In this document: piece by piece, positions 1 through 64,000 of the stretch
How positions within the stretch are numbered: position 1 is the first letter of the stretch
Layout: each line of letters opens with the position of its first letter
IMG/VR virus record: IMGVR_UViG_3300050821_000708
Span: 946 to 64,945 of that record
Strand: one strand, 5' to 3'
Length of the DNA: 64,000 bases
Source: a virus
Taxonomy: Duplodnaviria; Caudoviricetes
Translations under genes and position numbers: made by a program
The notes under the pieces: model-generated
Told to the model about the DNA's origin: nothing
The model's database searches: none
The model's input: the letters and a program-made list of their open reading frames with translations, nothing else

Positions 1-497
1 GTGACCGCTCCGTTGGAGAAGTCGAAGCCCGACAGACGCCCGCCCTTGAGGAACGGGAAGACCGTGTAGCCCCACTTGCGGTGGCCGGACGGGTCACACG
101 CGCTCTGCGCGAGACGCGACCAGACCTCCAGCGAGAAGCCGAACGAGTCGAGGTCGATGCCGGTGTTGGCATCGAAGCCAACGACATCGCCCGCCGCGTT
201 CTTGACGACCGGCTGGCCGGTGAACAGCGAGATCAGGTCCGGGTCCACGCCACAAAGCGCGGTCTCGGCGGTGTAGCCGACGACCTGATCGAAGGCCGGG
301 TCGTACACGCAAATCTCGTCCGCGAAGTTGCGCTCCACGACGGTCGTACCGTTCTCGGTGACCTCCGCGATCTTCACCGACGAGATGCGCTTGGAGACCA
401 CGACGGCAGATGCGCCGGGGTCCGGGTTGCCGCAGGCGTCCAACTTGGTCACACGAATGACCGAGCCGCGTACGGGGGCGTAACACTGAGTGCCCAT
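1..497 (-). CDS. major tail (tube) protein, 5' part; runs off the window
   Basis: Not in ORF track; read manually from ATG at 497 with RBS AGGAGGAG: MGTQCYAPVRGSVIRVTKLDACGNPD...LCGVDPDLISLFTGQPVV...SLEVWS...WGYTVFPFLKGGRL. Follows the capsid genes. Confidence 0.8.
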   Translation of the reverse strand, partial: MGTQCYAPVRGSVIRVTKLDACGNPDPGASAVVVSKRISSVKIAEVTENGTTVVERNFADEICVYDPAFDQVVGYTAETALCGVDPDLISLFTGQPVVKNAAGDVVGFDANTGIDLDSFGFSLEVWSRLAQSACDPSGHRKWGYTVFPFLKGGRLSGFDFSNGAV

Positions 498-501
498 GTG
501 C

Positions 502-768
502 TCACTCCTCCTTGGAGTTCTTCTTCGCGGCCCGGTTGCCGGAAGTCTTGGTCGCCCGTGAGGGCTTGCTGGTCTTCTCGGTGTCGAGAATACCCGCCAG
601 TTCGGGCGAGATGTAGAAACCACCCCGCACGGCCTTGACGCTGCGATGGCTCAAGCCGAACTCAGACATCGTGCCGCAGAGCAGCACCGCCGTGTCCATG
701 CGGCTCTCGCCGTTGGGAACGAAGACCATGTCCCCATACGTCGCTGGAAGTCGAGTGCGTGCGGTCAC
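502..768 (-). CDS. small hypothetical virion-region protein
   Basis: 88-aa ORF overlapping the stop of the upstream gene (GTGA), basic C-terminus. Confidence 0.65.
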   Translation of the reverse strand: MTARTRLPATYGDMVFVPNGESRMDTAVLLCGTMSEFGLSHRSVKAVRGGFYISPELAGILDTEKTSKPSRATKTSGNRAAKKNSKEE

Positions 769-1616
769 GAAGCCACACCGTCCGTGAACGTGCTGCCCGT
801 GGCCTCGACGTTGACCTTGGCCACTGGACCCTGCACGGCAACGCGGTACAGGCGCTCGGCAGCGGTCTGGAAGATGTTGTCCATGCCGCTGGTGCCGTCG
901 CCCGGGATGACGTAGGTGCTGACATCCACGTCAGTGGCCTTCTCGGTGTAGACCTCACCCGTCGCGAAGATCGGGTAAGCACCCGTGAACTCGGCGCTCG
1001 TGTCGTAGCCGCCACCACAGACGATCCGGCAGCCCGAGGGGGTGTACGCCTTGCCGTCGATCCACTTGACACGCAGACCGAGCAGGGAGGCCGACATGCG
1101 CGGGAGGTGAATCGTGGGCTTGCCGACGTAGTGCATGGCCATGTAGCCCTCAAGGAAGGCCACAGCGGCTTGCAAGGAGACCGGGGTGCCTGCACCAGTG
1201 ACCTCCACGACATCACCAGCGGTGAAGCGGTGAGCCAGAAGGTACTGCTCCACAGCAGAGCCAGCGTTGGAGTCGAAGACACGCTTGACTTCCTCCACCA
1301 TGTCATCGTGGTCGAGACCGACGTTCATGCACTCCGCGCCCAACTGGACAGCGAAGGTCTCGGCGGTGATCCACGTGCCGTTGTGGAAGATCGGGGTGAA
1401 GACCCCGGCGCAGAAGTCCGCGAACGGGATCGGCGTCTCCGGAACGATGGAGTCGTAGGAGACCCACAGCCCCTCGTCGTTGCGCAGACCGAAGGAGGTG
1501 CTCTCCACAGCCGGGTAGTGATCGAGCACCGAGGATCCCAGCGGATCAACAGCGGGACGCTTGACCTCAATGGCGCGGAAGATGTCTACTCCGCCAGCCT
1601 TGGTCACAGTTGCCAT
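765..1616 (-). CDS. capsid protein 2 (putative pentamer/minor capsid protein)
   Basis: 283 aa directly downstream of the major capsid gene; same arrangement as hexamer/pentamer capsid pairs of cluster-B-like actinophages. Confidence 0.6.
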   Translation of the reverse strand: MATVTKAGGVDIFRAIEVKRPAVDPLGSSVLDHYPAVESTSFGLRNDEGLWVSYDSIVPETPIPFADFCAGVFTPIFHNGTWITAETFAVQLGAECMNVGLDHDDMVEEVKRVFDSNAGSAVEQYLLAHRFTAGDVVEVTGAGTPVSLQAAVAFLEGYMAMHYVGKPTIHLPRMSASLLGLRVKWIDGKAYTPSGCRIVCGGGYDTSAEFTGAYPIFATGEVYTEKATDVDVSTYVIPGDGTSGMDNIFQTAAERLYRVAVQGPVAKVNVEATGSTFTDGVAS

Positions 1617-1655
1617 CTTCTATCTCCTCTAGTCCCTGTGTCGTACTAGTTCAAA

Positions 1656-1689
1656 GGGAGCCGGTCCCAGTTTCCAGAAACCGGCTCCC
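1656..1689 (-). terminator. hairpin after the major capsid gene, with the 12-bp motif in its loop
   Basis: GGGAGCCGG (1656-1664) / CCGGCTCCC (1681-1689) inverted repeat followed on the - strand by TTTG. Confidence 0.6.
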
Positions 1690-1695
1690 AATGGA

Positions 1696-3432
1696 TCAGA
1701 ACGAACCGTTCGCGTGCCAGTCACCGATGCCCGTGAGGTCCATCGCGCCGACCTGACCAGCGGTGTTGACCGGGATGTTGACCTTCTCGATGGAGAAGCC
1801 CGCCTTGGCGACAAGGAGGCCCTGTTCGAAGAAGACGCCGGTGTACTCGTTGATCGACAGCGAAGCCGCGTCGTACACGGTCGAGATGTTGACGACGTCC
1901 TCGACAGCCTTGACCACGGCACCAGCCGGGTAGATCAGGGCCTCGAAAACACCCGGCAGGATCGCGTCCACACCAGTCAGTTCCTGCCAGTCCGCCACGT
2001 ACTCGACGTTGAGACGACGGTCCACGAAGTGCTGGGCGATCTGCGCGTCGGACACCGAGTCCAGAGCAGCCCCGTTGCGGCGGCTCATGTCGGCCCGGAA
2101 GACCTCCTTGACCCACTCCGGCAACTTGACCTCAAGCACGGTGTTGACACCGATGCTCCACTTGCGGCGCTCCTTGAGGGCGATGATGCTGAGCGCCTCA
2201 AGGGTGTCGGTGAACGACGGGCCGTAGCCGTTGAAGACCACCGGGTCGGCCAGCGCCACGATGTCGCTGATGATCCGCGCGTTGACCTTGTGGGCGTAGA
2301 GCACACCAGCGAAGCGCAGAGCGTCGGTGATGAGTTCCGGGTACGCCTTCTGCGTCAGGAACGGGATCTTGTAGCAGTAGCCGATGGCGTCGAGGCGGTG
2401 GTCCACGAAGTCCGGGCAGACGATGGTCTCGCAGGTCTTGACCTGACCAGCCTCGGCCTGAGCCTCCGTCTGGACGAAGCCAAAGTCATCGAGGGCCGTA
2501 CCCTGCGAGGACCGGGCCGGACCCGTGGTGAGCAGTACGCCACCACGCGGGGCGCTGATCTCCGGGACGGTGATGAGACCGTCCACGACGTAGCCCGCGA
2601 GGAACGAGTAGACCGGCTCGGACGGGGCGCACCAACCAGCGGCGGTCAGAACCTCGGCGTCGTAGGTACGACGGGCGGTCTGGAGCGCGGCGTAGTCGTT
2701 GCCCGTGGACGCGACGAGCGCCTGCTCGAAATTCAGGTTGGCCTGAGCCACACCGAACTTGTGGAGCACCTCGTCGTTGCCCGTCTGCTTGCGAACAGCC
2801 ATGGCCGCGCGCTCGTTGAACGGGTTGAAGCCCTTGACCCGGTTGCGCATGGCCAGCGCGAGGGCGTCGTAGCCCTCCATCTGCGCTCCCGTGGCGAAGC
2901 CCGGTACGTCTGCCGCTGCGGTGATGGTCACCGGCTGAACAGCCTTGACCGCCGGACGGGCAACCTTGCGAGCGACCGCCTTCGCGGGGTTGATCTTCTG
3001 CGAACCACGCGCAGATGCGGTCACGGTGGCCTCCTCAGTGGCCTCGATTGCGGTCTCCTCGGCGGCTGCCTCGGTCGTCTCAGCCGCTGCCTCGACAGCG
3101 GCGTCTTCGGTCTCCTCCGACTCCTCGGAGGCTTCCTCGGTCTCGTCGGTCTCCTCGGAGGCCTCTTCGGTCTCCTCGGCGGCAGCATCAGCGCCACCAG
3201 CGGTGAACGACTCGCGAGCGGCGGCGAAGTCCTGACCGGCCTTGTCGGCGGTGGCCTTGCGGGCTGCCTGCTCGGTTTCGATGTCGCGGATGCTGGCGAC
3301 GAGGGTCTGTGCCTCGTTGGCCTGATCCACGGTCACCTCGCTCGGGTCGAGAGCGAAAAGGGTCTTGGCCTTCTCGTTCGCCTCGGTGAGTGCGGTGGCG
3401 AGTTCCTCGTTGGAGAGGCTCTGGATGTCCAT
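1696..3432 (-). CDS. major capsid (hexamer) protein with N-terminal scaffold-like region
   Basis: ATG at 3432 after RBS AAGGAG (578 aa). Coiled/acidic N-terminus, then AAGWCAPSEPVY motif typical of cluster-B-like actinophage major capsid proteins; strong codon bias. Confidence 0.85.
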   Translation of the reverse strand: MDIQSLSNEELATALTEANEKAKTLFALDPSEVTVDQANEAQTLVASIRDIETEQAARKATADKAGQDFAAARESFTAGGADAAAEETEEASEETDETEEASEESEETEDAAVEAAAETTEAAAEETAIEATEEATVTASARGSQKINPAKAVARKVARPAVKAVQPVTITAAADVPGFATGAQMEGYDALALAMRNRVKGFNPFNERAAMAVRKQTGNDEVLHKFGVAQANLNFEQALVASTGNDYAALQTARRTYDAEVLTAAGWCAPSEPVYSFLAGYVVDGLITVPEISAPRGGVLLTTGPARSSQGTALDDFGFVQTEAQAEAGQVKTCETIVCPDFVDHRLDAIGYCYKIPFLTQKAYPELITDALRFAGVLYAHKVNARIISDIVALADPVVFNGYGPSFTDTLEALSIIALKERRKWSIGVNTVLEVKLPEWVKEVFRADMSRRNGAALDSVSDAQIAQHFVDRRLNVEYVADWQELTGVDAILPGVFEALIYPAGAVVKAVEDVVNISTVYDAASLSINEYTGVFFEQGLLVAKAGFSIEKVNIPVNTAGQVGAMDLTGIGDWHANGSF

Positions 3433-3560
3433 TGGGTGCTCCTTCTGACCTGTAGTGGACGGATCGTACGTACGCCTGCACGTACGGAACGGCTCTGGGT
3501 CGAAGGCACCTTGGCTACTTCTTCGGAGCGAAGATATCACATGGTTTCTGGAAACCGCTA

Positions 3561-4511
3561 CTAAACCGCTCGAATGATGAAGTTCAGCCCCAGATACGGG
3601 GGGAGTTCATTGAACGGGTTCGCGGCCCCTGTGCTACCAGACGGTCCTGTGAACGCTGGCACGTCGATGGAGTGAGCGTGAGCGCCTCCAGCGGTGCCAC
3701 CCGAGGACGACACTGCCCCAGTCCCAGCGGCGTTCAGGTTCACGCCCGAGTCACCCTCGTTCGGGGAACGGTTGAGAGTATGGGAGTGAGTTCCACCAGA
3801 TGCGGTGTTGAACGAAGCGTGGTCGTGGTCGATGGCATGGGTGTGGCCGACCAACTCACCAGCGGTCATCGTGTGGGTCTCCTCACCACCCGTCTGCGCA
3901 AGCGTGTGGGAGGTCGCACCCGGCGCTCCAGTAGCCACACCGACACCGAGCGGTACGCGACCACCCATGTTCGGCAGGTTGAAGTGGGTGCCGTCCACGC
4001 TTCCAAAGGACGTACCGATGGCAGCGAACAACCCCGGGTAGGAAGCGCGGACCAGAGACGAACCATCACAGAACGCCCAGCCAGTGGGAGGCGTCGATCC
4101 GGCGTAGGGAAGGACCACACCTACCGGAGTGCCCACCATGCCCAGAGCGGCCTGCACGAAGGCTGTGGTGGCCAGTGACTGGTCGTTGTCACCCGGGGCT
4201 GGCGTCGGCGCTGTCGGATTCCCAGTGAATGCGGGGCTGGCCAGCGGAGCCTTGAGTAGCAGAGCATTCGCCGTCGCCGTGCTGATCGGCTTGTTGAGGT
4301 CCGAGGTGTTGTCCACGTTCCCCAGACCCACGTCAGCCTTGGTGAACACGTTGTCGTAGGGCAGCGTGTTCCACGGAGTCACACCGTCGCCGGTCTTCTC
4401 CTTGCGCGTGTTGGTCTCGTAGCCCTTCTCGCCCAACTGGAGGACAGGGTTGTCTGCTGTCCAGTTGGCCGAGGTGTTGCGACGCGTCCTGATGTGAGTC
4501 ACTAGGACCAC
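3561..4511 (-). CDS. tail-collar-domain fibre protein
   Basis: N-terminal WTADNPVL..GEKGYET...K.GDG.T.WN.LPY motif, KADVGLGNVDNTSD repeat, tail-collar motif PVG.V.PYAG..PP.GW..CDG...YP.LF..IG..FG..F.LP, His-containing HTH/HSH repeats. Confidence 0.85.
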   Translation of the reverse strand: MVLVTHIRTRRNTSANWTADNPVLQLGEKGYETNTRKEKTGDGVTPWNTLPYDNVFTKADVGLGNVDNTSDLNKPISTATANALLLKAPLASPAFTGNPTAPTPAPGDNDQSLATTAFVQAALGMVGTPVGVVLPYAGSTPPTGWAFCDGSSLVRASYPGLFAAIGTSFGSVDGTHFNLPNMGGRVPLGVGVATGAPGATSHTLAQTGGEETHTMTAGELVGHTHAIDHDHASFNTASGGTHSHTLNRSPNEGDSGVNLNAAGTGAVSSSGGTAGGAHAHSIDVPAFTGPSGSTGAANPFNELPPYLGLNFIIRAV

Positions 4512-5428
4512 CCTCCGTCTACTCCGTCATCGCTGGTGTACGACGAAGACCCGCCGTCAACAACATCCACGCTGGTGTACGACGAAGACCCGCCGTCGAT
4601 CGAATCGTACAAGGCTTGAGCGCCACACTGGGGAACTGGGGCACTGTCCAGTAGGAAGGTGGTCCAGTGGGTGTGCGAGCCAATGGGCTTGCCCAGCCGT
4701 GGGTAGATGGGATCAACTGGCGTCGGCGTGCCACCGAACGGGGACGACCCGAAGGGATCGACACCGAAGCCCAACCCAACCGGACCAGTTGGTGTGACAA
4801 CCCGAGCCAAGCAGGCGTTGACAGCCGACTCATCCCAGCCACTCTCATCCCACCCGGACATGTCCCAGCCATCGCCAGACCAGCGCAGCGAGTACGGACC
4901 GTAGCCCCAGCGGCTCATACGGTAAGTCTTGGCCGCGCCCACTGTGAGATCCACACCCGTGTTGGTGTAGTTGAGGCTACTCATCCGACCGCCCCGCAGA
5001 CGAGGGAACAGCGTGTAGCCGTACTGGTAGCCATCGACCGGAACATCCAACTTCGACCATATCTCCATGGCGAAGTTCGACACGGGCATCTTGGAGAGGA
5101 AGTCGTTTCCAGAAACATCTCCCGTGGCGTTCAGGACCACCGGCTGCCCGGTGAGAATCGAGATCAGATCCGGGTCCACACCACACAGGTCCAGATCAAC
5201 GCCATAGCCCATGGTCCGGGGCTTGCCCCGAATGAGCACGCGGCTGAAATCGTTGTCGTTGCGAACCAACTCGTTCGACTGGTCCTCCACGATCTCGCTG
5301 ATCGCAGCCTTGATGATGCCCGAGGTGACTACGACTGACCTGTCACCTTCGACCGGAGCGCCTCGGTGGTCGAGCATGGTGAACCGAGCGACCTTGCCCC
5401 GAACCATCGAGTAGCACTTGGTATCCAT
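4502..5428 (-). CDS. major-tail-protein paralogue with C-terminal low-complexity extension
   Basis: Aligns by eye with the gene at 1-497: CY..VRG.V.R.T.LD, LCGVDPDLIS..TGQPVV.NA.GDV.G, E.WS.L, GYT.FP.L.GGR. Confidence 0.8.
   Translation of the reverse strand: MDTKCYSMVRGKVARFTMLDHRGAPVEGDRSVVVTSGIIKAAISEIVEDQSNELVRNDNDFSRVLIRGKPRTMGYGVDLDLCGVDPDLISILTGQPVVLNATGDVSGNDFLSKMPVSNFAMEIWSKLDVPVDGYQYGYTLFPRLRGGRMSSLNYTNTGVDLTVGAAKTYRMSRWGYGPYSLRWSGDGWDMSGWDESGWDESAVNACLARVVTPTGPVGLGFGVDPFGSSPFGGTPTPVDPIYPRLGKPIGSHTHWTTFLLDSAPVPQCGAQALYDSIDGGSSSYTSVDVVDGGSSSYTSDDGVDGGWS
4531..4597. repeat. 28-bp direct repeat (39-bp period) encoding DGGSSSYTS twice
   Basis: CGCTGGTGTACGACGAAGACCCGCCGTC at 4531 and 4570. 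Confidence 0.85.
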
Positions 5429-5432
5429 GGCT

Positions 5433-7550
5433 TCACGGTATCCGCTCGTTCATCGCACGAGAGACTCGACTGGCGTACTTGGCGTGCCATGTTTCCAGCC
5501 CGTGAACCGAGTCCGACTGGTAGTCGCTGGTCCCATCACCGGGCGTAGCCGTCCCAGCGGAGCCAAGGATGATCGGAAACGTTTCACTCGGAATGATCGA
5601 GATGACCCGGCCATCGGTGAACTGCGCTGCCATGGCCTTCGTGGCTGCCGAGTACATGGCCAGAGCCTGCCGACCGACATTCTGATATCCCGAGGTGGAG
5701 TTGGCCGGGTTGAAGGTGCTGTAGCAAGCGTCAGGGAACAGCGGAAGCGCGTTCAGCGTGATCCATGGCGGGGTGGGGTTGCGCTTGAGCCAGCAGTTGA
5801 ACACCAGCCGGTCACCGGAGTTGCCGGTGTGGGTGATCACGATAGTGTTCGTGCCAGCGGGCATGCCCTCAATCGGGACGGCCATCTGGCAGAACTTGTA
5901 GATCGGGTAGGCCGTGCTGAACAGGCCTCCACCACCGGCTGTGCTGACGATCTGGTTGTGGGTGATGCCGAAGTTCGTCTTGGTGACCAGTGGTGGTGTA
6001 CCGGAGATCGGGTCGTTCTTCGTGCTGTCCGTCATAAACGTCACGTTTGTCGGGTTGTAGGTCACACCGTTGACCTTGATCGAGTACGTCGCACCTACAG
6101 TGCTGTTCGCGCTGTTGTCCTCACCCACGAGGATGATGTCAAGAGCGCGCTCAGTCGTCGTGATGGTGACGGTGCTACCGGGGACGGTGCTCAACTTCGC
6201 CGTACCGACCGTGCTTGTCTGGCTACCCGGAGAGCCACTCACAGTGCCACCGTGGTAGCCGAGGCTGGTGGGTGAGGTCCACGTCCCGCCGTAGGCGAGA
6301 GAAGCGTCTCCCACGTCCTGCACCGACAGGGATCGAGCGAGCCGGATCATCGCATCGACAGCCAGTACCGCCGACTGGCGCACACGCGCGGTTCCAGCAG
6401 CCCATGTGGCCTCGTTGAGGAAGTCGTTGCCCCAGTGGTCCATCAGCACTAGCCCCGGGGCCGTGTGAGCCGCCAGCCACGCCGACCAGTTGGGGGACTG
6501 GTTCAGGGAGAACGTGTCACCGTTGACCGCCTGTGTGGGCACGATGGGCGTTCCGTACATGGCCGAGCAGATGTCTTCGGTCCATGCGCCACACATGGCG
6601 AAGTTCATGGTCGAGGAGTTGTTGCCGTTGACCGCATTCTGGATGCGAACGTTCCATGGCCGCTTGGTGTTGTACCCCTGATTCGCCTCAGGACGAGACA
6701 CATCTGCCATCAGCGATGGGCCGTAACTCAGCACTGGAAGGCCGACCAGCGTCGAGGGAACCTTCTCCATCTCAGCCAGAACACCGGCCACCGGACCGAG
6801 CGAGAACGAGACTCCCATGCAGCGCGCGTTCTGCTGGAGTTTGAATGTCTCGTACTGCGAGGCGACGTTCGTTCCACAGTCCCACACGCTGGCACTCATC
6901 GGGTTGTTCAGCGAGCCGTTCGCGGCCTGAATCGTCTGCCGGATCGTTGCGCCCGTCTGCACCGTGGTCAGTAGAGCAACACCCGATCCAAGCGTGGAGG
7001 CGGTACGACCAGCGGCGGCGAAGACCTTGCAGTCGTTCGGCCCGGGGATCAGGGAGGGACAGCGCATGTTCTCGCTGTTGACCTGCTCGGTGTCGATGGA
7101 GTCCCAGCAGGTAGGACGGATGGATACCTGTCCCACGTTCTGGTAGACGCCGATGACTCCACAGGCTGCGTCGGTGGATGCACTCAGGTTGACCGTGAGG
7201 ACCGCGCCGGGGTCACCGGACACCAGTCGCTTGGAGTACAGAGTCAGGACGGTGGTCTGGGAGCCATCAGTCTTGGAGCCTGCCTGACCAGTGGCAGCGC
7301 CCGAGTAGGGCGAGTCTCCGAACTTCGTCCATCCACCTGAGCCTGTGCCGGACAGGGACGACACGTTGACGCCAGCACCAGAGGTGAGGACCAGTACCGC
7401 CCAGTCTCCAATGACCGCGCCAGCGGGCACCGTGACCGTGAAAGAGCCACCAGAGGCGTTGCCGGTGCCTCCAGTAGCACCGTTGCGGTACGAGGGTCGA
7501 GTCGGGGTGGCACGCTTCTTGTAGACACTCTGGCGTAGCAGGGTGCTCAC
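5433..7550 (-). CDS. virion-associated protein with SGNH/GDSL-like hydrolase domain
   Basis: 705 aa. Beta-rich N-terminus, then blocks YGPSL, NFAMCGA, HWGND and C-terminal DSVH resembling SGNH blocks I/II/III/V. Confidence 0.6.
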   Translation of the reverse strand: MSTLLRQSVYKKRATPTRPSYRNGATGGTGNASGGSFTVTVPAGAVIGDWAVLVLTSGAGVNVSSLSGTGSGGWTKFGDSPYSGAATGQAGSKTDGSQTTVLTLYSKRLVSGDPGAVLTVNLSASTDAACGVIGVYQNVGQVSIRPTCWDSIDTEQVNSENMRCPSLIPGPNDCKVFAAAGRTASTLGSGVALLTTVQTGATIRQTIQAANGSLNNPMSASVWDCGTNVASQYETFKLQQNARCMGVSFSLGPVAGVLAEMEKVPSTLVGLPVLSYGPSLMADVSRPEANQGYNTKRPWNVRIQNAVNGNNSSTMNFAMCGAWTEDICSAMYGTPIVPTQAVNGDTFSLNQSPNWSAWLAAHTAPGLVLMDHWGNDFLNEATWAAGTARVRQSAVLAVDAMIRLARSLSVQDVGDASLAYGGTWTSPTSLGYHGGTVSGSPGSQTSTVGTAKLSTVPGSTVTITTTERALDIILVGEDNSANSTVGATYSIKVNGVTYNPTNVTFMTDSTKNDPISGTPPLVTKTNFGITHNQIVSTAGGGGLFSTAYPIYKFCQMAVPIEGMPAGTNTIVITHTGNSGDRLVFNCWLKRNPTPPWITLNALPLFPDACYSTFNPANSTSGYQNVGRQALAMYSAATKAMAAQFTDGRVISIIPSETFPIILGSAGTATPGDGTSDYQSDSVHGLETWHAKYASRVSRAMNERIP

Positions 7551-8857
7551 GTTGCGTCACCCGAAACGATCCACTCGTTGGACCCCCGGTTGCGGATCAC
7601 CAGAGTGCTGTACTGAGCGCGAGTCGTCAGGGACGAGGCGTAGCGCAACGTGACGCCAGCGGCGGGAGCCAGTGTGACCTGACCTGCTCCGTACTGGAGC
7701 ACCTGAATGACTGTGCCGGTCGGGAATGCCACGGTCGAACTGTTCGGGATGGTGATGGTGACAGCCGAAGCGTTGGTGGCCTCCACGACCTTGCCAGCGT
7801 CCCCGAGGACCAGTGTGTAGGTCGTGCCACTCTGCGCGTTGGCGTTGATGACCGTGGGGATCACATTGCCCGTGATCGCTCCCCATGCGCCACCCGACTT
7901 CGGGCCGTAGGTGTCACCTGTGGAGGTGTTGATCGCGTAGTCACCGTTGGCACCGACGCCAGAGCCCGGGACACCAACCGTCAGGAGCAGGTTGGAGCCA
8001 TTCGTACCGTTCGACCCAGCGGGGCCAACCAATGACGTGAAACCTCCGGGCCACACACCAGCGGCCTTGGGGCCGTAGATCCGGTTGTTGGTTGTGTCGA
8101 TCCAGAAGTCCCCGTTGTTGCCGCCAGAAGGTGCTCCAGAGCCGTTCAGGACCGTGTTGCCATTGGTCCCGTTCGTACCGTTCGTGCCGTTGGTCCCGGC
8201 TGCGCCCTTGATGTTCGTGATCGCTGCGCCCCACGAGCCACCAGACTTGAGGAAGATGTCCCACGTCGTGGTGTTCAGATAGTAGTCACCATTGACGCCG
8301 GTGCCACCGCTCGGAGCACCAGATCCCGAGTACCACGTCGATCCGTTCGTGCCGTTGGTCCCGTTCGTGCCATTCGTACCGTTGGTGCCATTCGTACCCG
8401 GAAGGGTGACGTAAGTTCCCGGCCACGCCCCAGCGGCCTTGGGGCCATAGAGTCGGGTGTGAGTCGTCTCCATCCAGAAGTCGCCATCAGCGCCATCTGA
8501 GGACAGCGGAGCGTTCGGACCATTCTTGACTGAGGAGCCATTGAAGCCGTTGGTCCCGTTGGTCCCGTTCGTGCCGTTGGTCCCATTGGTGCCATTCGTT
8601 CCAGCGGCGCCTTGGGGTATACCCATGTCGATGATCTGGTGCGGTGGAGTGCCGTGGATGTTGACGGTGGCCGACGAGCCCGGGGCAAGTGTGGTGATCG
8701 TCCCCGGTGTCAGATCATAGGAGCCCGAAACGACGCCCGCGATCTCTGTGTCGGTGTACGCCTTGGAGTCGGCTAGTGCCTGAGCCCCTGTTGCGTCGAT
8801 GTACTCCTGAACCAGATCACCATAGGGCTCCTCGCCCTTGATGGGGAACGCTGTCAT
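7547..8857 (-). CDS. collagen-like fibre protein with (GTN)n tracts
   Basis: ATG at 8857 (TGATG overlap); three long (GTN)n runs and a short GSNGTNGSN run separated by repeated G.GAPS...G..GD...T....YGPK..G.W modules. Confidence 0.85.
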   Translation of the reverse strand: MTAFPIKGEEPYGDLVQEYIDATGAQALADSKAYTDTEIAGVVSGSYDLTPGTITTLAPGSSATVNIHGTPPHQIIDMGIPQGAAGTNGTNGTNGTNGTNGTNGFNGSSVKNGPNAPLSSDGADGDFWMETTHTRLYGPKAAGAWPGTYVTLPGTNGTNGTNGTNGTNGTNGSTWYSGSGAPSGGTGVNGDYYLNTTTWDIFLKSGGSWGAAITNIKGAAGTNGTNGTNGTNGNTVLNGSGAPSGGNNGDFWIDTTNNRIYGPKAAGVWPGGFTSLVGPAGSNGTNGSNLLLTVGVPGSGVGANGDYAINTSTGDTYGPKSGGAWGAITGNVIPTVINANAQSGTTYTLVLGDAGKVVEATNASAVTITIPNSSTVAFPTGTVIQVLQYGAGQVTLAPAAGVTLRYASSLTTRAQYSTLVIRNRGSNEWIVSGDAT

Positions 8858-9000
8858 CAGTTGCCCTTCACCGCGTAGGAGCCACCGGCTCGCATCGTCT
8901 TCGCCTTGGCCTGAATCTCCTGCGGGTAGATGACAGTCTCCGACCCGTCGGTACTGGTCCACACGTACTGAGTGGTGGTCCGCTTCTTACAGCCGCACAT
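8857..9000 (-). CDS. 47-aa MCGC-start small protein following the maturation protease
   Basis: Read manually: MCGCKKRTTTQYVWTSTDGSETVIYPQEIQAKAKTMRAGGSYAVKGN*; overlaps both neighbours. Confidence 0.7.
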   Translation of the reverse strand: MCGCKKRTTTQYVWTSTDGSETVIYPQEIQAKAKTMRAGGSYAVKGN

Positions 9001-11269
9001 CCCAGCCCTCCTTCAACCGGGAGAAGCGTACCTCAGCGTCGCTCTTGGCCAGTGCCTGAATGAGGTCACCGGGGCTCGGCTCGCACTCGCCAAGACCATG
9101 AGCCGAGGCCACCAGAGCCAGTACTTCGCCGTTGTCATCGAAGACAGCCGAGGAACGCATGACTGGGAAGCCGGGGACATTGACAGTGAGCAAAGTACGC
9201 AAGGCTCCGCGAATCCACTCACCACTCACTTGACCGCTCGCCTCGATGGTCGTCAGCCAGTCCTCATCCATGGTGGGCAGCACCACACCGGAGAACCAGA
9301 TGCCTCGGTCGTCCTGACCCAACGTCACAGCAGCCCACGCGTTGCGCAGGTCATCGAAGTGAGCCTGCGTCGGACCCTCGCTGAGCAACTGCTTCGCGCC
9401 CCGGTGAGCCACGCCGTAGGTGATCAAGCCGGTCTTGAGGTAGCCCTCGTCGGTCTTGGTCCGTCCGAGGTGGAACTCCGGGAAGCCCTTGTAGTCCTCA
9501 GGGACTTCGACGCACGTGCCGGTCTTGCCGATGTGGCACACGCCCCACTCGCCCGCGTAGCCGTAAGTACGTCGGAAGCCGTACTCGTCCGGCTCCTCGA
9601 TGACGAGAGCGTCAGTGTCCGGGTGGTACGTGAAGTATTCAGCCGGAGGCAGAACACGCGCCTTCGGAGAAGCGGTGAGGACAAGGTTAAACGTCGCGTA
9701 GTCATCCTCGTCCAACGACCACGTTTCCGGCAGGAGCGACGTCGCTCCGAGTGCCGCTGCGCGCTTGCGGATGTGAGCCTTCGCGGCAGCGGGGTCCTTG
9801 GCTCGACCGATGGCTCGGATCGCGTTCTTGAGGTCCTGAACGTTGTCGATGGGGAACGAACCGTCAGGAAGCGCCTTGCCGGACTTGGCCAGATCGTCAC
9901 GCTGAGCCTCGGTGTAGTCCTTGAACGCAGCAGCGGTGAGGACATCAGTCCATGCCTCGTTGGCCGATGCGTGCTCGGAGCCACCCTCGGTGCCCTTGGC
10001 CGCTCGGTCCATCTTCGCGTGGGTGGAAGGCCAGTAGCCGAGCGCGTCGAAGTGCCACTGAGCGATGATCTGGTTCAGGTATCGCATCTTGTCCGGGCTG
10101 TGCTCTGCGATCTCTTTGCCGATCAACGCCTTGGCGCGAGCGAAGTCGCCGGGAGTGCCCCAACCAACCTTGTCGTACCCCGGCTGACCCTTCTCGGTCC
10201 AGTAGGCGTGGATGCGGTCAGTCGCCTTCGGGTTCGTACCCCATCCAGCGCCTCGACCGAACGTCAGGTTGCCACTGGCGACCATGGTGGCCTCGTCGTC
10301 AGTGCCCTCGACCGGCATGTCCGGGTGAGGACCGAGAGCGATGTAGGCCTCAGCGAACGCCGGGATCGAGACAATGCAGGCTCCGGAGATACGACCCTTG
10401 TCGAACCACCGGCCATCACGCTCCACCGAGGTCTTCACGTCCATGTTCGGCTTGTCAGCGTCGATGGACACGCCGTACCGACCGAAGTGCTGGAGCAGGT
10501 CAACGACCTCATCGGCTTCCGGACTGGCCATCATCCGGCCTTCCCAGTGGATCATGCCGTCCTTGCGCATGAGCCGGTCGATGGAGGTGGTCGTGGCAGC
10601 GTTACTGTGACCGCTGTCAGACCACTTCTGCCATGTCATTGGCAGTGGAAGGGGGCGCGCAGTCAGCGCCTCGACCCCGAAGCCACGACCATCGCCCGAT
10701 TCAACGTCTTCGGGGGCCAAAATGCCGTGAACGGGGATGGAATTCGCCGCGATGGCCCCGAAATCGGTCTCGTCGCCCATATCCGTCTCCTGCTCAGTGT
10801 CTTGGTTTCCAGAAACCAGATCCCAGTCGAAATCGTCCATCTCAGGGCGCAAATTGCTCATCTGCTGTGCCCCATCAGGCGAAATCCATGCTACTGCCTG
10901 CACTTCACGCGTCGGAGACCAGTTATCGAGCGAAAATTGGGTCGGAGTGGCGTAGATGAAGCACTCGTAGATGCCATTGTCGGCCTGGTAGACCCCAATG
11001 ACGGTGCCTTGGGGCACTCCGTATCCAGTCTCCTCGGTGAACTCCCTCTGAGCGCCCTGCCACGGGCTCTCACCGGCCTCCAGACCACCTCCGGGCATCT
11101 CCCACGTCTCCTGAACGGCGGGATCGTCGGTCTCAGCGAAAGCCCGCTGGGTCATCAGGACGTTTCCGGTGTCTTCTGCGACCACACAGAGGCCCGCGAA
11201 GGTGATCCCGTCACCCATTCCGGCGTAATGGATCGCTCGCAGGTCATTCTCGGTCCAGTAGTCAGCCAC
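8987..11269 (-). CDS. capsid maturation protease fused to an N-terminal Nudix hydrolase
   Basis: Complete Nudix box GGLEAGESPWQGAQREFTEETGY; then protease-like region (HGILAPE..ESGDGR, GVSID, ISGACIVSIPAF.EA); lies between portal and capsid genes. Confidence 0.8.
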   Translation of the reverse strand: MADYWTENDLRAIHYAGMGDGITFAGLCVVAEDTGNVLMTQRAFAETDDPAVQETWEMPGGGLEAGESPWQGAQREFTEETGYGVPQGTVIGVYQADNGIYECFIYATPTQFSLDNWSPTREVQAVAWISPDGAQQMSNLRPEMDDFDWDLVSGNQDTEQETDMGDETDFGAIAANSIPVHGILAPEDVESGDGRGFGVEALTARPLPLPMTWQKWSDSGHSNAATTTSIDRLMRKDGMIHWEGRMMASPEADEVVDLLQHFGRYGVSIDADKPNMDVKTSVERDGRWFDKGRISGACIVSIPAFAEAYIALGPHPDMPVEGTDDEATMVASGNLTFGRGAGWGTNPKATDRIHAYWTEKGQPGYDKVGWGTPGDFARAKALIGKEIAEHSPDKMRYLNQIIAQWHFDALGYWPSTHAKMDRAAKGTEGGSEHASANEAWTDVLTAAAFKDYTEAQRDDLAKSGKALPDGSFPIDNVQDLKNAIRAIGRAKDPAAAKAHIRKRAAALGATSLLPETWSLDEDDYATFNLVLTASPKARVLPPAEYFTYHPDTDALVIEEPDEYGFRRTYGYAGEWGVCHIGKTGTCVEVPEDYKGFPEFHLGRTKTDEGYLKTGLITYGVAHRGAKQLLSEGPTQAHFDDLRNAWAAVTLGQDDRGIWFSGVVLPTMDEDWLTTIEASGQVSGEWIRGALRTLLTVNVPGFPVMRSSAVFDDNGEVLALVASAHGLGECEPSPGDLIQALAKSDAEVRFSRLKEGWDVRL

Positions 11270-13295
11270 GGAGGACTCCCATCAAGTCGCTGTGTGCGTA
11301 CGGACGCTGGTTGTTGTAGAGATCCGCGCAGAACGCGCCCATCTTGGCTGTCAGATCACGCAATTCCGCCGCACTGGCACCATCGAACACGGTGGCGGCG
11401 AGTGAGAAGTCGAAGTCAGAGGCTGACCAACCCGTGTCAGACAACGTGGCCGTGATGTGAGCCATGTGCGCCGGGGTCGTTCGGTCCTTGTCCCGTCCCC
11501 GTCGCCCGTCGTTCAGCAGACGATTCCCGGCCTTCTCCAGCGCACGGAGAACCAATGCCTCGCACTTGGCCTCCCGAACGGCGTACGGAGCCGCTGAGTG
11601 ATCGTGCTGCTCAGTGGGCTTGCCGTCCGCCTTGGGGTGAGTCTCCAGTGACGGCGCTCCGTTGCCATTTGAGATGCCCTTGGGTGCCGGGTTTCCAGAA
11701 ACCGCCGGACCAGAGCCGTCCTCGTAGCCTCCTGCGGCTCCGGGCAGCGGCTCCAGTTCCAGATCCACGCCGAGTACCTTGAGTGCGGCCTGAATTTGCT
11801 CAGGTGCGACCGTTCCCGTGGCAACCTTGTTGGTCAGCCACGTCTGGTACTCCTGCTTAGTCATCATGTCGGTGTCTGGGTCGAAGCCATTCTCCTTGAG
11901 CGCTACTGCGGCCTTGAGAACACCTCGGTCGTACCACTCCAGCGCCTCCTTGGAGCGATCCTGCTTGAGGCGCAAAGTAGCCGTGTCATAGCCGACCACC
12001 TTCTCGGTGTTCTCCACGACCGAGCGCAGGTAACCAGAGGTGAGGCTGGATACGAAGATGTCCAAAGCGGGCTCGATGTGAGTCGAGATCGTCTGCTCCT
12101 CGTTGGCCCACATACCCCAGTGGTTCACCGAGCCCGTGGTGCCACGTCCCGAGCCGCCACCAATAAGGCCGGATGAGCCCAGCACCTGCTCCGGGGGCAG
12201 ATCCATGCCGAGCGCGAAGCGACGGATCGCATCGCTACGAAGGATCATCGCCTTGTCGTCAATCGTTGACCAGAACTGGATCAGTTTCTTCTGGTCGATG
12301 GCCGTCAGTGCCTCGGGGTTCGCCATGACGATGCTCGGGAAGGCGACCTCATCAGCGTCGAGGAAGTCCATCGAGGCGTTGGCGAGGCTCAACATGAACT
12401 GCTCGGCCTCGTTCATCAGAGCGATGGCCTCAGCGCCACCCTCCACGGCGTCAGCCGGGGGCGGTGGGAAGGTCAGGTTCTCCGGAAGGAACCAGACACC
12501 AGCCGACATGAGACGGGCGCGAACCTGAGTGAAGATGTGCTTACTCAGGTACTCGATCTCACGCAGGACCGGCAGCAGAGCCCGGAAGGACGACCATGCC
12601 TCGCGGCGGTCCTCGGGGTCTGGGTTCCACAGTCGGATCACCGGGTCGTCAGGTGCCAATTCGAGGAAGATGCCATTGTCATGGCGAACTCGCCACGTCT
12701 TCCCGACCTTCTGGATCTCGGTGACCGCGACGATCTCCCAGATGTAGGTGTTCGGGTTGAGCGCGTCGATCTCGTCCAACTGCTCCTCGTAGTCGGGATC
12801 GAACGGGTCCAGTGTGCCGACCTGCTCCAGCAGGTAGTCATCCCACTTGAGGTAACCCTCCGGCGGCGGTACGAAGTCAGGGTCGGTGTCCACGCGCTCC
12901 CGAGCCAGCAGGTAGCACTCCCCGGCCACGGTGTAGTGGAGCATGTAGTCGCGGATCAACTTGGATCGCTCGCGCACGGTTGGTGCCAGTGCCATCAGCG
13001 CCTCGACCTCGGGACCGCTGTCAATCCACGTCACTGATCCACCCGGCAGGGCTGTGGGCTCGGTGATGCCGATGGCAGCCCTTGCGGCCATGGCGGCGAA
13101 GATCGTCACCGCGTAACGGGCCTCACCACAGATGTTGACCTGCCGGTAAGCCTCGATCTGCCACGGCTTGGCGATGGAGTTTCGGTCGGTGTTCGGGTTC
13201 GACGGGCGCTGCGGGCGATAGATCGCCGTGCTGCCTGCCATCGCAATAGGCGGAGCCTTACGGACAGCGGCTGCCGGAGCCTTCGGACGGGCCAT
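11262..13295 (-). CDS. portal protein
   Basis: 677 aa between terminase and protease; motifs WQ.EAY....GE.RY, AI.R.A.GMDLPPE..LG...NHW..W...E characteristic of actinophage portals. Confidence 0.85.
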   Translation of the reverse strand: MARPKAPAAAVRKAPPIAMAGSTAIYRPQRPSNPNTDRNSIAKPWQIEAYRQVNICGEARYAVTIFAAMAARAAIGITEPTALPGGSVTWIDSGPEVEALMALAPTVRERSKLIRDYMLHYTVAGECYLLARERVDTDPDFVPPPEGYLKWDDYLLEQVGTLDPFDPDYEEQLDEIDALNPNTYIWEIVAVTEIQKVGKTWRVRHDNGIFLELAPDDPVIRLWNPDPEDRREAWSSFRALLPVLREIEYLSKHIFTQVRARLMSAGVWFLPENLTFPPPPADAVEGGAEAIALMNEAEQFMLSLANASMDFLDADEVAFPSIVMANPEALTAIDQKKLIQFWSTIDDKAMILRSDAIRRFALGMDLPPEQVLGSSGLIGGGSGRGTTGSVNHWGMWANEEQTISTHIEPALDIFVSSLTSGYLRSVVENTEKVVGYDTATLRLKQDRSKEALEWYDRGVLKAAVALKENGFDPDTDMMTKQEYQTWLTNKVATGTVAPEQIQAALKVLGVDLELEPLPGAAGGYEDGSGPAVSGNPAPKGISNGNGAPSLETHPKADGKPTEQHDHSAAPYAVREAKCEALVLRALEKAGNRLLNDGRRGRDKDRTTPAHMAHITATLSDTGWSASDFDFSLAATVFDGASAAELRDLTAKMGAFCADLYNNQRPYAHSDLMGVLRG

Positions 13296-13630
13296 CAGTC
13301 CTCCACCTCGTCGTTGTCACCGTCGTGAACCATGATGATCGCGGCTACGTACGATGCACCAAAGACAGCGTTGACGAGTAGCCACACGGTATTCCAGTGG
13401 GAGTAATACCCCCACAGAACGATGGCCACAGTGACCCAGAAACTCATACAGTAGCCGCAGTACGCGAGCAGTTGCCATGAGCGCCTCATCGGGGTCTTGT
13501 CAGTCCACTCAATGAACTCGTCGCGGACCCACTTGATCGGTGGGAAAGTGTCGAACGTCAGCAGGCGGGTCACCCGCGCTGCGCTCAGGATCGTGATGAT
13601 CGCAACAGCGACCCACTGGAAGTTACTCAA
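13295..13630 (-). CDS. DUF1360-like membrane protein
   Basis: ARVTRLLT.D....R...L..C.YC.SFW motif with hydrophobic segments; probable TTG start at 13630. Confidence 0.7.
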   Translation of the reverse strand: MSNFQWVAVAIITILSAARVTRLLTFDTFPPIKWVRDEFIEWTDKTPMRRSWQLLAYCGYCMSFWVTVAIVLWGYYSHWNTVWLLVNAVFGASYVAAIIMVHDGDNDEVED

Positions 13631-14496
13631 CGCTGGCTCCTCGGCACAGGTATCTGTTCTGGTGAACACAGGGTAGCCGACGCTCGGCCATTCAGGTGAG
13701 CGGCGTACGGCACGAACCTCGGATTTCGGGCCATCTCATCGAGGATCAGTTCTTGCTTCGCTGTGTCTGCGGTACTGCGTACGACCGAGGTGATCTTGCG
13801 GCGTCTGGACACCAATGAGCCTACGGCTTCTCCGGGCTGGGGCATGTCCTCGCAGTACCAGTAATTGCGCGCTCCCATGGCGTTACGCCCGTCCGGACCC
13901 TGCCCCGCGTTGTCGATGGGTGCCACGTACCAGTCCGGCGTTAGACCCATGATGTGGAAACGCCTGCTCCACTCGACGTGCTCGTGGCCCCCGGTGCCGA
14001 AGGCCTCGACCATGCCACCTACGGCGACGACTCCACCCCATGTGGAGTAGAGCACTGACCCCCTTGGCCAGTCCCATGTCGAGTAGGTCTTGCGCGTCGA
14101 GAAGCGTTTGTGAGCGCCCCAGCACACCATCGAGTGCTGGATACCCACCTCACTCATCCTGATGTGTTTGTCCAATGATGCCGCTCGCAGAGGGAAGGCA
14201 TCGTCGTCGCTGAGGAACAGGTGGTCCACGCTCAGGTCCATGAGCAGTTCAAGCCCCGTGTTCTTGTTGACGGCTACGCCCTGTCTACTGTCACTGGCCC
14301 GATCAACCGGCCTGCCGCACTGGTACACCGTGGCGTAGTCGCCTACCAGAGACAAGACAGCCTCAGCGTCGAACTCCGACCCATCTACCGTGACGAACAG
14401 GGGCCCATCGAAGGCGGCGCGCCACGCCTTGACCGAGGTTTCCAGAAACCCGAGCCGGTGCTGTTGGCCAGTGGTGCTGATCGCTACGCCAATCAT
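13627..14496 (-). CDS. glycosyltransferase (GT-A/GT2-like)
   Basis: IGVAISTT, VTVDGS, GVAVNKN.GL, HLFLSDDD (DxD), G.GGHEHVEWSRR. Confidence 0.8.
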   Translation of the reverse strand: MIGVAISTTGQQHRLGFLETSVKAWRAAFDGPLFVTVDGSEFDAEAVLSLVGDYATVYQCGRPVDRASDSRQGVAVNKNTGLELLMDLSVDHLFLSDDDAFPLRAASLDKHIRMSEVGIQHSMVCWGAHKRFSTRKTYSTWDWPRGSVLYSTWGGVVAVGGMVEAFGTGGHEHVEWSRRFHIMGLTPDWYVAPIDNAGQGPDGRNAMGARNYWYCEDMPQPGEAVGSLVSRRRKITSVVRSTADTAKQELILDEMARNPRFVPYAAHLNGRASATLCSPEQIPVPRSQR

Positions 14497-14729
14497 CTGG
14501 TCACCACCCTGAACTGTCTGCCACAGTGCCGGTACTCGATCTTCTTGCCGTGCTGGGAGAAGATATCCATGATCTCGTCACAGAAGGGGCACTTGGCTAC
14601 CAGATCGAGTGCTACCTCACGACCCTCGTGCTCGATGTCCACATGTGCCTTGACCAGACCCATCGGAATGTCTCCAGCGGGAATCCAGTCGCACTCACGG
14701 CACTTGAGCACCCACTTCGGTTGTCTCAT
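14493..14729 (-). CDS. small Cys/His zinc-binding protein
   Basis: CREC...H...H and CPFC...HC motifs; ATG at 14729. Confidence 0.6.
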   Translation of the reverse strand: MRQPKWVLKCRECDWIPAGDIPMGLVKAHVDIEHEGREVALDLVAKCPFCDEIMDIFSQHGKKIEYRHCGRQFRVVTR

Positions 14730-14869
14730 GCCTCGGCTCCCTTGGTAGTGACTCGCCAGACGACCCCGATCATCAGGACCAGTAGCCAGACAGCCATCAG
14801 AGTCATCTTCACCAGCCACGCTGCTATGACCACCAACAGGACGATCAGCCTGAGCAGAAGTTCCAACAT
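14726..14869 (-). CDS. small membrane protein
   Basis: Read manually: MLELLLRLIVLLVVIAAWLVKMTLMAVWLLVLMIGVVWRVTTKGAEA*. Confidence 0.5.
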   Translation of the reverse strand: MLELLLRLIVLLVVIAAWLVKMTLMAVWLLVLMIGVVWRVTTKGAEA

Positions 14870-14890
14870 AGTGTGACACACTATCAGACG

Positions 14891-16423
14891 CTACCTGCCA
14901 AAATTCCTTTTCTTGAGCGCCTTGAGCGCGTCCCGCTGGGTCGCCATGGCAGTGCCGTACTTGATGCCCTTCTCCAAGTTCTTGATCGCCCAGACCAGTG
15001 CGTCCACGCGGTTAGGCGAGGGGAACTTGCCGCCCCGGCTCTTGGGCACCCACATGGTCTGCTCAACCTCCAGCGCCGACAGGTCGCCATACGCTGTCGG
15101 AGACACTACGTGTGTGACCCGATGTTGCTCGTACTTGCCCACGGTCGGTTCAGCGCGAGTCTCCTTGGACAGCACAGCGTGTTCCAGCAGGATCCTGTAC
15201 TCCTCACCGTTCTCATCCTTACCTTCGGCGGGATGGAGTTTCGCCCAGTCCTTGAGGGTCTGCCGCACCATGTCGCCACCGAAGTTCTTCTCCACGATGA
15301 TCCGGTTCGCCCTGATCAGCCTCGCGGTCTTGTAAACGCGCTCGGCCCACTCCGCAGGAGAGCCCTTGAGAGTGCCGTCAGCCAGCACGTAGAACTGACC
15401 GTCACCACTATGTATTGCTCCGCAACCTATGATGCCCGTTGCGTCACTCCTCGGTCCCTTGGAGCCAGCCGGGTCAACAGCCAGCACCCGATCGTCCATG
15501 GCGTCCAGCAGGTTCTGGAACTCGACCGCGCCGACGTGCTCGTGGACATACATGTCGTCGTTCCAGAACGCACCCTCGACATCTCGCAGGACCTCGCCGT
15601 GCAACTCTTGGCGACCCATACGGGTGCCCTCGTACCGCTTCTTCATGTCCTTGATGTAGTCCGCCGACAAGTTCGCCTTGTTCGCGTAGGTACTCACCCG
15701 GCGCATGGTGACGTCCTCGTCGTCCTCCATCATCATCACCCACGGGGTGGACGTCGGAGTCGATGTCACCAAGATATGGATGGGGTTACCGGGCGTCTCG
15801 ATACGGGTGGCCAGTTTGAGGTTCATCCACGCGGTCTCGATCTCCGCCATGAATGCACCCTCATCGACCCATGCCGCACCGACGTTGATAGACCTGATGT
15901 TCTCTGGTTTCTCTGCGCTGAACAGGTAGGTGGTTGTGCCGTTGGGCCAGACCAGAATGTCCTTGCTCGCGAAATACTCGGGCATGAACTCGGGGTGTGC
16001 GGTCTCCATGATGCGCTTGACGTGGGTGTTGACCAACTCAGTACCACGACGACCCAAAATGAGCGTATCTACGCCCTTGCGGTGGTTGTGGTGGATGAAC
16101 TGGGAGCCAGTCTCAGTCTTACCGGTGCCTCGACCAGAAGACAAGTACAGCACCCACGGCTTGCTCCATGGCAGCAGGCGCTGGTCGGGGCGGGCGTGAT
16201 TGTGCTGCCACGCGGGGTCATCATCATGGGGCCAGCGCGGGTGCTCCCCGAGCCGGTTGCCCTCGTCATCTTCCAAGTACCGAGAGCCGGGACAGGTCGA
16301 GAACTTGCACCAGAAGGGTCGCCAGCCGCTGTTCTTGACCCTCAGCAGGCGCTCGGCTACGGCCTGTTGGTCCTCAGGACTCAGGGTCTGGAATTGCTTC
16401 TTGACAGCGCTATCTGTCTTCAC
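14891..16423 (-). CDS. terL: terminase large subunit
   Basis: Walker A GRGTGKT, Walker B AWVDE, TSTP coupling motif, RQELHGE, nuclease AVDPA...SDATG and SPNRVDALVW. Confidence 0.95.
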   Translation of the reverse strand: MKTDSAVKKQFQTLSPEDQQAVAERLLRVKNSGWRPFWCKFSTCPGSRYLEDDEGNRLGEHPRWPHDDDPAWQHNHARPDQRLLPWSKPWVLYLSSGRGTGKTETGSQFIHHNHRKGVDTLILGRRGTELVNTHVKRIMETAHPEFMPEYFASKDILVWPNGTTTYLFSAEKPENIRSINVGAAWVDEGAFMAEIETAWMNLKLATRIETPGNPIHILVTSTPTSTPWVMMMEDDEDVTMRRVSTYANKANLSADYIKDMKKRYEGTRMGRQELHGEVLRDVEGAFWNDDMYVHEHVGAVEFQNLLDAMDDRVLAVDPAGSKGPRSDATGIIGCGAIHSGDGQFYVLADGTLKGSPAEWAERVYKTARLIRANRIIVEKNFGGDMVRQTLKDWAKLHPAEGKDENGEEYRILLEHAVLSKETRAEPTVGKYEQHRVTHVVSPTAYGDLSALEVEQTMWVPKSRGGKFPSPNRVDALVWAIKNLEKGIKYGTAMATQRDALKALKKRNFGR

Positions 16424-16503
16424 TCCCAGCCCTCCAACAGGTGTGCGGGTCCCGGTGACTCCGACACTTCACGCAACAGTACCGATAGAGGTCCATCCCG
16501 TGC

Positions 16504-16647
16504 TCACAGATCGTCTTCACGGTATAACTCCCTCAACCACTTACGGTACTCACGACGCCACTTCCACTTGCATTCTCCGGGCATCGATGCGGGTAGCCCA
16601 CACTTCGTGCAATAGACGCACCCCACGTCCACCCAGTTGTGCCTCAT
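16504..16647 (-). CDS. small Cys-rich hypothetical protein
   Basis: Read manually: MRHNWVDVGCVYCTKCGLP...; fills the gap between the terminase genes. Confidence 0.4.
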   Translation of the reverse strand: MRHNWVDVGCVYCTKCGLPASMPGECKWKWRREYRKWLRELYREDDL

Positions 16648-17324
16648 AGTGCTTCCTCATCAGTGTCGTCTTCGATGCGGTTTCCAGAAACTTCCAATTC
16701 CAGCGCTGACTGCTCCACGAGGTCTTCGACCAGTTCAGCGTCAACGATGTCGAACACGTCCAAGTCATAGTCGAGACCGTCTTGCCTCGACAGCGCTGCC
16801 ACAAGTTGTTCGACTGCTTCTGGTGCCGCCTTGACCTCGATCTCTTGCTGCACGGGTGCAGCGGCACCGTTCAACTTGACCATCTCGGCCAGAATCTTGA
16901 TAGCCCTGTCCTGAGACGCCAGTTTCTTGTCGAACCCGGCTGCGGACAACTTCTGGGTGGTGTCCTTGTCGGTCGCGTCCTCCCAGATCGCTTCCAGCAG
17001 TTCGCTGTACTTCTTGTTCGCCCAGTTGCGCACATACAGCCGCAGTGCAGGCTGGGACTTGATGTAGCGCGCGGTGTCGCGCTGCAACATCTGGTCTACC
17101 TCGTCGGGCGTAGATCCTATGGAGGTAGCAATCTCGGCCAGTGTGTAGCCCCCTATGTAGAGGTTCACGATCTGGGCTAGACGCAGTTGCTCAGCCCTAC
17201 TCAGTCGGTCCCGTTCAGCCTTGTTCTTCTGCCGCGTTATCGCGGCTTTTTGAGATGGTGTGAGTTGTACTGGCTTCTTCGTGGCAGCGTTAATCTGCTG
17301 ATACTTGTCGGTCAGACCGCTCAT
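16644..17324 (-). CDS. terminase small subunit (putative)
   Basis: 226 aa upstream of terL; HTH-like GYTLAEIATSIG and ..AIKIL....KLNG..AP motif. Confidence 0.7.
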   Translation of the reverse strand: MSGLTDKYQQINAATKKPVQLTPSQKAAITRQKNKAERDRLSRAEQLRLAQIVNLYIGGYTLAEIATSIGSTPDEVDQMLQRDTARYIKSQPALRLYVRNWANKKYSELLEAIWEDATDKDTTQKLSAAGFDKKLASQDRAIKILAEMVKLNGAAAPVQQEIEVKAAPEAVEQLVAALSRQDGLDYDLDVFDIVDAELVEDLVEQSALELEVSGNRIEDDTDEEAL

Positions 17325-17327
17325 GGG

Positions 17328-17543
17328 TTATGCCCCAGCGGGGTTGTGCTGTGCTGCTAGAGCGTTTGCCCTGCGGGCCTGCTTCTTGCGCGCAGAGATC
17401 ACCCGGTCCACACAGTCGCGGACTGCCTCAGAACGGCTCGCACCGCTTGCAGCGGCGAGAGCGTCCAATTCAGCGGCTTCGTGCGCGGTGAAGCGCACAG
17501 TCACAAAGACTGAGCGGGGATCAGAGGTCGTCGGCCATGCCAT
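17328..17543 (-). CDS. ribbon-helix-helix (CopG/MobC-like) DNA-binding protein
   Basis: 71 aa from ATG 17543: VTVRFTAHEAAELDALAAASGASRSEAVRDCV. Confidence 0.75.
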   Translation of the reverse strand: MAWPTTSDPRSVFVTVRFTAHEAAELDALAAASGASRSEAVRDCVDRVISARKKQARRANALAAQHNPAGA

Positions 17544-17550
17544 GTCGTAT

Positions 17551-17833
17551 ACCGTACCACAGCATGGTTTGGGCGGGTTTCTGGAAACTCTACTTTTGGG
17601 TATAGGCAGATCAAAGCCCCCGGCTCCCAGAGGAACTACGCTCCCTAGTTCTGTGCAGACTCTGGACTGGAGATGCCGGGGGCTTATCTCGCGAGCCGGA
17701 GCAGTGGCTCGGTCCCAGAATTGTATCACAACATGTGGGCCCTCATATCGTCATACAGTATAACAACATAGTTTCCAGAAACTGTATTCTCTCAAACAGT
17801 GTAATACGGTATAACAACATAGTTTCCAGAAAC
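17551..17833 (-). promoter_or_regulatory. tandem leftward extended -10 promoters with three 12-bp sites
   Basis: - strand ATGTTGTTATACCGT, ATGTTGTTATACTGT, ATGTTGTGATACAAT, ATGCTGTGGTACGGT in an AT-rich divergent intergenic region. Confidence 0.6.
17753..17833. repeat. 30-bp direct repeat, 51-bp period
   Basis: ATAC(A/G)GTATAACAACATAGTTTCCAGAAAC at 17753 and 17804. Confidence 0.9.
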
Positions 17834-17963
17834 CACATATCTCCCGAATACAGGCTTCGTTACTCATGACGGTCGCGTTACGACCTTGCGCAGTAAGGGG
17901 TACCGGCCATACCTTTGTTTCACCAGCCCACGCGGGCAGGAAATCCAACAGATAGGCGAGACC

Positions 17964-18533
17964 ATGAGCAAGAACTCCACCCCCCGCGACAACGCCAGCA
18001 CCAGCCTGACCTCGACGCTGCACCCCGACGTGCGAGCGTCGCACATCACCACGATCACCGAACTCGGACGCGCTGTGTCCACGGTCGGTGCGGCCAGCGA
18101 CATCGCAGAGGCTGTGTTCAACGCGATGCCCGACACCTACGACTGGACTGCCAAGCACGGCAAGTCCACTGCGTTGACGGTGGCCGTGCACGTGTGGGCA
18201 ACCGGCACCGACGACACCGCAGCGTGGCCGCAAATGACGCGCCCCAGCGGTGAGGCGGACGGCAAGCGTGTACGCACGCACTACGCGGTCGGCGTGGATG
18301 CCATCGCCAAGCACCTGCGCAAGTTGGCTGGCACTGCATCGGCCAAGGAAACCGACTGGCTCGGGCTGGCTGTGTCCGCTGCCATGAACGCTTCCAACAA
18401 TGGGGTGGACCTGAGCGTCATCGTGCACGCGATCGTCAACGCCCTGCCGGAGACCGGCGACGATGACGCTGCTATGGCTGAGGCTGTGGTCGAGGTCATC
18501 CGTACGCGCACTGTGCTCGCACTGGCTGTGTGA
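17964..18533 (+). CDS. hypothetical protein, first gene of the rightward arm
   Basis: ATG 17964 after the start-associated motif; good codon bias. Confidence 0.75.
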   Translation: MSKNSTPRDNASTSLTSTLHPDVRASHITTITELGRAVSTVGAASDIAEAVFNAMPDTYDWTAKHGKSTALTVAVHVWATGTDDTAAWPQMTRPSGEADGKRVRTHYAVGVDAIAKHLRKLAGTASAKETDWLGLAVSAAMNASNNGVDLSVIVHAIVNALPETGDDDAAMAEAVVEVIRTRTVLALAV

Positions 18534-18601
18534 CTGACCTAGCCCGGTGTGCGACAGTCGCATACCCACACACCGGGCCGTACACATCCAAGGAGACGGC
18601 A

Positions 18602-18745
18602 ATGAACGGTTGGGAAGTACTAGCGGCTCTGAGCGGACCGTTTCTTACGCTCGCTGCGCTCGGGGCAGGCTTGGCGTACACACATCACCATGACACACAC
18701 CCGAAAGGTCGACACTGTGACTTGCCGTGGGTTTCTGGAAACTAG
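18602..18745 (+). CDS. small membrane peptide
   Basis: RBS AAGGAG, MNGWEVLAALSGPFLTLAALGAGLAY..., ends in VSGN encoded by a 12-bp site. Confidence 0.55.
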   Translation: MNGWEVLAALSGPFLTLAALGAGLAYTHHHDTHPKGRHCDLPWVSGN

Positions 18746-18759
18746 CGATCTGAGCGTCA

Positions 18760-19095
18760 ACTAGGTCACCGTGGATGGGGTCATGGCCGATTTTGATGGG
18801 GCTCTGGTGAGCCTAGATCGGTGTACTGCCTAAACCGTGACACGCTCGCCAGTGGCCTTTTAGGCCGCTTGCGGTCACGATCCTATCCACCCTGTCAACC
18901 CATATGCGACAGTCGCATGTCAGTCATTTCACCAAAATACGTACTCGGGCCCGGTAGTCAGACGTAGGGCCGCAAGTCGGATCTCAGGTCCCCGAAGTTG
19001 TCGGCGGTGTGGTCGGGTGCTGCTGCGGAGTATCCTCGCCTCCCCCGCACCGCCGCTTCGCGGTCGATCCGTTCGCGGCCACCTCCATTCGGAGG
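18760..19095. ncRNA. putative structured non-coding element
   Basis: Nested stems GGCCGC/GCGGCC, CGGATC/GATCCG, CGAAG/CTTCG, CGGCGGTG/CACCGCCG (18968-19080) plus upstream hairpins; no convincing ORF. Confidence 0.4.
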
Positions 19096-19207
19096 CTGGC
19101 CTAATCGGCACAACGAAAGTCTAGCATGCTCTGTCAAGCATTCTGAGGCATGGTGGCACAGAGGCATAGGATGGTGTAGGGTGTCCAGTATGAAAGAAAA
19201 CGAACAC

Positions 19208-19582
19208 ATGACACAGATCCGTACCCGCGTACCGGATGACATCTACGACGCATTAGCGGCTCGCGCTACCTTGCACGGGACGTCTATCGCCGGTCACATT
19301 CGCGACGTGCTGACGGCCTCTGTCAAGGTCACACGTTCGCAGGCAAGCCAGTGGGACGACGCTGAACGTGCCCAGTGGATCGCATGGTCGGACGGTGTGT
19401 GCGCGGACAAAGACAAGCGGAATTGGAGAGCGCGTGTTGACTCCGTGCTGAGGGCTCAGGGCGTAGCGCTGCCACTACTCAAGGAGGGTGACGCGGACTC
19501 GATGATCGAATGGGCGTGCGCAGTGCACCCGCACACTCGGCTCAAGGGCAGCAAGATCGTTCCGCCGAGGTACAAGAAATGA
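19208..19582 (+). CDS. Arc/FitA-like RHH-domain protein
   Basis: MTQIRTRVPDDIYDALAARATLHGTSIAGHIRDVL. Confidence 0.7.
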   Translation: MTQIRTRVPDDIYDALAARATLHGTSIAGHIRDVLTASVKVTRSQASQWDDAERAQWIAWSDGVCADKDKRNWRARVDSVLRAQGVALPLLKEGDADSMIEWACAVHPHTRLKGSKIVPPRYKK

Positions 19583-19803
19583 GTGGCCTTCGGGGTGTGT
19601 GGTTGCAGGTGGATGAGGATGTGTACTTTGACCTGCTGATCGAGGCTGGTCAACGTCGCATGGCCATTGGAATGGTCCTACAAGAAAGACTGTTGGATCA
19701 GGGGTACGACTTCTTCAAACGCCCTGAACCGCCCAAGCCCGAGATTGACGACCTCGACGGACCACTCCCCGAGGGCTACGAGATCGACGAAGAGACTCTG
19801 TAG
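19579..19803 (+). CDS. small protein, possible RHH-like
   Basis: ATGA overlap; VWLQVDEDVYFDLLIEAGQRRMAIGMVLQERL. Confidence 0.55.
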   Translation: MSGLRGVWLQVDEDVYFDLLIEAGQRRMAIGMVLQERLLDQGYDFFKRPEPPKPEIDDLDGPLPEGYEIDEETL

Positions 19804-19859
19804 TTTCCAGAAACTCCACATGCGACGAATCGCATATCCAACAGAAAGTGAGTAGGACA

Positions 19860-20177
19860 ATGACCGTACGAGTTTCAAGCCGAGGCTACGAGGTGGCCGA
19901 GAAGATCCGTGACCGTGTTGGGTTCCAGACGCACGGCGCGCTCAACGGCGAGGAATGGCCGCTGGTCACTCGCTGGCACTCAGGCCGACTGGCCGGTGAT
20001 GACCTGCTGGCCTTCTACGCCACCATCGAGAACTCGGTGATCGACTACATCGTGTGGTCCTACAACACGCCCATTGCGTGGCACACCCCGGACGGTCAGT
20101 GGTACAAGGTCGCGCAGAAATTCTCACCGACCACGTCGGCACATCAGGGTCGGCTCTACTTGGCAGGTCAGTCGTGA
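19860..20177 (+). CDS. hypothetical protein
   Basis: YIVWSYNTPIAW...FSPTTSAHQ motif common in small phage proteins. Confidence 0.7.
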   Translation: MTVRVSSRGYEVAEKIRDRVGFQTHGALNGEEWPLVTRWHSGRLAGDDLLAFYATIENSVIDYIVWSYNTPIAWHTPDGQWYKVAQKFSPTTSAHQGRLYLAGQS

Positions 20178-22860
20178 GCAAGATCAAGTGCGCGCACTGT
20201 GGCGAGACGCGGCGTACGTGGTCTCTGTGGCGCGGGTTCGCCATCGTGCCGGGAGCAGACGTGCTCTGCTGCCTGCTGCCCGAGCGAGAGTTGTCTGGCA
20301 AGACCTACAACCGCGTACTCATGGAAATGGGGCAGTGACATGGCCGCTCAGGTGGCTCACTACGCCGATACAGACAGTCACGGCCATGTGTTCAGTGCGT
20401 GCAAGGGGGAGCGGGTGGCTCGAATGACGTCAATTCCCTCTCTCGTCACGTGCTTGGCCTGCAAGGAACTGGGGTTCGGGAAATGATCGGTTTGTGGATT
20501 CTCGTAGCACTCATGGTCGGTCTGGCCATGGGCTGGCTCATTGGCTACTGCCAGCGGGAGAATGACCTGATCGGACAGGTACGACACAGGAGTTTACTTG
20601 GGTTGGCCTCGCACCCTGAGACGGCCATGCGCGAGGACGAGGGTTGGTTCGGTCTGGAGGACGTGCGACGGTCGCATGCCACTGGCATCGACTCAACCCT
20701 GCTGTTTCCGGAAACCCCGTACAACGAGGCTGACTGGCCGGTGTATCCCGAATTTCCGTGCGCCCTGTGCGGCAAGGATGGGCACCGCGAGGCACAGTGT
20801 CCGGACAAGCGGCTTAAGGGTGTGCGACCGTCGCACATCTCAGAGTTGCTGGTGGTCCACAAAATGGTGACGCTCACCGAGGCAGGCAACATGTTATGCG
20901 GTGCTCCAGTAACCTTTGGCCCGGGAACGTTCTCAACGATCATTGATGACCTCGTGACCTGTATCGACTGCCGCACGCTGTTGCAGGAGGAGAACCATGA
21001 GTAAGCACCGGGCGGTAACCCCAGACTTTTCTTCGCAGGCCGACTGCAACGGTACGTGCATGGTGCCTTTCACGAACGACTTTCGGTGGCGAGAAAGGTT
21101 TTGCCCGAGGCACAAGCCGAACGGCTACGCCCGGTGGTCCGCCAAGCACAGAGGAGAGCCCCGTGCCAACCGCTGAGTGCCTCACCTTGCCCATGGACGT
21201 AGTGAGCCGCGCGGAGTTTCCCTACGCCGTAGCGCTGACCGATCAGTGGGGGATCACGACCTACGATCTGTTCAGTGACCGGCTCACGGCCAACCTCTGG
21301 TACGACATTGCCCGTGAGGTTCTCAGTGACCTGTCTGCGACTGCCGTCGCCATGTATGTGGCGCTTGACGCACGCGGTGAATGGGAGAACCACCCTGCGG
21401 TCCCCGGTTGGCGTAAGGTCGCTTTCTTCAATCTTCACTAGTTTCCAGAAACCGTATTCCCGAAGACACTGCTCAACAGATAGGAAAGACAGATGACGCA
21501 CAACAGGCATTACGAAGTGAAGTCGGTTCGCAACCAGCGGTCCAAGAATCGTCACTACTACTTCGCTCGCAAGGTCTCGCCGCTGCCCGGGTTGATGAAG
21601 GACCCGTGGCTGCCCATCAGTCGCGAGCAGTTCGACCGGATGCTCCGTGACGGAGCCATCGACGTGACCCCGAAGGAGGTCTGAGGCATGAACAACAAGA
21701 TCGTGACAGTGGCGAACTACGCGGACTACGACTACATCATTGTCAACGAGGTACGTTTCCGCGTGATGGGTTGCCCGGGTTCGTACACCGTGGACCTGTG
21801 GACGGGTACGGGTGTGTTCGGCTGGTCCGAGGTATTCGTGACCGACCACGACGAGGCAGAACAGGCCGCTGAGGCTGCCTTCCTGCTCCTCTACGGCCCC
21901 ATCGCGTACCCGAAGGAGGTCTGACATGCGACAGTCGCACGTTCTCCCTGTCCTGATCCTGTCCGCGCTGGGTGGTCTGATCGGTTACATGGTCGGCACC
22001 CGTCTGGACTGGCAGGGCACGGTCGGGTTCATCATCGGTGCAGTGTGGATGGGCGCAGTTCAAATGACAGTCCTGTGGCTGCTCCTGCGCAGGGAGAGTG
22101 AAGACAAATGACACTCACTGGCTTCTCGCTAGCCCTGTACCGCGTCGTCATGGTCGCGCTGGCATTCCTGCTCTGTCTGGCTCTGCTGGGCGCTCTGGCG
22201 CTGGTAAGGGGCTGGCTGTGAACGAGGATCTCGCGAACAAACTGGTGCGGTGCGGTCCATATGGTCAGGAGGTAGTGGCCAAGGGTGGATCAGGCGATGT
22301 CCACGCTCGCGGCAAGGTGATCGCCTACTCAATCAAGCCCCAAGTCCTGATCCTCACTGAGACAGGAGAGCGAATCTGGTGGCGCGTTGACATGACGGAG
22401 GTAGCCGAGTGAAGTGGTCCGTAGAGATCATGCGGTGTGAGAAGCAGCGTGTAGAGATCGAGGCTCCCACGGCTGCCGAGGCCGTGTTGCTTGCCGAAGA
22501 CGCTCACCCGGGTTGGGATGGCTCGCTGCACAACATCAAGGTTGTGGACAAGTGAACAGCGACCTGATCGTGTCGGCTTGGGTCCTGACTGGTGTCGTGG
22601 CTCTGGGCTGTGCCGCGTCGTTCGTGATCTGGGAAGTCCGTGACGGTGGTCTGACCCACCTTGCGCGTACGGCTCTGTTCCTAGCACGGTATGGTCGCAT
22701 TCCACGCTGGCTCAAGGCTCTGATCGTGTTCGGCTGCCTGCCGATCATCGGGCCGCTGGACGAGGTTGTCTTGCTGGTGGCTGGTGTGATTCTATGGATC
22801 GGCTACCGTGAACGGCTCAAGTGGGCGTGGGACTACACATCCAACGGTGGCCCGTCGTAA
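20174..22860 (+). other. cluster of about 12 tightly overlapping small hypothetical/membrane/Cys-rich ORFs
   Basis: e.g. 20174-20338, 20340-20486, 20483-21004, 20997-21176, 21163-21441, 21493-21684, 21688-21924, 21926-22111, 22218-22412, 22409-22555, 22552-22860 (DUF1232-like LPIIGPLDE); ATGA/GTGA overlaps and AGGAG RBSs. Confidence 0.6.
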
Positions 22861-23008
22861 GTTTCCAGAAACTGAGGTCACGCCATGGCTCATGTGCGAT
22901 CCGTCGCATATGGGCCGTGGGAGACGGCAGTCTCATACTAGGAAGGTGAGAATCATGTGATCTCCGCCATCAGGAAGTAGTCCGAAACTGGGGGTTGTGC
23001 AAACCTCC

Positions 23009-23175
23009 ATGTTGTAATACCGTGTAACCACAACTGAATACAGACGCAAGTAGGACGAACTGCTTGGCCCGAACGTCTGGGTTGATGTGTGCGAATCTTT
23101 ACTCCCTTTCAGTCGCATACATCTTCCGAGCCGCTCGGCTCAGTACCGAGTTTCTGGAAACACCAGACCGGCTAC
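23009..23175 (+). promoter_or_regulatory. promoter and multi-hairpin 5' leader
   Basis: ATGTTGTAATACCGT (23009-23023), then stems CAGACG/CGTCTG, GATGTGTGCGA/TCGCATACATC, CCGAGC/GCTCGG, TCTGG/CCAGA. Confidence 0.5.
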
Positions 23176-23198
23176 CTCACAGTAAGGAAAGAACCATC

Positions 23199-24008
23199 AT
23201 GGCAACTGCCACGAAGAACTGGACCGAACTCCTCTCGGAGTCCGCGACTCTCCTGAGTCGCTCGGTCAACGCAAGCAAGCGCGCTGGCGCTCTGCTCTGG
23301 GACGGTGCCAAGCAGGGCATCGAAGGCTGGGACACCGACAAGGACCCGTACGCCGAGGCGCTGGCCGCCGACGCGCTCGACGCTCTGGGCAAGGCCCGCA
23401 AGGGTGATGTGTCCAAGATCAAGACCGTCGCGCTCGCCGTGCGCAACGAGGGTCTGGACCTCTCGAACTTCGAGAACCTGTCGAAGGCCTACGCCGCCGC
23501 GCGCAACTTGACCCAGACGGTCAAGGCGCACAAGGCCGAGGACGACGCTGCCGAGGAGGCCGTCGCCGTCATCGCCACCGCTGCGCCGAAGTCCACCTCC
23601 ACTGCGGAGGGTGCGGCTCAGATCGTGCTCGCCAAGGGTGTGGACGAGGCTGCTCGTCTGATGCTCGACGCGCTCAACACGGCCAAGGACGCCGAGGGCA
23701 ACCCGGTCCAGAACCTCGCTGCGCACCGCTCGCTGATGCGGGCCATCGCGCAGGAGATCACGGGCCGCATCCCGAAGCCGGAGCCCAAGCCGAAGCGTGA
23801 GCCGAAGCCGAAGGGCGCGGCCAAGAAGGCTGGTGTCCGCAAGCCGGTCGCGAAGAAGGCTGTCGCGAAGAAGGCGGCTCCGGTGAAGGCCAAGCCGGTC
23901 GCCGCCAAGGACGCGACGGGTGGAATCGTGGCGCGTGCCGCGAAGGCAGCCGTGGCTCGCCCGAAGGCAAAGCCGGTCGTCAAGGCGAAGCCCGTATCGG
24001 CTGAGTGA
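23199..24008 (+). CDS. protein with histone H1/HupB-like Lys-Ala-Pro-rich C-terminal tail
   Basis: RBS AAGGAAAG; KPKREPKPKGAAKKAGVRKPVAKKAVAKKAAPVKAKPVAAK; very strong codon bias. Confidence 0.8.
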   Translation: MATATKNWTELLSESATLLSRSVNASKRAGALLWDGAKQGIEGWDTDKDPYAEALAADALDALGKARKGDVSKIKTVALAVRNEGLDLSNFENLSKAYAAARNLTQTVKAHKAEDDAAEEAVAVIATAAPKSTSTAEGAAQIVLAKGVDEAARLMLDALNTAKDAEGNPVQNLAAHRSLMRAIAQEITGRIPKPEPKPKREPKPKGAAKKAGVRKPVAKKAVAKKAAPVKAKPVAAKDATGGIVARAAKAAVARPKAKPVVKAKPVSAE

Positions 24009-24030
24009 CCCCGACCCGGGGGTAACGCAT

Positions 24031-24062
24031 CGGGCACATGTGCGATGAGTCGCATGTGCCCG
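24031..24062 (+). terminator. hairpin containing the TGCGA palindrome
   Basis: CGGGCACATG-TGCGATGAGTCG-CATGTGCCCG. Confidence 0.5.
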
Positions 24063-24146
24063 GTGTGAGTCTCCCGGCTCAGACCATAGTGTGTTACGAT
24101 ATTCCCTGTAGTAGCGCACCAAAAATCCAACAGATAGGACACATCT

Positions 24147-25214
24147 ATGAGCGACAACCTCTGGACGTCTACGACCGCTGACGACATCATGGGTCAGTCA
24201 GTCGCAAATCAATGGGGCGCTCCCATGACTCCCCCGAAGCCCAAGACAGGACGTAGCACCATGACGCAGACCACCGGCGATGACATCGAGAACGCGCTGG
24301 AACTGATCAACCAGAACGGCGGGCTCGGGCCGTGGGAGAAGGAGGAGTCGGAGCCGTTGACGCGCTACTTGTTCCCTCGGTTCCACGGGGCCAAGGACGA
24401 CGCCGACCAGTATCTCTCCCGCGCTGGTCTGGGCGAGAACGACACCGACGTCGAGACGATCATCTCGTGGCTGGAGGCACCGCGCAACATCGTCGGCGCA
24501 ACCCTGCTGCTCGGTGAGCCCGGGTCCGGCAAGACGGCCCTGATCGAGGCTGCCGTCACGCACATGGGCACGCCGAAGAAGCCGCGTCTGATGATGACGC
24601 ACCTCTGCACTCCCGACGACACCCGCGACTCCCTGTTCCTTCGGTTCGTCGGTGAGGGCAAGGGTGACAACGGCACCCCGTTCGTGATGGGTGTGGTCCC
24701 GAAGGCTGCCCTGCTCGGGGCCGTCCTCTACTTGGACGAGTTCATGCTGCTCCCCGATGGTGTCAAGCCGGTCCTGTACCAGTTGATGGACGGTCGGCGC
24801 TACCTCGCGGGTGGCAACGTAGACGGCTCGGATCTGGAGGTCCACAAGGACTTCCGCATCATCCTTTCCTCCAACCCGAGCGTGCGTGGTGCCTCGCTGC
24901 CTGAGCCGATTGGCTCCCGGTGCGCCAGCACGACGCTGACCGTGGAGACCAGCGCCTCAATGCTGCGCGATCTGGGCATTGACGACGCCATCGTGGCTGC
25001 GTGGGAGGCACTGGGCACGGCTGCTCTGTGGCGTCCCCAGATCCGTGAGGTCCGGCTGGCCGACTACTGGCTCAGCGTGGATGAGTCGCAGGCTGTGTCG
25101 GCCTTCCTGCCCGAGCACTGCCCCGAGTCCCAGCGTGACGCCATCCGTGCTCAGGTCGTCTCGTTCATCGGTGGCAACCACGTGCGGGCTGACGGTCGTC
25201 TGGTGGTGTCGTGA
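24147..25214 (+). CDS. MoxR/CobS-like AAA+ ATPase
   Basis: Walker A GEPGSGKT, Walker B VLYLDE, VHKDFRII.S.NP, LPEPIGSR. Confidence 0.85.
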   Translation: MSDNLWTSTTADDIMGQSVANQWGAPMTPPKPKTGRSTMTQTTGDDIENALELINQNGGLGPWEKEESEPLTRYLFPRFHGAKDDADQYLSRAGLGENDTDVETIISWLEAPRNIVGATLLLGEPGSGKTALIEAAVTHMGTPKKPRLMMTHLCTPDDTRDSLFLRFVGEGKGDNGTPFVMGVVPKAALLGAVLYLDEFMLLPDGVKPVLYQLMDGRRYLAGGNVDGSDLEVHKDFRIILSSNPSVRGASLPEPIGSRCASTTLTVETSASMLRDLGIDDAIVAAWEALGTAALWRPQIREVRLADYWLSVDESQAVSAFLPEHCPESQRDAIRAQVVSFIGGNHVRADGRLVVS

Positions 25215-26185
25215 TGAGTCGCCGTGCTTTGACGGTGTGGCTGCTGATCATTGGTTCGGTAGGTGAGTTCACCTCTGACCTCGCTCTCCGAGCCACCGGG
25301 TTGGATGGCACCCACGGGATCAACGCTCACTCCTACAACGTGACCTTCTCGCTGGTTCTGGGGACCGCGATGTTCATGATGATCACTTCGTATTTCGGAG
25401 GGGACTCCTGATGGGAAGGTGGATCGTCACCATCAACGTGGAGGCGGATTCCATGGAGGGCGCTTTCGAGTTCGCAAACGTCGCCTGTGAGATGGCTGGC
25501 GACGGTGTGACCGTGACGTCGTACGAAGTGGATCGCGGCTGATGTGGGTCGTCAAGAGCGGCGTGAAGGTTTGGGCAGGTGGTTCTTTCCCTGAGCCTCC
25601 TGAGCCAGCGCCTCAGCGCCGCGAGTACCACCCGTACAACCGCATGGAACTCAAGCCATGCGGCACCGAGGCCGGGGCGCGGCGTCATCACCGACGAGGC
25701 GAGGAAGTCTGCGAGCCCTGCAAGATCGCACGTAGCGAGGCAGAGAGTCGTCGCTACCGAGAAGCGAGAGGCGGACTGAGGACAGCGTGATGGCTGAGAC
25801 ATACCGCCCCGAACTGGCGCTCGCGAAGTTTCTGGAAACCATGTCAATCGACACGACTGGCACCGGGGCTCTCGTGATGGTGTGTACGAACTGCGAGGAA
25901 GCCGTCTGTGACGTGGAGCCGAACGACACCCTGCGTGTCCTGCTCAACACGGCGTTGGCTCACACCGACTGCGGTTCATAGCAACAACGTGCGACTGTCG
26001 CACATCCAACAGGAGATCCAACCATGGAGAACGATTACACCATTGACGATCTGATCGAGGAGGTCGAAGTGATCGAGGGGGAGAAAGATTTCCCCACGAA
26101 CCGAATCGACCTGATGAGTACTCGCCAGTTCATCGCGTACGTCGAGATGGAACTGGCCAACATCCAACAGAAAGCGAAACGATGA
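25211..26185 (+). other. five small ORFs between the ATPase and vWA genes
   Basis: 25211-25411 membrane, 25411-25542, 25542-25790 (PCGT.AG..RH.R.GE..C..C zinc motif), 25790-25981, 26024-26185. Confidence 0.6.
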
Positions 26186-28161
26186 CCAACCAGAATGACG
26201 CCGTTCAGGCTGAGACCGAAGCGGGCACCGACGAACTGGAATCCCTCAAGGCCCAGAAGGCTGCCAAGCCGAAGTACCCGCCGGTCAAGATCAGCGGCAC
26301 CGCTCACAAGCAACTGGCCTCCAAGTGGCGCTCATGGTCAGGCTGGCGGGACGCACGTATCGAGTTCAGCGACGACATCCACATGGACGACGGCATGTCC
26401 AAGACGGACATCGCATTCACAGACATGACCACGCACGTCTGCCACGTCAATGGCGCTGCTCTGGTGCGTAACCCGAACCGGGTGTTGGCCACGGTAAATC
26501 CGTTCCGCCTCAAGCCGGAGGCCGTGATGACCGGTGTGCTGCTGCACGAGGCTGGTCACGCTCGGTTCTCTCTGTGGCTGCCAGTGACCGAGGAAGCGGC
26601 CGAAGGGTGGGCACACGGTGACGGCTCTGCGATCACCGAGAAGGAGGTCGGGTTCGCTCGCCTGATGGAGGAGGCTCGGGTCGAGGGCAAGATCGGCAAG
26701 ATGGTGGACAAGATCGACGCCAAGGGTCTGGACTGGACCATGCGCGCGGCAGCGGCTCACCTCCTGCCGATGACCAAGGTGTCGGACAACGACGCTCAGG
26801 CCGTCATGGACGTGATTGGCTCATGGGTCAAGCGCGCTGGTCGCCTCAAGGCGCTCGGGCAAACTGCCGTATGGGTCAACAACTTCGACAACTTCTTGGC
26901 TGAGACGATCAACGAGTGGCTGACGGCTGAGCAGATTCGTGGACAGGTGACGGGTGGTCAGCCCATCGACCCTGACGCCGATACGGACCTGATTGTCCAG
27001 TACCTCAACGCCATGATCATGTGTCAGGACGACACCGGTCCGACCATGATCGACTACGCCAAGAATGTGCTTGATCTGCTCTACCGAAATCAGGACGACG
27101 ACCAGCGACCCGACCCCAACAGTGGCATGTGCGCGGCTTTGGCTGGTGATGAGGCAAGCGGTGAAGGCGATGGCGAGCAGGGAGATGGCGACGCGGACGG
27201 CAACAGTGTCGCTCAACTCGTCATCCAGACGCTGGAGCAGTCCTCAGAGCAGGAAGCCCAGCAGGCGCTGGCTGATGGAACCGACCCAGCGAACCAAGCG
27301 CCCACTGACGACGCACCCGCGCAGTCTGGCGCTGGAGGCGGAGCGGGCCGTGGAAAGCCCAGCCACCAGCCCAAGTGGCGCAACCCCACCCCGGCTGAAC
27401 GGGAACTCCAGCGGGGCGCTGAGCGCTTCCTGCGGTCCCTGATCGCACCGACCGAGACGACCAAGGTCTCCCTGTCCGACTCACCTTCGGCCATGGTGGA
27501 CCCGGTGGCCTACTCGGCGTGGAAGGCTGGTGGCATGGTGCGCTCCCCGCACTTCTTCAAGCGAGTCAAGCGCACGGTGGACGCTGCGCCTCCGGTGAAG
27601 ATCGCGATTCTGGTGGACATCAGCGGCTCGATGGACGTGTTGCAGGAGCCCTCGGCTGTCCTGTCGTGGGCTCTGTCGGCGGCAGCGTTGGACCTGTCCA
27701 ACTTCGCCGGTCGTGGTCAGCAGATCGAGGCATGCATGATTCACTGGGGTGACTCGGTGAAGGTGGTGCAGGAGGTCGGCCAGTATGCACCGGGCATCAG
27801 CACCGCTCCGTGTCGTGAGGGCACCTCTGCCATGCACGGGGCGATGAAGATGATCGAGGAGCAGATCCCCGACTTCTACATCCCGAGCGAGCGAGCCAAC
27901 CGGCTGATCGTCCAGTTCACCGACTGGGAGTTGGACTACTACACCGTGGGCAAGTCCGAGGAGATGGTGCTGGCTGCCATGGCCAGCGGTATCAACATGC
28001 TCACGGTGGCTCCGTACAGTCACAAGCACGCGCTGGGTGAGTACGAGAAGAAGATGGCGCTGGGCTTCTATCCGGGTGACTCCTCGTTCATCGTCTACGA
28101 CAAGCGCTCACCCGGGCGCGTCTGGGAGCAGGCCGCCGCTGCTCTGATGGATGTGCACTGA
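26182..28161 (+). CDS. metallopeptidase-like (HExxH) + vWA domain protein (CobT-like)
   Basis: LLHEAGH, MEEARVE, acidic linker, MIDAS ILVDISGSM, EGT, QFTD. Confidence 0.85.
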   Translation: MTNQNDAVQAETEAGTDELESLKAQKAAKPKYPPVKISGTAHKQLASKWRSWSGWRDARIEFSDDIHMDDGMSKTDIAFTDMTTHVCHVNGAALVRNPNRVLATVNPFRLKPEAVMTGVLLHEAGHARFSLWLPVTEEAAEGWAHGDGSAITEKEVGFARLMEEARVEGKIGKMVDKIDAKGLDWTMRAAAAHLLPMTKVSDNDAQAVMDVIGSWVKRAGRLKALGQTAVWVNNFDNFLAETINEWLTAEQIRGQVTGGQPIDPDADTDLIVQYLNAMIMCQDDTGPTMIDYAKNVLDLLYRNQDDDQRPDPNSGMCAALAGDEASGEGDGEQGDGDADGNSVAQLVIQTLEQSSEQEAQQALADGTDPANQAPTDDAPAQSGAGGGAGRGKPSHQPKWRNPTPAERELQRGAERFLRSLIAPTETTKVSLSDSPSAMVDPVAYSAWKAGGMVRSPHFFKRVKRTVDAAPPVKIAILVDISGSMDVLQEPSAVLSWALSAAALDLSNFAGRGQQIEACMIHWGDSVKVVQEVGQYAPGISTAPCREGTSAMHGAMKMIEEQIPDFYIPSERANRLIVQFTDWELDYYTVGKSEEMVLAAMASGINMLTVAPYSHKHALGEYEKKMALGFYPGDSSFIVYDKRSPGRVWEQAAAALMDVH

Positions 28162-28221
28162 TATGCGACCGTCGCACAAGGTCGAAACAAGCACAGTTTC
28201 TGGAAACCGAAAGGACCAACG

Positions 28222-28482
28222 ATGAGCCTCGTGATTCAGAACGAGATCACCACGACGCTGCTGACCGATCCGTTCGGTGTCCCGCTGATCGAAGATATGG
28301 AGGAGCCCCACTGTGGTTCCATCCTCATGGTCGGCGGCTGGTACGGCACCGCGTGGCAGCGTATGTTCGCTGACGGCCAGTGGCACCCCAGTCGGGGTGG
28401 TACTCCGCGCAAGTTCAAGCAGTTGCTCAAGCGCCGCAACGTCATCCTGATCTACGAGGCAAAGGAGAGGGTTGATGGCTAA
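28222..28482 (+). CDS. hypothetical protein
   Basis: RBS GAAAGGA; 86-aa ORF. Confidence 0.65.
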   Translation: MSLVIQNEITTTLLTDPFGVPLIEDMEEPHCGSILMVGGWYGTAWQRMFADGQWHPSRGGTPRKFKQLLKRRNVILIYEAKERVDG

Positions 28483-28578
28483 GTGGTTCTGCCCCGGCTG
28501 TCGGGTGCGCCAGCCTGCCAACGACGAGGTGTCTGACACGTTCAAGGCGTGTCCCAAGCGCTGTGGGTGGCGACGGTA

Positions 28579-29124
28579 ATGCCTGCTTGTCGTCAGTGTG
28601 GCGTTGTCCTCTCTGGCCCAGCGGATTTGAGCGCGCTCTGCGCCTCGTGTAGGGAGCAGCAGAGTCTCAGACTGGCTCAGATCGCGCCAGTGGCACCGAA
28701 AGACACCAATCCGGACTTGGGTGCCCTCGACTCGATGGTGCAGTTGACGAGCGCTGAGGTCGAGGGTGTTCGGAAGTTCTTCAAAGCCCTCAAGAGTGGC
28801 GTCTACATCAAGTGTGTCGGGTGTGGGAAGTTCAAGTTCGATCCAGAGACCTCGGTGATAGTGGACGGAAAGGTTTACTGTGACGAATGTGAGCCTCCTG
28901 TGGTATCTACTACGGCTCCGGGTGGCTTGCTACTTCCTCGCAAACCGACACGGCAAGCAACGCAGGATCAAGTGGACGTAACGGCACGGATTCAAGAGGC
29001 GATTTCAAAGGGTGTAATGACCCACAAGGATTTCGCAGATCAGATGGGTCTGCTGGCTGACAGAATCAACACCGCATCGGTGTCGATGAGCAAGGTGGAA
29101 CAAGCGATGAGGAAGAAGCCATGA
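28579..29124 (+). CDS. hypothetical protein with CxxC pairs
   Basis: CRQC..CASC and CVGC..CDEC. Confidence 0.55.
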   Translation: MPACRQCGVVLSGPADLSALCASCREQQSLRLAQIAPVAPKDTNPDLGALDSMVQLTSAEVEGVRKFFKALKSGVYIKCVGCGKFKFDPETSVIVDGKVYCDECEPPVVSTTAPGGLLLPRKPTRQATQDQVDVTARIQEAISKGVMTHKDFADQMGLLADRINTASVSMSKVEQAMRKKP

Positions 29125-29480
29125 CAGCCAAGGACGAGACCGCGCTGGTCAAGAAGATGCGCGAGGCAGCGAACGCCAAGTACGGTGATGACATCGTGAT
29201 CGTCAAGTACCACGGCAGCCCGTACTCCGAGGCCGGTGTCAGTGATCTGCTGATCTGTCTCTACGGGATGTTCGGTGCCTGTGAGGTCAAGGCTCCGGAG
29301 TCCTATCCGGTCAAGGGCCAGCCCTCGGTGGAGAAAGCAGAACAGGCAGAGACAGCCCACCAGCGATTGTTCCTCGACAAGGTGTATGAGGCTGGCGGCT
29401 TCCAGACCGTGTGCGCCAGCGTGGAGCATTTCATGGAGTTTCTGGAAACCGTGGCTGAGTATTACGTCGAGCGTAGATAG
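29121..29480 (+). CDS. VRR-NUC domain nuclease
   Basis: KYHGSPY..AGVSDL..C..G.F...EVK.P...Q..F.......GG. Confidence 0.85.
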   Translation: MTAKDETALVKKMREAANAKYGDDIVIVKYHGSPYSEAGVSDLLICLYGMFGACEVKAPESYPVKGQPSVEKAEQAETAHQRLFLDKVYEAGGFQTVCASVEHFMEFLETVAEYYVERR

Positions 29481-29551
29481 ACGTGCGACGCATCGCATAG
29501 TGTGAGACAATATAAGTGGGTCTATCCCACAATCCAACGTTAGGAAGAATC

Positions 29552-30601
29552 ATGTACGAAGTACAGATGGCAGACACCCGACCGATGCAGGCGGGCGATC
29601 TGTTCAAGGACTCTGAGGGCATCATCTGGGTAGCCCTCAACGCGGTGGGTACGGACGGGAAGCCGGTCGATCCGACACAGGCCTCGCTGGTCTACCACTG
29701 CGTTGACTCAACGGCCACGGTTGATGGCAGCGAAAGCGCCGACCCGGTGAGCATCGCCATTCTCATCCCCCCATTCACGCTGATCGCTGCTCTGGGATCG
29801 GTGAAGATGTGATGACCACCATCCCGAAGATCGCCCTCGCCAAGATCGCAGGCGTCGAGAGCCACGTCACCCCGGCGCTGGACTACGGGTTCCATGTCAT
29901 CGACACCACCGAGTGGTACGCGGCGCAACAGGTCGAGATCCTCCACTGGATCGCGTGCATCGACCCCGAGAACGCCGACACGCTCGCTCACCTCTCGGGT
30001 TCAGGCAGCCGCTCTGAGATGCGATCCCGTCTCCGCGAGATCGCCAACCCGACCCCGCCACTGCCCGAGGAACCGCCCATCCGGTCGTTCTTGAAGGACA
30101 AGACCGGTGCGGAGTGGGTTATGGGTACGAATGGCCGAATGATTGGCCTGAGTGGACTTGGTGTGCCTATCGGGTGTGTCCTCCCGTGGGCTGAGTGGTA
30201 CAAGCAGTTCGGCCCCGGCGAGGTGATCGAGTCGTGAACACCAAGGCGAAGCGCGGTAAGTGCGTTCGCTGTGGGAAGTCAGTGGCCCTGAAGGTAGATG
30301 GCACCTTGCATTCGCACGGCGTCTGCGGATCAGGACAACGACCGCGATGACCACCGACACAGACCGCGAGGCGCTGGCCGCACTCTTGGACCCCCTCTAC
30401 AGCAGTGACTTTGTTCCCGAGGATGAGGCTGGCCGGATCCTCGCTTCCGACTGGTTTGCCGCCCACGACGCCGCGATCCGCAAAGAAGCCCGAGAGGCTG
30501 GTCGAAACGAGACCCTGCACTATGTGACCGTGGTGACTGGTCCTTACGCCCGATACAAAGTGGCTAACAAAATGACAGAAATGGGGCTAGAACATGACTG
30601 A
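29552..30601 (+). other. four small hypothetical ORFs
   Basis: 29552-29812, 29812-30237, 30234-30350, 30347-30601 with overlapping start/stop codons. Confidence 0.6.
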
Positions 30602-32072
30602 CATGCTGGATGGACCCACCAAGCAGGTTCCCGGGGGCATGAAGAAATCCGATCTCATTGACGAACTGGTCAACGAGTTCGACTACCCCCTCACTCACGC
30701 CAAGGCGCTGTCGTGGCCCCAACTGATCACGGCTGTGACCGAGGAGCGTGAACTGGCGATCCCTGCTCCCCCGGCCATCTTCCTCGGCATGCCTGACACG
30801 CTGGACTACGTGTTCGACGGCCACATGGGCGCGAGCCCGTCTGGCGCTGAGCGGTGGATGCGATGCACAAAATCTCTTGGACTATCTAGGGCGTTTCTGG
30901 AAACCCTGTCTCCGAACCAACTCGACGCGCTAGCGTCAGGCAGCCTAGTGTCCCGGCTCGGGACCACAGCGCACACCGCTGCCGCTGCTGGTGTGGATGT
31001 GGTGATGGGAAACCTGACCCAAGACGAGTACGACGCCACGCTGCTGGAACTGACCATGCTGGAGGCAGACGGTGAGGCCTACGACGAGGAGATGGCCGAG
31101 CACGTCCAGCACTACGTGGATCTGGTCGCGGCCTACCACCAAGAGGGGCGCACGGTCCTGATCGAGGAGCGAGTCACCGCTGTCATCCCTCTGGTTGGCT
31201 CCATGGAGGGTGAGTACCACGAGATCGCAGGCTCTGGTGACACGATTGTTCTTCCGTCCGAGGACGAAGCGGAGATCGTCGTTGTGGACTACAAGCACGG
31301 CGAAGGCATCGACGTGGAAGTCGAGGAGAACCCTCAGGTGCGCATCTACGGACTCGGTGCTCTCGGCTTGCTGGCTGACGAGGAAGGCAACCTCACCGTC
31401 AACGTGGAGCGCGTTCGCTACTACATCGTCCAGCCGCGCTCGGGTGGCGTGAAGGAGTGGGTCGAGTCGGTCGAGGAACTGCTCACGTGGCGTGACGAGG
31501 TTCTGGCTCCGGCGTTGACGGAGGCGCTGACGGGTGAGGACGCCGTGTTCGCGCCCTACCCGGATGTCTGCCAGTGGTGCGTGGCCAAGGGTGCCTGTCC
31601 GGCACTGATCGAGAAGCGAGTGGCTGATGCTGCCGACCTGTTCGATGCCATCGTGGATGACGAGACGGACAACACGGAGTTGATCTCCGACAAGCGTCTG
31701 GGTGAACTGCTCGATCAGGCCATGGGTGTGGACAAGATCCTCAAGGATCTCAAGGACGAGGCCCAGCGTCGCCTGTACCGGGGTCAGGACGTCCCGGGCT
31801 TCCATCTGGTCAACTACACCCCGCCACGCTCGTGGAACGCCGAGGCTGCCACAAGGCTGGCCAAGACCGAGAGCATGTGGAAGAAGCAGTTGGTCACTCC
31901 CACGCAGGCTCTGGCCCTGCTCAAGGGCCGTGACAAGGCTCTGGCAGCGGTGGAGAAGTTGATCGTCACCCCTGACAAGCGGCCCGTCATCGGAAAGGTG
32001 GACGACCGTCGCTCGGCTTGGGAAGGACGCGCCCCGGAGCAGATGTTCGACGCGCTGTCTGACGAGGACTGA
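30594..32072 (+). CDS. DUF2800 / Cas4-like PD-(D/E)xK exonuclease
   Basis: SPSGAERWMRC, GTTAH, GSGD, VVDYKHG, NPQVRIYGLG, CQWC....C. Confidence 0.85.
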   Translation: MTDMLDGPTKQVPGGMKKSDLIDELVNEFDYPLTHAKALSWPQLITAVTEERELAIPAPPAIFLGMPDTLDYVFDGHMGASPSGAERWMRCTKSLGLSRAFLETLSPNQLDALASGSLVSRLGTTAHTAAAAGVDVVMGNLTQDEYDATLLELTMLEADGEAYDEEMAEHVQHYVDLVAAYHQEGRTVLIEERVTAVIPLVGSMEGEYHEIAGSGDTIVLPSEDEAEIVVVDYKHGEGIDVEVEENPQVRIYGLGALGLLADEEGNLTVNVERVRYYIVQPRSGGVKEWVESVEELLTWRDEVLAPALTEALTGEDAVFAPYPDVCQWCVAKGACPALIEKRVADAADLFDAIVDDETDNTELISDKRLGELLDQAMGVDKILKDLKDEAQRRLYRGQDVPGFHLVNYTPPRSWNAEAATRLAKTESMWKKQLVTPTQALALLKGRDKALAAVEKLIVTPDKRPVIGKVDDRRSAWEGRAPEQMFDALSDED

Positions 32073-32235
32073 TCATGGCTGTGGATTACGAGGAACTGGC
32101 CAAGGGCATCGAGCAGTTGCGCGAGACCCTGAACGCCATGGTGATGGCTCTGGTGGCTGACGGCTTCACCGACCGTGAAGCACGTGCGATGGTCGCACAC
32201 ATCATGTGCCGGACTGATGAAGATGAGGTGACCTG

Positions 32236-32964
32236 ATGCCTCAGTACACCTGTCGAACGTGTGGTTTGGGCAACAATCAGGAGGCGACGCTACAGGCTCA
32301 CTGTCGAACGACTGGACACCCGGAATACATCGCTGACAAGTTCGATGTCAGACCGAACGTCAGTGGCGCTCCTTTGTTGTGTGGGGACTGTGGACAATCG
32401 TTCTTCTCACGGAGTTTGTTGGACAGCCACCGCAGATTGACTCACAACGGCCCTATTCGAGAGCGCGTCAGTTTCGTCTGTCGAACGTGTGCCGCGAAGT
32501 TCTCCCCCGAGGGAAAAGCAGCGTCGATGGCGCACCAAGATCGCACTGGTCACGACATGGAAGGTTTCTCACTGACAGGTGTATGGCCTTACCCGGGTGT
32601 CGATCCCACGTTCAACCCCGAGACAACCCGTCCACCTTTTGGGGCGCTGATCGAGACGGGGGTATCCTGTGCAACCTTCCAGAAGCAGGTTTCTGGAAAC
32701 TTGTTCGGCTGGACGATGCAGAATGGGCTAATGATCCTTGCGGGTAGCGTCGAGGCTATCGCTCTGAATCGTTTGTGGGCCAAGCAGGGGTACAACTACA
32801 TTCCTGTGGCCGAAAAAGAGCCTGTTGTCACCAGCCCGGTGATCTTCGGAGCGTCTCCACCAGTTGGAGGGGTCAATCCGGGAGATGTATACATCGACAA
32901 AGGCATCGTCCACGAGTGGGACGGCAGTAAGTGGAATGAGATAGGAGAGGTGAAACCCGTATGA
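32236..32964 (+). CDS. protein with three C2H2-type zinc fingers
   Basis: CRTC.x12.HCRTTGH, CGDCGQSFFSRSLLDSHRRLTH, CRTC...HQDRTGH. Confidence 0.7.
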   Translation: MPQYTCRTCGLGNNQEATLQAHCRTTGHPEYIADKFDVRPNVSGAPLLCGDCGQSFFSRSLLDSHRRLTHNGPIRERVSFVCRTCAAKFSPEGKAASMAHQDRTGHDMEGFSLTGVWPYPGVDPTFNPETTRPPFGALIETGVSCATFQKQVSGNLFGWTMQNGLMILAGSVEAIALNRLWAKQGYNYIPVAEKEPVVTSPVIFGASPPVGGVNPGDVYIDKGIVHEWDGSKWNEIGEVKPV

Positions 32965-34048
32965 AGGCTTACAGTTACCGAAGCGGGAAAGAGTACGAAT
33001 CGTGGGAAGACCTCGTGGCTGATCCCGAGTTGGCCAACGGCTGGGTCGTCCTCGTCCTGCTCCGCAAGCGCAAGGACGACTACACCTACGCCCGGTGCTA
33101 CGGCCCGTGGCCGACGAAGAAGCAGGCTCACAACAAGGCGCAGACGATCCGGAAGAAGTTCAAGAAGGACATTGAGGAGCACCCGGGTATTGAACTGCTC
33201 GGCTTCCGAATTGAACCAGCGTGGACGGGGGTCGAGTGATGCGAGCCCCGATGATGACCGGCCACTGTGCCTTCCACTCCACCGGCAGTCACGAGCGGTG
33301 TGAGCGTATGGGCGCTGGCCAGCGAGCCAACCCGAGCAAGGAGTTCACCCCGTGCCCGTGTCCTCAGCACTTCGATCAGACTCAGGTCTATGAGTGTAGT
33401 GAGTGTGGTGGGGATCTGGTCCTGACGGACTGGCCCAACGATGATCCCGAGGACGTGGATGAGGACGGTGAGCCGTACCCCGTGTATTCCCACATTGATC
33501 ACAGTGGCCGCGCTCTAGGTCAAGTGTGTTTCTAATGAGAAAGCCTGTGGTTGTCAACGCCGAAGACCTCCCTGATACCGGAGTGGAATGGGACTCCTTT
33601 GAGTGGTCGTGGGAGAACCAACCAAAAACCGTCAGTGCTCCCTGCGCTCAACTCTGTCCGAAGTGCGGTCGCTTCTCCTCAGTCATCGGAGAAGGAGGCG
33701 GGGGAGAGTTCAGACGACCGTGGTATGTCGTCACTGACTGCCGTTGGTGCGGCGTCTGGAAGCGAGTCAGTTACTGGAATGAACTCGTTGGAGATGTGCT
33801 GGTTTGGGTAGCGGAACTGTGACATGCGCCGTGATAGGTTCGGTCGCCGGATAGGCCGTAACTGGTGGCGCGAGTACAACGTCGAAGCCCTCCGATGCGC
33901 TGACCACGCATGGTGGCTGGAACGCGAAGCAGTAGCCGTAGGCTACGAGACAGAGCAGCGTGAGTTTCTGGAAACCCATCCACGGCCCACGTTCAAGCAA
34001 TTCCTACTGGCCAACAAAGGGCTAGGAAGGAGAGATCCCGATGTGTGA
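32961..34048 (+). other. four small hypothetical ORFs
   Basis: 32961-33239, 33239-33535, 33535-33822, 33824-34048; two are Cys-rich. Confidence 0.6.
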
Positions 34049-34282
34049 CATGTGTAATCAGGTCTGCGCGGCTTGTGGAAACGCACCCGCTGTCGGTGCT
34101 ATTCGCATGTCTCGTGGCACCGTGTACTTTTGCCTGCGTCACAGCATCGCCGCTCAACAGATGGATCAAGATCAGATGCGTCTGAGCACGTCAGAGCACT
34201 CATAATGTGGTACGATATGAGTGCAACACCTCAATAACAAATCCTGTCGGAGTTCCGACACCTCAAAGAAATGAGACATCTC

Positions 34283-35080
34283 ATGGCTGGCAACACCAAG
34301 CCCCGCGTCACGGTCGACGTGACCACGGGCATCGGCACCTTGTCGTTCCCGCACCTGTTCACGAGCACCGCCTCGAAGAACGACAAGGGCGAGACGACCT
34401 ACGACCTGCAACTGATCATCCCCAAGACTCAGAAGGAAGACCTTCGCGCCCTCATGGTCGCGATCAAGAAGGTCGGTGAGGCCCAGTGGGGTGACAAGTG
34501 GAAGCAGGTCCGTCACCCGCTCCGCGATGGTGACAAGGAAGCCGACGACCTCACTGAGGACGGAAGTACCAAGGGTGAGAAATACCCCGAGCGTCTGGGC
34601 TGCTTCTTCCTGAACGCTCGGAGCAACCGCCCGGTCGGCGTCTACGACCGCACGCGTACTCCGATCACCAACCCCGAGGATGTCTACGGTGGCTGCAAGG
34701 CGAAGGTCAACGTGACCTTCTACCCGTACAGCAGCAACGGCAACCACGGCATCGGCGTCGGTCTGAACGGTGTTCAGAAGGTCGCTGACGGTGAGTCGTT
34801 CGGTGGTGGCCGTCCGTCCGTGGAGGCGATGTTCGATGAGTTGGACGACGAGGACATCAACCTCGACGCCGACGACTTCGATCTGGAGGACGAGGAGCCG
34901 GAGGAGACCCCGAAGGCCCGACGCGCCCCCGCGAAGAAGGCTGCGGCAGCACCGGCCAAGAAGGCAGCGGCTCGCCCCGCCGCCAAGAAGGTCGCTGCGA
35001 AGAAGGTCGTGGAGGCCGAGGTTGAGGACGACGAGGACGATCTGTATGACGACCTCGATGATCTGGACGACCTCGACTGA
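34283..35080 (+). CDS. DUF2815 single-stranded DNA-binding protein
   Basis: LSFPHLF, PLRDGD, FLNARS, VYGGC, GIGVGLNGVQKV.DGE.FGGG; acidic tail; upstream promoter ATAATGTGGTACGAT at 34202. Confidence 0.9.
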   Translation: MAGNTKPRVTVDVTTGIGTLSFPHLFTSTASKNDKGETTYDLQLIIPKTQKEDLRALMVAIKKVGEAQWGDKWKQVRHPLRDGDKEADDLTEDGSTKGEKYPERLGCFFLNARSNRPVGVYDRTRTPITNPEDVYGGCKAKVNVTFYPYSSNGNHGIGVGLNGVQKVADGESFGGGRPSVEAMFDELDDEDINLDADDFDLEDEEPEETPKARRAPAKKAAAAPAKKAAARPAAKKVAAKKVVEAEVEDDEDDLYDDLDDLDDLD

Positions 35081-35085
35081 TTGAC

Positions 35086-35240
35086 GCTCTACCCGGTGTG
35101 CTGTGGGCGCTTCGACCCCGCCCCCACACCGGGTAGAGTCCGACATCTGAGCACCGGCTGACGAGGATCTTCCTAGGTGATCCGATCCACACCAAGCAAA
35201 GCGTCTGGGTGGTCCAAGGATCTAGAGTCGGTGTTCAGAT
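35086..35240 (+). ncRNA. two long hairpins (terminator and/or small structured RNA)
   Basis: CTCTACCCGGTGTG/CACACCGGGTAGAG; ATCTGAGCACCGGCT/AGTCGGTGTTCAGAT with two G-U pairs on the + strand. Confidence 0.5.
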
Positions 35241-35277
35241 AAAGTTTCCAGAAACTTCCAACAGATAGGTAAGACCA

Positions 35278-35670
35278 ATGATGCACGACATCTCGATCAA
35301 CGAAATCCACACCTTCACCCTCTCCGTCGTCGTGACGTTTGAGCCGCCCATTGAGGCAACCGTCAAGCACGGCTGGGGTGACCGGAGTCAAGTTCGTCGG
35401 CAGCGAATCACATCCGCCACATATCGCTTTGCATACAACGCGAAGCAGTCGATGGAGGAAAACTTCGCAAGTGCCCACGCCTTGTCTCATACCCTGCTGG
35501 CTCACAACGTCCGGAAGGATGGAAGCGCCGGAGCCTCAAAGGTCAAGTGGAGCGTCGGAGATCCTGACGAGGAAGGTCAGAAGCGACTGGCTGCCACCAA
35601 GGAGTCGGTACGTGAAGCGTTCGTTGAAGCGATCACCAAGATCCTCGACACGAAGGGTATCGAGCGATGA
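35278..35670 (+). CDS. hypothetical protein
   Basis: Preceded by a 12-bp site and the start-associated motif. Confidence 0.65.
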   Translation: MMHDISINEIHTFTLSVVVTFEPPIEATVKHGWGDRSQVRRQRITSATYRFAYNAKQSMEENFASAHALSHTLLAHNVRKDGSAGASKVKWSVGDPDEEGQKRLAATKESVREAFVEAITKILDTKGIER

Positions 35671-35903
35671 GCGATCTTCTTGAAGACACCAAGCAGGACG
35701 AACTGCTGGAGACCACCAACAACGGCGACCACGACAAGTTCGCTCACTACGTGCTGGACGAGAACCTCACCAATGCGCTGATCTCGGGAGAGCCCGTCAT
35801 CGCCCTGTGCGGCAAGGTATGGACGCCCGCGAAGTTCGGTGACGCCGCGCGCGACACGGTGTGCCCCGAGTGCAAGGAGATCTTCGATGCCCTCCCCGAG
35901 TGA
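35667..35903 (+). CDS. DUF3039 family protein
   Basis: GDHDKFAHYV...G.PVIALCGKVW.P....VCPECKEI motif of the actinobacterial DUF3039. Confidence 0.85.
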   Translation: MSDLLEDTKQDELLETTNNGDHDKFAHYVLDENLTNALISGEPVIALCGKVWTPAKFGDAARDTVCPECKEIFDALPE

Positions 35904-36347
35904 GATCGAGCGGGTCATGGAGCAAGCGGCGTACGACTTCACGACTGAGTACGTTACGCAACTGGCTCAGGAACTGTGCGACACGTGGTACTTGACCGTC
36001 GATCCGAAGCGACCCATGAGGGACGCGTGGAACAAGATCAGCCTCAGGACGCAACAGCACTGGAAGGCTCAGGCGCTGATGCTCATGGAGCGCGGGTGGA
36101 GGAAGAACATCTGATGACTGACGGACATAAGCATCGCGAAATCAAGGTCAAGAGAATCCGCGTCGTTCACGGCCTGCGTCGTCCGATCCCCTTCACGCAC
36201 ACATTCAACGTGGATCGAGTAGACCGGAGTAAGTACCCTTACTCGACCTGTCCTCGTTGGGTGCTCTTCTCTGAGGAGTGCTTCTACCTGACATGGCTGG
36301 GGTTTCTGCACCGCTGGACAGGGCTCGCGCTTCGATGGGATGACTGA
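35887..36347 (+). other. two small hypothetical ORFs
   Basis: 35887-36114 and 36114-36347. Confidence 0.5.
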
Positions 36348-38506
36348 TGGCGAACCGGGTGGTCACGAAACTAGTCGGCATCCGTATCGACGTGGAGAGT
36401 CGTAGCGCTGCTGACCTGAGCAAGCGCGGTGTCTACGTCTACGCCGAAGATCCCGACTTCGATCTGCTGGTCGTCCGGTACGCCCCCATTCGCGAGTACC
36501 CGGGCGGGGCTCGGAAACTGGGGCAGATCCAAGCCCTCAACATGCACCGCCCCAACCCTGACTTCGCCAAGATCCTCACCGATCCCACCTACGAGAAGCA
36601 CGCTTACAACGCGGCGTTTGAGCGGATCACCTTGTCGCGCTGGCTGAGCATGCCGCTCGGCACCTACATCGATCCGGAGAACTGGCACTGCTCGGCTGTC
36701 CGTGCCAACGTCAACGGTGTCTTCGGAACCCTCGATGAAGTGGCCAAGGCCCTGCGCTCACCGGCTAGCAAGGACGCCGAGGGCAAGCGACTGATCAAGA
36801 TGTTCTCGGTGTCTATGTCGGTACGTGATCAGAAGGCAGCAGACAAGACGTGTGGGTGTCAGCGATTCCACGATCCCATCAAGCACCCTGAGGACTTTCA
36901 GAAGTACGGCGATTACTGCTCCCAAGACGTGGTGACCGAGGCCATGGTCGCTGCTCTGCTGCCTGACATCCCCGAGGAGGTGCAGCGTGAGTACGAGGCC
37001 GACCAGCGAATCAACGACCGGGGCTTCCGGCACTTCAAGGGGCTCAGCGTGGCTGCCGTGCAGCAGGTCGAGAAGGAGCGCGACCGGCTAATGGGTGAGT
37101 TGAAGCAACTGACTGGTGTGGCCAACCCCAACTCCGGCCCGCAGATGAAGAACTGGCTGGAGGAGCAGGACTACCCAATGACCTCGCTCGACAAGGAGCA
37201 CCGGGAACTGGCGCTATCCGACCCGTTCATCCCCGACGATGTGGCCCAAGCCCTGACCCTCAAGGGCGAGGCCTCGCTGTCCTCGGTCTCCAAGCACACA
37301 GCGGCGCTGAACACTCGGTGCGCGGATGGCCGGATCAGGGGCTCACTCCAGTTCTACGGGGCACACACGGGCCGGGAGGCTGGCCGGGGCATCCAACCTC
37401 AGAACCTCCCCCGATACGAGGCCAGCGGGGCCGACAGGACGCGGCTGGTTCGTGGTCTGGCTGGCTCAGACGCTCCACTCATTGCCAAAGGCACCGTGCG
37501 GTCTAGTATCGTCCCGGCTCCGGGGCATGTGTTCGTGGTGATGGACTACAACGCCATCGAGGCTCGGTGTCTGGGCTGGCTGGCTGGCGAGCAGTGGGTC
37601 AACGACGAGTTCGACATCTCCAAGGGTGGGCAGGGTGCGATCTACGAGGCGACCGCTGCCACCATGTTCGGCGTCAACAAGGACTTGATGATCGCCGCGC
37701 TCAAGGACTGCAAGAAATGTGGCAGATGTCGAGACTGTGAGATCCGAGGACGCGGCAAGGTGTCGAACCTCGCGCTCGGCTATCAAGGAGGTGCAGGCGC
37801 GCTGGTGAAGATGGGCGCTGAGGAGACAGGCATCGACATCGGCAACTACAAGACGCTCCAGCGTGACTGGGTGGCCGCTGGCAGCCCGGGCAAGTTCCAT
37901 GAATGGAACCCGGACCTGCACCACTACCCTGAGTTGATCCGCCTCCGTGATCTGTACCGTGATGCTTCCCCTATGACGGTACGTTTCTGGAAACTCTGCG
38001 CCAAGTCATGGGACATCGCCGCCCTGACGGGCAACGGGGCTCGATTCGGGCCAAACCTGTCGGTGTCGATCATCCGAGACGGCAAGCACAATCGGATGGT
38101 CCTCCCGAGTGGTCGGTCCATCTGGTATCGGTTCGCTCAGGCTCAGGTGGTCAACGACAGGTACGGGCGAGAGCGGGTGGACCGACGCGTCTTCACCGGC
38201 AAGGCTGGTGGTGTCGGCCACACCCGTATCGACACTCACGGTGGGAAGTTGACCGAGAACGTCACGCAGGCTGTGGCTCGCGATGTGCTGTTCGACCTGA
38301 TCATGCGGGTGGAAGCGATGACGGCTCAGGGCTGGCCGGGAAAGATCGTCCTGCACGTCCACGACGAGATTGTGGTCGAGGTCGAGAAGCGGTACGCAGA
38401 TCAGGTCAAGGCGGACATCGAAGGCCTGATGTCGGTGGCTCCGGCGTGGGCTCCGGGGCTGGCTGTCAAGGGCGCTGGTGGAATTCTAGAAAGGTATGGC
38501 AAGTGA
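36347..38506 (+). CDS. DNA polymerase family A
   Basis: ExoI IDVESRS, AYNAAFER, GAHTGR..G...QPQNLPR, motif A DYNAIEAR, motif B RGRGKVSNLALGY, motif C HVHDE. Confidence 0.95.
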   Translation: MANRVVTKLVGIRIDVESRSAADLSKRGVYVYAEDPDFDLLVVRYAPIREYPGGARKLGQIQALNMHRPNPDFAKILTDPTYEKHAYNAAFERITLSRWLSMPLGTYIDPENWHCSAVRANVNGVFGTLDEVAKALRSPASKDAEGKRLIKMFSVSMSVRDQKAADKTCGCQRFHDPIKHPEDFQKYGDYCSQDVVTEAMVAALLPDIPEEVQREYEADQRINDRGFRHFKGLSVAAVQQVEKERDRLMGELKQLTGVANPNSGPQMKNWLEEQDYPMTSLDKEHRELALSDPFIPDDVAQALTLKGEASLSSVSKHTAALNTRCADGRIRGSLQFYGAHTGREAGRGIQPQNLPRYEASGADRTRLVRGLAGSDAPLIAKGTVRSSIVPAPGHVFVVMDYNAIEARCLGWLAGEQWVNDEFDISKGGQGAIYEATAATMFGVNKDLMIAALKDCKKCGRCRDCEIRGRGKVSNLALGYQGGAGALVKMGAEETGIDIGNYKTLQRDWVAAGSPGKFHEWNPDLHHYPELIRLRDLYRDASPMTVRFWKLCAKSWDIAALTGNGARFGPNLSVSIIRDGKHNRMVLPSGRSIWYRFAQAQVVNDRYGRERVDRRVFTGKAGGVGHTRIDTHGGKLTENVTQAVARDVLFDLIMRVEAMTAQGWPGKIVLHVHDEIVVEVEKRYADQVKADIEGLMSVAPAWAPGLAVKGAGGILERYGK

Positions 38507-38957
38507 TGGATGATCGTCAGTACATGGGCAAGTTGAACGCTGAGAATCAGGTTCTTCGCAAGCGAATCGAGACGCTTGAAACCGAACTCGCGCGTCAACT
38601 CAAGGGAGCCAACATTCGACTCGACAACGAGGTCAAGCGAGCGATTGGCTTGACGTGGGGTCAGGCTCAGCAAGCGTTCCATGACGCGAACGTGGATCAG
38701 TTGCACGGTGGACAGATCGCCTGTCTATGCACATGGCCAACGCGGAGGGAGACATTGTGAAGATTGATCGCATCGAGTTGTTGCGGCGAGGGCACACCCA
38801 GTGGGGCCACGGAGGACGGCACCACGGAAACGGCTCTCCTGAGTGTCCTCGTGAACTGCACCATCACTGCGATGACTTGTGCGAGTATCCGACGATCCAC
38901 GAGTGCGCCGAAGCCGGAGTAGAAGTACCAGAAGGGGGCTGGCGTTCTCGTGCCTAA
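38506..38957 (+). other. two small hypothetical ORFs
   Basis: 38506-38760 and 38757-38957 (His/Cys-rich). Confidence 0.55.
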
Positions 38958-40515
38958 GTTCACCCTCATGCCCCACCAAGAGGAGGGCGTGAAGTTTCTG
39001 GAAACCGTGGACGGCATCGGCGCGTTGCTGTACGACCCCGGCGTCGGCAAGACTGGCACGGCCATGACATGGCTGGACAACCTCGCGGCTCGCAAGGGTG
39101 AGGTCCGCGTGCTGGTGGTCTCACCACTGACGGCTGCCGACACGTGGGTCTCACAGGTTCCTGATTTCATGGACAGCACGGTCAAGGCTCGGATGCTCAC
39201 CGGCTCGACGCTCAAGATCATGGACGATCTGCGCAAGGCGCGGAACTGGACAACGGTGCCGAATGCCAAGATCGCGGAGAACCACCGTGGCGACCGGCGC
39301 AAGGTCACCATCATGTCGATGTCGGCGGGAGCGGTCTCCTCGTACTGCACCAACCGAGCCAAGATCATCACCATGCTCCAAGCCATCCGTGCCTACAAGC
39401 CTGACGTGGTGATCTGCGATGAGTCGCACATCATCAAATCCGCCACCGCGAACATCTCCAAGGCGATGTACCAAATCGGCCAACTGGCAGACCACCGGAT
39501 CATCCTCACCGGGACAGTGAACCCGCACTCCCCGCTGGACTGCTACGGCCAGTGGCTGTTCCTCGCACCGTGGACGTTCAGCGATGCGTACGGCGAGCCC
39601 TACACACAGAACCCGCTGACGATGACGACCACACAGAAGGCGTCCATCCGCCCGTGGCCGTGGGGCCGGTTCAAGATGCGCTACGGAGTGTCGGGTGGCT
39701 ACATGAACCACCAGATCGTGGGCTACCAGAACCTCCAAGATCTCAACGACCGAGTGGCCGAGCGCGCTCATGTGGTCACCGACGACGTGCTGAACCTCAA
39801 GAAGCCTCGCGACATCCCTGTCCACGTGACGCTGAACGCCAAGGAGCGCAAGGCCTACAACGACATGCGCGACCAACTGCTGGCGGAGTTGGACAGCGGT
39901 GCGTTGATCGAGGCTCCGAACGCGCTGGCCAAGATGATGAAGTTGCGGCAGATCGCTTCGGGCTTCGTCAAGGACACCGAAACGGGCGACATCCATGTGG
40001 TTGGCACCTCGCTCCAGAAGGCTGTGACGGAGATCGCCACAGTCCAACTTGTGGGTGAGAACCGACTGGTGGTCTTCGCCTACTTCCGGGCCGAATGCGC
40101 TGCGCTGGTGGAGGCTCTGCGCAAGATCGAGAAGGCGGCTGGCCGAGACACGGTGGTCGAGGTGATCACGGGCGAGACCAAGAAGATGGAGCGTATCGCC
40201 ATTCGGCGTCGGTTCAGAGATGTTTCCGGAAACCCGCAACGCACGATTCTTGTCGCTCAGCAGCGCACGATGTCAGTATCGGTCAACGAACTGATCACCG
40301 CTCGCCACGCCATCTACGCCTCCATGAGTGAGCGTCGAGACGACTGGGCGCAGAGTCGTAAGCGACTGCATCGCAAGGGGCAGATGCGCAAGGTCTGTTT
40401 CTGGAACGTCTTCGTTCCCGGCTCGGTCGGAGAGGTCATGCTGGAGAGCCATCGAACCCGAGGAGACATGGAGAAAGCCCTGCTGGACCACATCAAATGG
40501 ACCCCCAGATTGTAG
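38950..40515 (+). CDS. SNF2-family DNA helicase
   Basis: LMPHQ.EG, DPGVGKT, ICDESH, LTGT, KLRQIASG, QS.KR.HR.GQ. Confidence 0.9.
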   Translation: MPKFTLMPHQEEGVKFLETVDGIGALLYDPGVGKTGTAMTWLDNLAARKGEVRVLVVSPLTAADTWVSQVPDFMDSTVKARMLTGSTLKIMDDLRKARNWTTVPNAKIAENHRGDRRKVTIMSMSAGAVSSYCTNRAKIITMLQAIRAYKPDVVICDESHIIKSATANISKAMYQIGQLADHRIILTGTVNPHSPLDCYGQWLFLAPWTFSDAYGEPYTQNPLTMTTTQKASIRPWPWGRFKMRYGVSGGYMNHQIVGYQNLQDLNDRVAERAHVVTDDVLNLKKPRDIPVHVTLNAKERKAYNDMRDQLLAELDSGALIEAPNALAKMMKLRQIASGFVKDTETGDIHVVGTSLQKAVTEIATVQLVGENRLVVFAYFRAECAALVEALRKIEKAAGRDTVVEVITGETKKMERIAIRRRFRDVSGNPQRTILVAQQRTMSVSVNELITARHAIYASMSERRDDWAQSRKRLHRKGQMRKVCFWNVFVPGSVGEVMLESHRTRGDMEKALLDHIKWTPRL

Positions 40516-40575
40516 TAGGCTGAGAGTCTGCTTATAGCACAACAAGCAGTTTCACGAAAACAGATAGGAAAGAAC

Positions 40576-41103
40576 ATGCACCCCTTCGGCGTCCAGTTGC
40601 ACCTCGAAGAAGTCGCTCGCGCGAGAGCCGAGTGGACCAAAGCGCAGAACGAGTTCAATACCACCGTACGGAAGATCATGGAGAGGCTGCTCCACGAGGC
40701 CGCAGCAGCCCGTATGTCGCCCGAACAGGTGGCCAAGGCTGCTCACCTCACCCCCACCCGTGTTCGGGCTCAGATGAGGCTGGCAGGTCTCAACCCGAAG
40801 ATGGGCAAGACCCTGCTCGCAGAATCGGCGTCCAAGGCGCTGACCGAGAACGCGATGCTCATGGGTGTCGATCCCGAGAAGATGGACCTCACTTCTCCGC
40901 TGGCCTACCTGCCCATGGGCAACGAGTTGAAGCAGCGGCTGGAGATCGAGAAACTCAACCGGACCTCCGGAGTTCTCGGTGAAGGCTTCTGGTGTTCGGA
41001 GTGTCTCGTCTTTGAAGACGACGACTACTGCGAAGACGGCAGATGTTTGGCCTGTGGGTGCAGCAAGTTGGATCACACTCAGGTCAAGGTAGTTCACGAG
41101 TGA
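40576..41103 (+). CDS. putative HTH protein with C-terminal Cys cluster
   Basis: MSPEQVAKAAHLTPTRVRAQMR; CSEC...CLACGC. Confidence 0.55.
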   Translation: MHPFGVQLHLEEVARARAEWTKAQNEFNTTVRKIMERLLHEAAAARMSPEQVAKAAHLTPTRVRAQMRLAGLNPKMGKTLLAESASKALTENAMLMGVDPEKMDLTSPLAYLPMGNELKQRLEIEKLNRTSGVLGEGFWCSECLVFEDDDYCEDGRCLACGCSKLDHTQVKVVHE

Positions 41104-41981
41104 ACCCGCCATCAGCGAACGACCTGTATCGGGCCGCGCAACTTCTCGCTCGTGAGGGCCAGCCAGTGTTCCCCTGTCTGGACAAGGACCGAGGTACTAA
41201 GCACCGAGCCAAGTCCCCGTGGACCCGCAACGGCTACCAAGATGCCAGCGCCGACATCCCTCAGATCAAGACGTGGTGGACTTCTTATCGCGGAGCCGCT
41301 ATCGGTCTGCCGACTGGTGTGCTCTGGGACGTGCTCGACGTAGACATCAAGAACGGCAGCGACGGCAGGCGACATCTCCACAAGTTGCAGGTCAACGGTC
41401 TGCTCAACGGCTGTAAGCGTGTGGTCAAGACTCCCAGTGGTGGCTTTCATCTGTACTTCAAGGCAGCACCCAACACCCACGGGCTGACGAACAAGGCCAA
41501 CCGGGAACTGGGGCTCGACGTGCGAAGCGCGGGTGGTTACGTACTGGCCCCTCCGTCCTACATCATCGTGTTCGATGACCTCGGTGAGTACTCCTACGAG
41601 GGAGCGTACGAAGATCTTGGACCGACCACCGGCAGCACGGATGAGCCCCTGATGTGGGAGTTGATTCTCAACGCACTGGCCCCCATCGACGCCGACACTC
41701 GCAAGCCGATCATCTTGCCGACAGCCGAGCGCCGGGGTATCGGTGGTCTGCGTGAGTTCGTGCTGAAACTCCGCGAGGGTGAGCGCAACAACGGACTGCA
41801 CTGGGCGGTGTGTCGGTGTATCGACGCTGGCATCGACCCTAACGAGTTGATGGACGTGGCGCTCTACACCGGTCTGACTGAGGAGGAGACAGCCAAGACG
41901 ATCAACTCAGCGATTGCCCGCGCCGGTCTCACCGCAGGCGATCTGATGACGGAGGCAGAGTCCCTGTTCAGCGACGAGTGA
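41100..41981 (+). CDS. bifunctional DNA primase/polymerase (prim-pol)
   Basis: PVFPC, IGLPTG...VLDVD, TPSGG.H.YF, DVR..GGYV.APPS, EGERN. Confidence 0.9.
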   Translation: MNPPSANDLYRAAQLLAREGQPVFPCLDKDRGTKHRAKSPWTRNGYQDASADIPQIKTWWTSYRGAAIGLPTGVLWDVLDVDIKNGSDGRRHLHKLQVNGLLNGCKRVVKTPSGGFHLYFKAAPNTHGLTNKANRELGLDVRSAGGYVLAPPSYIIVFDDLGEYSYEGAYEDLGPTTGSTDEPLMWELILNALAPIDADTRKPIILPTAERRGIGGLREFVLKLREGERNNGLHWAVCRCIDAGIDPNELMDVALYTGLTEEETAKTINSAIARAGLTAGDLMTEAESLFSDE

Positions 41982-42014
41982 GACAGATAGGAGAGACGAG
42001 GAAGGAGGTGAGGG

Positions 42015-43064
42015 ATGATCGAGTTTCCAGAAACCGCGCAACGCGAGTGGGATGCCATTCATGCGATAGACGCGGCGAGGGTCGAGTTTGAAAAGAACAT
42101 CAGAGCGGACGCACGGGTAGATACCGAACTGGAAAACATTCGAGTCAGACACCGAGCGAAGATCCTTCACGAGCAAGAACTGAGCGCAGATCAGACACCA
42201 ACATTGGAGATGGGAACCTTGGCAAATCACCTAGCCAACCCAGTAGCAACACCGCAAGACATCATCGAGGGCGTTCTCAAGGACAACGGCCTGCTGATCC
42301 TGCTCGGGCCGTCCAGCGCAGGTAAGTCCACGCTGGCGCTCCAGATGCTCTACTGCGCCATGACAGGCGACCCGTGGCTGGGACAGCCGGTCAAGCCCAT
42401 CATGGGCTCAGTCGGCGTGCTGTCCTACGACATGGACGCAGGGCTGGTCTACGACTGGATGGCCGGGTATCCGAACCTCGACCCCAACAAGGTCGGTGTG
42501 GTGAACGCACACAAGCAGGGCAATCCGTTGGCGGTGCCGGAGTTCCGCAAGCGGATCGCGTCGGCGTGGAAGTCGATGGGCGTGGAGATCGTCGTGATTG
42601 ACTCGTTCAGCGCCTCGTTCTTCGGGCACGACCAGAACGACGCAGCGTCCACGATGGCGCACTATCGAGAGTTGAAGGCGTTCGCGTTGCGAGAGTGTGG
42701 AGCACGGGCTGTGGTCATCATTGCCCACTCCACGCCGGACAGCCCGAACAAGGCCCGAGGCTCGACAGTCCACCACGATGTGGCTGACTCCATCGTCGCC
42801 ATGGAGGTGGATGGCAAGACAGGAACCCGGTACATCCGTATGGTCAAGTACCGGGCGGGACGAGGACAACACCAGATGCACGAGGTCGCCATCGGAGAGC
42901 CCGATGATGTGACACACTTGGTGGACTTGGACCTCGGTGCCATGACGCTCAAGGGCTTGAAGTTGCCCACGACCGTCGCGGCTATGTTTCCGGATGACCC
43001 GGCAACGATCGAAGACCCAGATACGTCGCTTGACGCGACGGAGATAGATGAGGAGACGCTGTGA
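42015..43064 (+). CDS. RecA-like AAA ATPase (replicative helicase-like)
   Basis: GPSSAGKS, VVIDS, IIAH, ARGS. Confidence 0.85.
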   Translation: MIEFPETAQREWDAIHAIDAARVEFEKNIRADARVDTELENIRVRHRAKILHEQELSADQTPTLEMGTLANHLANPVATPQDIIEGVLKDNGLLILLGPSSAGKSTLALQMLYCAMTGDPWLGQPVKPIMGSVGVLSYDMDAGLVYDWMAGYPNLDPNKVGVVNAHKQGNPLAVPEFRKRIASAWKSMGVEIVVIDSFSASFFGHDQNDAASTMAHYRELKAFALRECGARAVVIIAHSTPDSPNKARGSTVHHDVADSIVAMEVDGKTGTRYIRMVKYRAGRGQHQMHEVAIGEPDDVTHLVDLDLGAMTLKGLKLPTTVAAMFPDDPATIEDPDTSLDATEIDEETL

Positions 43065-43309
43065 ATATTGACCCACAAGAGAGTGCGTATCAGGAGCGCG
43101 CCGAAGCAGCCGAGGAGTTCGACGCCGACGAGTTGCGACATTGCCGCCTGATCCTGAGACGTCTCCAGTTCTTGGAGAAGAAGGTCAAGGAGACAGGCGG
43201 GCTGGCCGCAGGCAACGCCACCGGGGGAGCCGCCTTCGCGGAGTGGGAGGTCATGGCTCTGTCGTGGATTCTCTCCGACATCGGATTCATCGAGGAGATC
43301 AAGCGATGA
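43061..43309 (+). CDS. hypothetical protein
   Basis: 82-aa ORF overlapping both neighbours. Confidence 0.6.
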   Translation: MNIDPQESAYQERAEAAEEFDADELRHCRLILRRLQFLEKKVKETGGLAAGNATGGAAFAEWEVMALSWILSDIGFIEEIKR

Positions 43310-43869
43310 AACTCTCGGTGCTGATTCCCGGCGTTCCGAGTCGGATGGACCCTCCAGTACTGCGCCACCTTCTACGCCAGCGGGAGAAGTTGGCCAACCC
43401 CGAAGACGTGGAGATCATCTACCTGCTGGACACCAAGTCCATGAGCGTGGGAGCGAAGCGTAACCGGCTTGTTCAGATGGCCGGAGGTACTTACATCACA
43501 TTCGTGGATGATGACGACCGCGTGACAGATGACTACCTGTCGTCTTTGGTCGATGCCACTTCGCAGAACACTGATGTGATCGTCTTTCCGGTCAAGGTCA
43601 GCCTCGATGGAGCCCGTCCCAAGCCGTGCTACTACTCGATCACCTATCCCAAGGACCAGAACTACGTGTGGGGCTACGAGCGGTTGCCCAACCACATCAT
43701 GTGCGTCAAGCGTTCAATCGCGACGAAGGTTGGATTCCCTGAGATCAACCGTGGTGAGGACAGCCTGTACGCCAAGCGCCTCAAGCCGTTTCTGGAAACC
43801 GAGTACAACATCGGGAAGGTGCTCTACTTCTACGACTACAACTCCCGGACGACGGAGACTCAGCGATGA
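43306..43869 (+). CDS. glycosyltransferase family 2
   Basis: LSVLIP, GAKRN.L...A.G.YI.FVDDDD, GED. Confidence 0.85.
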   Translation: MKLSVLIPGVPSRMDPPVLRHLLRQREKLANPEDVEIIYLLDTKSMSVGAKRNRLVQMAGGTYITFVDDDDRVTDDYLSSLVDATSQNTDVIVFPVKVSLDGARPKPCYYSITYPKDQNYVWGYERLPNHIMCVKRSIATKVGFPEINRGEDSLYAKRLKPFLETEYNIGKVLYFYDYNSRTTETQR

Positions 43870-44144
43870 GCATGGTCACGGATAGTGGAATCCAAGGAGC
43901 GGCGCAGGGTCTAGGTGCAGCGATCACTTCTGGATACACCCAAATCAGTGGCGCGATTAGTCAGATCGGGTATGGAGTCTCTGCTATCGGTGCATCCATT
44001 TCGATAGCAGCGAATGCCTACGCCAAGATGGTGGAGCACCAGATCGAGATGGACAAACTGGATCAGGCTCGTCGGCAACGCGGTACAGCCACTAGACCGA
44101 ACTTCCTCCCCGCTTCGGTGAAGAAGCAGGAGGAGTCGGAGTGA
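43866..44144 (+). CDS. hypothetical protein
   Basis: 92-aa Gly/Ala-rich ORF between the glycosyltransferases. Confidence 0.5.
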   Translation: MSMVTDSGIQGAAQGLGAAITSGYTQISGAISQIGYGVSAIGASISIAANAYAKMVEHQIEMDKLDQARRQRGTATRPNFLPASVKKQEESE

Positions 44145-44848
44145 AGCCCCTCATGGACGTGGTGATCCTGTCCAAGGCCAGCACGGACGAACTCAGGCTG
44201 ATGACCCAACGCTGCATCGACTCAGCGGTACGTGGAGCGCCGGGACAATCCCTCAACGTCATTGTCATGGAGCAGGTGCCCGACATCACCTACCAGCACG
44301 CCACGACCGTGGAGATGACCGAGCCCTTCGCCTACAACCGCTTCGCCAACCTCGGAGCCAAGTACGGTGAGGCCGAGTGGATCATGGTGGCCAACAATGA
44401 TCTGTACTTCGAGCATGACTGGCTGGCCCCAATGCTGGCAGCGAACCATGGTGTGATGTCTCCACGAGATCCCCGGCATCACCGGCAGAGGCTGGTCAAG
44501 TCCAACACGGTGGGTGACCAGATCGGTCTGTACTTCTCCGGCTGGTGCTTCGTCATCCGGCGCACGCTGTGGGAGAAGATCGGTGGCTTCGATGAGGACT
44601 TCACCTTCTGGTGCGCTGACGACGCCGTGGTGCAGCAGGTGCGACGCGCTGGCGTGACCCCCATGTTGATCTCCTCCAGCCGGGTCCACCACTTCGGGTC
44701 GGTCACGCATGATCAGATCCCCGAGGGTACTGAGGAAAGGACGTGGGAGCAGGTCTACAAGTTCGAGCAGAAGTACCGTGTCCCCAAGTTCCAAGGCCAC
44801 CGTGGCTACCAACGGTGGAAGATTCAACGAGCAAGACAAGGAAGGTAA
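44141..44848 (+). CDS. glycosyltransferase family 2
   Basis: DVVIL, F.YNR..N.G, VANND, GWCF...R..W..IGGFDE.F.FW..D. Confidence 0.85.
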   Translation: MKPLMDVVILSKASTDELRLMTQRCIDSAVRGAPGQSLNVIVMEQVPDITYQHATTVEMTEPFAYNRFANLGAKYGEAEWIMVANNDLYFEHDWLAPMLAANHGVMSPRDPRHHRQRLVKSNTVGDQIGLYFSGWCFVIRRTLWEKIGGFDEDFTFWCADDAVVQQVRRAGVTPMLISSSRVHHFGSVTHDQIPEGTEERTWEQVYKFEQKYRVPKFQGHRGYQRWKIQRARQGR

Positions 44849-44852
44849 GACG

Positions 44853-45740
44853 ATGGCGAAGAAGGATATACCCACGCCGATGGACGACTCCATCAAGGAG
44901 AACCCCAACGGCACCATGCATGTCAATGCCCAGCGCAACGCCTACGCGCTGGTCGAACTGGTCGCTGAGGTCCGGGACGTGTTTCCGGAAACCGAGTACG
45001 GGTTCGGTGATTACAACGGGCGCAATGTTGCGCTCAGTGTGACGTACAGCGATCCCGAGCCGGTATTGCGGGAACTGCTGACACTTCTGCGTAGCGACTA
45101 TCGAGTCTCGGAAGTCATGGTCTACGCCAATGGGGACACTTGCCTCCTGATCAACAACAGCGCTCGATCCATGGACGACCGAGCCTCGTGGGGCATCGAG
45201 GGCGCGTACGAGATCCTCGCTGAGGACGCTCTCGACACTGTTCTCCAGATCTCCGAAGACAGTGAGTCTTGGTGATGTTCTGGTACGGCTTCTTCGTTGG
45301 GTTGTTCGCCCTTCCTGCGCTGCTTATCGTCGGTGTGTCTCTGTTTGCGTTGGCCAACAAGTCCGAGATCCAACTCCGGCTCAACTACGAGAAGGGTCGC
45401 GACCTGTGAAGGCCAAGAACAAGGACCAGTCGCTTGACCACATCCCGCTCGGTATGGGTGTCGTTAAGTTCGATGGTCGGTACTACGGCTGCAAGTGCGG
45501 ATGGAAGACGACCCACCCACGCGTCAAGGTGATGGAGGATCGAGTTGACCAACACTTCCGGAAGCGCCATGGTGGAAGGGGCATTCGGATCTAATGATGA
45601 ACTTCTGCAAGCATTGCGACGAAGAGATCCGAGGTTTCGGCGGGGGGATCTGGTTCACCCAGATCAGCCCGACCAAGCCGGACATCGACTACTGCGGGAT
45701 GTCACCTGACGCTCTACACCACCCCAAGGGTGAGCAGTGA
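44853..45740 (+). other. four small hypothetical ORFs
   Basis: 44853-45275, 45275-45409 (membrane), 45406-45594 (CKC..H...H), 45594-45740. Confidence 0.55.
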
Positions 45741-46429
45741 CTCTGCTGCTTCTGCCAGTGCGCCCGGGTGAGTCCAACGAGGAACTCCGGTACAGCCTGC
45801 GGAGTTGGGATCAGAACCTTCTGCTCCCGGATCTGGAACTCTGGACAGTGGGGGACTGCCCTTCTTGGGTAGTCCCCCACAGACACATCGAGGGGAATCG
45901 TCATCGTTCCACTCCGCTCGCTGTGTTCGACAATATACGCCTGATCTCTGAGGCTGCCCGAGATCACGAGACGGCCATCTACATGAACGATGACTTCTTC
46001 TGCGTCAAGCCTGTCACCGAGATCAAGCCGGTGCGTCGCAACCTCACGCTGGCCGAGCACATCGAGATGTTCCCCCTCGGAGCGGGGTTGTGGTGGCCTG
46101 CCAGTCTCCGTCTGACGGCCTCGTGGCTCGCCGGGGCAGGATTCCCCCACCCCGACTCCTACGAGGTCCACAGGCCTCTCCTAGCCTCTCCAGCGGGCAT
46201 GTACGAGGCTCTGTCTCAGTTCGGAGACGACTACACAGCCGGTGTCCCCCAGTGGCGCACTCTCTACGGCAACCTGTATCAAGTCGAGGCTGAGCCGGTC
46301 GAGGACGTGAAACTCCCGAGGTCTAACCCAGTGGACTCCGAGTGGATCAGTACGAGTGACTACGCATGGCGGCGGTATTCTCAGTCCATCACGAGGAGTT
46401 TCCAGAAACCGTCACGGTGGGAGAAATGA
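45737..46429 (+). CDS. Stealth-like (hexose-phosphotransferase CR2-like) protein
   Basis: NEELRYSLRS...N.....VG..P.W and IYMNDDFF match Stealth conserved region 2. Confidence 0.65.
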   Translation: MTLLLLPVRPGESNEELRYSLRSWDQNLLLPDLELWTVGDCPSWVVPHRHIEGNRHRSTPLAVFDNIRLISEAARDHETAIYMNDDFFCVKPVTEIKPVRRNLTLAEHIEMFPLGAGLWWPASLRLTASWLAGAGFPHPDSYEVHRPLLASPAGMYEALSQFGDDYTAGVPQWRTLYGNLYQVEAEPVEDVKLPRSNPVDSEWISTSDYAWRRYSQSITRSFQKPSRWEK

Positions 46430-46430
46430 C

Positions 46431-46682
46431 ATGCCGGGAGTCGTGCTACTGGTAGCCGCTGTAGTCACCAACGTCTTCCGCTGGAAGCGTGGGAAGACCA
46501 CCATCTGTCAGTTCGTACGAGAGCACGTGCCAATGCCAGTCGCAGCCACCGGGCTGGTGTGGTTCTTCGCATGGTTCCCTCGCCACCTCCTCGGCGGCTA
46601 CAGGTCACCGATCCGGGTCACCCCGTTGACGATGGCCAGCACGTCCCTGCCAGCCCCCGAAGACTGCGCCGTCACCACCTGA
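46431..46682 (+). CDS. small membrane protein, last gene of the rightward arm
   Basis: Hydrophobic ORF converging on and overlapping the last tail gene. Confidence 0.5.
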   Translation: MPGVVLLVAAVVTNVFRWKRGKTTICQFVREHVPMPVAATGLVWFFAWFPRHLLGGYRSPIRVTPLTMASTSLPAPEDCAVTT

Positions 46683-47410
46683 ATCTGGTTGATGCCAGAG
46701 CCGTTGGTCCGGAAGGGCGCGGTGATGAACGAGGAGCCGACGTTGTTCGTCTGGCTCTGACCCACAACCGTGGGAGATCCACTCACGCTCGGCAAGTTCA
46801 ACGACCACGTATCCCACGAGATCGCGTCGTAGCGGTAGAACTCCATCGCCACCGAGTAGATCCCCGGTTTGAGCACAGTGATGTGATCGCTGGCCACCGA
46901 GAAGTAGTCGGCGTAGTTCGCAGACGAGTTGTCAGTATCCACTGCCCCCAGCAGGAGGGGGGTCAGTGCCCCACCAGTCGGTACGGTGGTGATGCCAGAG
47001 CCCAACTGCAAGAACGGCGTGGAGAAGGCACCACACAGGACCCACGGCTGCCAGTAGATCGTGTCCGCGTCCCCGGGGTTGCGCAGGAACGTTCGCTGGT
47101 AGTAGGCACCATCCTGATCGAGTGGGTACAGGGTCTGCACGCCACCGAAGGCCGAGTCCATGACGACCGTGCCCACGAACTGGCTGGTGCTGTTCGGTGC
47201 GTCGAAGGCTCCAATGTCGCTGCTGTAGAAGCCGTTGTAGGTCGCAAGCGTGTCCGACCAGTCAGTGACCAATGTGGCAGCCGCAGCGATGCCGGGGCCG
47301 ACCAGATCGCTGGCCTGCCGGATGACGGGACGCCGGTCTGCGATGGACAACTTCTTCTTCTGGGTGTTGAAGAAGTCCATCGCTGTGGTCTCAGTGCGCC
47401 AGTTCTCCAT
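46598..47410 (-). CDS. minor tail protein
   Basis: ATG 47410 (TGATG); LVGPGI motif, beta-rich C-terminus; last gene of the tail operon. Confidence 0.75.
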   Translation of the reverse strand: MENWRTETTAMDFFNTQKKKLSIADRRPVIRQASDLVGPGIAAAATLVTDWSDTLATYNGFYSSDIGAFDAPNSTSQFVGTVVMDSAFGGVQTLYPLDQDGAYYQRTFLRNPGDADTIYWQPWVLCGAFSTPFLQLGSGITTVPTGGALTPLLLGAVDTDNSSANYADYFSVASDHITVLKPGIYSVAMEFYRYDAISWDTWSLNLPSVSGSPTVVGQSQTNNVGSSFITAPFRTNGSGINQIQVVTAQSSGAGRDVLAIVNGVTRIGDL

Positions 47411-50028
47411 CAGCCGCCCGTCCCACCTGTGTTGTCGTTGGCGACGATACTCGCGTCGTCGGAGGAGAACGGAGACATCGTGACGGTGATCGTCTCCACG
47501 CCGCCCTGCTCCACCACCTTCACCGAGTCCAACTTCTGTGTCGTCTGTACCGGGCGAAGGCCCTTCACGCAACGAACCGGGATGACGACACCGGGGACCA
47601 ACTGCTGGAACGAGATGGGGGTGTCCGGGTTGAGACTGGTGCCATCGGGGATACGGACCAGCACAGGCGGCGGATACCTGTCAGCGATGGCCGACTCAGC
47701 CGAGGATTGCCATCCAGAGATCGCAGCGGTCAGACCGTCTCGGGTGTACGTGCCCGTGCTCGCGGTACTGCCGGAAGTCCAGTCGCTTCCCAGCACCTCG
47801 ATAAGCCCGTAGACGGGATCTGCGCCATCGCTGTTGAGCCGGTTGGCATCCCCGTGATTGCCCTGCCCATCACCCACCGAGTACAGGTTCGCTGCACTCA
47901 TGCCGTACTCCGACACGATGGGACTGCTCCCGAGATGATCGTCGGTGAACTCGGGCAGCGTTCCGATGCGGTGCTTGCCAGACCACAGCAGGATCGAGCG
48001 ACCGACCACGGTGTAGTCGAGCCCCGCGTTGGCTGCCATGTCGTCAATCTCCTCAAACGCGGTACGCGTCCAGCCCGGAGTTGAGCGGTACTCCATGGTG
48101 TCGTCGTCACGCACGAGAGGGTTGAGGTAGGCCAGCACGTTGGGGTCGTCTGGAGCCATGACGTTCTGGAGCACGCGAGTAGCCCGGGAGACAACTGTGT
48201 CTCCGTGTCCGGCACCAGAGTCGTTCATGTCCTGCTTGAGGATGCGTCGGTACGGGTAGGCCATCACGTCCTTGGCGTTGATCGTGACCTGTGTGGTTTC
48301 CCAGATGGGCTGAGTGATCGGACCTTCCCAGACGCGCTCCACCGAGTAGCCGTTGTCACGGAAAATGACGATCTCGTACGCCCACGACTCCAAAGAGCCG
48401 AGCAACTTGCCACAATCGACTGACCAGTTCTGAACGATGACTTGGGCCGTGGACATGTCATCGCGAACTCGGGCATAGTCAACGTAGGTGACACCGGTGA
48501 TCTCCCCAGCACGCACCGTACCCCCGCGACGGTAGACGAACACCCGGTGCGTACCGCAACCCAGCGTTGCCCCGTCGATGGTGGAAGAGGGAATCGGCTT
48601 GACGCCACCAGAGCCCACGGCAGGCACGACCCAGAACTGTGCCGGAATCATCCAATCCGAGGCCGTCCCAGCGGTGTCCACGGCCCGCACGCGCCACTCG
48701 TAGGCGGTCGTGGCTGCCACGGTGAAGTAGGACGAGAGCAGAAGTGTGGTCGAGGCAGTGTCCTCATCCACCAGCGTGGTCCACGTGGACGCACCCACGA
48801 CCCGGAACTGAATAGTTCGGTGGGCTTGAGCCAGTGGCGGGTTCTTCGCGTTGCGGTACTGGTAGGACAGTGTGATCGGGTAGTCCACCGGGTAGGCATT
48901 GCGCCCCTTCGGACTGAGCGCCAGCGGAGCCGGGACAGCGGTGAGCACCGTGACGATGATCGGGTCCGACCACGGGGAGGTGTTGCTCGCGGGAGTCGTG
49001 GTGGTGTCATAGTTCCCGTCCGTACTACCGAACGGGCGCTCAGAAGTTGGGAACGGATGACCATAGTCGAACGTGCGGCAACGCAACTGCCACGTGCCAG
49101 TAGGCAAGAACATGACGGACGGTGTGCCGTCGTTGTCCCCACCCTGCATGGTGAGGTTGCCGGTGGCCAGCGCCGATTCCATGGCCGAGGTGTCATCGTT
49201 GTTGATCGAGCCAGCGATGAACCAACTGCGCCCGGGGATACTGCTCAACTGGTTGACGACCAACTGAGACCACGAAGGGTTTGGGTTGTCGCTGGTCGGT
49301 CGAGCCGCGTACTGAATCTCAATACCAGAGGCGTCAGTGTAGGCCGGAGTCGTACCACCGAATACAGCGTCAGGGTCCTGTGGCGCGAACGAGAACGTGA
49401 TCGCGTCCCCAGCAGAGCGGACAGTGCCACTGGCCGGAGCGGTGATGATCGGCTTGCTCGGAGTCCGGTTCGTCCACAGTGAGATCGCACGTCCAGTGGT
49501 GTCCGGCGACGTGATCGGAGTGTCATTGGACAGGCTCGGGCTGGACGACCAGTCTGCGATGGCCGTGGGAACAGCAAGCACCCAGTACTTTGTGTTCGGT
49601 GTCAGATTCTCAGCGAACGGGCCTTGAATCTTGTAGGTCTGTGTGCCCGTGGTGGTCCGGTAGGCGCTGGCTCGAAAGACCCGAATCGCGTTGTACCGAT
49701 GCAGGTTGAAAATACCACCGACAAGCCCCGCATTCAGGATTTGACTCGGGGTCGGTGTGCTCCCGGGGAACAGGGACGCCGGAGCGAGGAAAACTGAGAC
49801 AGTCAGTTTCTTTCCGGGGTTTCCAGAAACATCACCCGGACTCATGGTGACAGGAGCGCTGACGAGGATCGAGTTGTACCCGTGCGTAGCAGGGTCAAAC
49901 TTGTACTGGAGCCGGGTTACGCCCTGCACGTCCACACTGCCCGCAGAGGCAAGGTGGTAGACATCCGGGGCCGGACCACGAGCCGGATCGTAGCCGGTGA
50001 CGAGGCCGTCAGCAGACCATGAAGGCAT
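47410..50028 (-). CDS. minor tail protein (hub/baseplate-like, with N-terminal Ig/FN3-like domains)
   Basis: 872 aa; LGCG.HRV.V..RGG, R.RDD.S.A, RVWEGPI, YEWRVRAVD. Confidence 0.8.
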   Translation of the reverse strand: MPSWSADGLVTGYDPARGPAPDVYHLASAGSVDVQGVTRLQYKFDPATHGYNSILVSAPVTMSPGDVSGNPGKKLTVSVFLAPASLFPGSTPTPSQILNAGLVGGIFNLHRYNAIRVFRASAYRTTTGTQTYKIQGPFAENLTPNTKYWVLAVPTAIADWSSSPSLSNDTPITSPDTTGRAISLWTNRTPSKPIITAPASGTVRSAGDAITFSFAPQDPDAVFGGTTPAYTDASGIEIQYAARPTSDNPNPSWSQLVVNQLSSIPGRSWFIAGSINNDDTSAMESALATGNLTMQGGDNDGTPSVMFLPTGTWQLRCRTFDYGHPFPTSERPFGSTDGNYDTTTTPASNTSPWSDPIIVTVLTAVPAPLALSPKGRNAYPVDYPITLSYQYRNAKNPPLAQAHRTIQFRVVGASTWTTLVDEDTASTTLLLSSYFTVAATTAYEWRVRAVDTAGTASDWMIPAQFWVVPAVGSGGVKPIPSSTIDGATLGCGTHRVFVYRRGGTVRAGEITGVTYVDYARVRDDMSTAQVIVQNWSVDCGKLLGSLESWAYEIVIFRDNGYSVERVWEGPITQPIWETTQVTINAKDVMAYPYRRILKQDMNDSGAGHGDTVVSRATRVLQNVMAPDDPNVLAYLNPLVRDDDTMEYRSTPGWTRTAFEEIDDMAANAGLDYTVVGRSILLWSGKHRIGTLPEFTDDHLGSSPIVSEYGMSAANLYSVGDGQGNHGDANRLNSDGADPVYGLIEVLGSDWTSGSTASTGTYTRDGLTAAISGWQSSAESAIADRYPPPVLVRIPDGTSLNPDTPISFQQLVPGVVIPVRCVKGLRPVQTTQKLDSVKVVEQGGVETITVTMSPFSSDDASIVANDNTGGTGG

Positions 50029-50040
50029 GAACGGCTCCTA

Positions 50041-51285
50041 TCAGTCAGACTTCGGCACGAGGGAGAGACTGGTCTCCACCACGCTAGACCCACCGGCCAT
50101 CGCACCACTGAACGCATCCAGCGTCACCAGCAGGCCATCAGGGTCATTGAATGCGGTCCACTCTACCGGGCCACCGTCAGGGCTGTAGACGAGACTGTCA
50201 GCGCGTCGTACGACCGGACTGATGCCGTCCCAGATGTAGGCGACCTTCTGCTCGGAGTCGATGACGAACTGCTGACCGGCAGGGATGTACTCGATGACTG
50301 CGCTGAACAGGGGGTCACACTGGTCATCCGACGCCGACGCCCACGGCCAGATCGAGACACGAACGGTGCGAGCGTCCTCCCACGCATCGAGAGTGAAGAT
50401 CGGAACCACATTCATGGCCGTGGGCTCATCGGGCATGAGCCGAGCCCAGTAGCGAGTGAACACATCCCCGTCCGCGATGGCCCAGCCAGCGGGAAGGATA
50501 TCCGGTGCGGTCGGAGGAGTCACCAGCGCCGGGTACAACGGGTCATAGACAGGCGTGTAGTCGTACTCCGGGCATCCGGTCTCAGTGATGGTCAGAAGGC
50601 CGCTAGAGACGAGCGTAGGGCCTGTGACGACACAATCTGAACCGTCGCAGCCCAGCCCGACTATCTGATCGGCTGCTTCTCCGTACTCGTACGGGTCGGC
50701 AGCGGTCAGCGTGAAGGTAGCGAACCACGTCGAGGAGCAGTCGTTGATCCGCTTACGCGTGACCGAGGTGCCCCGGGTGATGCGTACGTCACGACGGTGA
50801 ATCAGCGGCGAGCCTACCTCTGCATAGCGGTAGTAGTGCAGCACCCCACCCGAGCAAGACAGACTGGCTCCAGAGCCCTTGAGTTGTCGGTTCATCCACC
50901 GCAGGCCGAACTCGGCTCCTGCCTCACTGCTGGCGACGATGGCCACACTGGCGACGATGGCCTGAGTGGCGTTGCGCGACTTGCCGGAGTGACCACCATC
51001 GGTGATGTACTCGGTCACGACACTGGTCAGTGAGGAGTCGTCCAGCCCCTGCATCGACAGGGGGATGACACCAGCGAACTGCATCGAGGGCGGGTAGCCA
51101 GCGTCGTACCACGGCGCATAGGTGATGTCCGCGTAGTGGCTGCTGTCGAGGGTGTCCTCCAGCCACTGCGTCTGGTCCGGGGTGATCCACAGCGTGTCGA
51201 TACCCAGCGTCTCAGCCAGTTGGACCGAGCGCGCGATGTTGCACAACTCAGTGCCATTGAAGGAGAGAAAACCATCGGTAGCCAT
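50041..51285 (-). CDS. minor tail protein (distal-tail-like)
   Basis: Immediately after the tape measure gene; GFL.F.G.E..N..R, APWYD, F.L.A.DP..YG. Confidence 0.8.
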   Translation of the reverse strand: MATDGFLSFNGTELCNIARSVQLAETLGIDTLWITPDQTQWLEDTLDSSHYADITYAPWYDAGYPPSMQFAGVIPLSMQGLDDSSLTSVVTEYITDGGHSGKSRNATQAIVASVAIVASSEAGAEFGLRWMNRQLKGSGASLSCSGGVLHYYRYAEVGSPLIHRRDVRITRGTSVTRKRINDCSSTWFATFTLTAADPYEYGEAADQIVGLGCDGSDCVVTGPTLVSSGLLTITETGCPEYDYTPVYDPLYPALVTPPTAPDILPAGWAIADGDVFTRYWARLMPDEPTAMNVVPIFTLDAWEDARTVRVSIWPWASASDDQCDPLFSAVIEYIPAGQQFVIDSEQKVAYIWDGISPVVRRADSLVYSPDGGPVEWTAFNDPDGLLVTLDAFSGAMAGGSSVVETSLSLVPKSD

Positions 51286-51286
51286 G

Positions 51287-54200
51287 TCACAGTCTCCCGA
51301 CTATCTCGTTGACGACCTCGTGAGCGACAGCCACCGGGTCAGCGGTCGAAGTCTCGACGTTGATCTCGACGTGGGGTCCCGAGTTTCCAGAAACCGTAGC
51401 AGGCTGCTGGCGGGATGCCGCGTACGCCGCGACCTCCTTGCTCGGGGCGATCCGACCGAACAGGTTGCTGGCAGCGTTGTCGATCTTGGCCTTCTGGTTG
51501 TTGAGGCCGATCACGCCACCATCACCGACGTGATCCATCATGTCGATCATCACCGTGGACGGGGAGTGGATACCCAGCGACTTCTTCACCGCAGCCGCGA
51601 TGGCGTTACCCAGAGCGGTCGCAGCGGTGTCCAACTGCTTGGACATGCTGGTGAGGCCGTCTACCAGACCCTGAGCCGCATCCACACCCGCCTGATACAG
51701 CCGGTTGGAGGTCTCCACGCCCAACTGACCAGCGATGGTGTTGATCTGACCGACCAGTCCGTTGGTCTGCGAGACCGCGCCGACGCCACCATTGACAAGG
51801 GCTTGGGCGTACGCGCCACCCTGATCCACACCAGCGTCCACGATCTGCTTGTAGGCGTCGTTGGACAGACCCTCGGCCAGCAGGATCTTGAGGTTCTTCT
51901 GGAACGTCTGGATCTGCGTCAACTTGGCTTGCAGGTTCGTGGTGATGTCGGTGGCCGTCAGCGCCTGTGCGATGCCGTTGACCGTCTGGGCCTGCGCGGT
52001 GATCAGTGAGGCGAACGACTTCACCGCATCCGATACCGAGGTGCTGTACTGGTCACGCAACGAGATCGCGGCAGCCAACTTCTGGTTCGCTACCGTGAGC
52101 GCAGCAGCGATGGACTGACGGGCGTTCGCGTAGTCAGCCAGCGAGCCGTTGTACTTCTTGAGCACATCCAGCACGTGAGCGTACTGCGACAGGATCTGGT
52201 CTGGCGACTGGTTGCTGGTGTCGCCCAGCGGCTTGAGCAGGGTGTTCACCCACGCCATGGTGACCTTCTGCTTGTTCAACGCCGCGATCTCAAGATTGAG
52301 AGTCTTCTGGGCCTTGAGAGCAGCGGCGAGATCACGCTGGGCGCCCTTGACCTTCGCCAGCGCCGCAGCAGCGGCCTTGGCCGACGACGCGCTGGCGAGA
52401 CTCTGAGCCGCGCTGGACAACGCCGACTGCGCCGTGTTCACCAACTGAGCCGCCGACGTGGCGATGTTCTGCGTGAGCGTGTTGATCTGCGTGGCAACGT
52501 CGCCACCCGAGGCAGCCTTGGAGATCGATGCAAGAGCCTGCGCGATCTGCTTGTTCTGCGACAGGATCGCGTTCTTGATCTGGGCAGCCACGGACGGACC
52601 CTGAGCGAGGAGTGCGTTCGCGTAGCCCGCGTAGGGGTTCTGGTACTGGCCTGCACCCGGGGCCTTCTGAGTGCCATACGCAGACGGCGGAGGTGCAAGG
52701 TAGCCGACACCACCCCCACCACCTCCGGCGTGGATCTCCTTGAGGATCTTGCCTGCGTCAATCTTCGGGGCGTTCGGGAGCGCCTTGGACAGATCAGCCA
52801 GTCCGGGGATGACACCACTGAGGGTGCCCACGAGACTGTTGAGTTCCTGCTGGGCCGCGTACGCGAAGCCACCGGTCTTGGCCAACTCGTTGTTGATGTT
52901 AACCAGAGCAGTCGGAGTCAGGTTGTTGTCAGCCGTGTTAAGCAGCGCTTGGAAATCACTGTTGGACAAGTTCAACTGATCACGGACGATGAGCAGGTAG
53001 TTGTGCAGGTTGTTGAGCATCGCTCCGGCTGTGTCGGTCTGGAAGCCCATCTGCTGCATCGCCGCCGCGAGGTCTACCGCACCAGCCCTTGCTCGCGCCT
53101 GAGCGAAGGTCAACTGGTCCCATCCGTCAGTGTTGATGCCCAACTGACCAGCCTGCTGGATCAACGTCTGTCGCAACTGAGGCAACTCATTGTTCAACTC
53201 GGTAGCAGCCGCTGACACACTCACAATCTGGTCGAACGACAACTTGCCGCCAGCCTTGAGTGTGTTCATGGCAGCGGCGACACCGACAGTCTTGTCTGCG
53301 AGCGCGGAGAATGCCTGCGCCATCTGACCAGCCTTGGCTGAATTAAGGGACGCGTTGAAGTCGTCCAGTGCCTTCTTCGCGTCGGCGGCGCGCTTCTCAA
53401 ACCCGAACAGAGTCGTTCCCATGAACGTCACAGCGGCGGCAGCGTAAGCCACCGGGCTCGCCGGACCTCCAAGAGCGAGAAACGCGCCCCCAGCGGCAGC
53501 GGCAGCGCCACCAATGATCGCGAGATCGCTTGCGCCCTTGTGGGTAGCCAAAGCCAACCCACCAATCGCCACGCCGACTCCAATAGCCTTGGTGGCGAAT
53601 GACCCGAAACTCGCTGCCGCACCCATCAACTGGATGGAGTTCATCTCTGCCATCGCCACGGCAGCCGCCTTCACAGCGGGGCCGAACTTGAGGAAGGCAA
53701 TCGTCGCGAGACCGATACCGCCGACCATGGCCTGCACCGGCCCGGGGAGAACCTGCAAGACCGCAGCGAACTGCTGGAACAGCGCGACCAATGGCCCCAG
53801 AGCACTGACGATGACCTTGATGGCAGGGGTGAGGATCTGCAAGATCGTAGACAGGGTTTCCAGAATCCCGACGATGATCTGCATGGACCCATCGCTCACC
53901 AGCGCGTGGAAGAACCCACCAAGAGCCCCGAGCGTCTCACCCAACGACTGGGCGAACGTCTTGGCCCGGGCGAACCAAGCCTCCATCTCACCACCAGCGA
54001 TGCGACGACGGAAGTTGTCGATAGCCGAAGACAGCCCGTCGAAGATCGAGTTACCGGCCTTCTGACCAGACGGGCTGAACAGCACATCGCTGAGCAGCCC
54101 ACCAAACTGAGTCACAAACCCCCACAGCGACTTGAGGGATACCAGAGCACGATCAGTGAAGTCCACGATGGCGTTGTGACCGGACGCCGAAGTGGCCCAC

Positions 54201-55726
54201 TTGGCGAACTTGGTAGCGATGTCATCGAGGTAGAAGCCGAAGTCACGTACGAAGGGCATCAGACTCGCGAAGATCCCGGCGAAGGCGTTGGCGAACTTCC
54301 CCAGAGCGTTGGAGAACGTGACCGTGATAATCGGCAGGAGACTCGACAGTGAAGTATCCAACTGCTGGAAGCCCTTGCCACTGAATGCCTTGGTGAAGGC
54401 GTCTCCAGCCTCAGCCAGCGCCGGACCCATCCGACGTACCAAAGGCTCAGTGAGGACGAGAGCGTCGGTGAGGTTCTTGCTCCACGTCTTGGTGGCAGGC
54501 AGCAGCGACTGATCGAGAACCTGACCGATCCCCTTGAACTCGTCGCGTAGGGGCATGAAGTTCGCCTTGAGTACCTTCTTCTGCGCGTTGTCCAACGACA
54601 CGAAGGCGGTAACCACCAGTCCTGCGCTGACAGCGAAGGCTGCCATGGACGCGCCAGCGACGATCAGAGCCCCTGTCAGGCCAGAGGTGATCGTGGCAAC
54701 CATCGCCGTGATAGCCCCACCCAGACCGGAGACAGTGGTGATCAGCAGGGACAGCACGGTCGTAAGGGCACCTACCGCGACAGCGCCACCAGCGGCTCCG
54801 TGGATGATCTTGGTGAAGGCATTGTCGCCACCACCGCCAGCAGCGCTGAGGGCACCCGTCAACTTCTCCACAGCGGTGACCGCGCCACCGAGACCTTGGA
54901 ACAGTGCGTTGAAGATACCGGCACCGAACAGGGTGGCACCGATGCCGCTAATCGAGCCACCGATGCCGCCAGCCTGTGCGCCGTTGTTCTTCTTGGTCAA
55001 CTGCTCGGCTGCCCGGAGACGGTCAGCGTCAAACTTGGCGTTCATCCGGGCGGCAAGATCGAGAGTTCCGAGCCATTTGCGATCAGCGAGATCCCGGTCA
55101 GCGTCGAACTTGGCATTCATCCGCTGGGCACTGTCTAGCATCGACAGCCACTGCCGACCATAGGCGTCGGCCTTCTCCAGCGAAGCGAGGTGATCAGCGT
55201 CGTACTTCGCATTCGCTGTCGCTGCTCGTTCCAGCAGGGCGTCGTCCGGGTTTCGCGAAGGGAACTGACGACTGCTACTGACGCCACTACCGATGGAGTT
55301 TCCAGAAACCTTGGCCCGGTCGAGCATGTTCTCGACATCGGTCATCGCGTTGGCAACGATCAGTTCCAGCCGGTTCCCGAGCGTGTCACTGATACCAGCC
55401 AGCAGGCGGTCTACGAAACTGTTGGAGTTGTTGGAGTCGAGCGCAGACTTGAACTCGCGGCTGAATCCGATGCCGGACTCGTTACCGGCTTCCTCCATGC
55501 GGGTCTTCCAGCCCTTGCCGACGTTATCGCTGATGCGATCCATCCGGTCATTGCTGGTGGAGTCGAAGCCCTCGCTGTAGCGGTTACCGTGATCCTCACC
55601 GGCCTTCTCAACGCCGGGACCAGCCTTTTCGACCTGCGCAACGATGTCTTCATTGATCCCGTCGCCGTCAACTGTGATCTTGACAACGCCATCACCGACG
55701 TTGGGGCCGGTCCCACGTGTGGTCAC
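51287..55726 (-). CDS. tape measure protein
   Basis: 1479 aa, Ala/Gly-rich helical and hydrophobic segments, C-terminal LGIHSPS motif; follows the chaperone genes. Confidence 0.95.
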   Translation of the reverse strand: MTTRGTGPNVGDGVVKITVDGDGINEDIVAQVEKAGPGVEKAGEDHGNRYSEGFDSTSNDRMDRISDNVGKGWKTRMEEAGNESGIGFSREFKSALDSNNSNSFVDRLLAGISDTLGNRLELIVANAMTDVENMLDRAKVSGNSIGSGVSSSRQFPSRNPDDALLERAATANAKYDADHLASLEKADAYGRQWLSMLDSAQRMNAKFDADRDLADRKWLGTLDLAARMNAKFDADRLRAAEQLTKKNNGAQAGGIGGSISGIGATLFGAGIFNALFQGLGGAVTAVEKLTGALSAAGGGGDNAFTKIIHGAAGGAVAVGALTTVLSLLITTVSGLGGAITAMVATITSGLTGALIVAGASMAAFAVSAGLVVTAFVSLDNAQKKVLKANFMPLRDEFKGIGQVLDQSLLPATKTWSKNLTDALVLTEPLVRRMGPALAEAGDAFTKAFSGKGFQQLDTSLSSLLPIITVTFSNALGKFANAFAGIFASLMPFVRDFGFYLDDIATKFAKWATSASGHNAIVDFTDRALVSLKSLWGFVTQFGGLLSDVLFSPSGQKAGNSIFDGLSSAIDNFRRRIAGGEMEAWFARAKTFAQSLGETLGALGGFFHALVSDGSMQIIVGILETLSTILQILTPAIKVIVSALGPLVALFQQFAAVLQVLPGPVQAMVGGIGLATIAFLKFGPAVKAAAVAMAEMNSIQLMGAAASFGSFATKAIGVGVAIGGLALATHKGASDLAIIGGAAAAAGGAFLALGGPASPVAYAAAAVTFMGTTLFGFEKRAADAKKALDDFNASLNSAKAGQMAQAFSALADKTVGVAAAMNTLKAGGKLSFDQIVSVSAAATELNNELPQLRQTLIQQAGQLGINTDGWDQLTFAQARARAGAVDLAAAMQQMGFQTDTAGAMLNNLHNYLLIVRDQLNLSNSDFQALLNTADNNLTPTALVNINNELAKTGGFAYAAQQELNSLVGTLSGVIPGLADLSKALPNAPKIDAGKILKEIHAGGGGGGVGYLAPPPSAYGTQKAPGAGQYQNPYAGYANALLAQGPSVAAQIKNAILSQNKQIAQALASISKAASGGDVATQINTLTQNIATSAAQLVNTAQSALSSAAQSLASASSAKAAAAALAKVKGAQRDLAAALKAQKTLNLEIAALNKQKVTMAWVNTLLKPLGDTSNQSPDQILSQYAHVLDVLKKYNGSLADYANARQSIAAALTVANQKLAAAISLRDQYSTSVSDAVKSFASLITAQAQTVNGIAQALTATDITTNLQAKLTQIQTFQKNLKILLAEGLSNDAYKQIVDAGVDQGGAYAQALVNGGVGAVSQTNGLVGQINTIAGQLGVETSNRLYQAGVDAAQGLVDGLTSMSKQLDTAATALGNAIAAAVKKSLGIHSPSTVMIDMMDHVGDGGVIGLNNQKAKIDNAASNLFGRIAPSKEVAAYAASRQQPATVSGNSGPHVEINVETSTADPVAVAHEVVNEIVGRL

Positions 55727-55729
55727 GGG

Positions 55730-56020
55730 CTAGCCACCTCTCGCCTGAAATGCCATGAACGACTCCGATTCTAGGTCAACCGCCGACGCACTGGACGAAT
55801 CCTGCCATGGTAGCGGGTCGTTCAGATCACGGAGCCATTCTTGCAGATCATCAGGCGGGATACGCTCCTTCACCCAAGTGAAGACTAGTCCGATGAATCG
55901 GTGGGGCTGCTGTCGGAGGAGGCCTCCGGGGAGGGCGTAGTAGGCGCTGTCGAGTTCTGACCAGTACTCGGAAGCGATGGTACAGAGCCGGACTGCGGCT
56001 GGGTAGGGCGCGCGAACCAC
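55730..56020 (-). CDS. tail assembly chaperone, frameshifted C-terminal part
   Basis: Overlaps the upstream chaperone ORF in the -1 frame; directly precedes the tape measure gene. Confidence 0.65.
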   Translation of the reverse strand: MVRAPYPAAVRLCTIASEYWSELDSAYYALPGGLLRQQPHRFIGLVFTWVKERIPPDDLQEWLRDLNDPLPWQDSSSASAVDLESESFMAFQARGG

Positions 56021-56337
56021 TCCTCGGAGAGGTACTCGAAAATGCCCTCGATTACCTCCGGCTCCAGCCGGGTCTTGGGGTCACGATCCAGCAGGCGACC
56101 CTCGATGTAGTCGCGATCCTCGGGACGAAGGCACGAGTACATGATGTTCAGGATCGCGGAGAACCGCTGGTCCGAGGACTGGCCTCGACCGAGCGCGGCG
56201 ACCATGAAGATCAACTGACCCGGCGTCGGGTGGTAGGCCACCATCTCGCGGCCATCGAGTGTGAATTCAACTGACGGCTCCTCGCCGGAGTCCGTAGCCT
56301 CGACTTCCTTGACCGCTGAGACAAATTCCTTGACCAT
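55885..56337 (-). CDS. tail assembly chaperone
   Basis: 150 aa; F.LDG.E..A..PT..Q; EYL.EEW.ARPT followed by a Ser/Pro-rich tail. Confidence 0.8.
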   Translation of the reverse strand: MVKEFVSAVKEVEATDSGEEPSVEFTLDGREMVAYHPTPGQLIFMVAALGRGQSSDQRFSAILNIMYSCLRPEDRDYIEGRLLDRDPKTRLEPEVIEGIFEYLSEEWFARPTQPQSGSVPSLPSTGQNSTAPTTPSPEASSDSSPTDSSD

Positions 56338-56386
56338 GGTGCTTCCTAACTATCGCTCGTGGATACCGTCATACCGTAACACATAA

Positions 56387-57406
56387 CTACGTCTTGGCCT
56401 TCGCGTGTACCTCTCGCGACTCCAAGATGCGACGACCATTGTGGACGACGTAGTACTCCACTGTCACGTACCAAGCGCCATTGCGGTAGGTCAGCGTGTC
56501 CGCGTTGACGGTGCCGTACTTCTTCCGCATCACAGCGAGGAAGGCCTGACCGTCCTGACGCCGGACGTTGATCTTCTGAGACCGCTCCAACTTGTGGCGC
56601 TCCCTCCATCGACGCTGACGCTCAGCGTTGGCACGACGTGAGTCCTCCTTGCGCAGGAGGCGACGCTGCTCAGCCAACTTCCCTCGGATGGCCTGACTCT
56701 TGCCAACGAAGTTACCCGGGCCGAGCGTTCCGCTCAGGTCTCGATGAGCCTTCCACGCCTCGTCTCGCCACGCTCGCCATTCCTGCAACTGAGGCAAGAA
56801 CGCGGCCTTCGACAACTCGGTGCTAGCCAGCGCCCGCAGGTCAGACGGGAAGTCATCCATAGCGGCGCTGATCTTCGGGTCGCCCGGAACTTGGTAGGAC
56901 CGCATCCGCATGGCCTCAAACCCGCGCTCCAGACCCTTCTGGAAGAAGTGCTGCCCCGGCTGACCCTTGATCATCACTGGGCGGACAGGGTGATCCGAGC
57001 CCGGGGGAACCCACGAGGCTTCATACAGGTTCGGAGCGCCCCACGCGGTAGGCGGCAGGATCTTGGCCAGATACGGACCACCTCCGCCATAGACGCCTGT
57101 CCCTTGGTCCACATAGACCGCGTACGGGGCCGTAGAGCCCACGGCAGCGTAGACACGGGCTCCGCCAGCGGTGCGCCGATATCGGGGCGTCGTGGAGGTG
57201 ATGGACTCCTTGAGCGGCTTGCCATAGTGCGCCCATCGGGGACGCTTGTTCACCGGAGCCTCGGCCTCGACGCCTCGCTTGGTGGCGTTGGCGAACCGGG
57301 CAGCCCATCCGTAGACAGGTGCCCCGGGCATGAACAGGACTTGGCCGTGCGCCTCTACGACGAAGACAGCGCCCTTGCCGAAGTTCCTTCTCGCTGAGAT
57401 AGGCAT
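56387..57406 (-). CDS. HK97 gp10-like neck/tail-completion protein with basic C-terminal extension
   Basis: EAPV...L..SI...VGS.APYA.YV..GT...V.I.GQ..Q.F...GL. Confidence 0.65.
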   Translation of the reverse strand: MPISARRNFGKGAVFVVEAHGQVLFMPGAPVYGWAARFANATKRGVEAEAPVNKRPRWAHYGKPLKESITSTTPRYRRTAGGARVYAAVGSTAPYAVYVDQGTGVYGGGGPYLAKILPPTAWGAPNLYEASWVPPGSDHPVRPVMIKGQPGQHFFQKGLERGFEAMRMRSYQVPGDPKISAAMDDFPSDLRALASTELSKAAFLPQLQEWRAWRDEAWKAHRDLSGTLGPGNFVGKSQAIRGKLAEQRRLLRKEDSRRANAERQRRWRERHKLERSQKINVRRQDGQAFLAVMRKKYGTVNADTLTYRNGAWYVTVEYYVVHNGRRILESREVHAKAKT

Positions 57407-57419
57407 GGTTTCTGGAAAC

Positions 57420-57938
57420 CTACAGTTCGACCGTGAAGGTCCATGTACCGCCGTACTGGCCACCAAGCGGGCCATGCGGAGTCCATGAGCCGATGTTGAT
57501 GCTCTCCCACGCTTCACAACTCAGAGCGCCGCACTGGATCAGCAGCATGTCAGACATCGACTGCATCGCCGCGACCATCACATCAGACGCCTTGGGTGCC
57601 TCGCCTTCCTCCTCGATGGGGATGCAGCGGACGACGCCAACTTCCAGCCCGAGTCGCAGGAGAGCAGCGCACTGACTCCCGTCGAAGGTTTCGCTGATGG
57701 CGACGGGAGTCACGTCAGTGACGCGCACCCACAACTGGGAGCACGGAGTGTCCTCAGGGCCGCAGTCGTCAGTCTCGTCCCCGGGGTCCGGGTCGAAGGG
57801 GACGTAGGAAGCCCCGATAGTGAGCCCGTATGAGCAGATCCCCTCGATTGCCATTCCGACGCAACCCGTGAAATTCAGCAGGGCATCATGCAGTCGCTCC
57901 TCGGGGGTGATCCCGGTTTCGTCGGAACCGACTGTCAT
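57420..57938 (-). CDS. tail terminator-like protein
   Basis: C.QLWVRV, LEVGVVRC, W.P.GP.GG..GG.W typical of actinophage tail terminators. Confidence 0.7.
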   Translation of the reverse strand: MTVGSDETGITPEERLHDALLNFTGCVGMAIEGICSYGLTIGASYVPFDPDPGDETDDCGPEDTPCSQLWVRVTDVTPVAISETFDGSQCAALLRLGLEVGVVRCIPIEEEGEAPKASDVMVAAMQSMSDMLLIQCGALSCEAWESINIGSWTPHGPLGGQYGGTWTFTVEL

Positions 57939-57981
57939 GGCAAACCTATCTGTACGTGGAACCCCAGTGTATTGAGGCGGA

Positions 57982-58437
57982 TCAGTGCTTTGGGTGGCCC
58001 TTGCCCTTGGACGGGCTTGTGCTGCCCCGAGCCGTGACTCTTGGGCTGGTGACTGTTGACCTTTTTGGGGGCGTCACGACCTGTGGAATCAGTACGAATC
58101 GTGTCGGGACGGCGATGCCGTGAGCCCGGAGGTACTGCAAGACAGCCCGGAGGTCAGCGGCGGACTGGTCGGCGCGAGCGAGGAGAATGGCTCGCTCTTT
58201 GGAATCCTCGGCTGCTCGCTGATCAGCGGCGTGTTGTCGAGCGACGATCTCAGCGATCAACACGGAGTTCTGCGCGGTGACGATCTCGTTCTGCTGCGTG
58301 ACGATCTTGCTCTGCTGGGCAAGATTGTCGCGCTCCGTGGCCGCGTGTAGGCCACTCCAGACGACGAAGATCACGAGTGCCAGTCCTGCCAGAGCAGCGA
58401 CGAGACGCCAACCGAGTACACGAGGTTGTTCAGACAT
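57982..58437 (-). CDS. membrane-anchored coiled-coil protein
   Basis: N-terminal TM segment, coiled region, Pro/Thr-rich tail. Confidence 0.65.
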   Translation of the reverse strand: MSEQPRVLGWRLVAALAGLALVIFVVWSGLHAATERDNLAQQSKIVTQQNEIVTAQNSVLIAEIVARQHAADQRAAEDSKERAILLARADQSAADLRAVLQYLRAHGIAVPTRFVLIPQVVTPPKRSTVTSPRVTARGSTSPSKGKGHPKH

Positions 58438-58450
58438 AGGAACTCCCTGA

Positions 58451-58732
58451 TCAGACAGTCCCGCTCGCCTTGAGCGCGACACCGATCACAGCCAACAGTA
58501 CCGCGCCGATGACGAGGCTCTGCCCCCATACCAGCCAGCGCTGGTGGGAGCCGATCATCTTCCACACGGCCTTCTGGTCCGAACCGTAGACATCCTTGCG
58601 AACGTAGTTGTCGCTGACATCCTTGCGGACCTCTTTGATCTCTGCCGTGAACTCCTTCATGGCAGAGGTCAACTGTGTCATCGTGGAATTGAGCACAGCG
58701 ATGTGCTCGTTACTCGTCAACTCCGGCATCAA
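58451..58732 (-). CDS. small membrane protein
   Basis: Coiled N-terminus, YVRKD.Y, C-terminal TM. Confidence 0.65.
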   Translation of the reverse strand: MMPELTSNEHIAVLNSTMTQLTSAMKEFTAEIKEVRKDVSDNYVRKDVYGSDQKAVWKMIGSHQRWLVWGQSLVIGAVLLAVIGVALKASGTV

Positions 58733-59583
58733 ATCGACCCTTCAAATGGAGATCCCACGGGGACCGCGCTGGTGCGGCGAGGGCCGCGCTTGTTCGGATT
58801 GAAGACCTGCGCGTTACGCGTCGGGGATCCCACCGGATTCCACTTGAGGATGAACTGGTCCACGATGTCGATGCCGGTCAAGCCGTTCGGGAACAGGCCA
58901 GCCTGAATGGTGAATGAGACACCATTGCGGACCACGTTGGTGACACCACGCGGCAGCGAGCACTTGCCCTTGGGGACACACGCCTGCGCGAACTCGATTG
59001 CGAGGTAGGCGACGGCGAGCCTGCCATCCTCAGCGACCGGGTACGACTTGCTGTAGGTGATCGAGTAGGTGCCGACCTCAGTGTCAGGCAGGTCAAGGTT
59101 CTGGACAGTCGGGATCGGAGACGGGCCGACACCCTGCCACACCAGCAGATGACCGTCATCCAGTCGCCAGTCGCCATTGGCCAGATCGACGGTAGACCCG
59201 TTGATCAGGAACTCCTCGATGTATCCGACCGGGCCGGGAATGTCGATCTCGCTCTGGGGCGTGCAGACCGCTCCACAGCCACAGGTGTTGCGCCAGACAC
59301 CGTTCTCATCGACGTTGGGCTGCCAGCCGCCGACAGCGATGCCGAAGCGGTACGGGGCGAGCCCTCCGGGGAGCCAGATGTAGGGGTTCCAGAAATCTCC
59401 GCAGGCGCAGAGTTTGCGCCCGACACAGGGTCGGATCGTGATGGGGCACGTTCCGACCCTGTAGTTGGTGAGCATTTGCAGGGCTGACGTGGCGAGCATG
59501 AGGGAGCGCTCCTTGACCGAGATGTCAAAGGCGTCCCACTTATCGCCCAGACAAGCAGGGTCCGCTTCCCACACGCACGTCAT
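58729..59583 (-). CDS. head-to-tail adaptor
   Basis: C.W..D..C, A...L..LT..R.G.C....RP, LA.EFA.AC...C.LP..V..V.R.GV, GLTG...VD......NP. Confidence 0.8.
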   Translation of the reverse strand: MTCVWEADPACLGDKWDAFDISVKERSLMLATSALQMLTNYRVGTCPITIRPCVGRKLCACGDFWNPYIWLPGGLAPYRFGIAVGGWQPNVDENGVWRNTCGCGAVCTPQSEIDIPGPVGYIEEFLINGSTVDLANGDWRLDDGHLLVWQGVGPSPIPTVQNLDLPDTEVGTYSITYSKSYPVAEDGRLAVAYLAIEFAQACVPKGKCSLPRGVTNVVRNGVSFTIQAGLFPNGLTGIDIVDQFILKWNPVGSPTRNAQVFNPNKRGPRRTSAVPVGSPFEGSI

Positions 59584-59588
59584 GGGGG

Positions 59589-59978
59589 TCAGCCTACCGC
59601 AGGATCAGCCACAGGCTGGTTTCCAGAAACCGGCGGTTCGTCCGGTTCGTCCGGTGCGTCAGCCTGCGAGCCACTCACCGAGGAGATATCCAGTCCGCCG
59701 TCAGTCGCCGGATTGTAAACCTCGCTCGACACCACTTGACCCGTGACGATCGGTGTAGAAGGAAGGGAGTTCAGGTTCAGATTGGCCAGCGTCAACACAT
59801 GGGCGATGCCGGATAGACCAGCAAGGACCATGATCAGGAAAGCCGCATCAATGTTGTCGATGTGACCCTTGGCCAGCAGGTAGGAGACCGTCCCGGCACC
59901 GAAGGTAACCGAGAGCAGGCCGATGACGTACGCGAGAACGCGTAGCCAGAGCGGGAGGCGAACAGTGTTGTCGTCCAT
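59589..59978 (-). CDS. holin (putative)
   Basis: Two TM segments, directly after the endolysin. Confidence 0.65.
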   Translation of the reverse strand: MDDNTVRLPLWLRVLAYVIGLLSVTFGAGTVSYLLAKGHIDNIDAAFLIMVLAGLSGIAHVLTLANLNLNSLPSTPIVTGQVVSSEVYNPATDGGLDISSVSGSQADAPDEPDEPPVSGNQPVADPAVG

Positions 59979-61189
59979 CAGGCGACACCCTTCCAATCAG
60001 CGGTGGTGCTCCGAGCGGCCTTTCCGCGCGGAGTCATGAGCGGGTACAGGCTACCGAGGTTGGCAGCGTAGTGCTTGATCAGACCGACCTGCTGGTCGGC
60101 AGCGGCCTTCTGCTGAGCCGTCATGGTCGGCGGCTTGACGATGACCTGCTTGGACTTGGAGAAGGCGATCAGGGCTGCCCTGCTCGGGAAGTTCAAGACA
60201 TCACCGTCGATGTTCGCACCGTGAGTGTCCTGCACGTAGCCGAACTGCTGGACCTTCCACGGAGCAACCACGTTCGGCTGTCCCGGAGGGTTGTTCGGGT
60301 CAGCGGGCCAGAAGGCATCCCCGTAGTTGGAACTCTGATCGATCTGCTTCCAGAAGTACAGGTTGCAGTACAGCGCCACGATGTGGAGCGGCTGCTTGGC
60401 CTGCAATCGGCTGAGCGATCGATCCTTCTCGTCGCTGCTCGGCCATGCGCCCTTGTAGGCCTCCCAGTCGTAGGAGAGCCAGTCAGTGTCTCCCAGAGAC
60501 GGGATCTTGGACAGGAAGAAGTCCACCTGACTCTCGGCGCTGACGCCGACCTGCGCGGCGCTGTGACCGAACATGTAGTAGTTGACGACTGCCTTGATGG
60601 AACGTGCCCACGCGGCCTGCGCTGCGGCCTTGGGATTGACGTACCAGACGACCTTGCCTGAGGAGTCCTTGTAGACCTCAGTGAGTTTGATACCCACCCA
60701 GTCGGGGACGAAGTTCAGGGACGGCGCTACGTCCTGATACGCCGAGATGTCGATTCCGCGAAGCATGGATGCCTCCTGTGGGGCTGGAACGGTGTAGAGG
60801 ACCGGCTTCACGTGATGCCAGTAGTCGAACGGTGCGACTCTCTCCTCGTAGTGGAGATGCGGTCCGGTGACGTTGCCTTCTGCGCCAGACGTACCAATGC
60901 GCTGGCCAGCAGCGACGTGCTGACCGATGGAGACGCTGAATGCCTCCATGTGCGCGTAGAGATGACGTAGTTTCTGGCCCTTGTAGACCGACTCAATCAT
61001 CACTTGGTGGTAGCCATACGCCGAACCTCCGACGTTGCCAGTACCGACAACCACCCCGTCATAGGTGGAGAAGATCGGAGTACCGACGGGACAGCCAAAG
61101 TCAACTCCAGTGTGGTATCCCGCCATGTAGTTCCCCGGCACACCGTATGCCAGTGTGATCGGGGTTCCACGAGGGACCGGAAGCACCAT
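59978..61189 (-). CDS. endolysin: M23 peptidase + GH25 muramidase
   Basis: HTGVD, YAH, GNVTGPHLHYE (M23); GIDISAYQ, IK.TE, YDWE, QQF...DGD (GH25). Confidence 0.9.
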   Translation of the reverse strand: MVLPVPRGTPITLAYGVPGNYMAGYHTGVDFGCPVGTPIFSTYDGVVVGTGNVGGSAYGYHQVMIESVYKGQKLRHLYAHMEAFSVSIGQHVAAGQRIGTSGAEGNVTGPHLHYEERVAPFDYWHHVKPVLYTVPAPQEASMLRGIDISAYQDVAPSLNFVPDWVGIKLTEVYKDSSGKVVWYVNPKAAAQAAWARSIKAVVNYYMFGHSAAQVGVSAESQVDFFLSKIPSLGDTDWLSYDWEAYKGAWPSSDEKDRSLSRLQAKQPLHIVALYCNLYFWKQIDQSSNYGDAFWPADPNNPPGQPNVVAPWKVQQFGYVQDTHGANIDGDVLNFPSRAALIAFSKSKQVIVKPPTMTAQQKAAADQQVGLIKHYAANLGSLYPLMTPRGKAARSTTADWKGVA

Positions 61190-62088
61190 CAGAACAGGCT
61201 TTCAGGCTTGACCTCGGACATGTAGTTCTCCACATCGGTCTTGACCTGCTCCACGACCGACTCGATGGCCTTGATCCCACTCTCCACGATCTGGAGAACT
61301 CCCTCGGCGGTCGGACCCACAGGCGCAGGCGTCGGAGTCGGCTCAGGGGTCGGAGCAGGCACCGGCTCCGGCTGAGGAGTAGGCGAGGGAGCCGGTGCCG
61401 GTACGGGAACGGTGAACACGGTGCAATCGCCGTTCTGGCCGAGCAGAGCACCGAGGTCCGACCAGATCATCCAACCACGACCCTGAATGCCCCACGAGTC
61501 GCTCCACGAGTTCGTGAACCAGACACGCTTGTTCTCCACGTCGATCTCGTCCAGCACGATCTCGTGACCACCGACGACGCTGCCGACCGGGGAGACCTGA
61601 CCCTCAGGGGTCGTGTTCTCCATCAAGTCGTACCAGTTGATGCCGATGATGACCGGCTGCTTGGCCAAAGCCGCGAGCGTGGCGTTCAGCGAGAAGGCGT
61701 GCTGGTAGGCCGGGATCAGTCCCCGCTTCTTGAGCACCTTCGCGATGGCCAGACCGGAGCCACCGTTGTCGTTCGGCGGGTAGGGACCAAATCCGAGCGC
61801 GACTTCCTCGTCGGAGTAACACCCGAGCGCGTACTGCTCGTCCACGTCCGGGTTCTGGGTCAGCACGGACTCACCCACCGCTGGCCAGAAGGCTCCGGTG
61901 CCCAGTGCGCCGACGGCAGCGTTCGCGGTACACGAGCCGACCTCACCCTGATTGAAGACCGGAACGTAGCGCTCATGGCGAACGGAGACCAGCGCGGCGA
62001 TCTCCTCGTCCGTGGGCTCCTCGATGGCGAAGTTGCGACTGAGTGGGTCGTGATCTACGAACCGGGCCAACTTGTAGGGAAATGTCAT
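61189..62088 (-). CDS. papain-like (C1) cysteine peptidase with Pro/Thr linker
   Basis: NQGEVGSCTANA, GGHEI, NSWSDSWG; ATG 62088 after AAGGAG. Confidence 0.85.
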   Translation of the reverse strand: MTFPYKLARFVDHDPLSRNFAIEEPTDEEIAALVSVRHERYVPVFNQGEVGSCTANAAVGALGTGAFWPAVGESVLTQNPDVDEQYALGCYSDEEVALGFGPYPPNDNGGSGLAIAKVLKKRGLIPAYQHAFSLNATLAALAKQPVIIGINWYDLMENTTPEGQVSPVGSVVGGHEIVLDEIDVENKRVWFTNSWSDSWGIQGRGWMIWSDLGALLGQNGDCTVFTVPVPAPAPSPTPQPEPVPAPTPEPTPTPAPVGPTAEGVLQIVESGIKAIESVVEQVKTDVENYMSEVKPESLF

Positions 62089-62130
62089 CGTGCTCTCCTT
62101 GCTGTGGTTTCTGGAAACTCGTGTCACATT

Positions 62131-62889
62131 CTACGTGTCGTAGGCGTACCGCAGGCCATCAAGTCCGATGAATCCGCCAGCGGGTACAGCGACCAAAGTC
62201 TGAGAAGTTCCTGATGTCAGGAAGGAGACCATTCCAGCCGCCACAGCCGAGCCGTTGTAGATGCAACAACCCTGCACATCGTTGCCCGCTGGAAGGTATC
62301 CAGCCGGTTCCGTGAAGATGTTCGCGTTGGCAGCGACACCAGCCGCTGTGGTGGCCACTCCACGGAAGCGAACGAAGCCATCTTCGATCTTGTACTGGGG
62401 AACCTGCCACCCTCCGAGCGCCGCCCAGCCCGAGGACAGGGTGAGGTTCTGCCAGCCACCAGAGACAGGACTCGTGGTTGGGACAGCGCCTCGACCAGTC
62501 TCGTGCCACGCGACCAGAGTCTCGTCGTACTGGAACTCGACCCAGAACCGCGAGTTCTGCGGGATCGGAGGCTGGATGCCACGCTTGAAGTAGAACGTTC
62601 CCGGCATCACCAGACCCACGTTGTACGCGCCGGTCTGCAACACGATGCGGAGACGCTGACCCGGCATGAGGGTCGTGGATGGGGTGACGGTCACCGTGAG
62701 CGTCCCCGCTGCGGAGAAGGTGAACTTCCACGTGACGACGCCCGCGTTCAGCATCGGGTCAACAGTGACTGCTGTGGCTCCCGTGTACGGACCCTGCCAG
62801 CCGGAGTCGTTACCTCCAGCGAGAATGCCCGCGACGAGATAGGCCGTGTAGAAGTCGAGTGTTCCGGCCTTCGGAAGTGGGTTACCCAT
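62131..62889 (-). CDS. minor tail/fibre-like protein
   Basis: GWQNLTL.SGW, PQY....G.V.FRG, IFT.P.GY.P motif of fibre C-terminal domains. Confidence 0.7.
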   Translation of the reverse strand: MGNPLPKAGTLDFYTAYLVAGILAGGNDSGWQGPYTGATAVTVDPMLNAGVVTWKFTFSAAGTLTVTVTPSTTLMPGQRLRIVLQTGAYNVGLVMPGTFYFKRGIQPPIPQNSRFWVEFQYDETLVAWHETGRGAVPTTSPVSGGWQNLTLSSGWAALGGWQVPQYKIEDGFVRFRGVATTAAGVAANANIFTEPAGYLPAGNDVQGCCIYNGSAVAAGMVSFLTSGTSQTLVAVPAGGFIGLDGLRYAYDT

Positions 62890-62890
62890 G

Positions 62891-63889
62891 TCAGGCTCCG
62901 TGCGCTTGTAGGAACGCGATGATGTCAGCGTCCTTGGTCCCGGAGTAATTCACGGTATCAAGGATTGTCTGTTCGCTGTGGCCGTTCGGGCCAACGTTGA
63001 CGATAGGTACACCAGCGCCACCGTTCGCCGCTGCTGCGAAGGCCGTCTGCTGGCTCGGGAAGACGATGGTGTCAGCCGAGGAGTAGTACAACTTCGTCGG
63101 CACCGTCAGGCTGGCCGCGAGCGACTGAATGTCGGCTCCCGAAGGAAGCGCCGTGAGGATGCCTGCCTTGGTTCCCGAGGTGGTCGCGGTGGCCGGGGTG
63201 CTCAGCGTGGCGTGAGTGGCATCCACATAGGTGATCGTGGTGCCCACAGGGACGCCTGCGGCTGCCCAGAGCACCTTCCCGTTGTCACCGGCTGTGAAGG
63301 CCGCTGTGGCGCTGCTGATGGCCGTAGAGCCGTTCGTGGTCACGAGGTCAGAGAACGCTCGGGGAACAGTGACACCCCACGCAACAGCGATCTGGTACGC
63401 GGTACTGGTCGATCCCGCGTCAGCGCTACCCACGTTGGTGCGGTAGAACAACTTGAGATCGGTCAGCGGAATGACCCCGACGACAGCCGCGACCTTGGTG
63501 GGGTTGAGGATCGCGTACCGAAGGACAGTCAGACCACCCATCGAACCACCAATCAACACGGCCTTGTTCGCGGGAGTTCCGAACTTCGTGTGAAGGTAGT
63601 TGATCTGGTTGTCGATGTCCGTCATGGAGGCGTCGTTGCCCCACGCTTGGAAGGAGTTGTCACAAGCGATCCACGGGATGCCGCCCTGCAACGCGAGGTA
63701 GGACGCGAACGGCTGAGACCCATAGTTCAAGACATACGTCCACGACGCAGCCGTCCCACCAGAGCCATGAGCGAGAATCGCCGGGTACTTGGTGTTGGGA
63801 CGGCGCTGAGCACCCGGTGTGCAAACGATGTTGTCGTTTCCAGAACGGATGTCTCCAGTGCGGTAAGACAGGCTGTAGGAGTTCGTCAT
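62891..63889 (-). CDS. alpha/beta hydrolase (esterase-like) with beta-rich insertion
   Basis: AHGSGG, GGSMGG nucleophile elbow, D(TIV), GH; ATG 63889. Confidence 0.8.
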   Translation of the reverse strand: MTNSYSLSYRTGDIRSGNDNIVCTPGAQRRPNTKYPAILAHGSGGTAASWTYVLNYGSQPFASYLALQGGIPWIACDNSFQAWGNDASMTDIDNQINYLHTKFGTPANKAVLIGGSMGGLTVLRYAILNPTKVAAVVGVIPLTDLKLFYRTNVGSADAGSTSTAYQIAVAWGVTVPRAFSDLVTTNGSTAISSATAAFTAGDNGKVLWAAAGVPVGTTITYVDATHATLSTPATATTSGTKAGILTALPSGADIQSLAASLTVPTKLYYSSADTIVFPSQQTAFAAAANGGAGVPIVNVGPNGHSEQTILDTVNYSGTKDADIIAFLQAHGA

Positions 63890-64000
63890 CGTGCGTACGC
63901 TGCAATCCAAGAATGACCGAAGGTCTGGTTGGTCCCGCCGCCATTGCGGGTGAACGTGGCGAGTGAACTTCCCTCTTGGGTCGTGCTCGCACCGAGAGCG
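63886..64000 (-). CDS. 3' end of an upstream gene (partial)
   Basis: Open frame ...ALGASTTQEGSSLATFTRNGGGTNQTFGHSWIAAYAR* ending in an ATGA overlap. Confidence 0.55.
   Translation of the reverse strand, partial: ALGASTTQEGSSLATFTRNGGGTNQTFGHSWIAAYAR

What the first reader, a model, noticed from the sequence alone, without database searches (positions are those of the whole stretch)
1670..62118. Genome-wide lattice of a 12-bp palindromic site GTTTC-NN-GAAAC (36 copies): candidate undescribed DNA-marking system
Seen: 33 exact copies of GTTTCCAGAAAC/GTTTCTGGAAAC plus 3 of GTTTCCGGAAAC, about one per 1.8 kb, over both arms. About 23 lie inside genes, including portal, protease, PolA, helicase, tape measure and holin. 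They occur in different frames (peptides VSGN, FLET, FPET, FWK, FQK), so protein sequence does not explain them. A rough chance estimate for this AT-rich 12-mer at an assumed ~63% GC is well under 0.1 copy per window. Known: the half-sites match the outer bases of actinobacterial parS (GTTTCACGTGAAAC) with the centre shortened from 4 to 2 bp. Cluster A mycobacteriophage stoperators are also dispersed, but they are asymmetric and belong to temperate phages, and no integrase is seen here. Inference: a dimeric protein binds the genome at regular intervals for condensation, localisation, protection, packaging or global transcription control.
Basis: partly seen in the sequence, partly recalled or inferred. 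Interest (0 to 1): 0.9.

Follow-up and report, generated by a model that had tools for sequence, protein, structure and literature searches.

The report
Evenly spaced 12-bp palindrome across phage genome
An uncultured soil phage, probably of actinobacteria, and its many relatives keep dozens of exact copies of one 12-base near-palindrome at even intervals along the genome, even inside genes, which points to an unidentified DNA-binding protein that reads the whole genome.

Summary
The window holds 36 exact GTTTC-NN-GAAAC sites (37 in the 64.9-kb genome), against 0.04 expected. The motif is all-or-none: 34 exact, 4 one-mismatch, 4 two-mismatch.

The same 12-mer occurs 48-53 times in three complete relatives that share only about 50-60% protein identity. 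It was found in every clade contig examined and was absent from two outgroup contigs. In 401 sampled Actinomycetota genomes it occurred at most 4 times per genome.

Selection acts on the DNA:
- Synonymous-codon shuffles give 0.4-0.7 coding sites, against 24-32 observed.
- Sites use rare codons.
- 9 of 35 site positions in core genes are kept in all four genomes.
- Lost sites are sometimes replaced nearby.
- Spacing is far more even than random (CV 0.45-0.62 against about 0.98).

Twelve of 13 strict extended -10 promoter-like motifs lie within 57 nt of a site.

No integrase, ParA/ParB, HU, KorA or DNA methyltransferase was found, and the binding protein is unidentified.

Best reading (about 45%): these are recognition sites of a phage-encoded dimeric protein that acts as operators plus intragenic roadblock or nucleation sites. 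The closest precedent is the unexplained 17-bp repeat of Cluster O mycobacteriophages. This is a new variant of a known kind.

The parts
1670..1681 (.). site, CA centre on + strand, noncoding; 14 nt after the stop of the 614-aa gene; sits at the apex of a longer inverted repeat
   Evidence: sites stand at what looks like the same junction in G001, G002 and G003
3544..3555 (.). site, TG on +, noncoding; between stop and start of two minus-strand genes; 4 nt upstream of an extended -10-like TGATATCTT
3531..3539 (-). extended -10-like element TGNTANNNT next to site 3544
   Evidence: the same arrangement is listed for G001 57442, G002 20141 and G003 58638
5105..5116 (.). site in 308-aa gene, frame 0, VSGN; specific to this genome
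10805..10816 (.). site in 760-aa NUDIX-containing gene, VSGN; kept in G002 and G003
11691..11702. site in portal gene, VSGN, in an indel-rich linker; shared with G001 and G002 in the MAFFT alignment, with G002 only by tblastn
14438..14449 (.). site in glycosyltransferase gene, GFLET; kept in 4 of 4 genomes
16680..16691 (.). site at the 3' end of the 226-aa gene upstream of TerL, VSGN; kept in 4 of 4
17577..17588 (.). site in the divergent intergenic region between the two arms
17771..17782 (.). site in the divergent region; 5 nt upstream (minus strand) of TGTTATACT
17757..17765 (-). extended -10 promoter-like TGTTATACT, pointing to the terminase/structural arm
17720..17728 (-). second extended -10-like TGATACAAT
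17822..17833 (.). site lying 51 bp from site 17771; the roughly 30 bases printed beside the two sites are nearly identical
18731..18742 (.). site, noncoding, early arm
19803..19814 (.). site overlapping the TAG stop of a 97-aa ORF, upstream of the early leader CCAACAGAAAG
20704..20715 (.). site, CG centre, in 201-aa ORF (LFPET)
21441..21452 (.). site overlapping the TAG stop of a 92-aa ORF
22861..22872 (.). site directly after the TAA stop of a 115-aa ORF
23150..23161 (.). site in 314-aa gene (EFLET); G001 and G002 have a site 5 alignment columns away
25828..25839 (.). site in 64-aa ORF (KFLET)
28196..28207 (.). site, noncoding, 14 nt upstream of the start of the 86-aa gene
29438..29449 (.). 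site near the 3' end of the 119-aa nuclease-like gene (EFLET); specific to this genome
30893..30904 (.). site in DUF2800/PD-(D/E)XK gene (AFLET); kept in 4 of 4
32689..32700 (.). site in 242-aa ORF (VSGN)
33964..33975 (.). site, noncoding by my gene calls
35244..35255 (.). site, noncoding, 22 nt upstream of the 130-aa gene and just before CCAACAGATAG
37983..37994 (.). site in DNA polymerase A gene, frame 1 (RFWKL); kept in 4 of 4
38994..39005 (.). site in SNF2 helicase gene (KFLET); made by point changes. G001 has the one-mismatch form; G002 and G003 have FLES/FLDS with TTC and CTC codons
40222..40233 (.). site, CG centre, in SNF2 gene (VSGN); kept in 4 of 4. G002 has a CA centre with a Gly to Arg change
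42023..42034 (.). site at codons 3-7 of the AAA_25 helicase gene (EFPET); kept in 4 of 4
43788..43799 (.). site in GT2 glycosyltransferase gene (PFLET)
44981..44992 (.). site, CG centre, in 140-aa core gene (VFPET); kept in 4 of 4, with a CA centre in the other three
46398..46409 (.). site at the 3' end of the 230-aa phrog_7999 gene (SFQKP); kept in 4 of 4
49819..49830 (.). site in 872-aa gene (VSGN); specific to this genome
51383..51394 (.). site at the C-terminal end of the tape measure gene (VSGN); kept in 4 of 4 within an indel-rich stretch
55298..55309 (.). site in tape measure gene (VSGN); this genome only. The other three share a site 38 alignment columns away
53856..53867 (.). the only one-mismatch variant besides the CG forms (GTTTCCAGAATC), in the tape measure gene
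   Evidence: genome coordinate 54801
57408..57419 (.). site read on the minus strand as TAG-site-C-ATG; probably intercistronic, though called coding by the longest-ORF rule
59619..59630 (.). site near the 3' end of a 135-aa gene (VSGN)
62107..62118 (.). site probably about 20 nt upstream of the true start (AAGGAG then ATG downstream); called coding by the longest-ORF rule
40576..41103 (+). candidate binder (inference only): 175-aa protein with an N-terminal long helix plus helix-turn-helix; conserved in 4 of 4 genomes
16644..17324 (-). candidate binder (inference only): 226-aa clade-specific protein just upstream of TerL; its conserved stretch looks like a helix-turn-helix to my eye, and no tool called one
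33221..33535 (+). candidate binder (inference only): 104-aa Cys/His-rich protein, possibly a zinc ribbon; matched in G001-G003 by tblastn

Best explanation
The 12-mer (R)GTTTC-YR-GAAAC(Y) is a cis-acting DNA element under strong purifying selection.

It is most likely the high-affinity recognition site of one sequence-specific, two-fold symmetric (dimeric) double-strand DNA-binding protein encoded by this phage clade.

Inferred mechanism. The protein occupies sites that overlap or directly follow the host-RNA-polymerase (extended -10) promoters, where it acts as an operator. It also occupies sites kept every 1.2-1.7 kb through both gene arms. There it acts as a transcription roadblock, or as a nucleation point for a nucleoprotein coat. 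The whole genome can then be switched or organised by one factor.

Shown: the existence of the element, DNA-level selection, clade-wide conservation, even spacing and promoter association.

Inferred: that a protein binds, that it is phage-encoded, that it is a dimer, and that the outcome is transcriptional.
For: Over-representation:
- 36 sites in the window against 0.04 expected.
- 24-32 coding sites per genome against 0.38-0.74 in 1000 synonymous-codon shuffles each.

All-or-none spectrum: 34 exact, 4 one-mismatch and 4 two-mismatch copies, against 0.03, 0.21 and 3.4 in Markov-3 simulations. The same pattern holds in G001-G003.

Strict geometry: 0 copies with 0, 1, 3 or 4 bp between the arms. 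The centre is a pyrimidine-purine step in every copy examined; TA occurs once (in L068) and never in the four complete genomes.

Clade-wide presence:
- 53, 50 and 48 copies in three complete relatives.
- 29, 14 and 37 copies in three partial relatives, and 0 in two outgroup records with a 36-41% identical major tail protein.
- 13 of 13 portal-related loci carry it.

DNA-level conservation:
- 9 of 35 site columns in 29 core gene families are kept in 4 of 4 genomes, at 45-65% protein identity.
- One site is kept with a Gly to Arg change.
- One site was built through TTC to TTT, CTC to CTG and Ser to Thr changes.
- Every VSGN tetrapeptide in the four proteomes is motif-encoded.

Even spacing: CV 0.62, 0.49, 0.45 and 0.50 against 0.98 (P = 0.001, then 0 of 20,000 simulations three times). 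It stays significant under a null that keeps the coding/noncoding split and the gene junctions. Near-position replacements occur in the tape measure, portal and 314-aa genes.

Promoter link: 12 of 13 TGNTAYAHT motifs, all 13 intergenic, lie within 57 nt of a site. TGNTANNNT starts 0-5 nt after a site in 8 cases against 0.2 expected.

Polarity: in junctions between co-oriented genes the sense strand reads the CA form in 25 junction families and the TG form in 6 (P = 0.0009).

Phage-intrinsic rather than host-wide: at most 4 copies in any of 401 Actinomycetota genomes, close to the reversed-pattern control. The motif is constant across relatives that do and do not avoid CCWGG. One sub-clade prefers the CG centre.
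Against: - No binding protein was identified.
- ParB_N, KorA, HU, tyrosine and serine recombinase and ParA families are absent from the 4 genomes.
- The HTH candidate folds only moderately (pLDDT 64) and has no PDB fold match below E = 0.1. The 226-aa candidate models poorly (pLDDT 51).
- Sites are about as dense in the late/structural arm as in the early arm. That fits badly with a simple early/late switch in a phage that shows no sign of lysogeny: no integrase, and no prophage relative of the portal in the genome collection.
- Only a minority of sites lie near a recognisable promoter. About 25 TGNTANNNT motifs lie within 80 nt of the 188 sites.
- Promoters and sites both crowd into the scarce noncoding DNA, so part of the association is shared confinement. 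My rough estimate is about 25% co-occurrence by chance, against 12 of 13 observed.
- Homologous sites in the four genomes are not independent, so pooled P-values are inflated.
- Gene calls are my own crude ones, and start codons are uncertain.
Confidence: 0.45

Rival explanations
1. A self-recognition or architectural lattice unrelated to transcription. The evenly spaced sites let a phage protein tell phage DNA from host DNA. Possible uses are choosing DNA for packaging (the 226-aa protein upstream of TerL acting as a small terminase), condensing or looping the genome, or halting a nuclease so that phage DNA is spared while host DNA is degraded.
For: - Even spacing with both short and long gaps under-represented.
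- Replacement of lost sites nearby.
- Equal density in both arms.
- The motif is almost absent from the bacterial genomes sampled: 309 of 401 have none and the maximum is 4. It would therefore be a highly specific self-label.
- A site kept in 4 of 4 genomes lies at the 3' end of the 226-aa gene next to TerL.
- That protein is clade-specific and was not found in the outgroup record, which still has TerL, portal and tail genes.
Against: - Nothing ties the 226-aa protein to packaging except its position. It has no Pfam family, no PDB relative and no tblastn match in the phage collection.
- This model does not predict the promoter association or the transcription-related polarity.
- I know of no phage with many dispersed pac sites or with a 12-bp nuclease-stop signal (recalled, not searched).
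Confidence: 0.25
2. Binding sites for a host protein, such as a transcription factor or nucleoid protein. The phage would either recruit it or titrate it away from the host chromosome as a decoy.
For: - The motif is identical across phages with only about 55% protein identity. A conserved host factor would explain that easily.
- No phage-encoded binder was recognised.
Against: - No enrichment in 401 Actinomycetota genomes: 92 have at least one copy, the maximum is 4, and this matches the reversed-pattern control. Bacterial copies are mostly of the CG form.
- Relatives differ in CCWGG avoidance, which suggests different hosts, yet they keep the motif.
- Centre preference differs between sub-clades.
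- The true host is unknown and may not have been sampled.
Confidence: 0.08
3. Target of a sequence-specific enzyme acting on DNA. This could be a nicking or cutting endonuclease, a resolvase or recombinase using the asymmetric central dinucleotide, or a priming or replication enzyme, rather than a passive binding site.
For: - The all-or-none spectrum and strict geometry resemble enzyme recognition sites.
- The central pyrimidine-purine step with asymmetric TG/CA is the layout of serine-recombinase crossover sites (recalled).
- The clade encodes PD-(D/E)XK nucleases, Prim-Pol and helicases.
Against: - No resolvase or integrase family was found.
- Cutting or recombining at 37-53 sites would fragment or scramble the genome.
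- There is no absolute strand bias: 16 TG against 18 CA on the + strand.
- The only run found is held as contigs, which cannot show ends or nicks.
Confidence: 0.07
4. An RNA-level signal, such as an mRNA processing site or a translational operator in the intercistronic leader, read on the transcript rather than on DNA.
For: - Intergenic sites typically sit as stop-(0-25 nt)-site-(3-10 nt)-Shine-Dalgarno-ATG.
- They have a sense-strand polarity of 25 junction families to 6.
Against: - Coding sites show the opposite, weak bias: 61 TG against 43 CA.
- The hairpin is weak. Mean MFE of site +/- 3 nt is -1.59 kcal/mol, against -1.78 for random 18-mers.
- No Rfam family reaches threshold in the window.
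- Sites in the divergent region lie upstream of the predicted -10 elements.
Confidence: 0.05
5. A chemical DNA mark: the site is the target of a phage methyltransferase or other base-modifying enzyme.
For: - The recognition pattern is specific and palindromic.
- Glycosyltransferases are present.
Against: - N6_N4_Mtase, DNA_methylase and MethyltransfD12 families are found in 0 of 4 genomes each.
- Glycosyltransferases in actinophages are known for virion glycosylation (recalled; the Cluster O paper discusses the same point).
- A mark alone does not explain why sites must be evenly spaced.
Confidence: 0.03
6. Chance, composition, protein-motif repetition, or footprints or insertions of a small mobile element.
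For: 12 bp is a whole number of codons. Several VSGN sites lie in indel-rich linkers.
Against: - Shuffle controls rule out chance and composition.
- Three frames are used.
- At least one site was made by point substitutions at aligned codons, without an indel.
- Flanks are not conserved.
Confidence: 0.01

Closest known systems
17-bp dyad repeat of Cluster O mycobacteriophages (Corndog and relatives), TGTTCGGNNNCCGAACA; PMC4351075 (passages read)
   Same: - More than 30 copies per roughly 70-kb actinophage genome.
- Invariant inverted arms with very few degenerate copies.
- A variable, mostly asymmetric centre.
- Copies both between and inside genes.
- No integrase or parAB.
- Function unknown; the authors predict a dimeric DNA-binding protein.
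   Different: - Different sequence and geometry (7+3+7 against 5+2+5). Neither motif occurs in the other group.
- No homologous proteins were detected by tblastn at E = 1e-3.
- Corndog sites are not evenly spaced (CV 1.07, crowded at one end). Only about a third are within coding regions, against about two thirds here.
- The paper reports no meaningful orientation.
Cluster A mycobacteriophage stoperators (L5 gp71 type); what is stated here comes from the Cluster O paper's discussion and from recall
   Same: - Dozens of 12-14-bp sites dispersed over the whole genome.
- Many at gene boundaries.
- One class overlaps a promoter.
- Orientation is correlated with transcription.
- One protein silences or gates the whole genome.
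   Different: - Stoperators are asymmetric and bound by a monomeric immunity repressor of temperate phages.
- Here the arms are a perfect palindrome.
- No integrase, ParA or ParB was found.
- Most sites are intragenic.
- Spacing is even.
Global operators of IncP plasmid RK2 (KorA 12-bp and KorB 13-bp palindromes); recalled, not read here
   Same: Short perfect palindromes repeated over a roughly 60-kb replicon. They are bound by small dimeric regulators that coordinate all operons, and some act at a distance from promoters.
   Different: - Only 7-12 sites per replicon, all near promoters.
- The KORA family was not found in 4 of 4 genomes, nor ParB_N.
- The recalled KorA operator occurs 0 times.
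ParB-parS and Noc-NBS
   Same: The outer half-site bases GTTTC/GAAAC resemble parS. Noc sites are dispersed over a chromosome.
   Different: - The half-sites are 2 bp apart, not 4. There are 0 copies with N4.
- No ParB_N protein.
- The only link is a weak PHROG hit of the 226-aa protein to a 'ParB-like' family (E = 1.7e-4).
Uptake signal sequences and Chi: over-represented self-identifying oligomers of bacterial chromosomes (recalled)
   Same: Exact short words at about kb intervals, in genes and between them, which mark DNA as 'self' for a DNA-processing machine. Even spacing has been reported for uptake sequences (recalled).
   Different: - Those are host-chromosome features, not palindromic, and strongly strand-oriented.
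- No enrichment of this motif was seen in 401 sampled Actinomycetota genomes.
Start-associated sequences (SAS) of Cluster K mycobacteriophages; mentioned in PMC4351075, the rest recalled
   Same: A repeated 13-bp element placed just upstream of start codons of many genes.
   Different: SAS are asymmetric and tied to translation starts. Here only about a third of sites are intercistronic and two thirds are inside genes.

Membership tests
Cluster O-type dispersed dyad repeat | 30 or more copies per genome of a dyad-symmetric word with invariant arms and few degenerate copies | tested here: met
   37, 53, 50 and 48 copies. Mismatch spectrum 34/4/4 in G000 and similar in the others.
Cluster O-type dispersed dyad repeat | The Cluster O word itself (7+3+7) and homology to Cluster O phages | tested here: not met
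   0 copies of the 17-mer in G000-G003. 0 copies of the 12-mer in Corndog, and no tblastn hit from G000 proteins.
Cluster A stoperator system | Asymmetric site | tested here: not met
   The arms are perfectly palindromic; only the central 2 bp are asymmetric.
Cluster A stoperator system | Orientation follows the direction of transcription | tested here: inconclusive
   Intergenic junction families: 25 CA against 6 TG. Coding sites: 61 TG against 43 CA.
Cluster A stoperator system | Temperate phage with integrase or parABS and an immunity repressor | tested here: not met
   Phage_integrase, Resolvase, AAA_31 and ParB_N: 0 of 4 genomes each. No portal relative in the genome collection. A repressor could not be recognised.
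Cluster A stoperator system | A site overlaps the early promoter (operator) | tested here: met
   12 of 13 TGNTAYAHT motifs lie within 57 nt of a site. In 8 cases the extended -10 starts 0-5 nt after the site. The promoters are predictions only.
ParB-parS / Noc-NBS | 14-16-bp site with a 4-bp centre | tested here: not met
   0 copies of GTTTC-N4-GAAAC in 4 genomes.
ParB-parS / Noc-NBS | ParB_N (CTPase) domain protein encoded | tested here: not met
   PF02195: 0 of 4 genomes. The control rang in 11 of 14 known genomes.
KorA-type global regulator | KORA family protein | tested here: not met
   PF16509: 0 of 4 at E <= 0.1.
Restriction-modification or orphan methyltransferase site | A cognate DNA methyltransferase encoded | tested here: not met
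   PF01555, PF00145 and PF02086: 0 of 4 each. Other modification enzymes were not tested.
Host chromosomal word (uptake sequence, Chi, host regulon) | Enrichment in host genomes | tested here: inconclusive
   Maximum 4 copies in 401 evenly drawn Actinomycetota genomes. The 14-mer gave only single hits in scattered taxa. The host itself is unknown.
Protein-binding operator in general | A protein binds the site specifically | not testable with these tools
   No protein-DNA prediction or experiment is available here. The candidates are only inferred.

The most novel reading that the evidence does not exclude
The lattice is a phage 'self-identification code'. It would be an evenly spaced, nearly host-free 12-mer that one phage machine reads to treat phage DNA differently from host DNA. 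That machine could be the packaging initiator, a nuclease-stop or roadblock factor, or a coat-forming protein. It would be a viral counterpart of Chi or uptake sequences. Selection would act on coverage (one site per roughly 1.2 kb) rather than on individual positions.
Probability: 0.2. Interest if true: 0.85.

Novelty: new variant of a known kind. Interest (0 to 1): 0.62.

Why it matters
Dispersed, exactly conserved palindromes in actinophage genomes have been known since the Cluster O work, but their function is unexplained.

This clade offers a cleaner case:
- It is large. At least 324 distinct homologues of one clade-specific protein were found.
- The word is identical across deep divergence.
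- Most copies are inside genes, paid for with rare codons and amino-acid changes.
- The spacing is even and appears to be maintained by turnover.

That pattern means selection acts on coverage of the genome by one factor. This is a concrete, testable property.

If the binder is found, it would reveal how a lytic phage controls or labels its whole chromosome with one protein. It could also supply a compact orthogonal protein/operator pair.

Tried and rejected
Close cultured relatives. megablast of 12 kb against the phage collection found none. The nearest portal relatives are Arthrobacter phages at about 31% identity. The first 50 kb of phage Tank hold 0 copies and no dominant word.

tRNA and Rfam. 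No tRNA genes and no Rfam match at gathering threshold.

Annotation. Pfam and PHROGs named few early proteins.

Candidate binders.
- The 175-aa HTH model has pLDDT 64, and Foldseek against the PDB gave nothing below E = 0.29.
- The 226-aa model has pLDDT 51 and was not searched by fold. Its profile found no PDB sequence relative and no tblastn match in the phage collection.
- The 175-aa protein had no tblastn match either.
- ESM Atlas gave only sub-threshold leads.
- The 230-aa protein has only 'hypothetical' homologues.

Gene-content contrast. Comparison with the motif-free outgroup G406 could not single out a binder, because none of the early/replication-arm proteins has a tblastn match (E <= 1e-3) in that 80%-complete record.

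Core against accessory genes. Site density is 0.45 per kb in shared genes and 0.31 per kb in unshared genes. This is not clearly different.

Sequencing runs. One soil metatranscriptome run holds 28 contigs that are at least 99% identical. It is kept as contigs only and at low depth, so it says nothing about RNA ends, nicks or expression at the sites. One contig end at 23153 beside site 23150 is not evidence.

Literature. The exact words and degenerate forms were found only as primers or oligonucleotides in unrelated papers (search listings only). A wider word search gave only the Cluster O paper as relevant. Supplementary files were not consulted. The site tables of the Cluster O paper may hold details I did not see.

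Rejected readings.
- An ECF-type or MotA-type promoter element: no conserved partner element appears in the flanks.
- The site acting as a -35 hexamer: the spacer would be 10-16 nt, by my reading.
- A Shine-Dalgarno role: the site lies upstream of separate SD sequences.

Full report
WHAT IS THERE

The window is bases 946-64945 of a 64,945-bp IMG/VR virus record. Its ends repeat 82 bp, so the assembly is circular with a unique length of 64,863 bp.

GTTTCNNGAAAC occurs 36 times in the window, at exactly the coordinates given. The mean in 100 dinucleotide shuffles was 0.04 and the largest count was 1. The whole record holds 37 copies.

Thirty-four copies are the single word GTTTCTGGAAAC or its reverse complement. 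Three have a CG centre and none has TA.

Oriented by the centre, the flanks lean to purine on the 5' side (29 of 37) and pyrimidine on the 3' side (34 of 37). Nothing further out is conserved.

The motif is all-or-none. There are 34 exact, 4 one-mismatch (3 of them the CG form) and 4 two-mismatch copies. Markov-3 simulations give 0.03, 0.21 and 3.4. No copy has 0, 1, 3 or 4 bp between the arms. More than half of all GTTTC/GAAAC pentamers in the genome sit in full sites.

It is by far the commonest 10- or 12-mer of the genome.

THE GENOME

My own codon-statistics gene caller gives two arms.

One arm is minus-strand. It carries a 226-aa protein, TerL, a glycosyltransferase, the portal, tail-fibre-like proteins, the major tail protein and the tape measure.

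The other arm is plus-strand. It carries an AAA_5 ATPase, a DUF2800/PD-(D/E)XK nuclease, an Enc34-type SSB, a family-A DNA polymerase, an SNF2 helicase, Prim-Pol, an AAA_25 helicase and glycosyltransferases.

There are no tRNA genes and no Rfam match.

A DUF3039 protein hints at an actinobacterial host; that this family is mainly actinobacterial is my recollection. So does the fact that the nearest cultured portals belong to Arthrobacter phages, at about 31% identity.

Nothing close exists in the phage collection.

Phage_integrase, Resolvase, AAA_31 (ParA), ParB_N, HU, KORA and three DNA-methyltransferase families are each found in 0 of 4 clade genomes. The controls rang in known genomes.

No portal relative is in the 185,579-species genome collection. 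The phage therefore looks lytic, as far as absence can show.

A CLADE-WIDE FEATURE

A scan of IMG/VR for a 14-bp form of the motif picked out contigs with several hits.

Three complete genomes of 61-64 kb hold 53, 50 and 48 copies, with the same all-or-none spectrum. They align with the window over only about 20-24 kb at about 71% nucleotide identity. Core proteins are 40-77% identical.

- All 13 loci found with a portal profile carry the motif at 0.34-1.02 per kb.
- So do the 8 TerL-related loci I examined of 12 returned. The other 4 belong to contigs already counted.
- Partial genomes G408, G410 and G409 hold 29, 37 and 14 copies.
- Two records whose major tail protein is only 36-41% identical hold none. 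One is 49.8 kb and 80% complete; the other is 15.7 kb.

One sub-clade (G409 and two near-identical contigs) prefers the fully palindromic CG centre, in 9 of 14 sites.

A profile of the clade-specific 226-aa protein finds 324 distinct proteins at E <= 0.001 among the 8000 candidates scored. Many are on contigs of 57-65 kb. The clade is therefore large.

SELECTION ACTS ON DNA, NOT ON PROTEIN

Shuffling synonymous codons within each gene, 1000 times per genome, leaves 0.74, 0.38, 0.41 and 0.47 coding sites on average, with a maximum of 5. Observed values are 24, 32, 32 and 29.

The sites use rare codons (TTT, AAA, GTT, TCT, GGA, GAA). In G001, 9 of the 21 TTT codons are in sites.

Every VSGN tetrapeptide in the four proteomes (10, 13, 13 and 10) is motif-encoded.

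At VSGN sites the synonymous position reads TCT far more often than the preferred TCC. The TG centre is therefore itself favoured in these genomes.

In 29 core gene families there are 35 site positions. Nine are kept in 4 of 4 genomes, 5 in three, 5 in two, and 16 are unique. Shared positions always use the same frame.

Examples:
- The polymerase site (RFWKL) and the DUF2800 site (AFLET) are kept while their neighbouring residues vary.
- The SNF2 VSGN site is kept in G002 as VSRN, with a CA centre. The site survives at the cost of a Gly to Arg change.
- The SNF2 KFLET site of the window corresponds to FLES (one mismatch) in G001 and to FLES/FLDS with TTC and CTC codons in G002 and G003. That site was built by point changes, not by insertion.

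SPACING

The coefficient of variation of the gaps is 0.62, 0.49, 0.45 and 0.50. Random placement gives 0.98 +/- 0.13. P = 0.001 for the window's genome, and 0 of 20,000 simulations reached the observed value for each of the other three.

Maximum gaps are short (2.8-3.7 kb against a median of 5.0-5.7 kb expected). Minimum gaps are long (93-309 bp against about 15-20 bp) in G001-G003.

The result holds under a null that keeps the numbers of coding and noncoding sites and puts the noncoding ones on real gene junctions (P = 0.0015, then 0 three times).

All four genomes were treated as circular. For the three 'linear' records this adds one artificial gap each.

Several unique sites lie a few to 38 codons from the position used by the other genomes, in the tape measure, portal and 314-aa genes. 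This looks like replacement that preserves coverage.

The largest gap in the window (5.7 kb, from 5105 to 10805) spans two tail-fibre-like genes with no or little homology in the relatives. Overall, though, site density in shared and unshared genes does not clearly differ.

For comparison, the 34 Corndog repeats have CV 1.07.

WHERE THE SITES SIT

Noncoding DNA is 10.5-12.4% of each genome but holds 13 of 37, 21 of 53, 18 of 50 and 19 of 48 sites (P from 9e-5 to 4e-7).

Of the coding sites, 41 of 117 lie within 60 nt of a gene end.

Intercistronic sites typically read stop-(0-25 nt)-site-(3-10 nt)-Shine-Dalgarno-ATG. Some overlap a TAG stop.

In junctions between co-oriented genes the sense strand reads the CA form in 42 sites, TG in 17 and CG in 3. 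Collapsed by downstream-gene family this is 25 against 6 (P = 0.0009).

Inside genes the choice follows what the protein tolerates (VSGN over VSRN, FQK over FWK). The overall coding ratio is 61 TG to 43 CA.

The polarity is real. I cannot say whether it reflects the function of the site or constraints of the translation-initiation region.

PROMOTER LINK

The strict extended -10 pattern TGNTAYAHT occurs 13 times in the four genomes, always outside genes. Twelve of the 13 lie within 57 nt of a site.

With the looser TGNTANNNT pattern, the element starts 0-5 nt after the end of a site in 8 cases (0.2 expected) and 6-15 nt after it in 3 cases (0.4 expected). It lies 41-80 nt upstream of the end of a site in 8 cases (1.6 expected).

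So there are two arrangements. In one, the site covers roughly -18 to -35 of a promoter. In the other, the site lies in the first tens of bases of the transcript.

In the window the first arrangement is seen at 3544 and at 17771. Site 17822 lies 51 bp from 17771 and has nearly identical flanks.

Caveats:
- The promoters are only pattern matches.
- Homologous junctions are counted more than once.
- Promoters and sites share the scarce noncoding DNA. I estimate about 25% chance co-occurrence, still far below 12 of 13.

NOT A HOST WORD, AS FAR AS SAMPLED

In 401 Actinomycetota genomes drawn evenly from the phylum, 92 have at least one copy and none has more than 4. This is close to the reversed-pattern control, and the bacterial copies are mostly of the CG form. 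That count includes four unpublished genomes, used for counts only.

G000-G003 almost lack CCWGG (0-5 copies against about 230 expected), whereas three relatives do not. This suggests different hosts but the same motif.

Together with the sub-clade difference in centre preference, this favours a phage-encoded reader. The true host is unknown.

WHAT IT MOST LIKELY IS

Several features are what a two-fold symmetric DNA-binding protein would impose:
- a perfect 5+2+5 palindrome;
- a pyrimidine-purine centre;
- exactness;
- strict spacing between the arms;
- independence from reading frame;
- no stable RNA hairpin (mean MFE -1.59 against -1.78 kcal/mol for random 18-mers).

Promoter-overlapping copies suggest operator action. 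The evenly spaced intragenic copies suggest roadblocks or nucleation points, so that one factor reaches the whole genome. I give this combined reading about 45%.

A non-transcriptional self-recognition or architectural role (packaging choice, condensation, nuclease stop) explains the even spacing and equal density in both arms better. It explains the promoter link worse. I give it about 25%.

Host-factor sites, enzyme targets, RNA signals and chemical marking share the rest.

The binder is not identified. The candidates are named only from their fold or sequence character and their conservation:
- a 175-aa protein with a long helix plus HTH;
- the 226-aa clade-specific protein upstream of TerL, whose conserved stretch looks HTH-like to my eye, and which has a weak 'ParB-like' PHROG hit;
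- a 104-aa Cys/His-rich protein.

The motif-free outgroup record shows no match to any early/replication-arm protein, so gene-content contrast does not help.

COMPARISON WITH WHAT IS KNOWN

The closest published case is the 17-bp dyad repeat of Cluster O mycobacteriophages. It has 34 copies in Corndog, invariant arms and three one-mismatch extras. About a third of copies are in genes, there is no integrase or parAB, and the function is unknown (PMC4351075, passages read).

The present lattice is unrelated to it by word and by genes. It differs in three ways: it is evenly spaced, mostly intragenic, and polar in intergenic sites.

It works like Cluster A stoperators in some respects: dispersal, gene-boundary preference, a promoter-overlapping class, and orientation. 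It fails their defining features of an asymmetric site and a temperate phage.

It is not parS. The exact words were not found in a phage context in the paper library.

VERDICT

This is a real, strongly selected, clade-wide cis-element lattice. It is a new variant of a known but unexplained kind. The mechanism is inferred, not shown.

Noticed in passing
whole window (and G001-G003): CCWGG is almost absent. The window has 0 CCAGG and 1 CCTGG, against about 110 expected for each. G001-G003 have 0-5. Three related contigs (L270-L272) have 25-74 copies in 13-17 kb. This looks like avoidance of a host CCWGG-specific restriction system that differs between hosts of the clade. CTAG is also depleted (41 against 228 expected).
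   Followed up: partly
window 17720-17833: The divergent region between the two arms holds two sites 51 bp apart with nearly identical flanks. It also holds two extended -10-like elements (TGTTATACT, TGATACAAT) that point into the terminase/structural arm. A third site lies at 17577.
   Followed up: partly
window 17945, 19838, 24127, 26164, 35258 (+ strand): A repeated early-gene leader CCAACAGA(A/T)AG lies just before start codons. It is often preceded by a short palindrome: ATGCGAC..GTCGCAT-like in this genome, GTGCTAG..CTAGCAC in G001-G003. It may be a second regulatory element or a leader hairpin.
   Followed up: no
window 1650-1700: Site 1670 forms the apex of a longer inverted repeat (..GGGAGCCGG site ..CCGGCTCCC) after the 614-aa gene. 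The same arrangement is seen in G001-G003. It may be a terminator-like hairpin that includes the site.
   Followed up: no
window 5433-8962: Two large tail-fibre-like genes (705 aa; 471 aa with collagen repeats) have no or little homology in the three relatives. They lie in the longest site-free gap (5.7 kb). This may be recently acquired DNA that has not yet gained sites.
   Followed up: partly
window 53856-53867: The only one-mismatch copy other than the CG forms (GTTTCCAGAATC) lies inside the tape measure gene. It may be a decaying or nascent site.
   Followed up: no
window 35667-35903: A 78-aa protein matches DUF3039 (E = 6e-21). I recall this family as mainly actinobacterial, which would be a host hint.
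   Followed up: no
window 13627-14496, 43141-43869, 44141-44848: Three glycosyltransferase-like genes are present. One lies between TerL and the portal and is conserved in the clade. This is reminiscent of the virion-glycosylation genes discussed for Cluster O phages.
   Followed up: no
window 12000-31999: A public soil metatranscriptome run holds 28 contigs that are at least 99% identical to this stretch. The phage or its DNA was therefore present in an RNA library. Depth is too low, and contigs are unsuitable, for any statement on expression.
   Followed up: partly
genome ends (outside the window, genome 1-82 and 64864-64945): An 82-bp direct terminal repeat of the record is most simply an assembly overlap of a circular or circularly permuted genome.
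   Followed up: no
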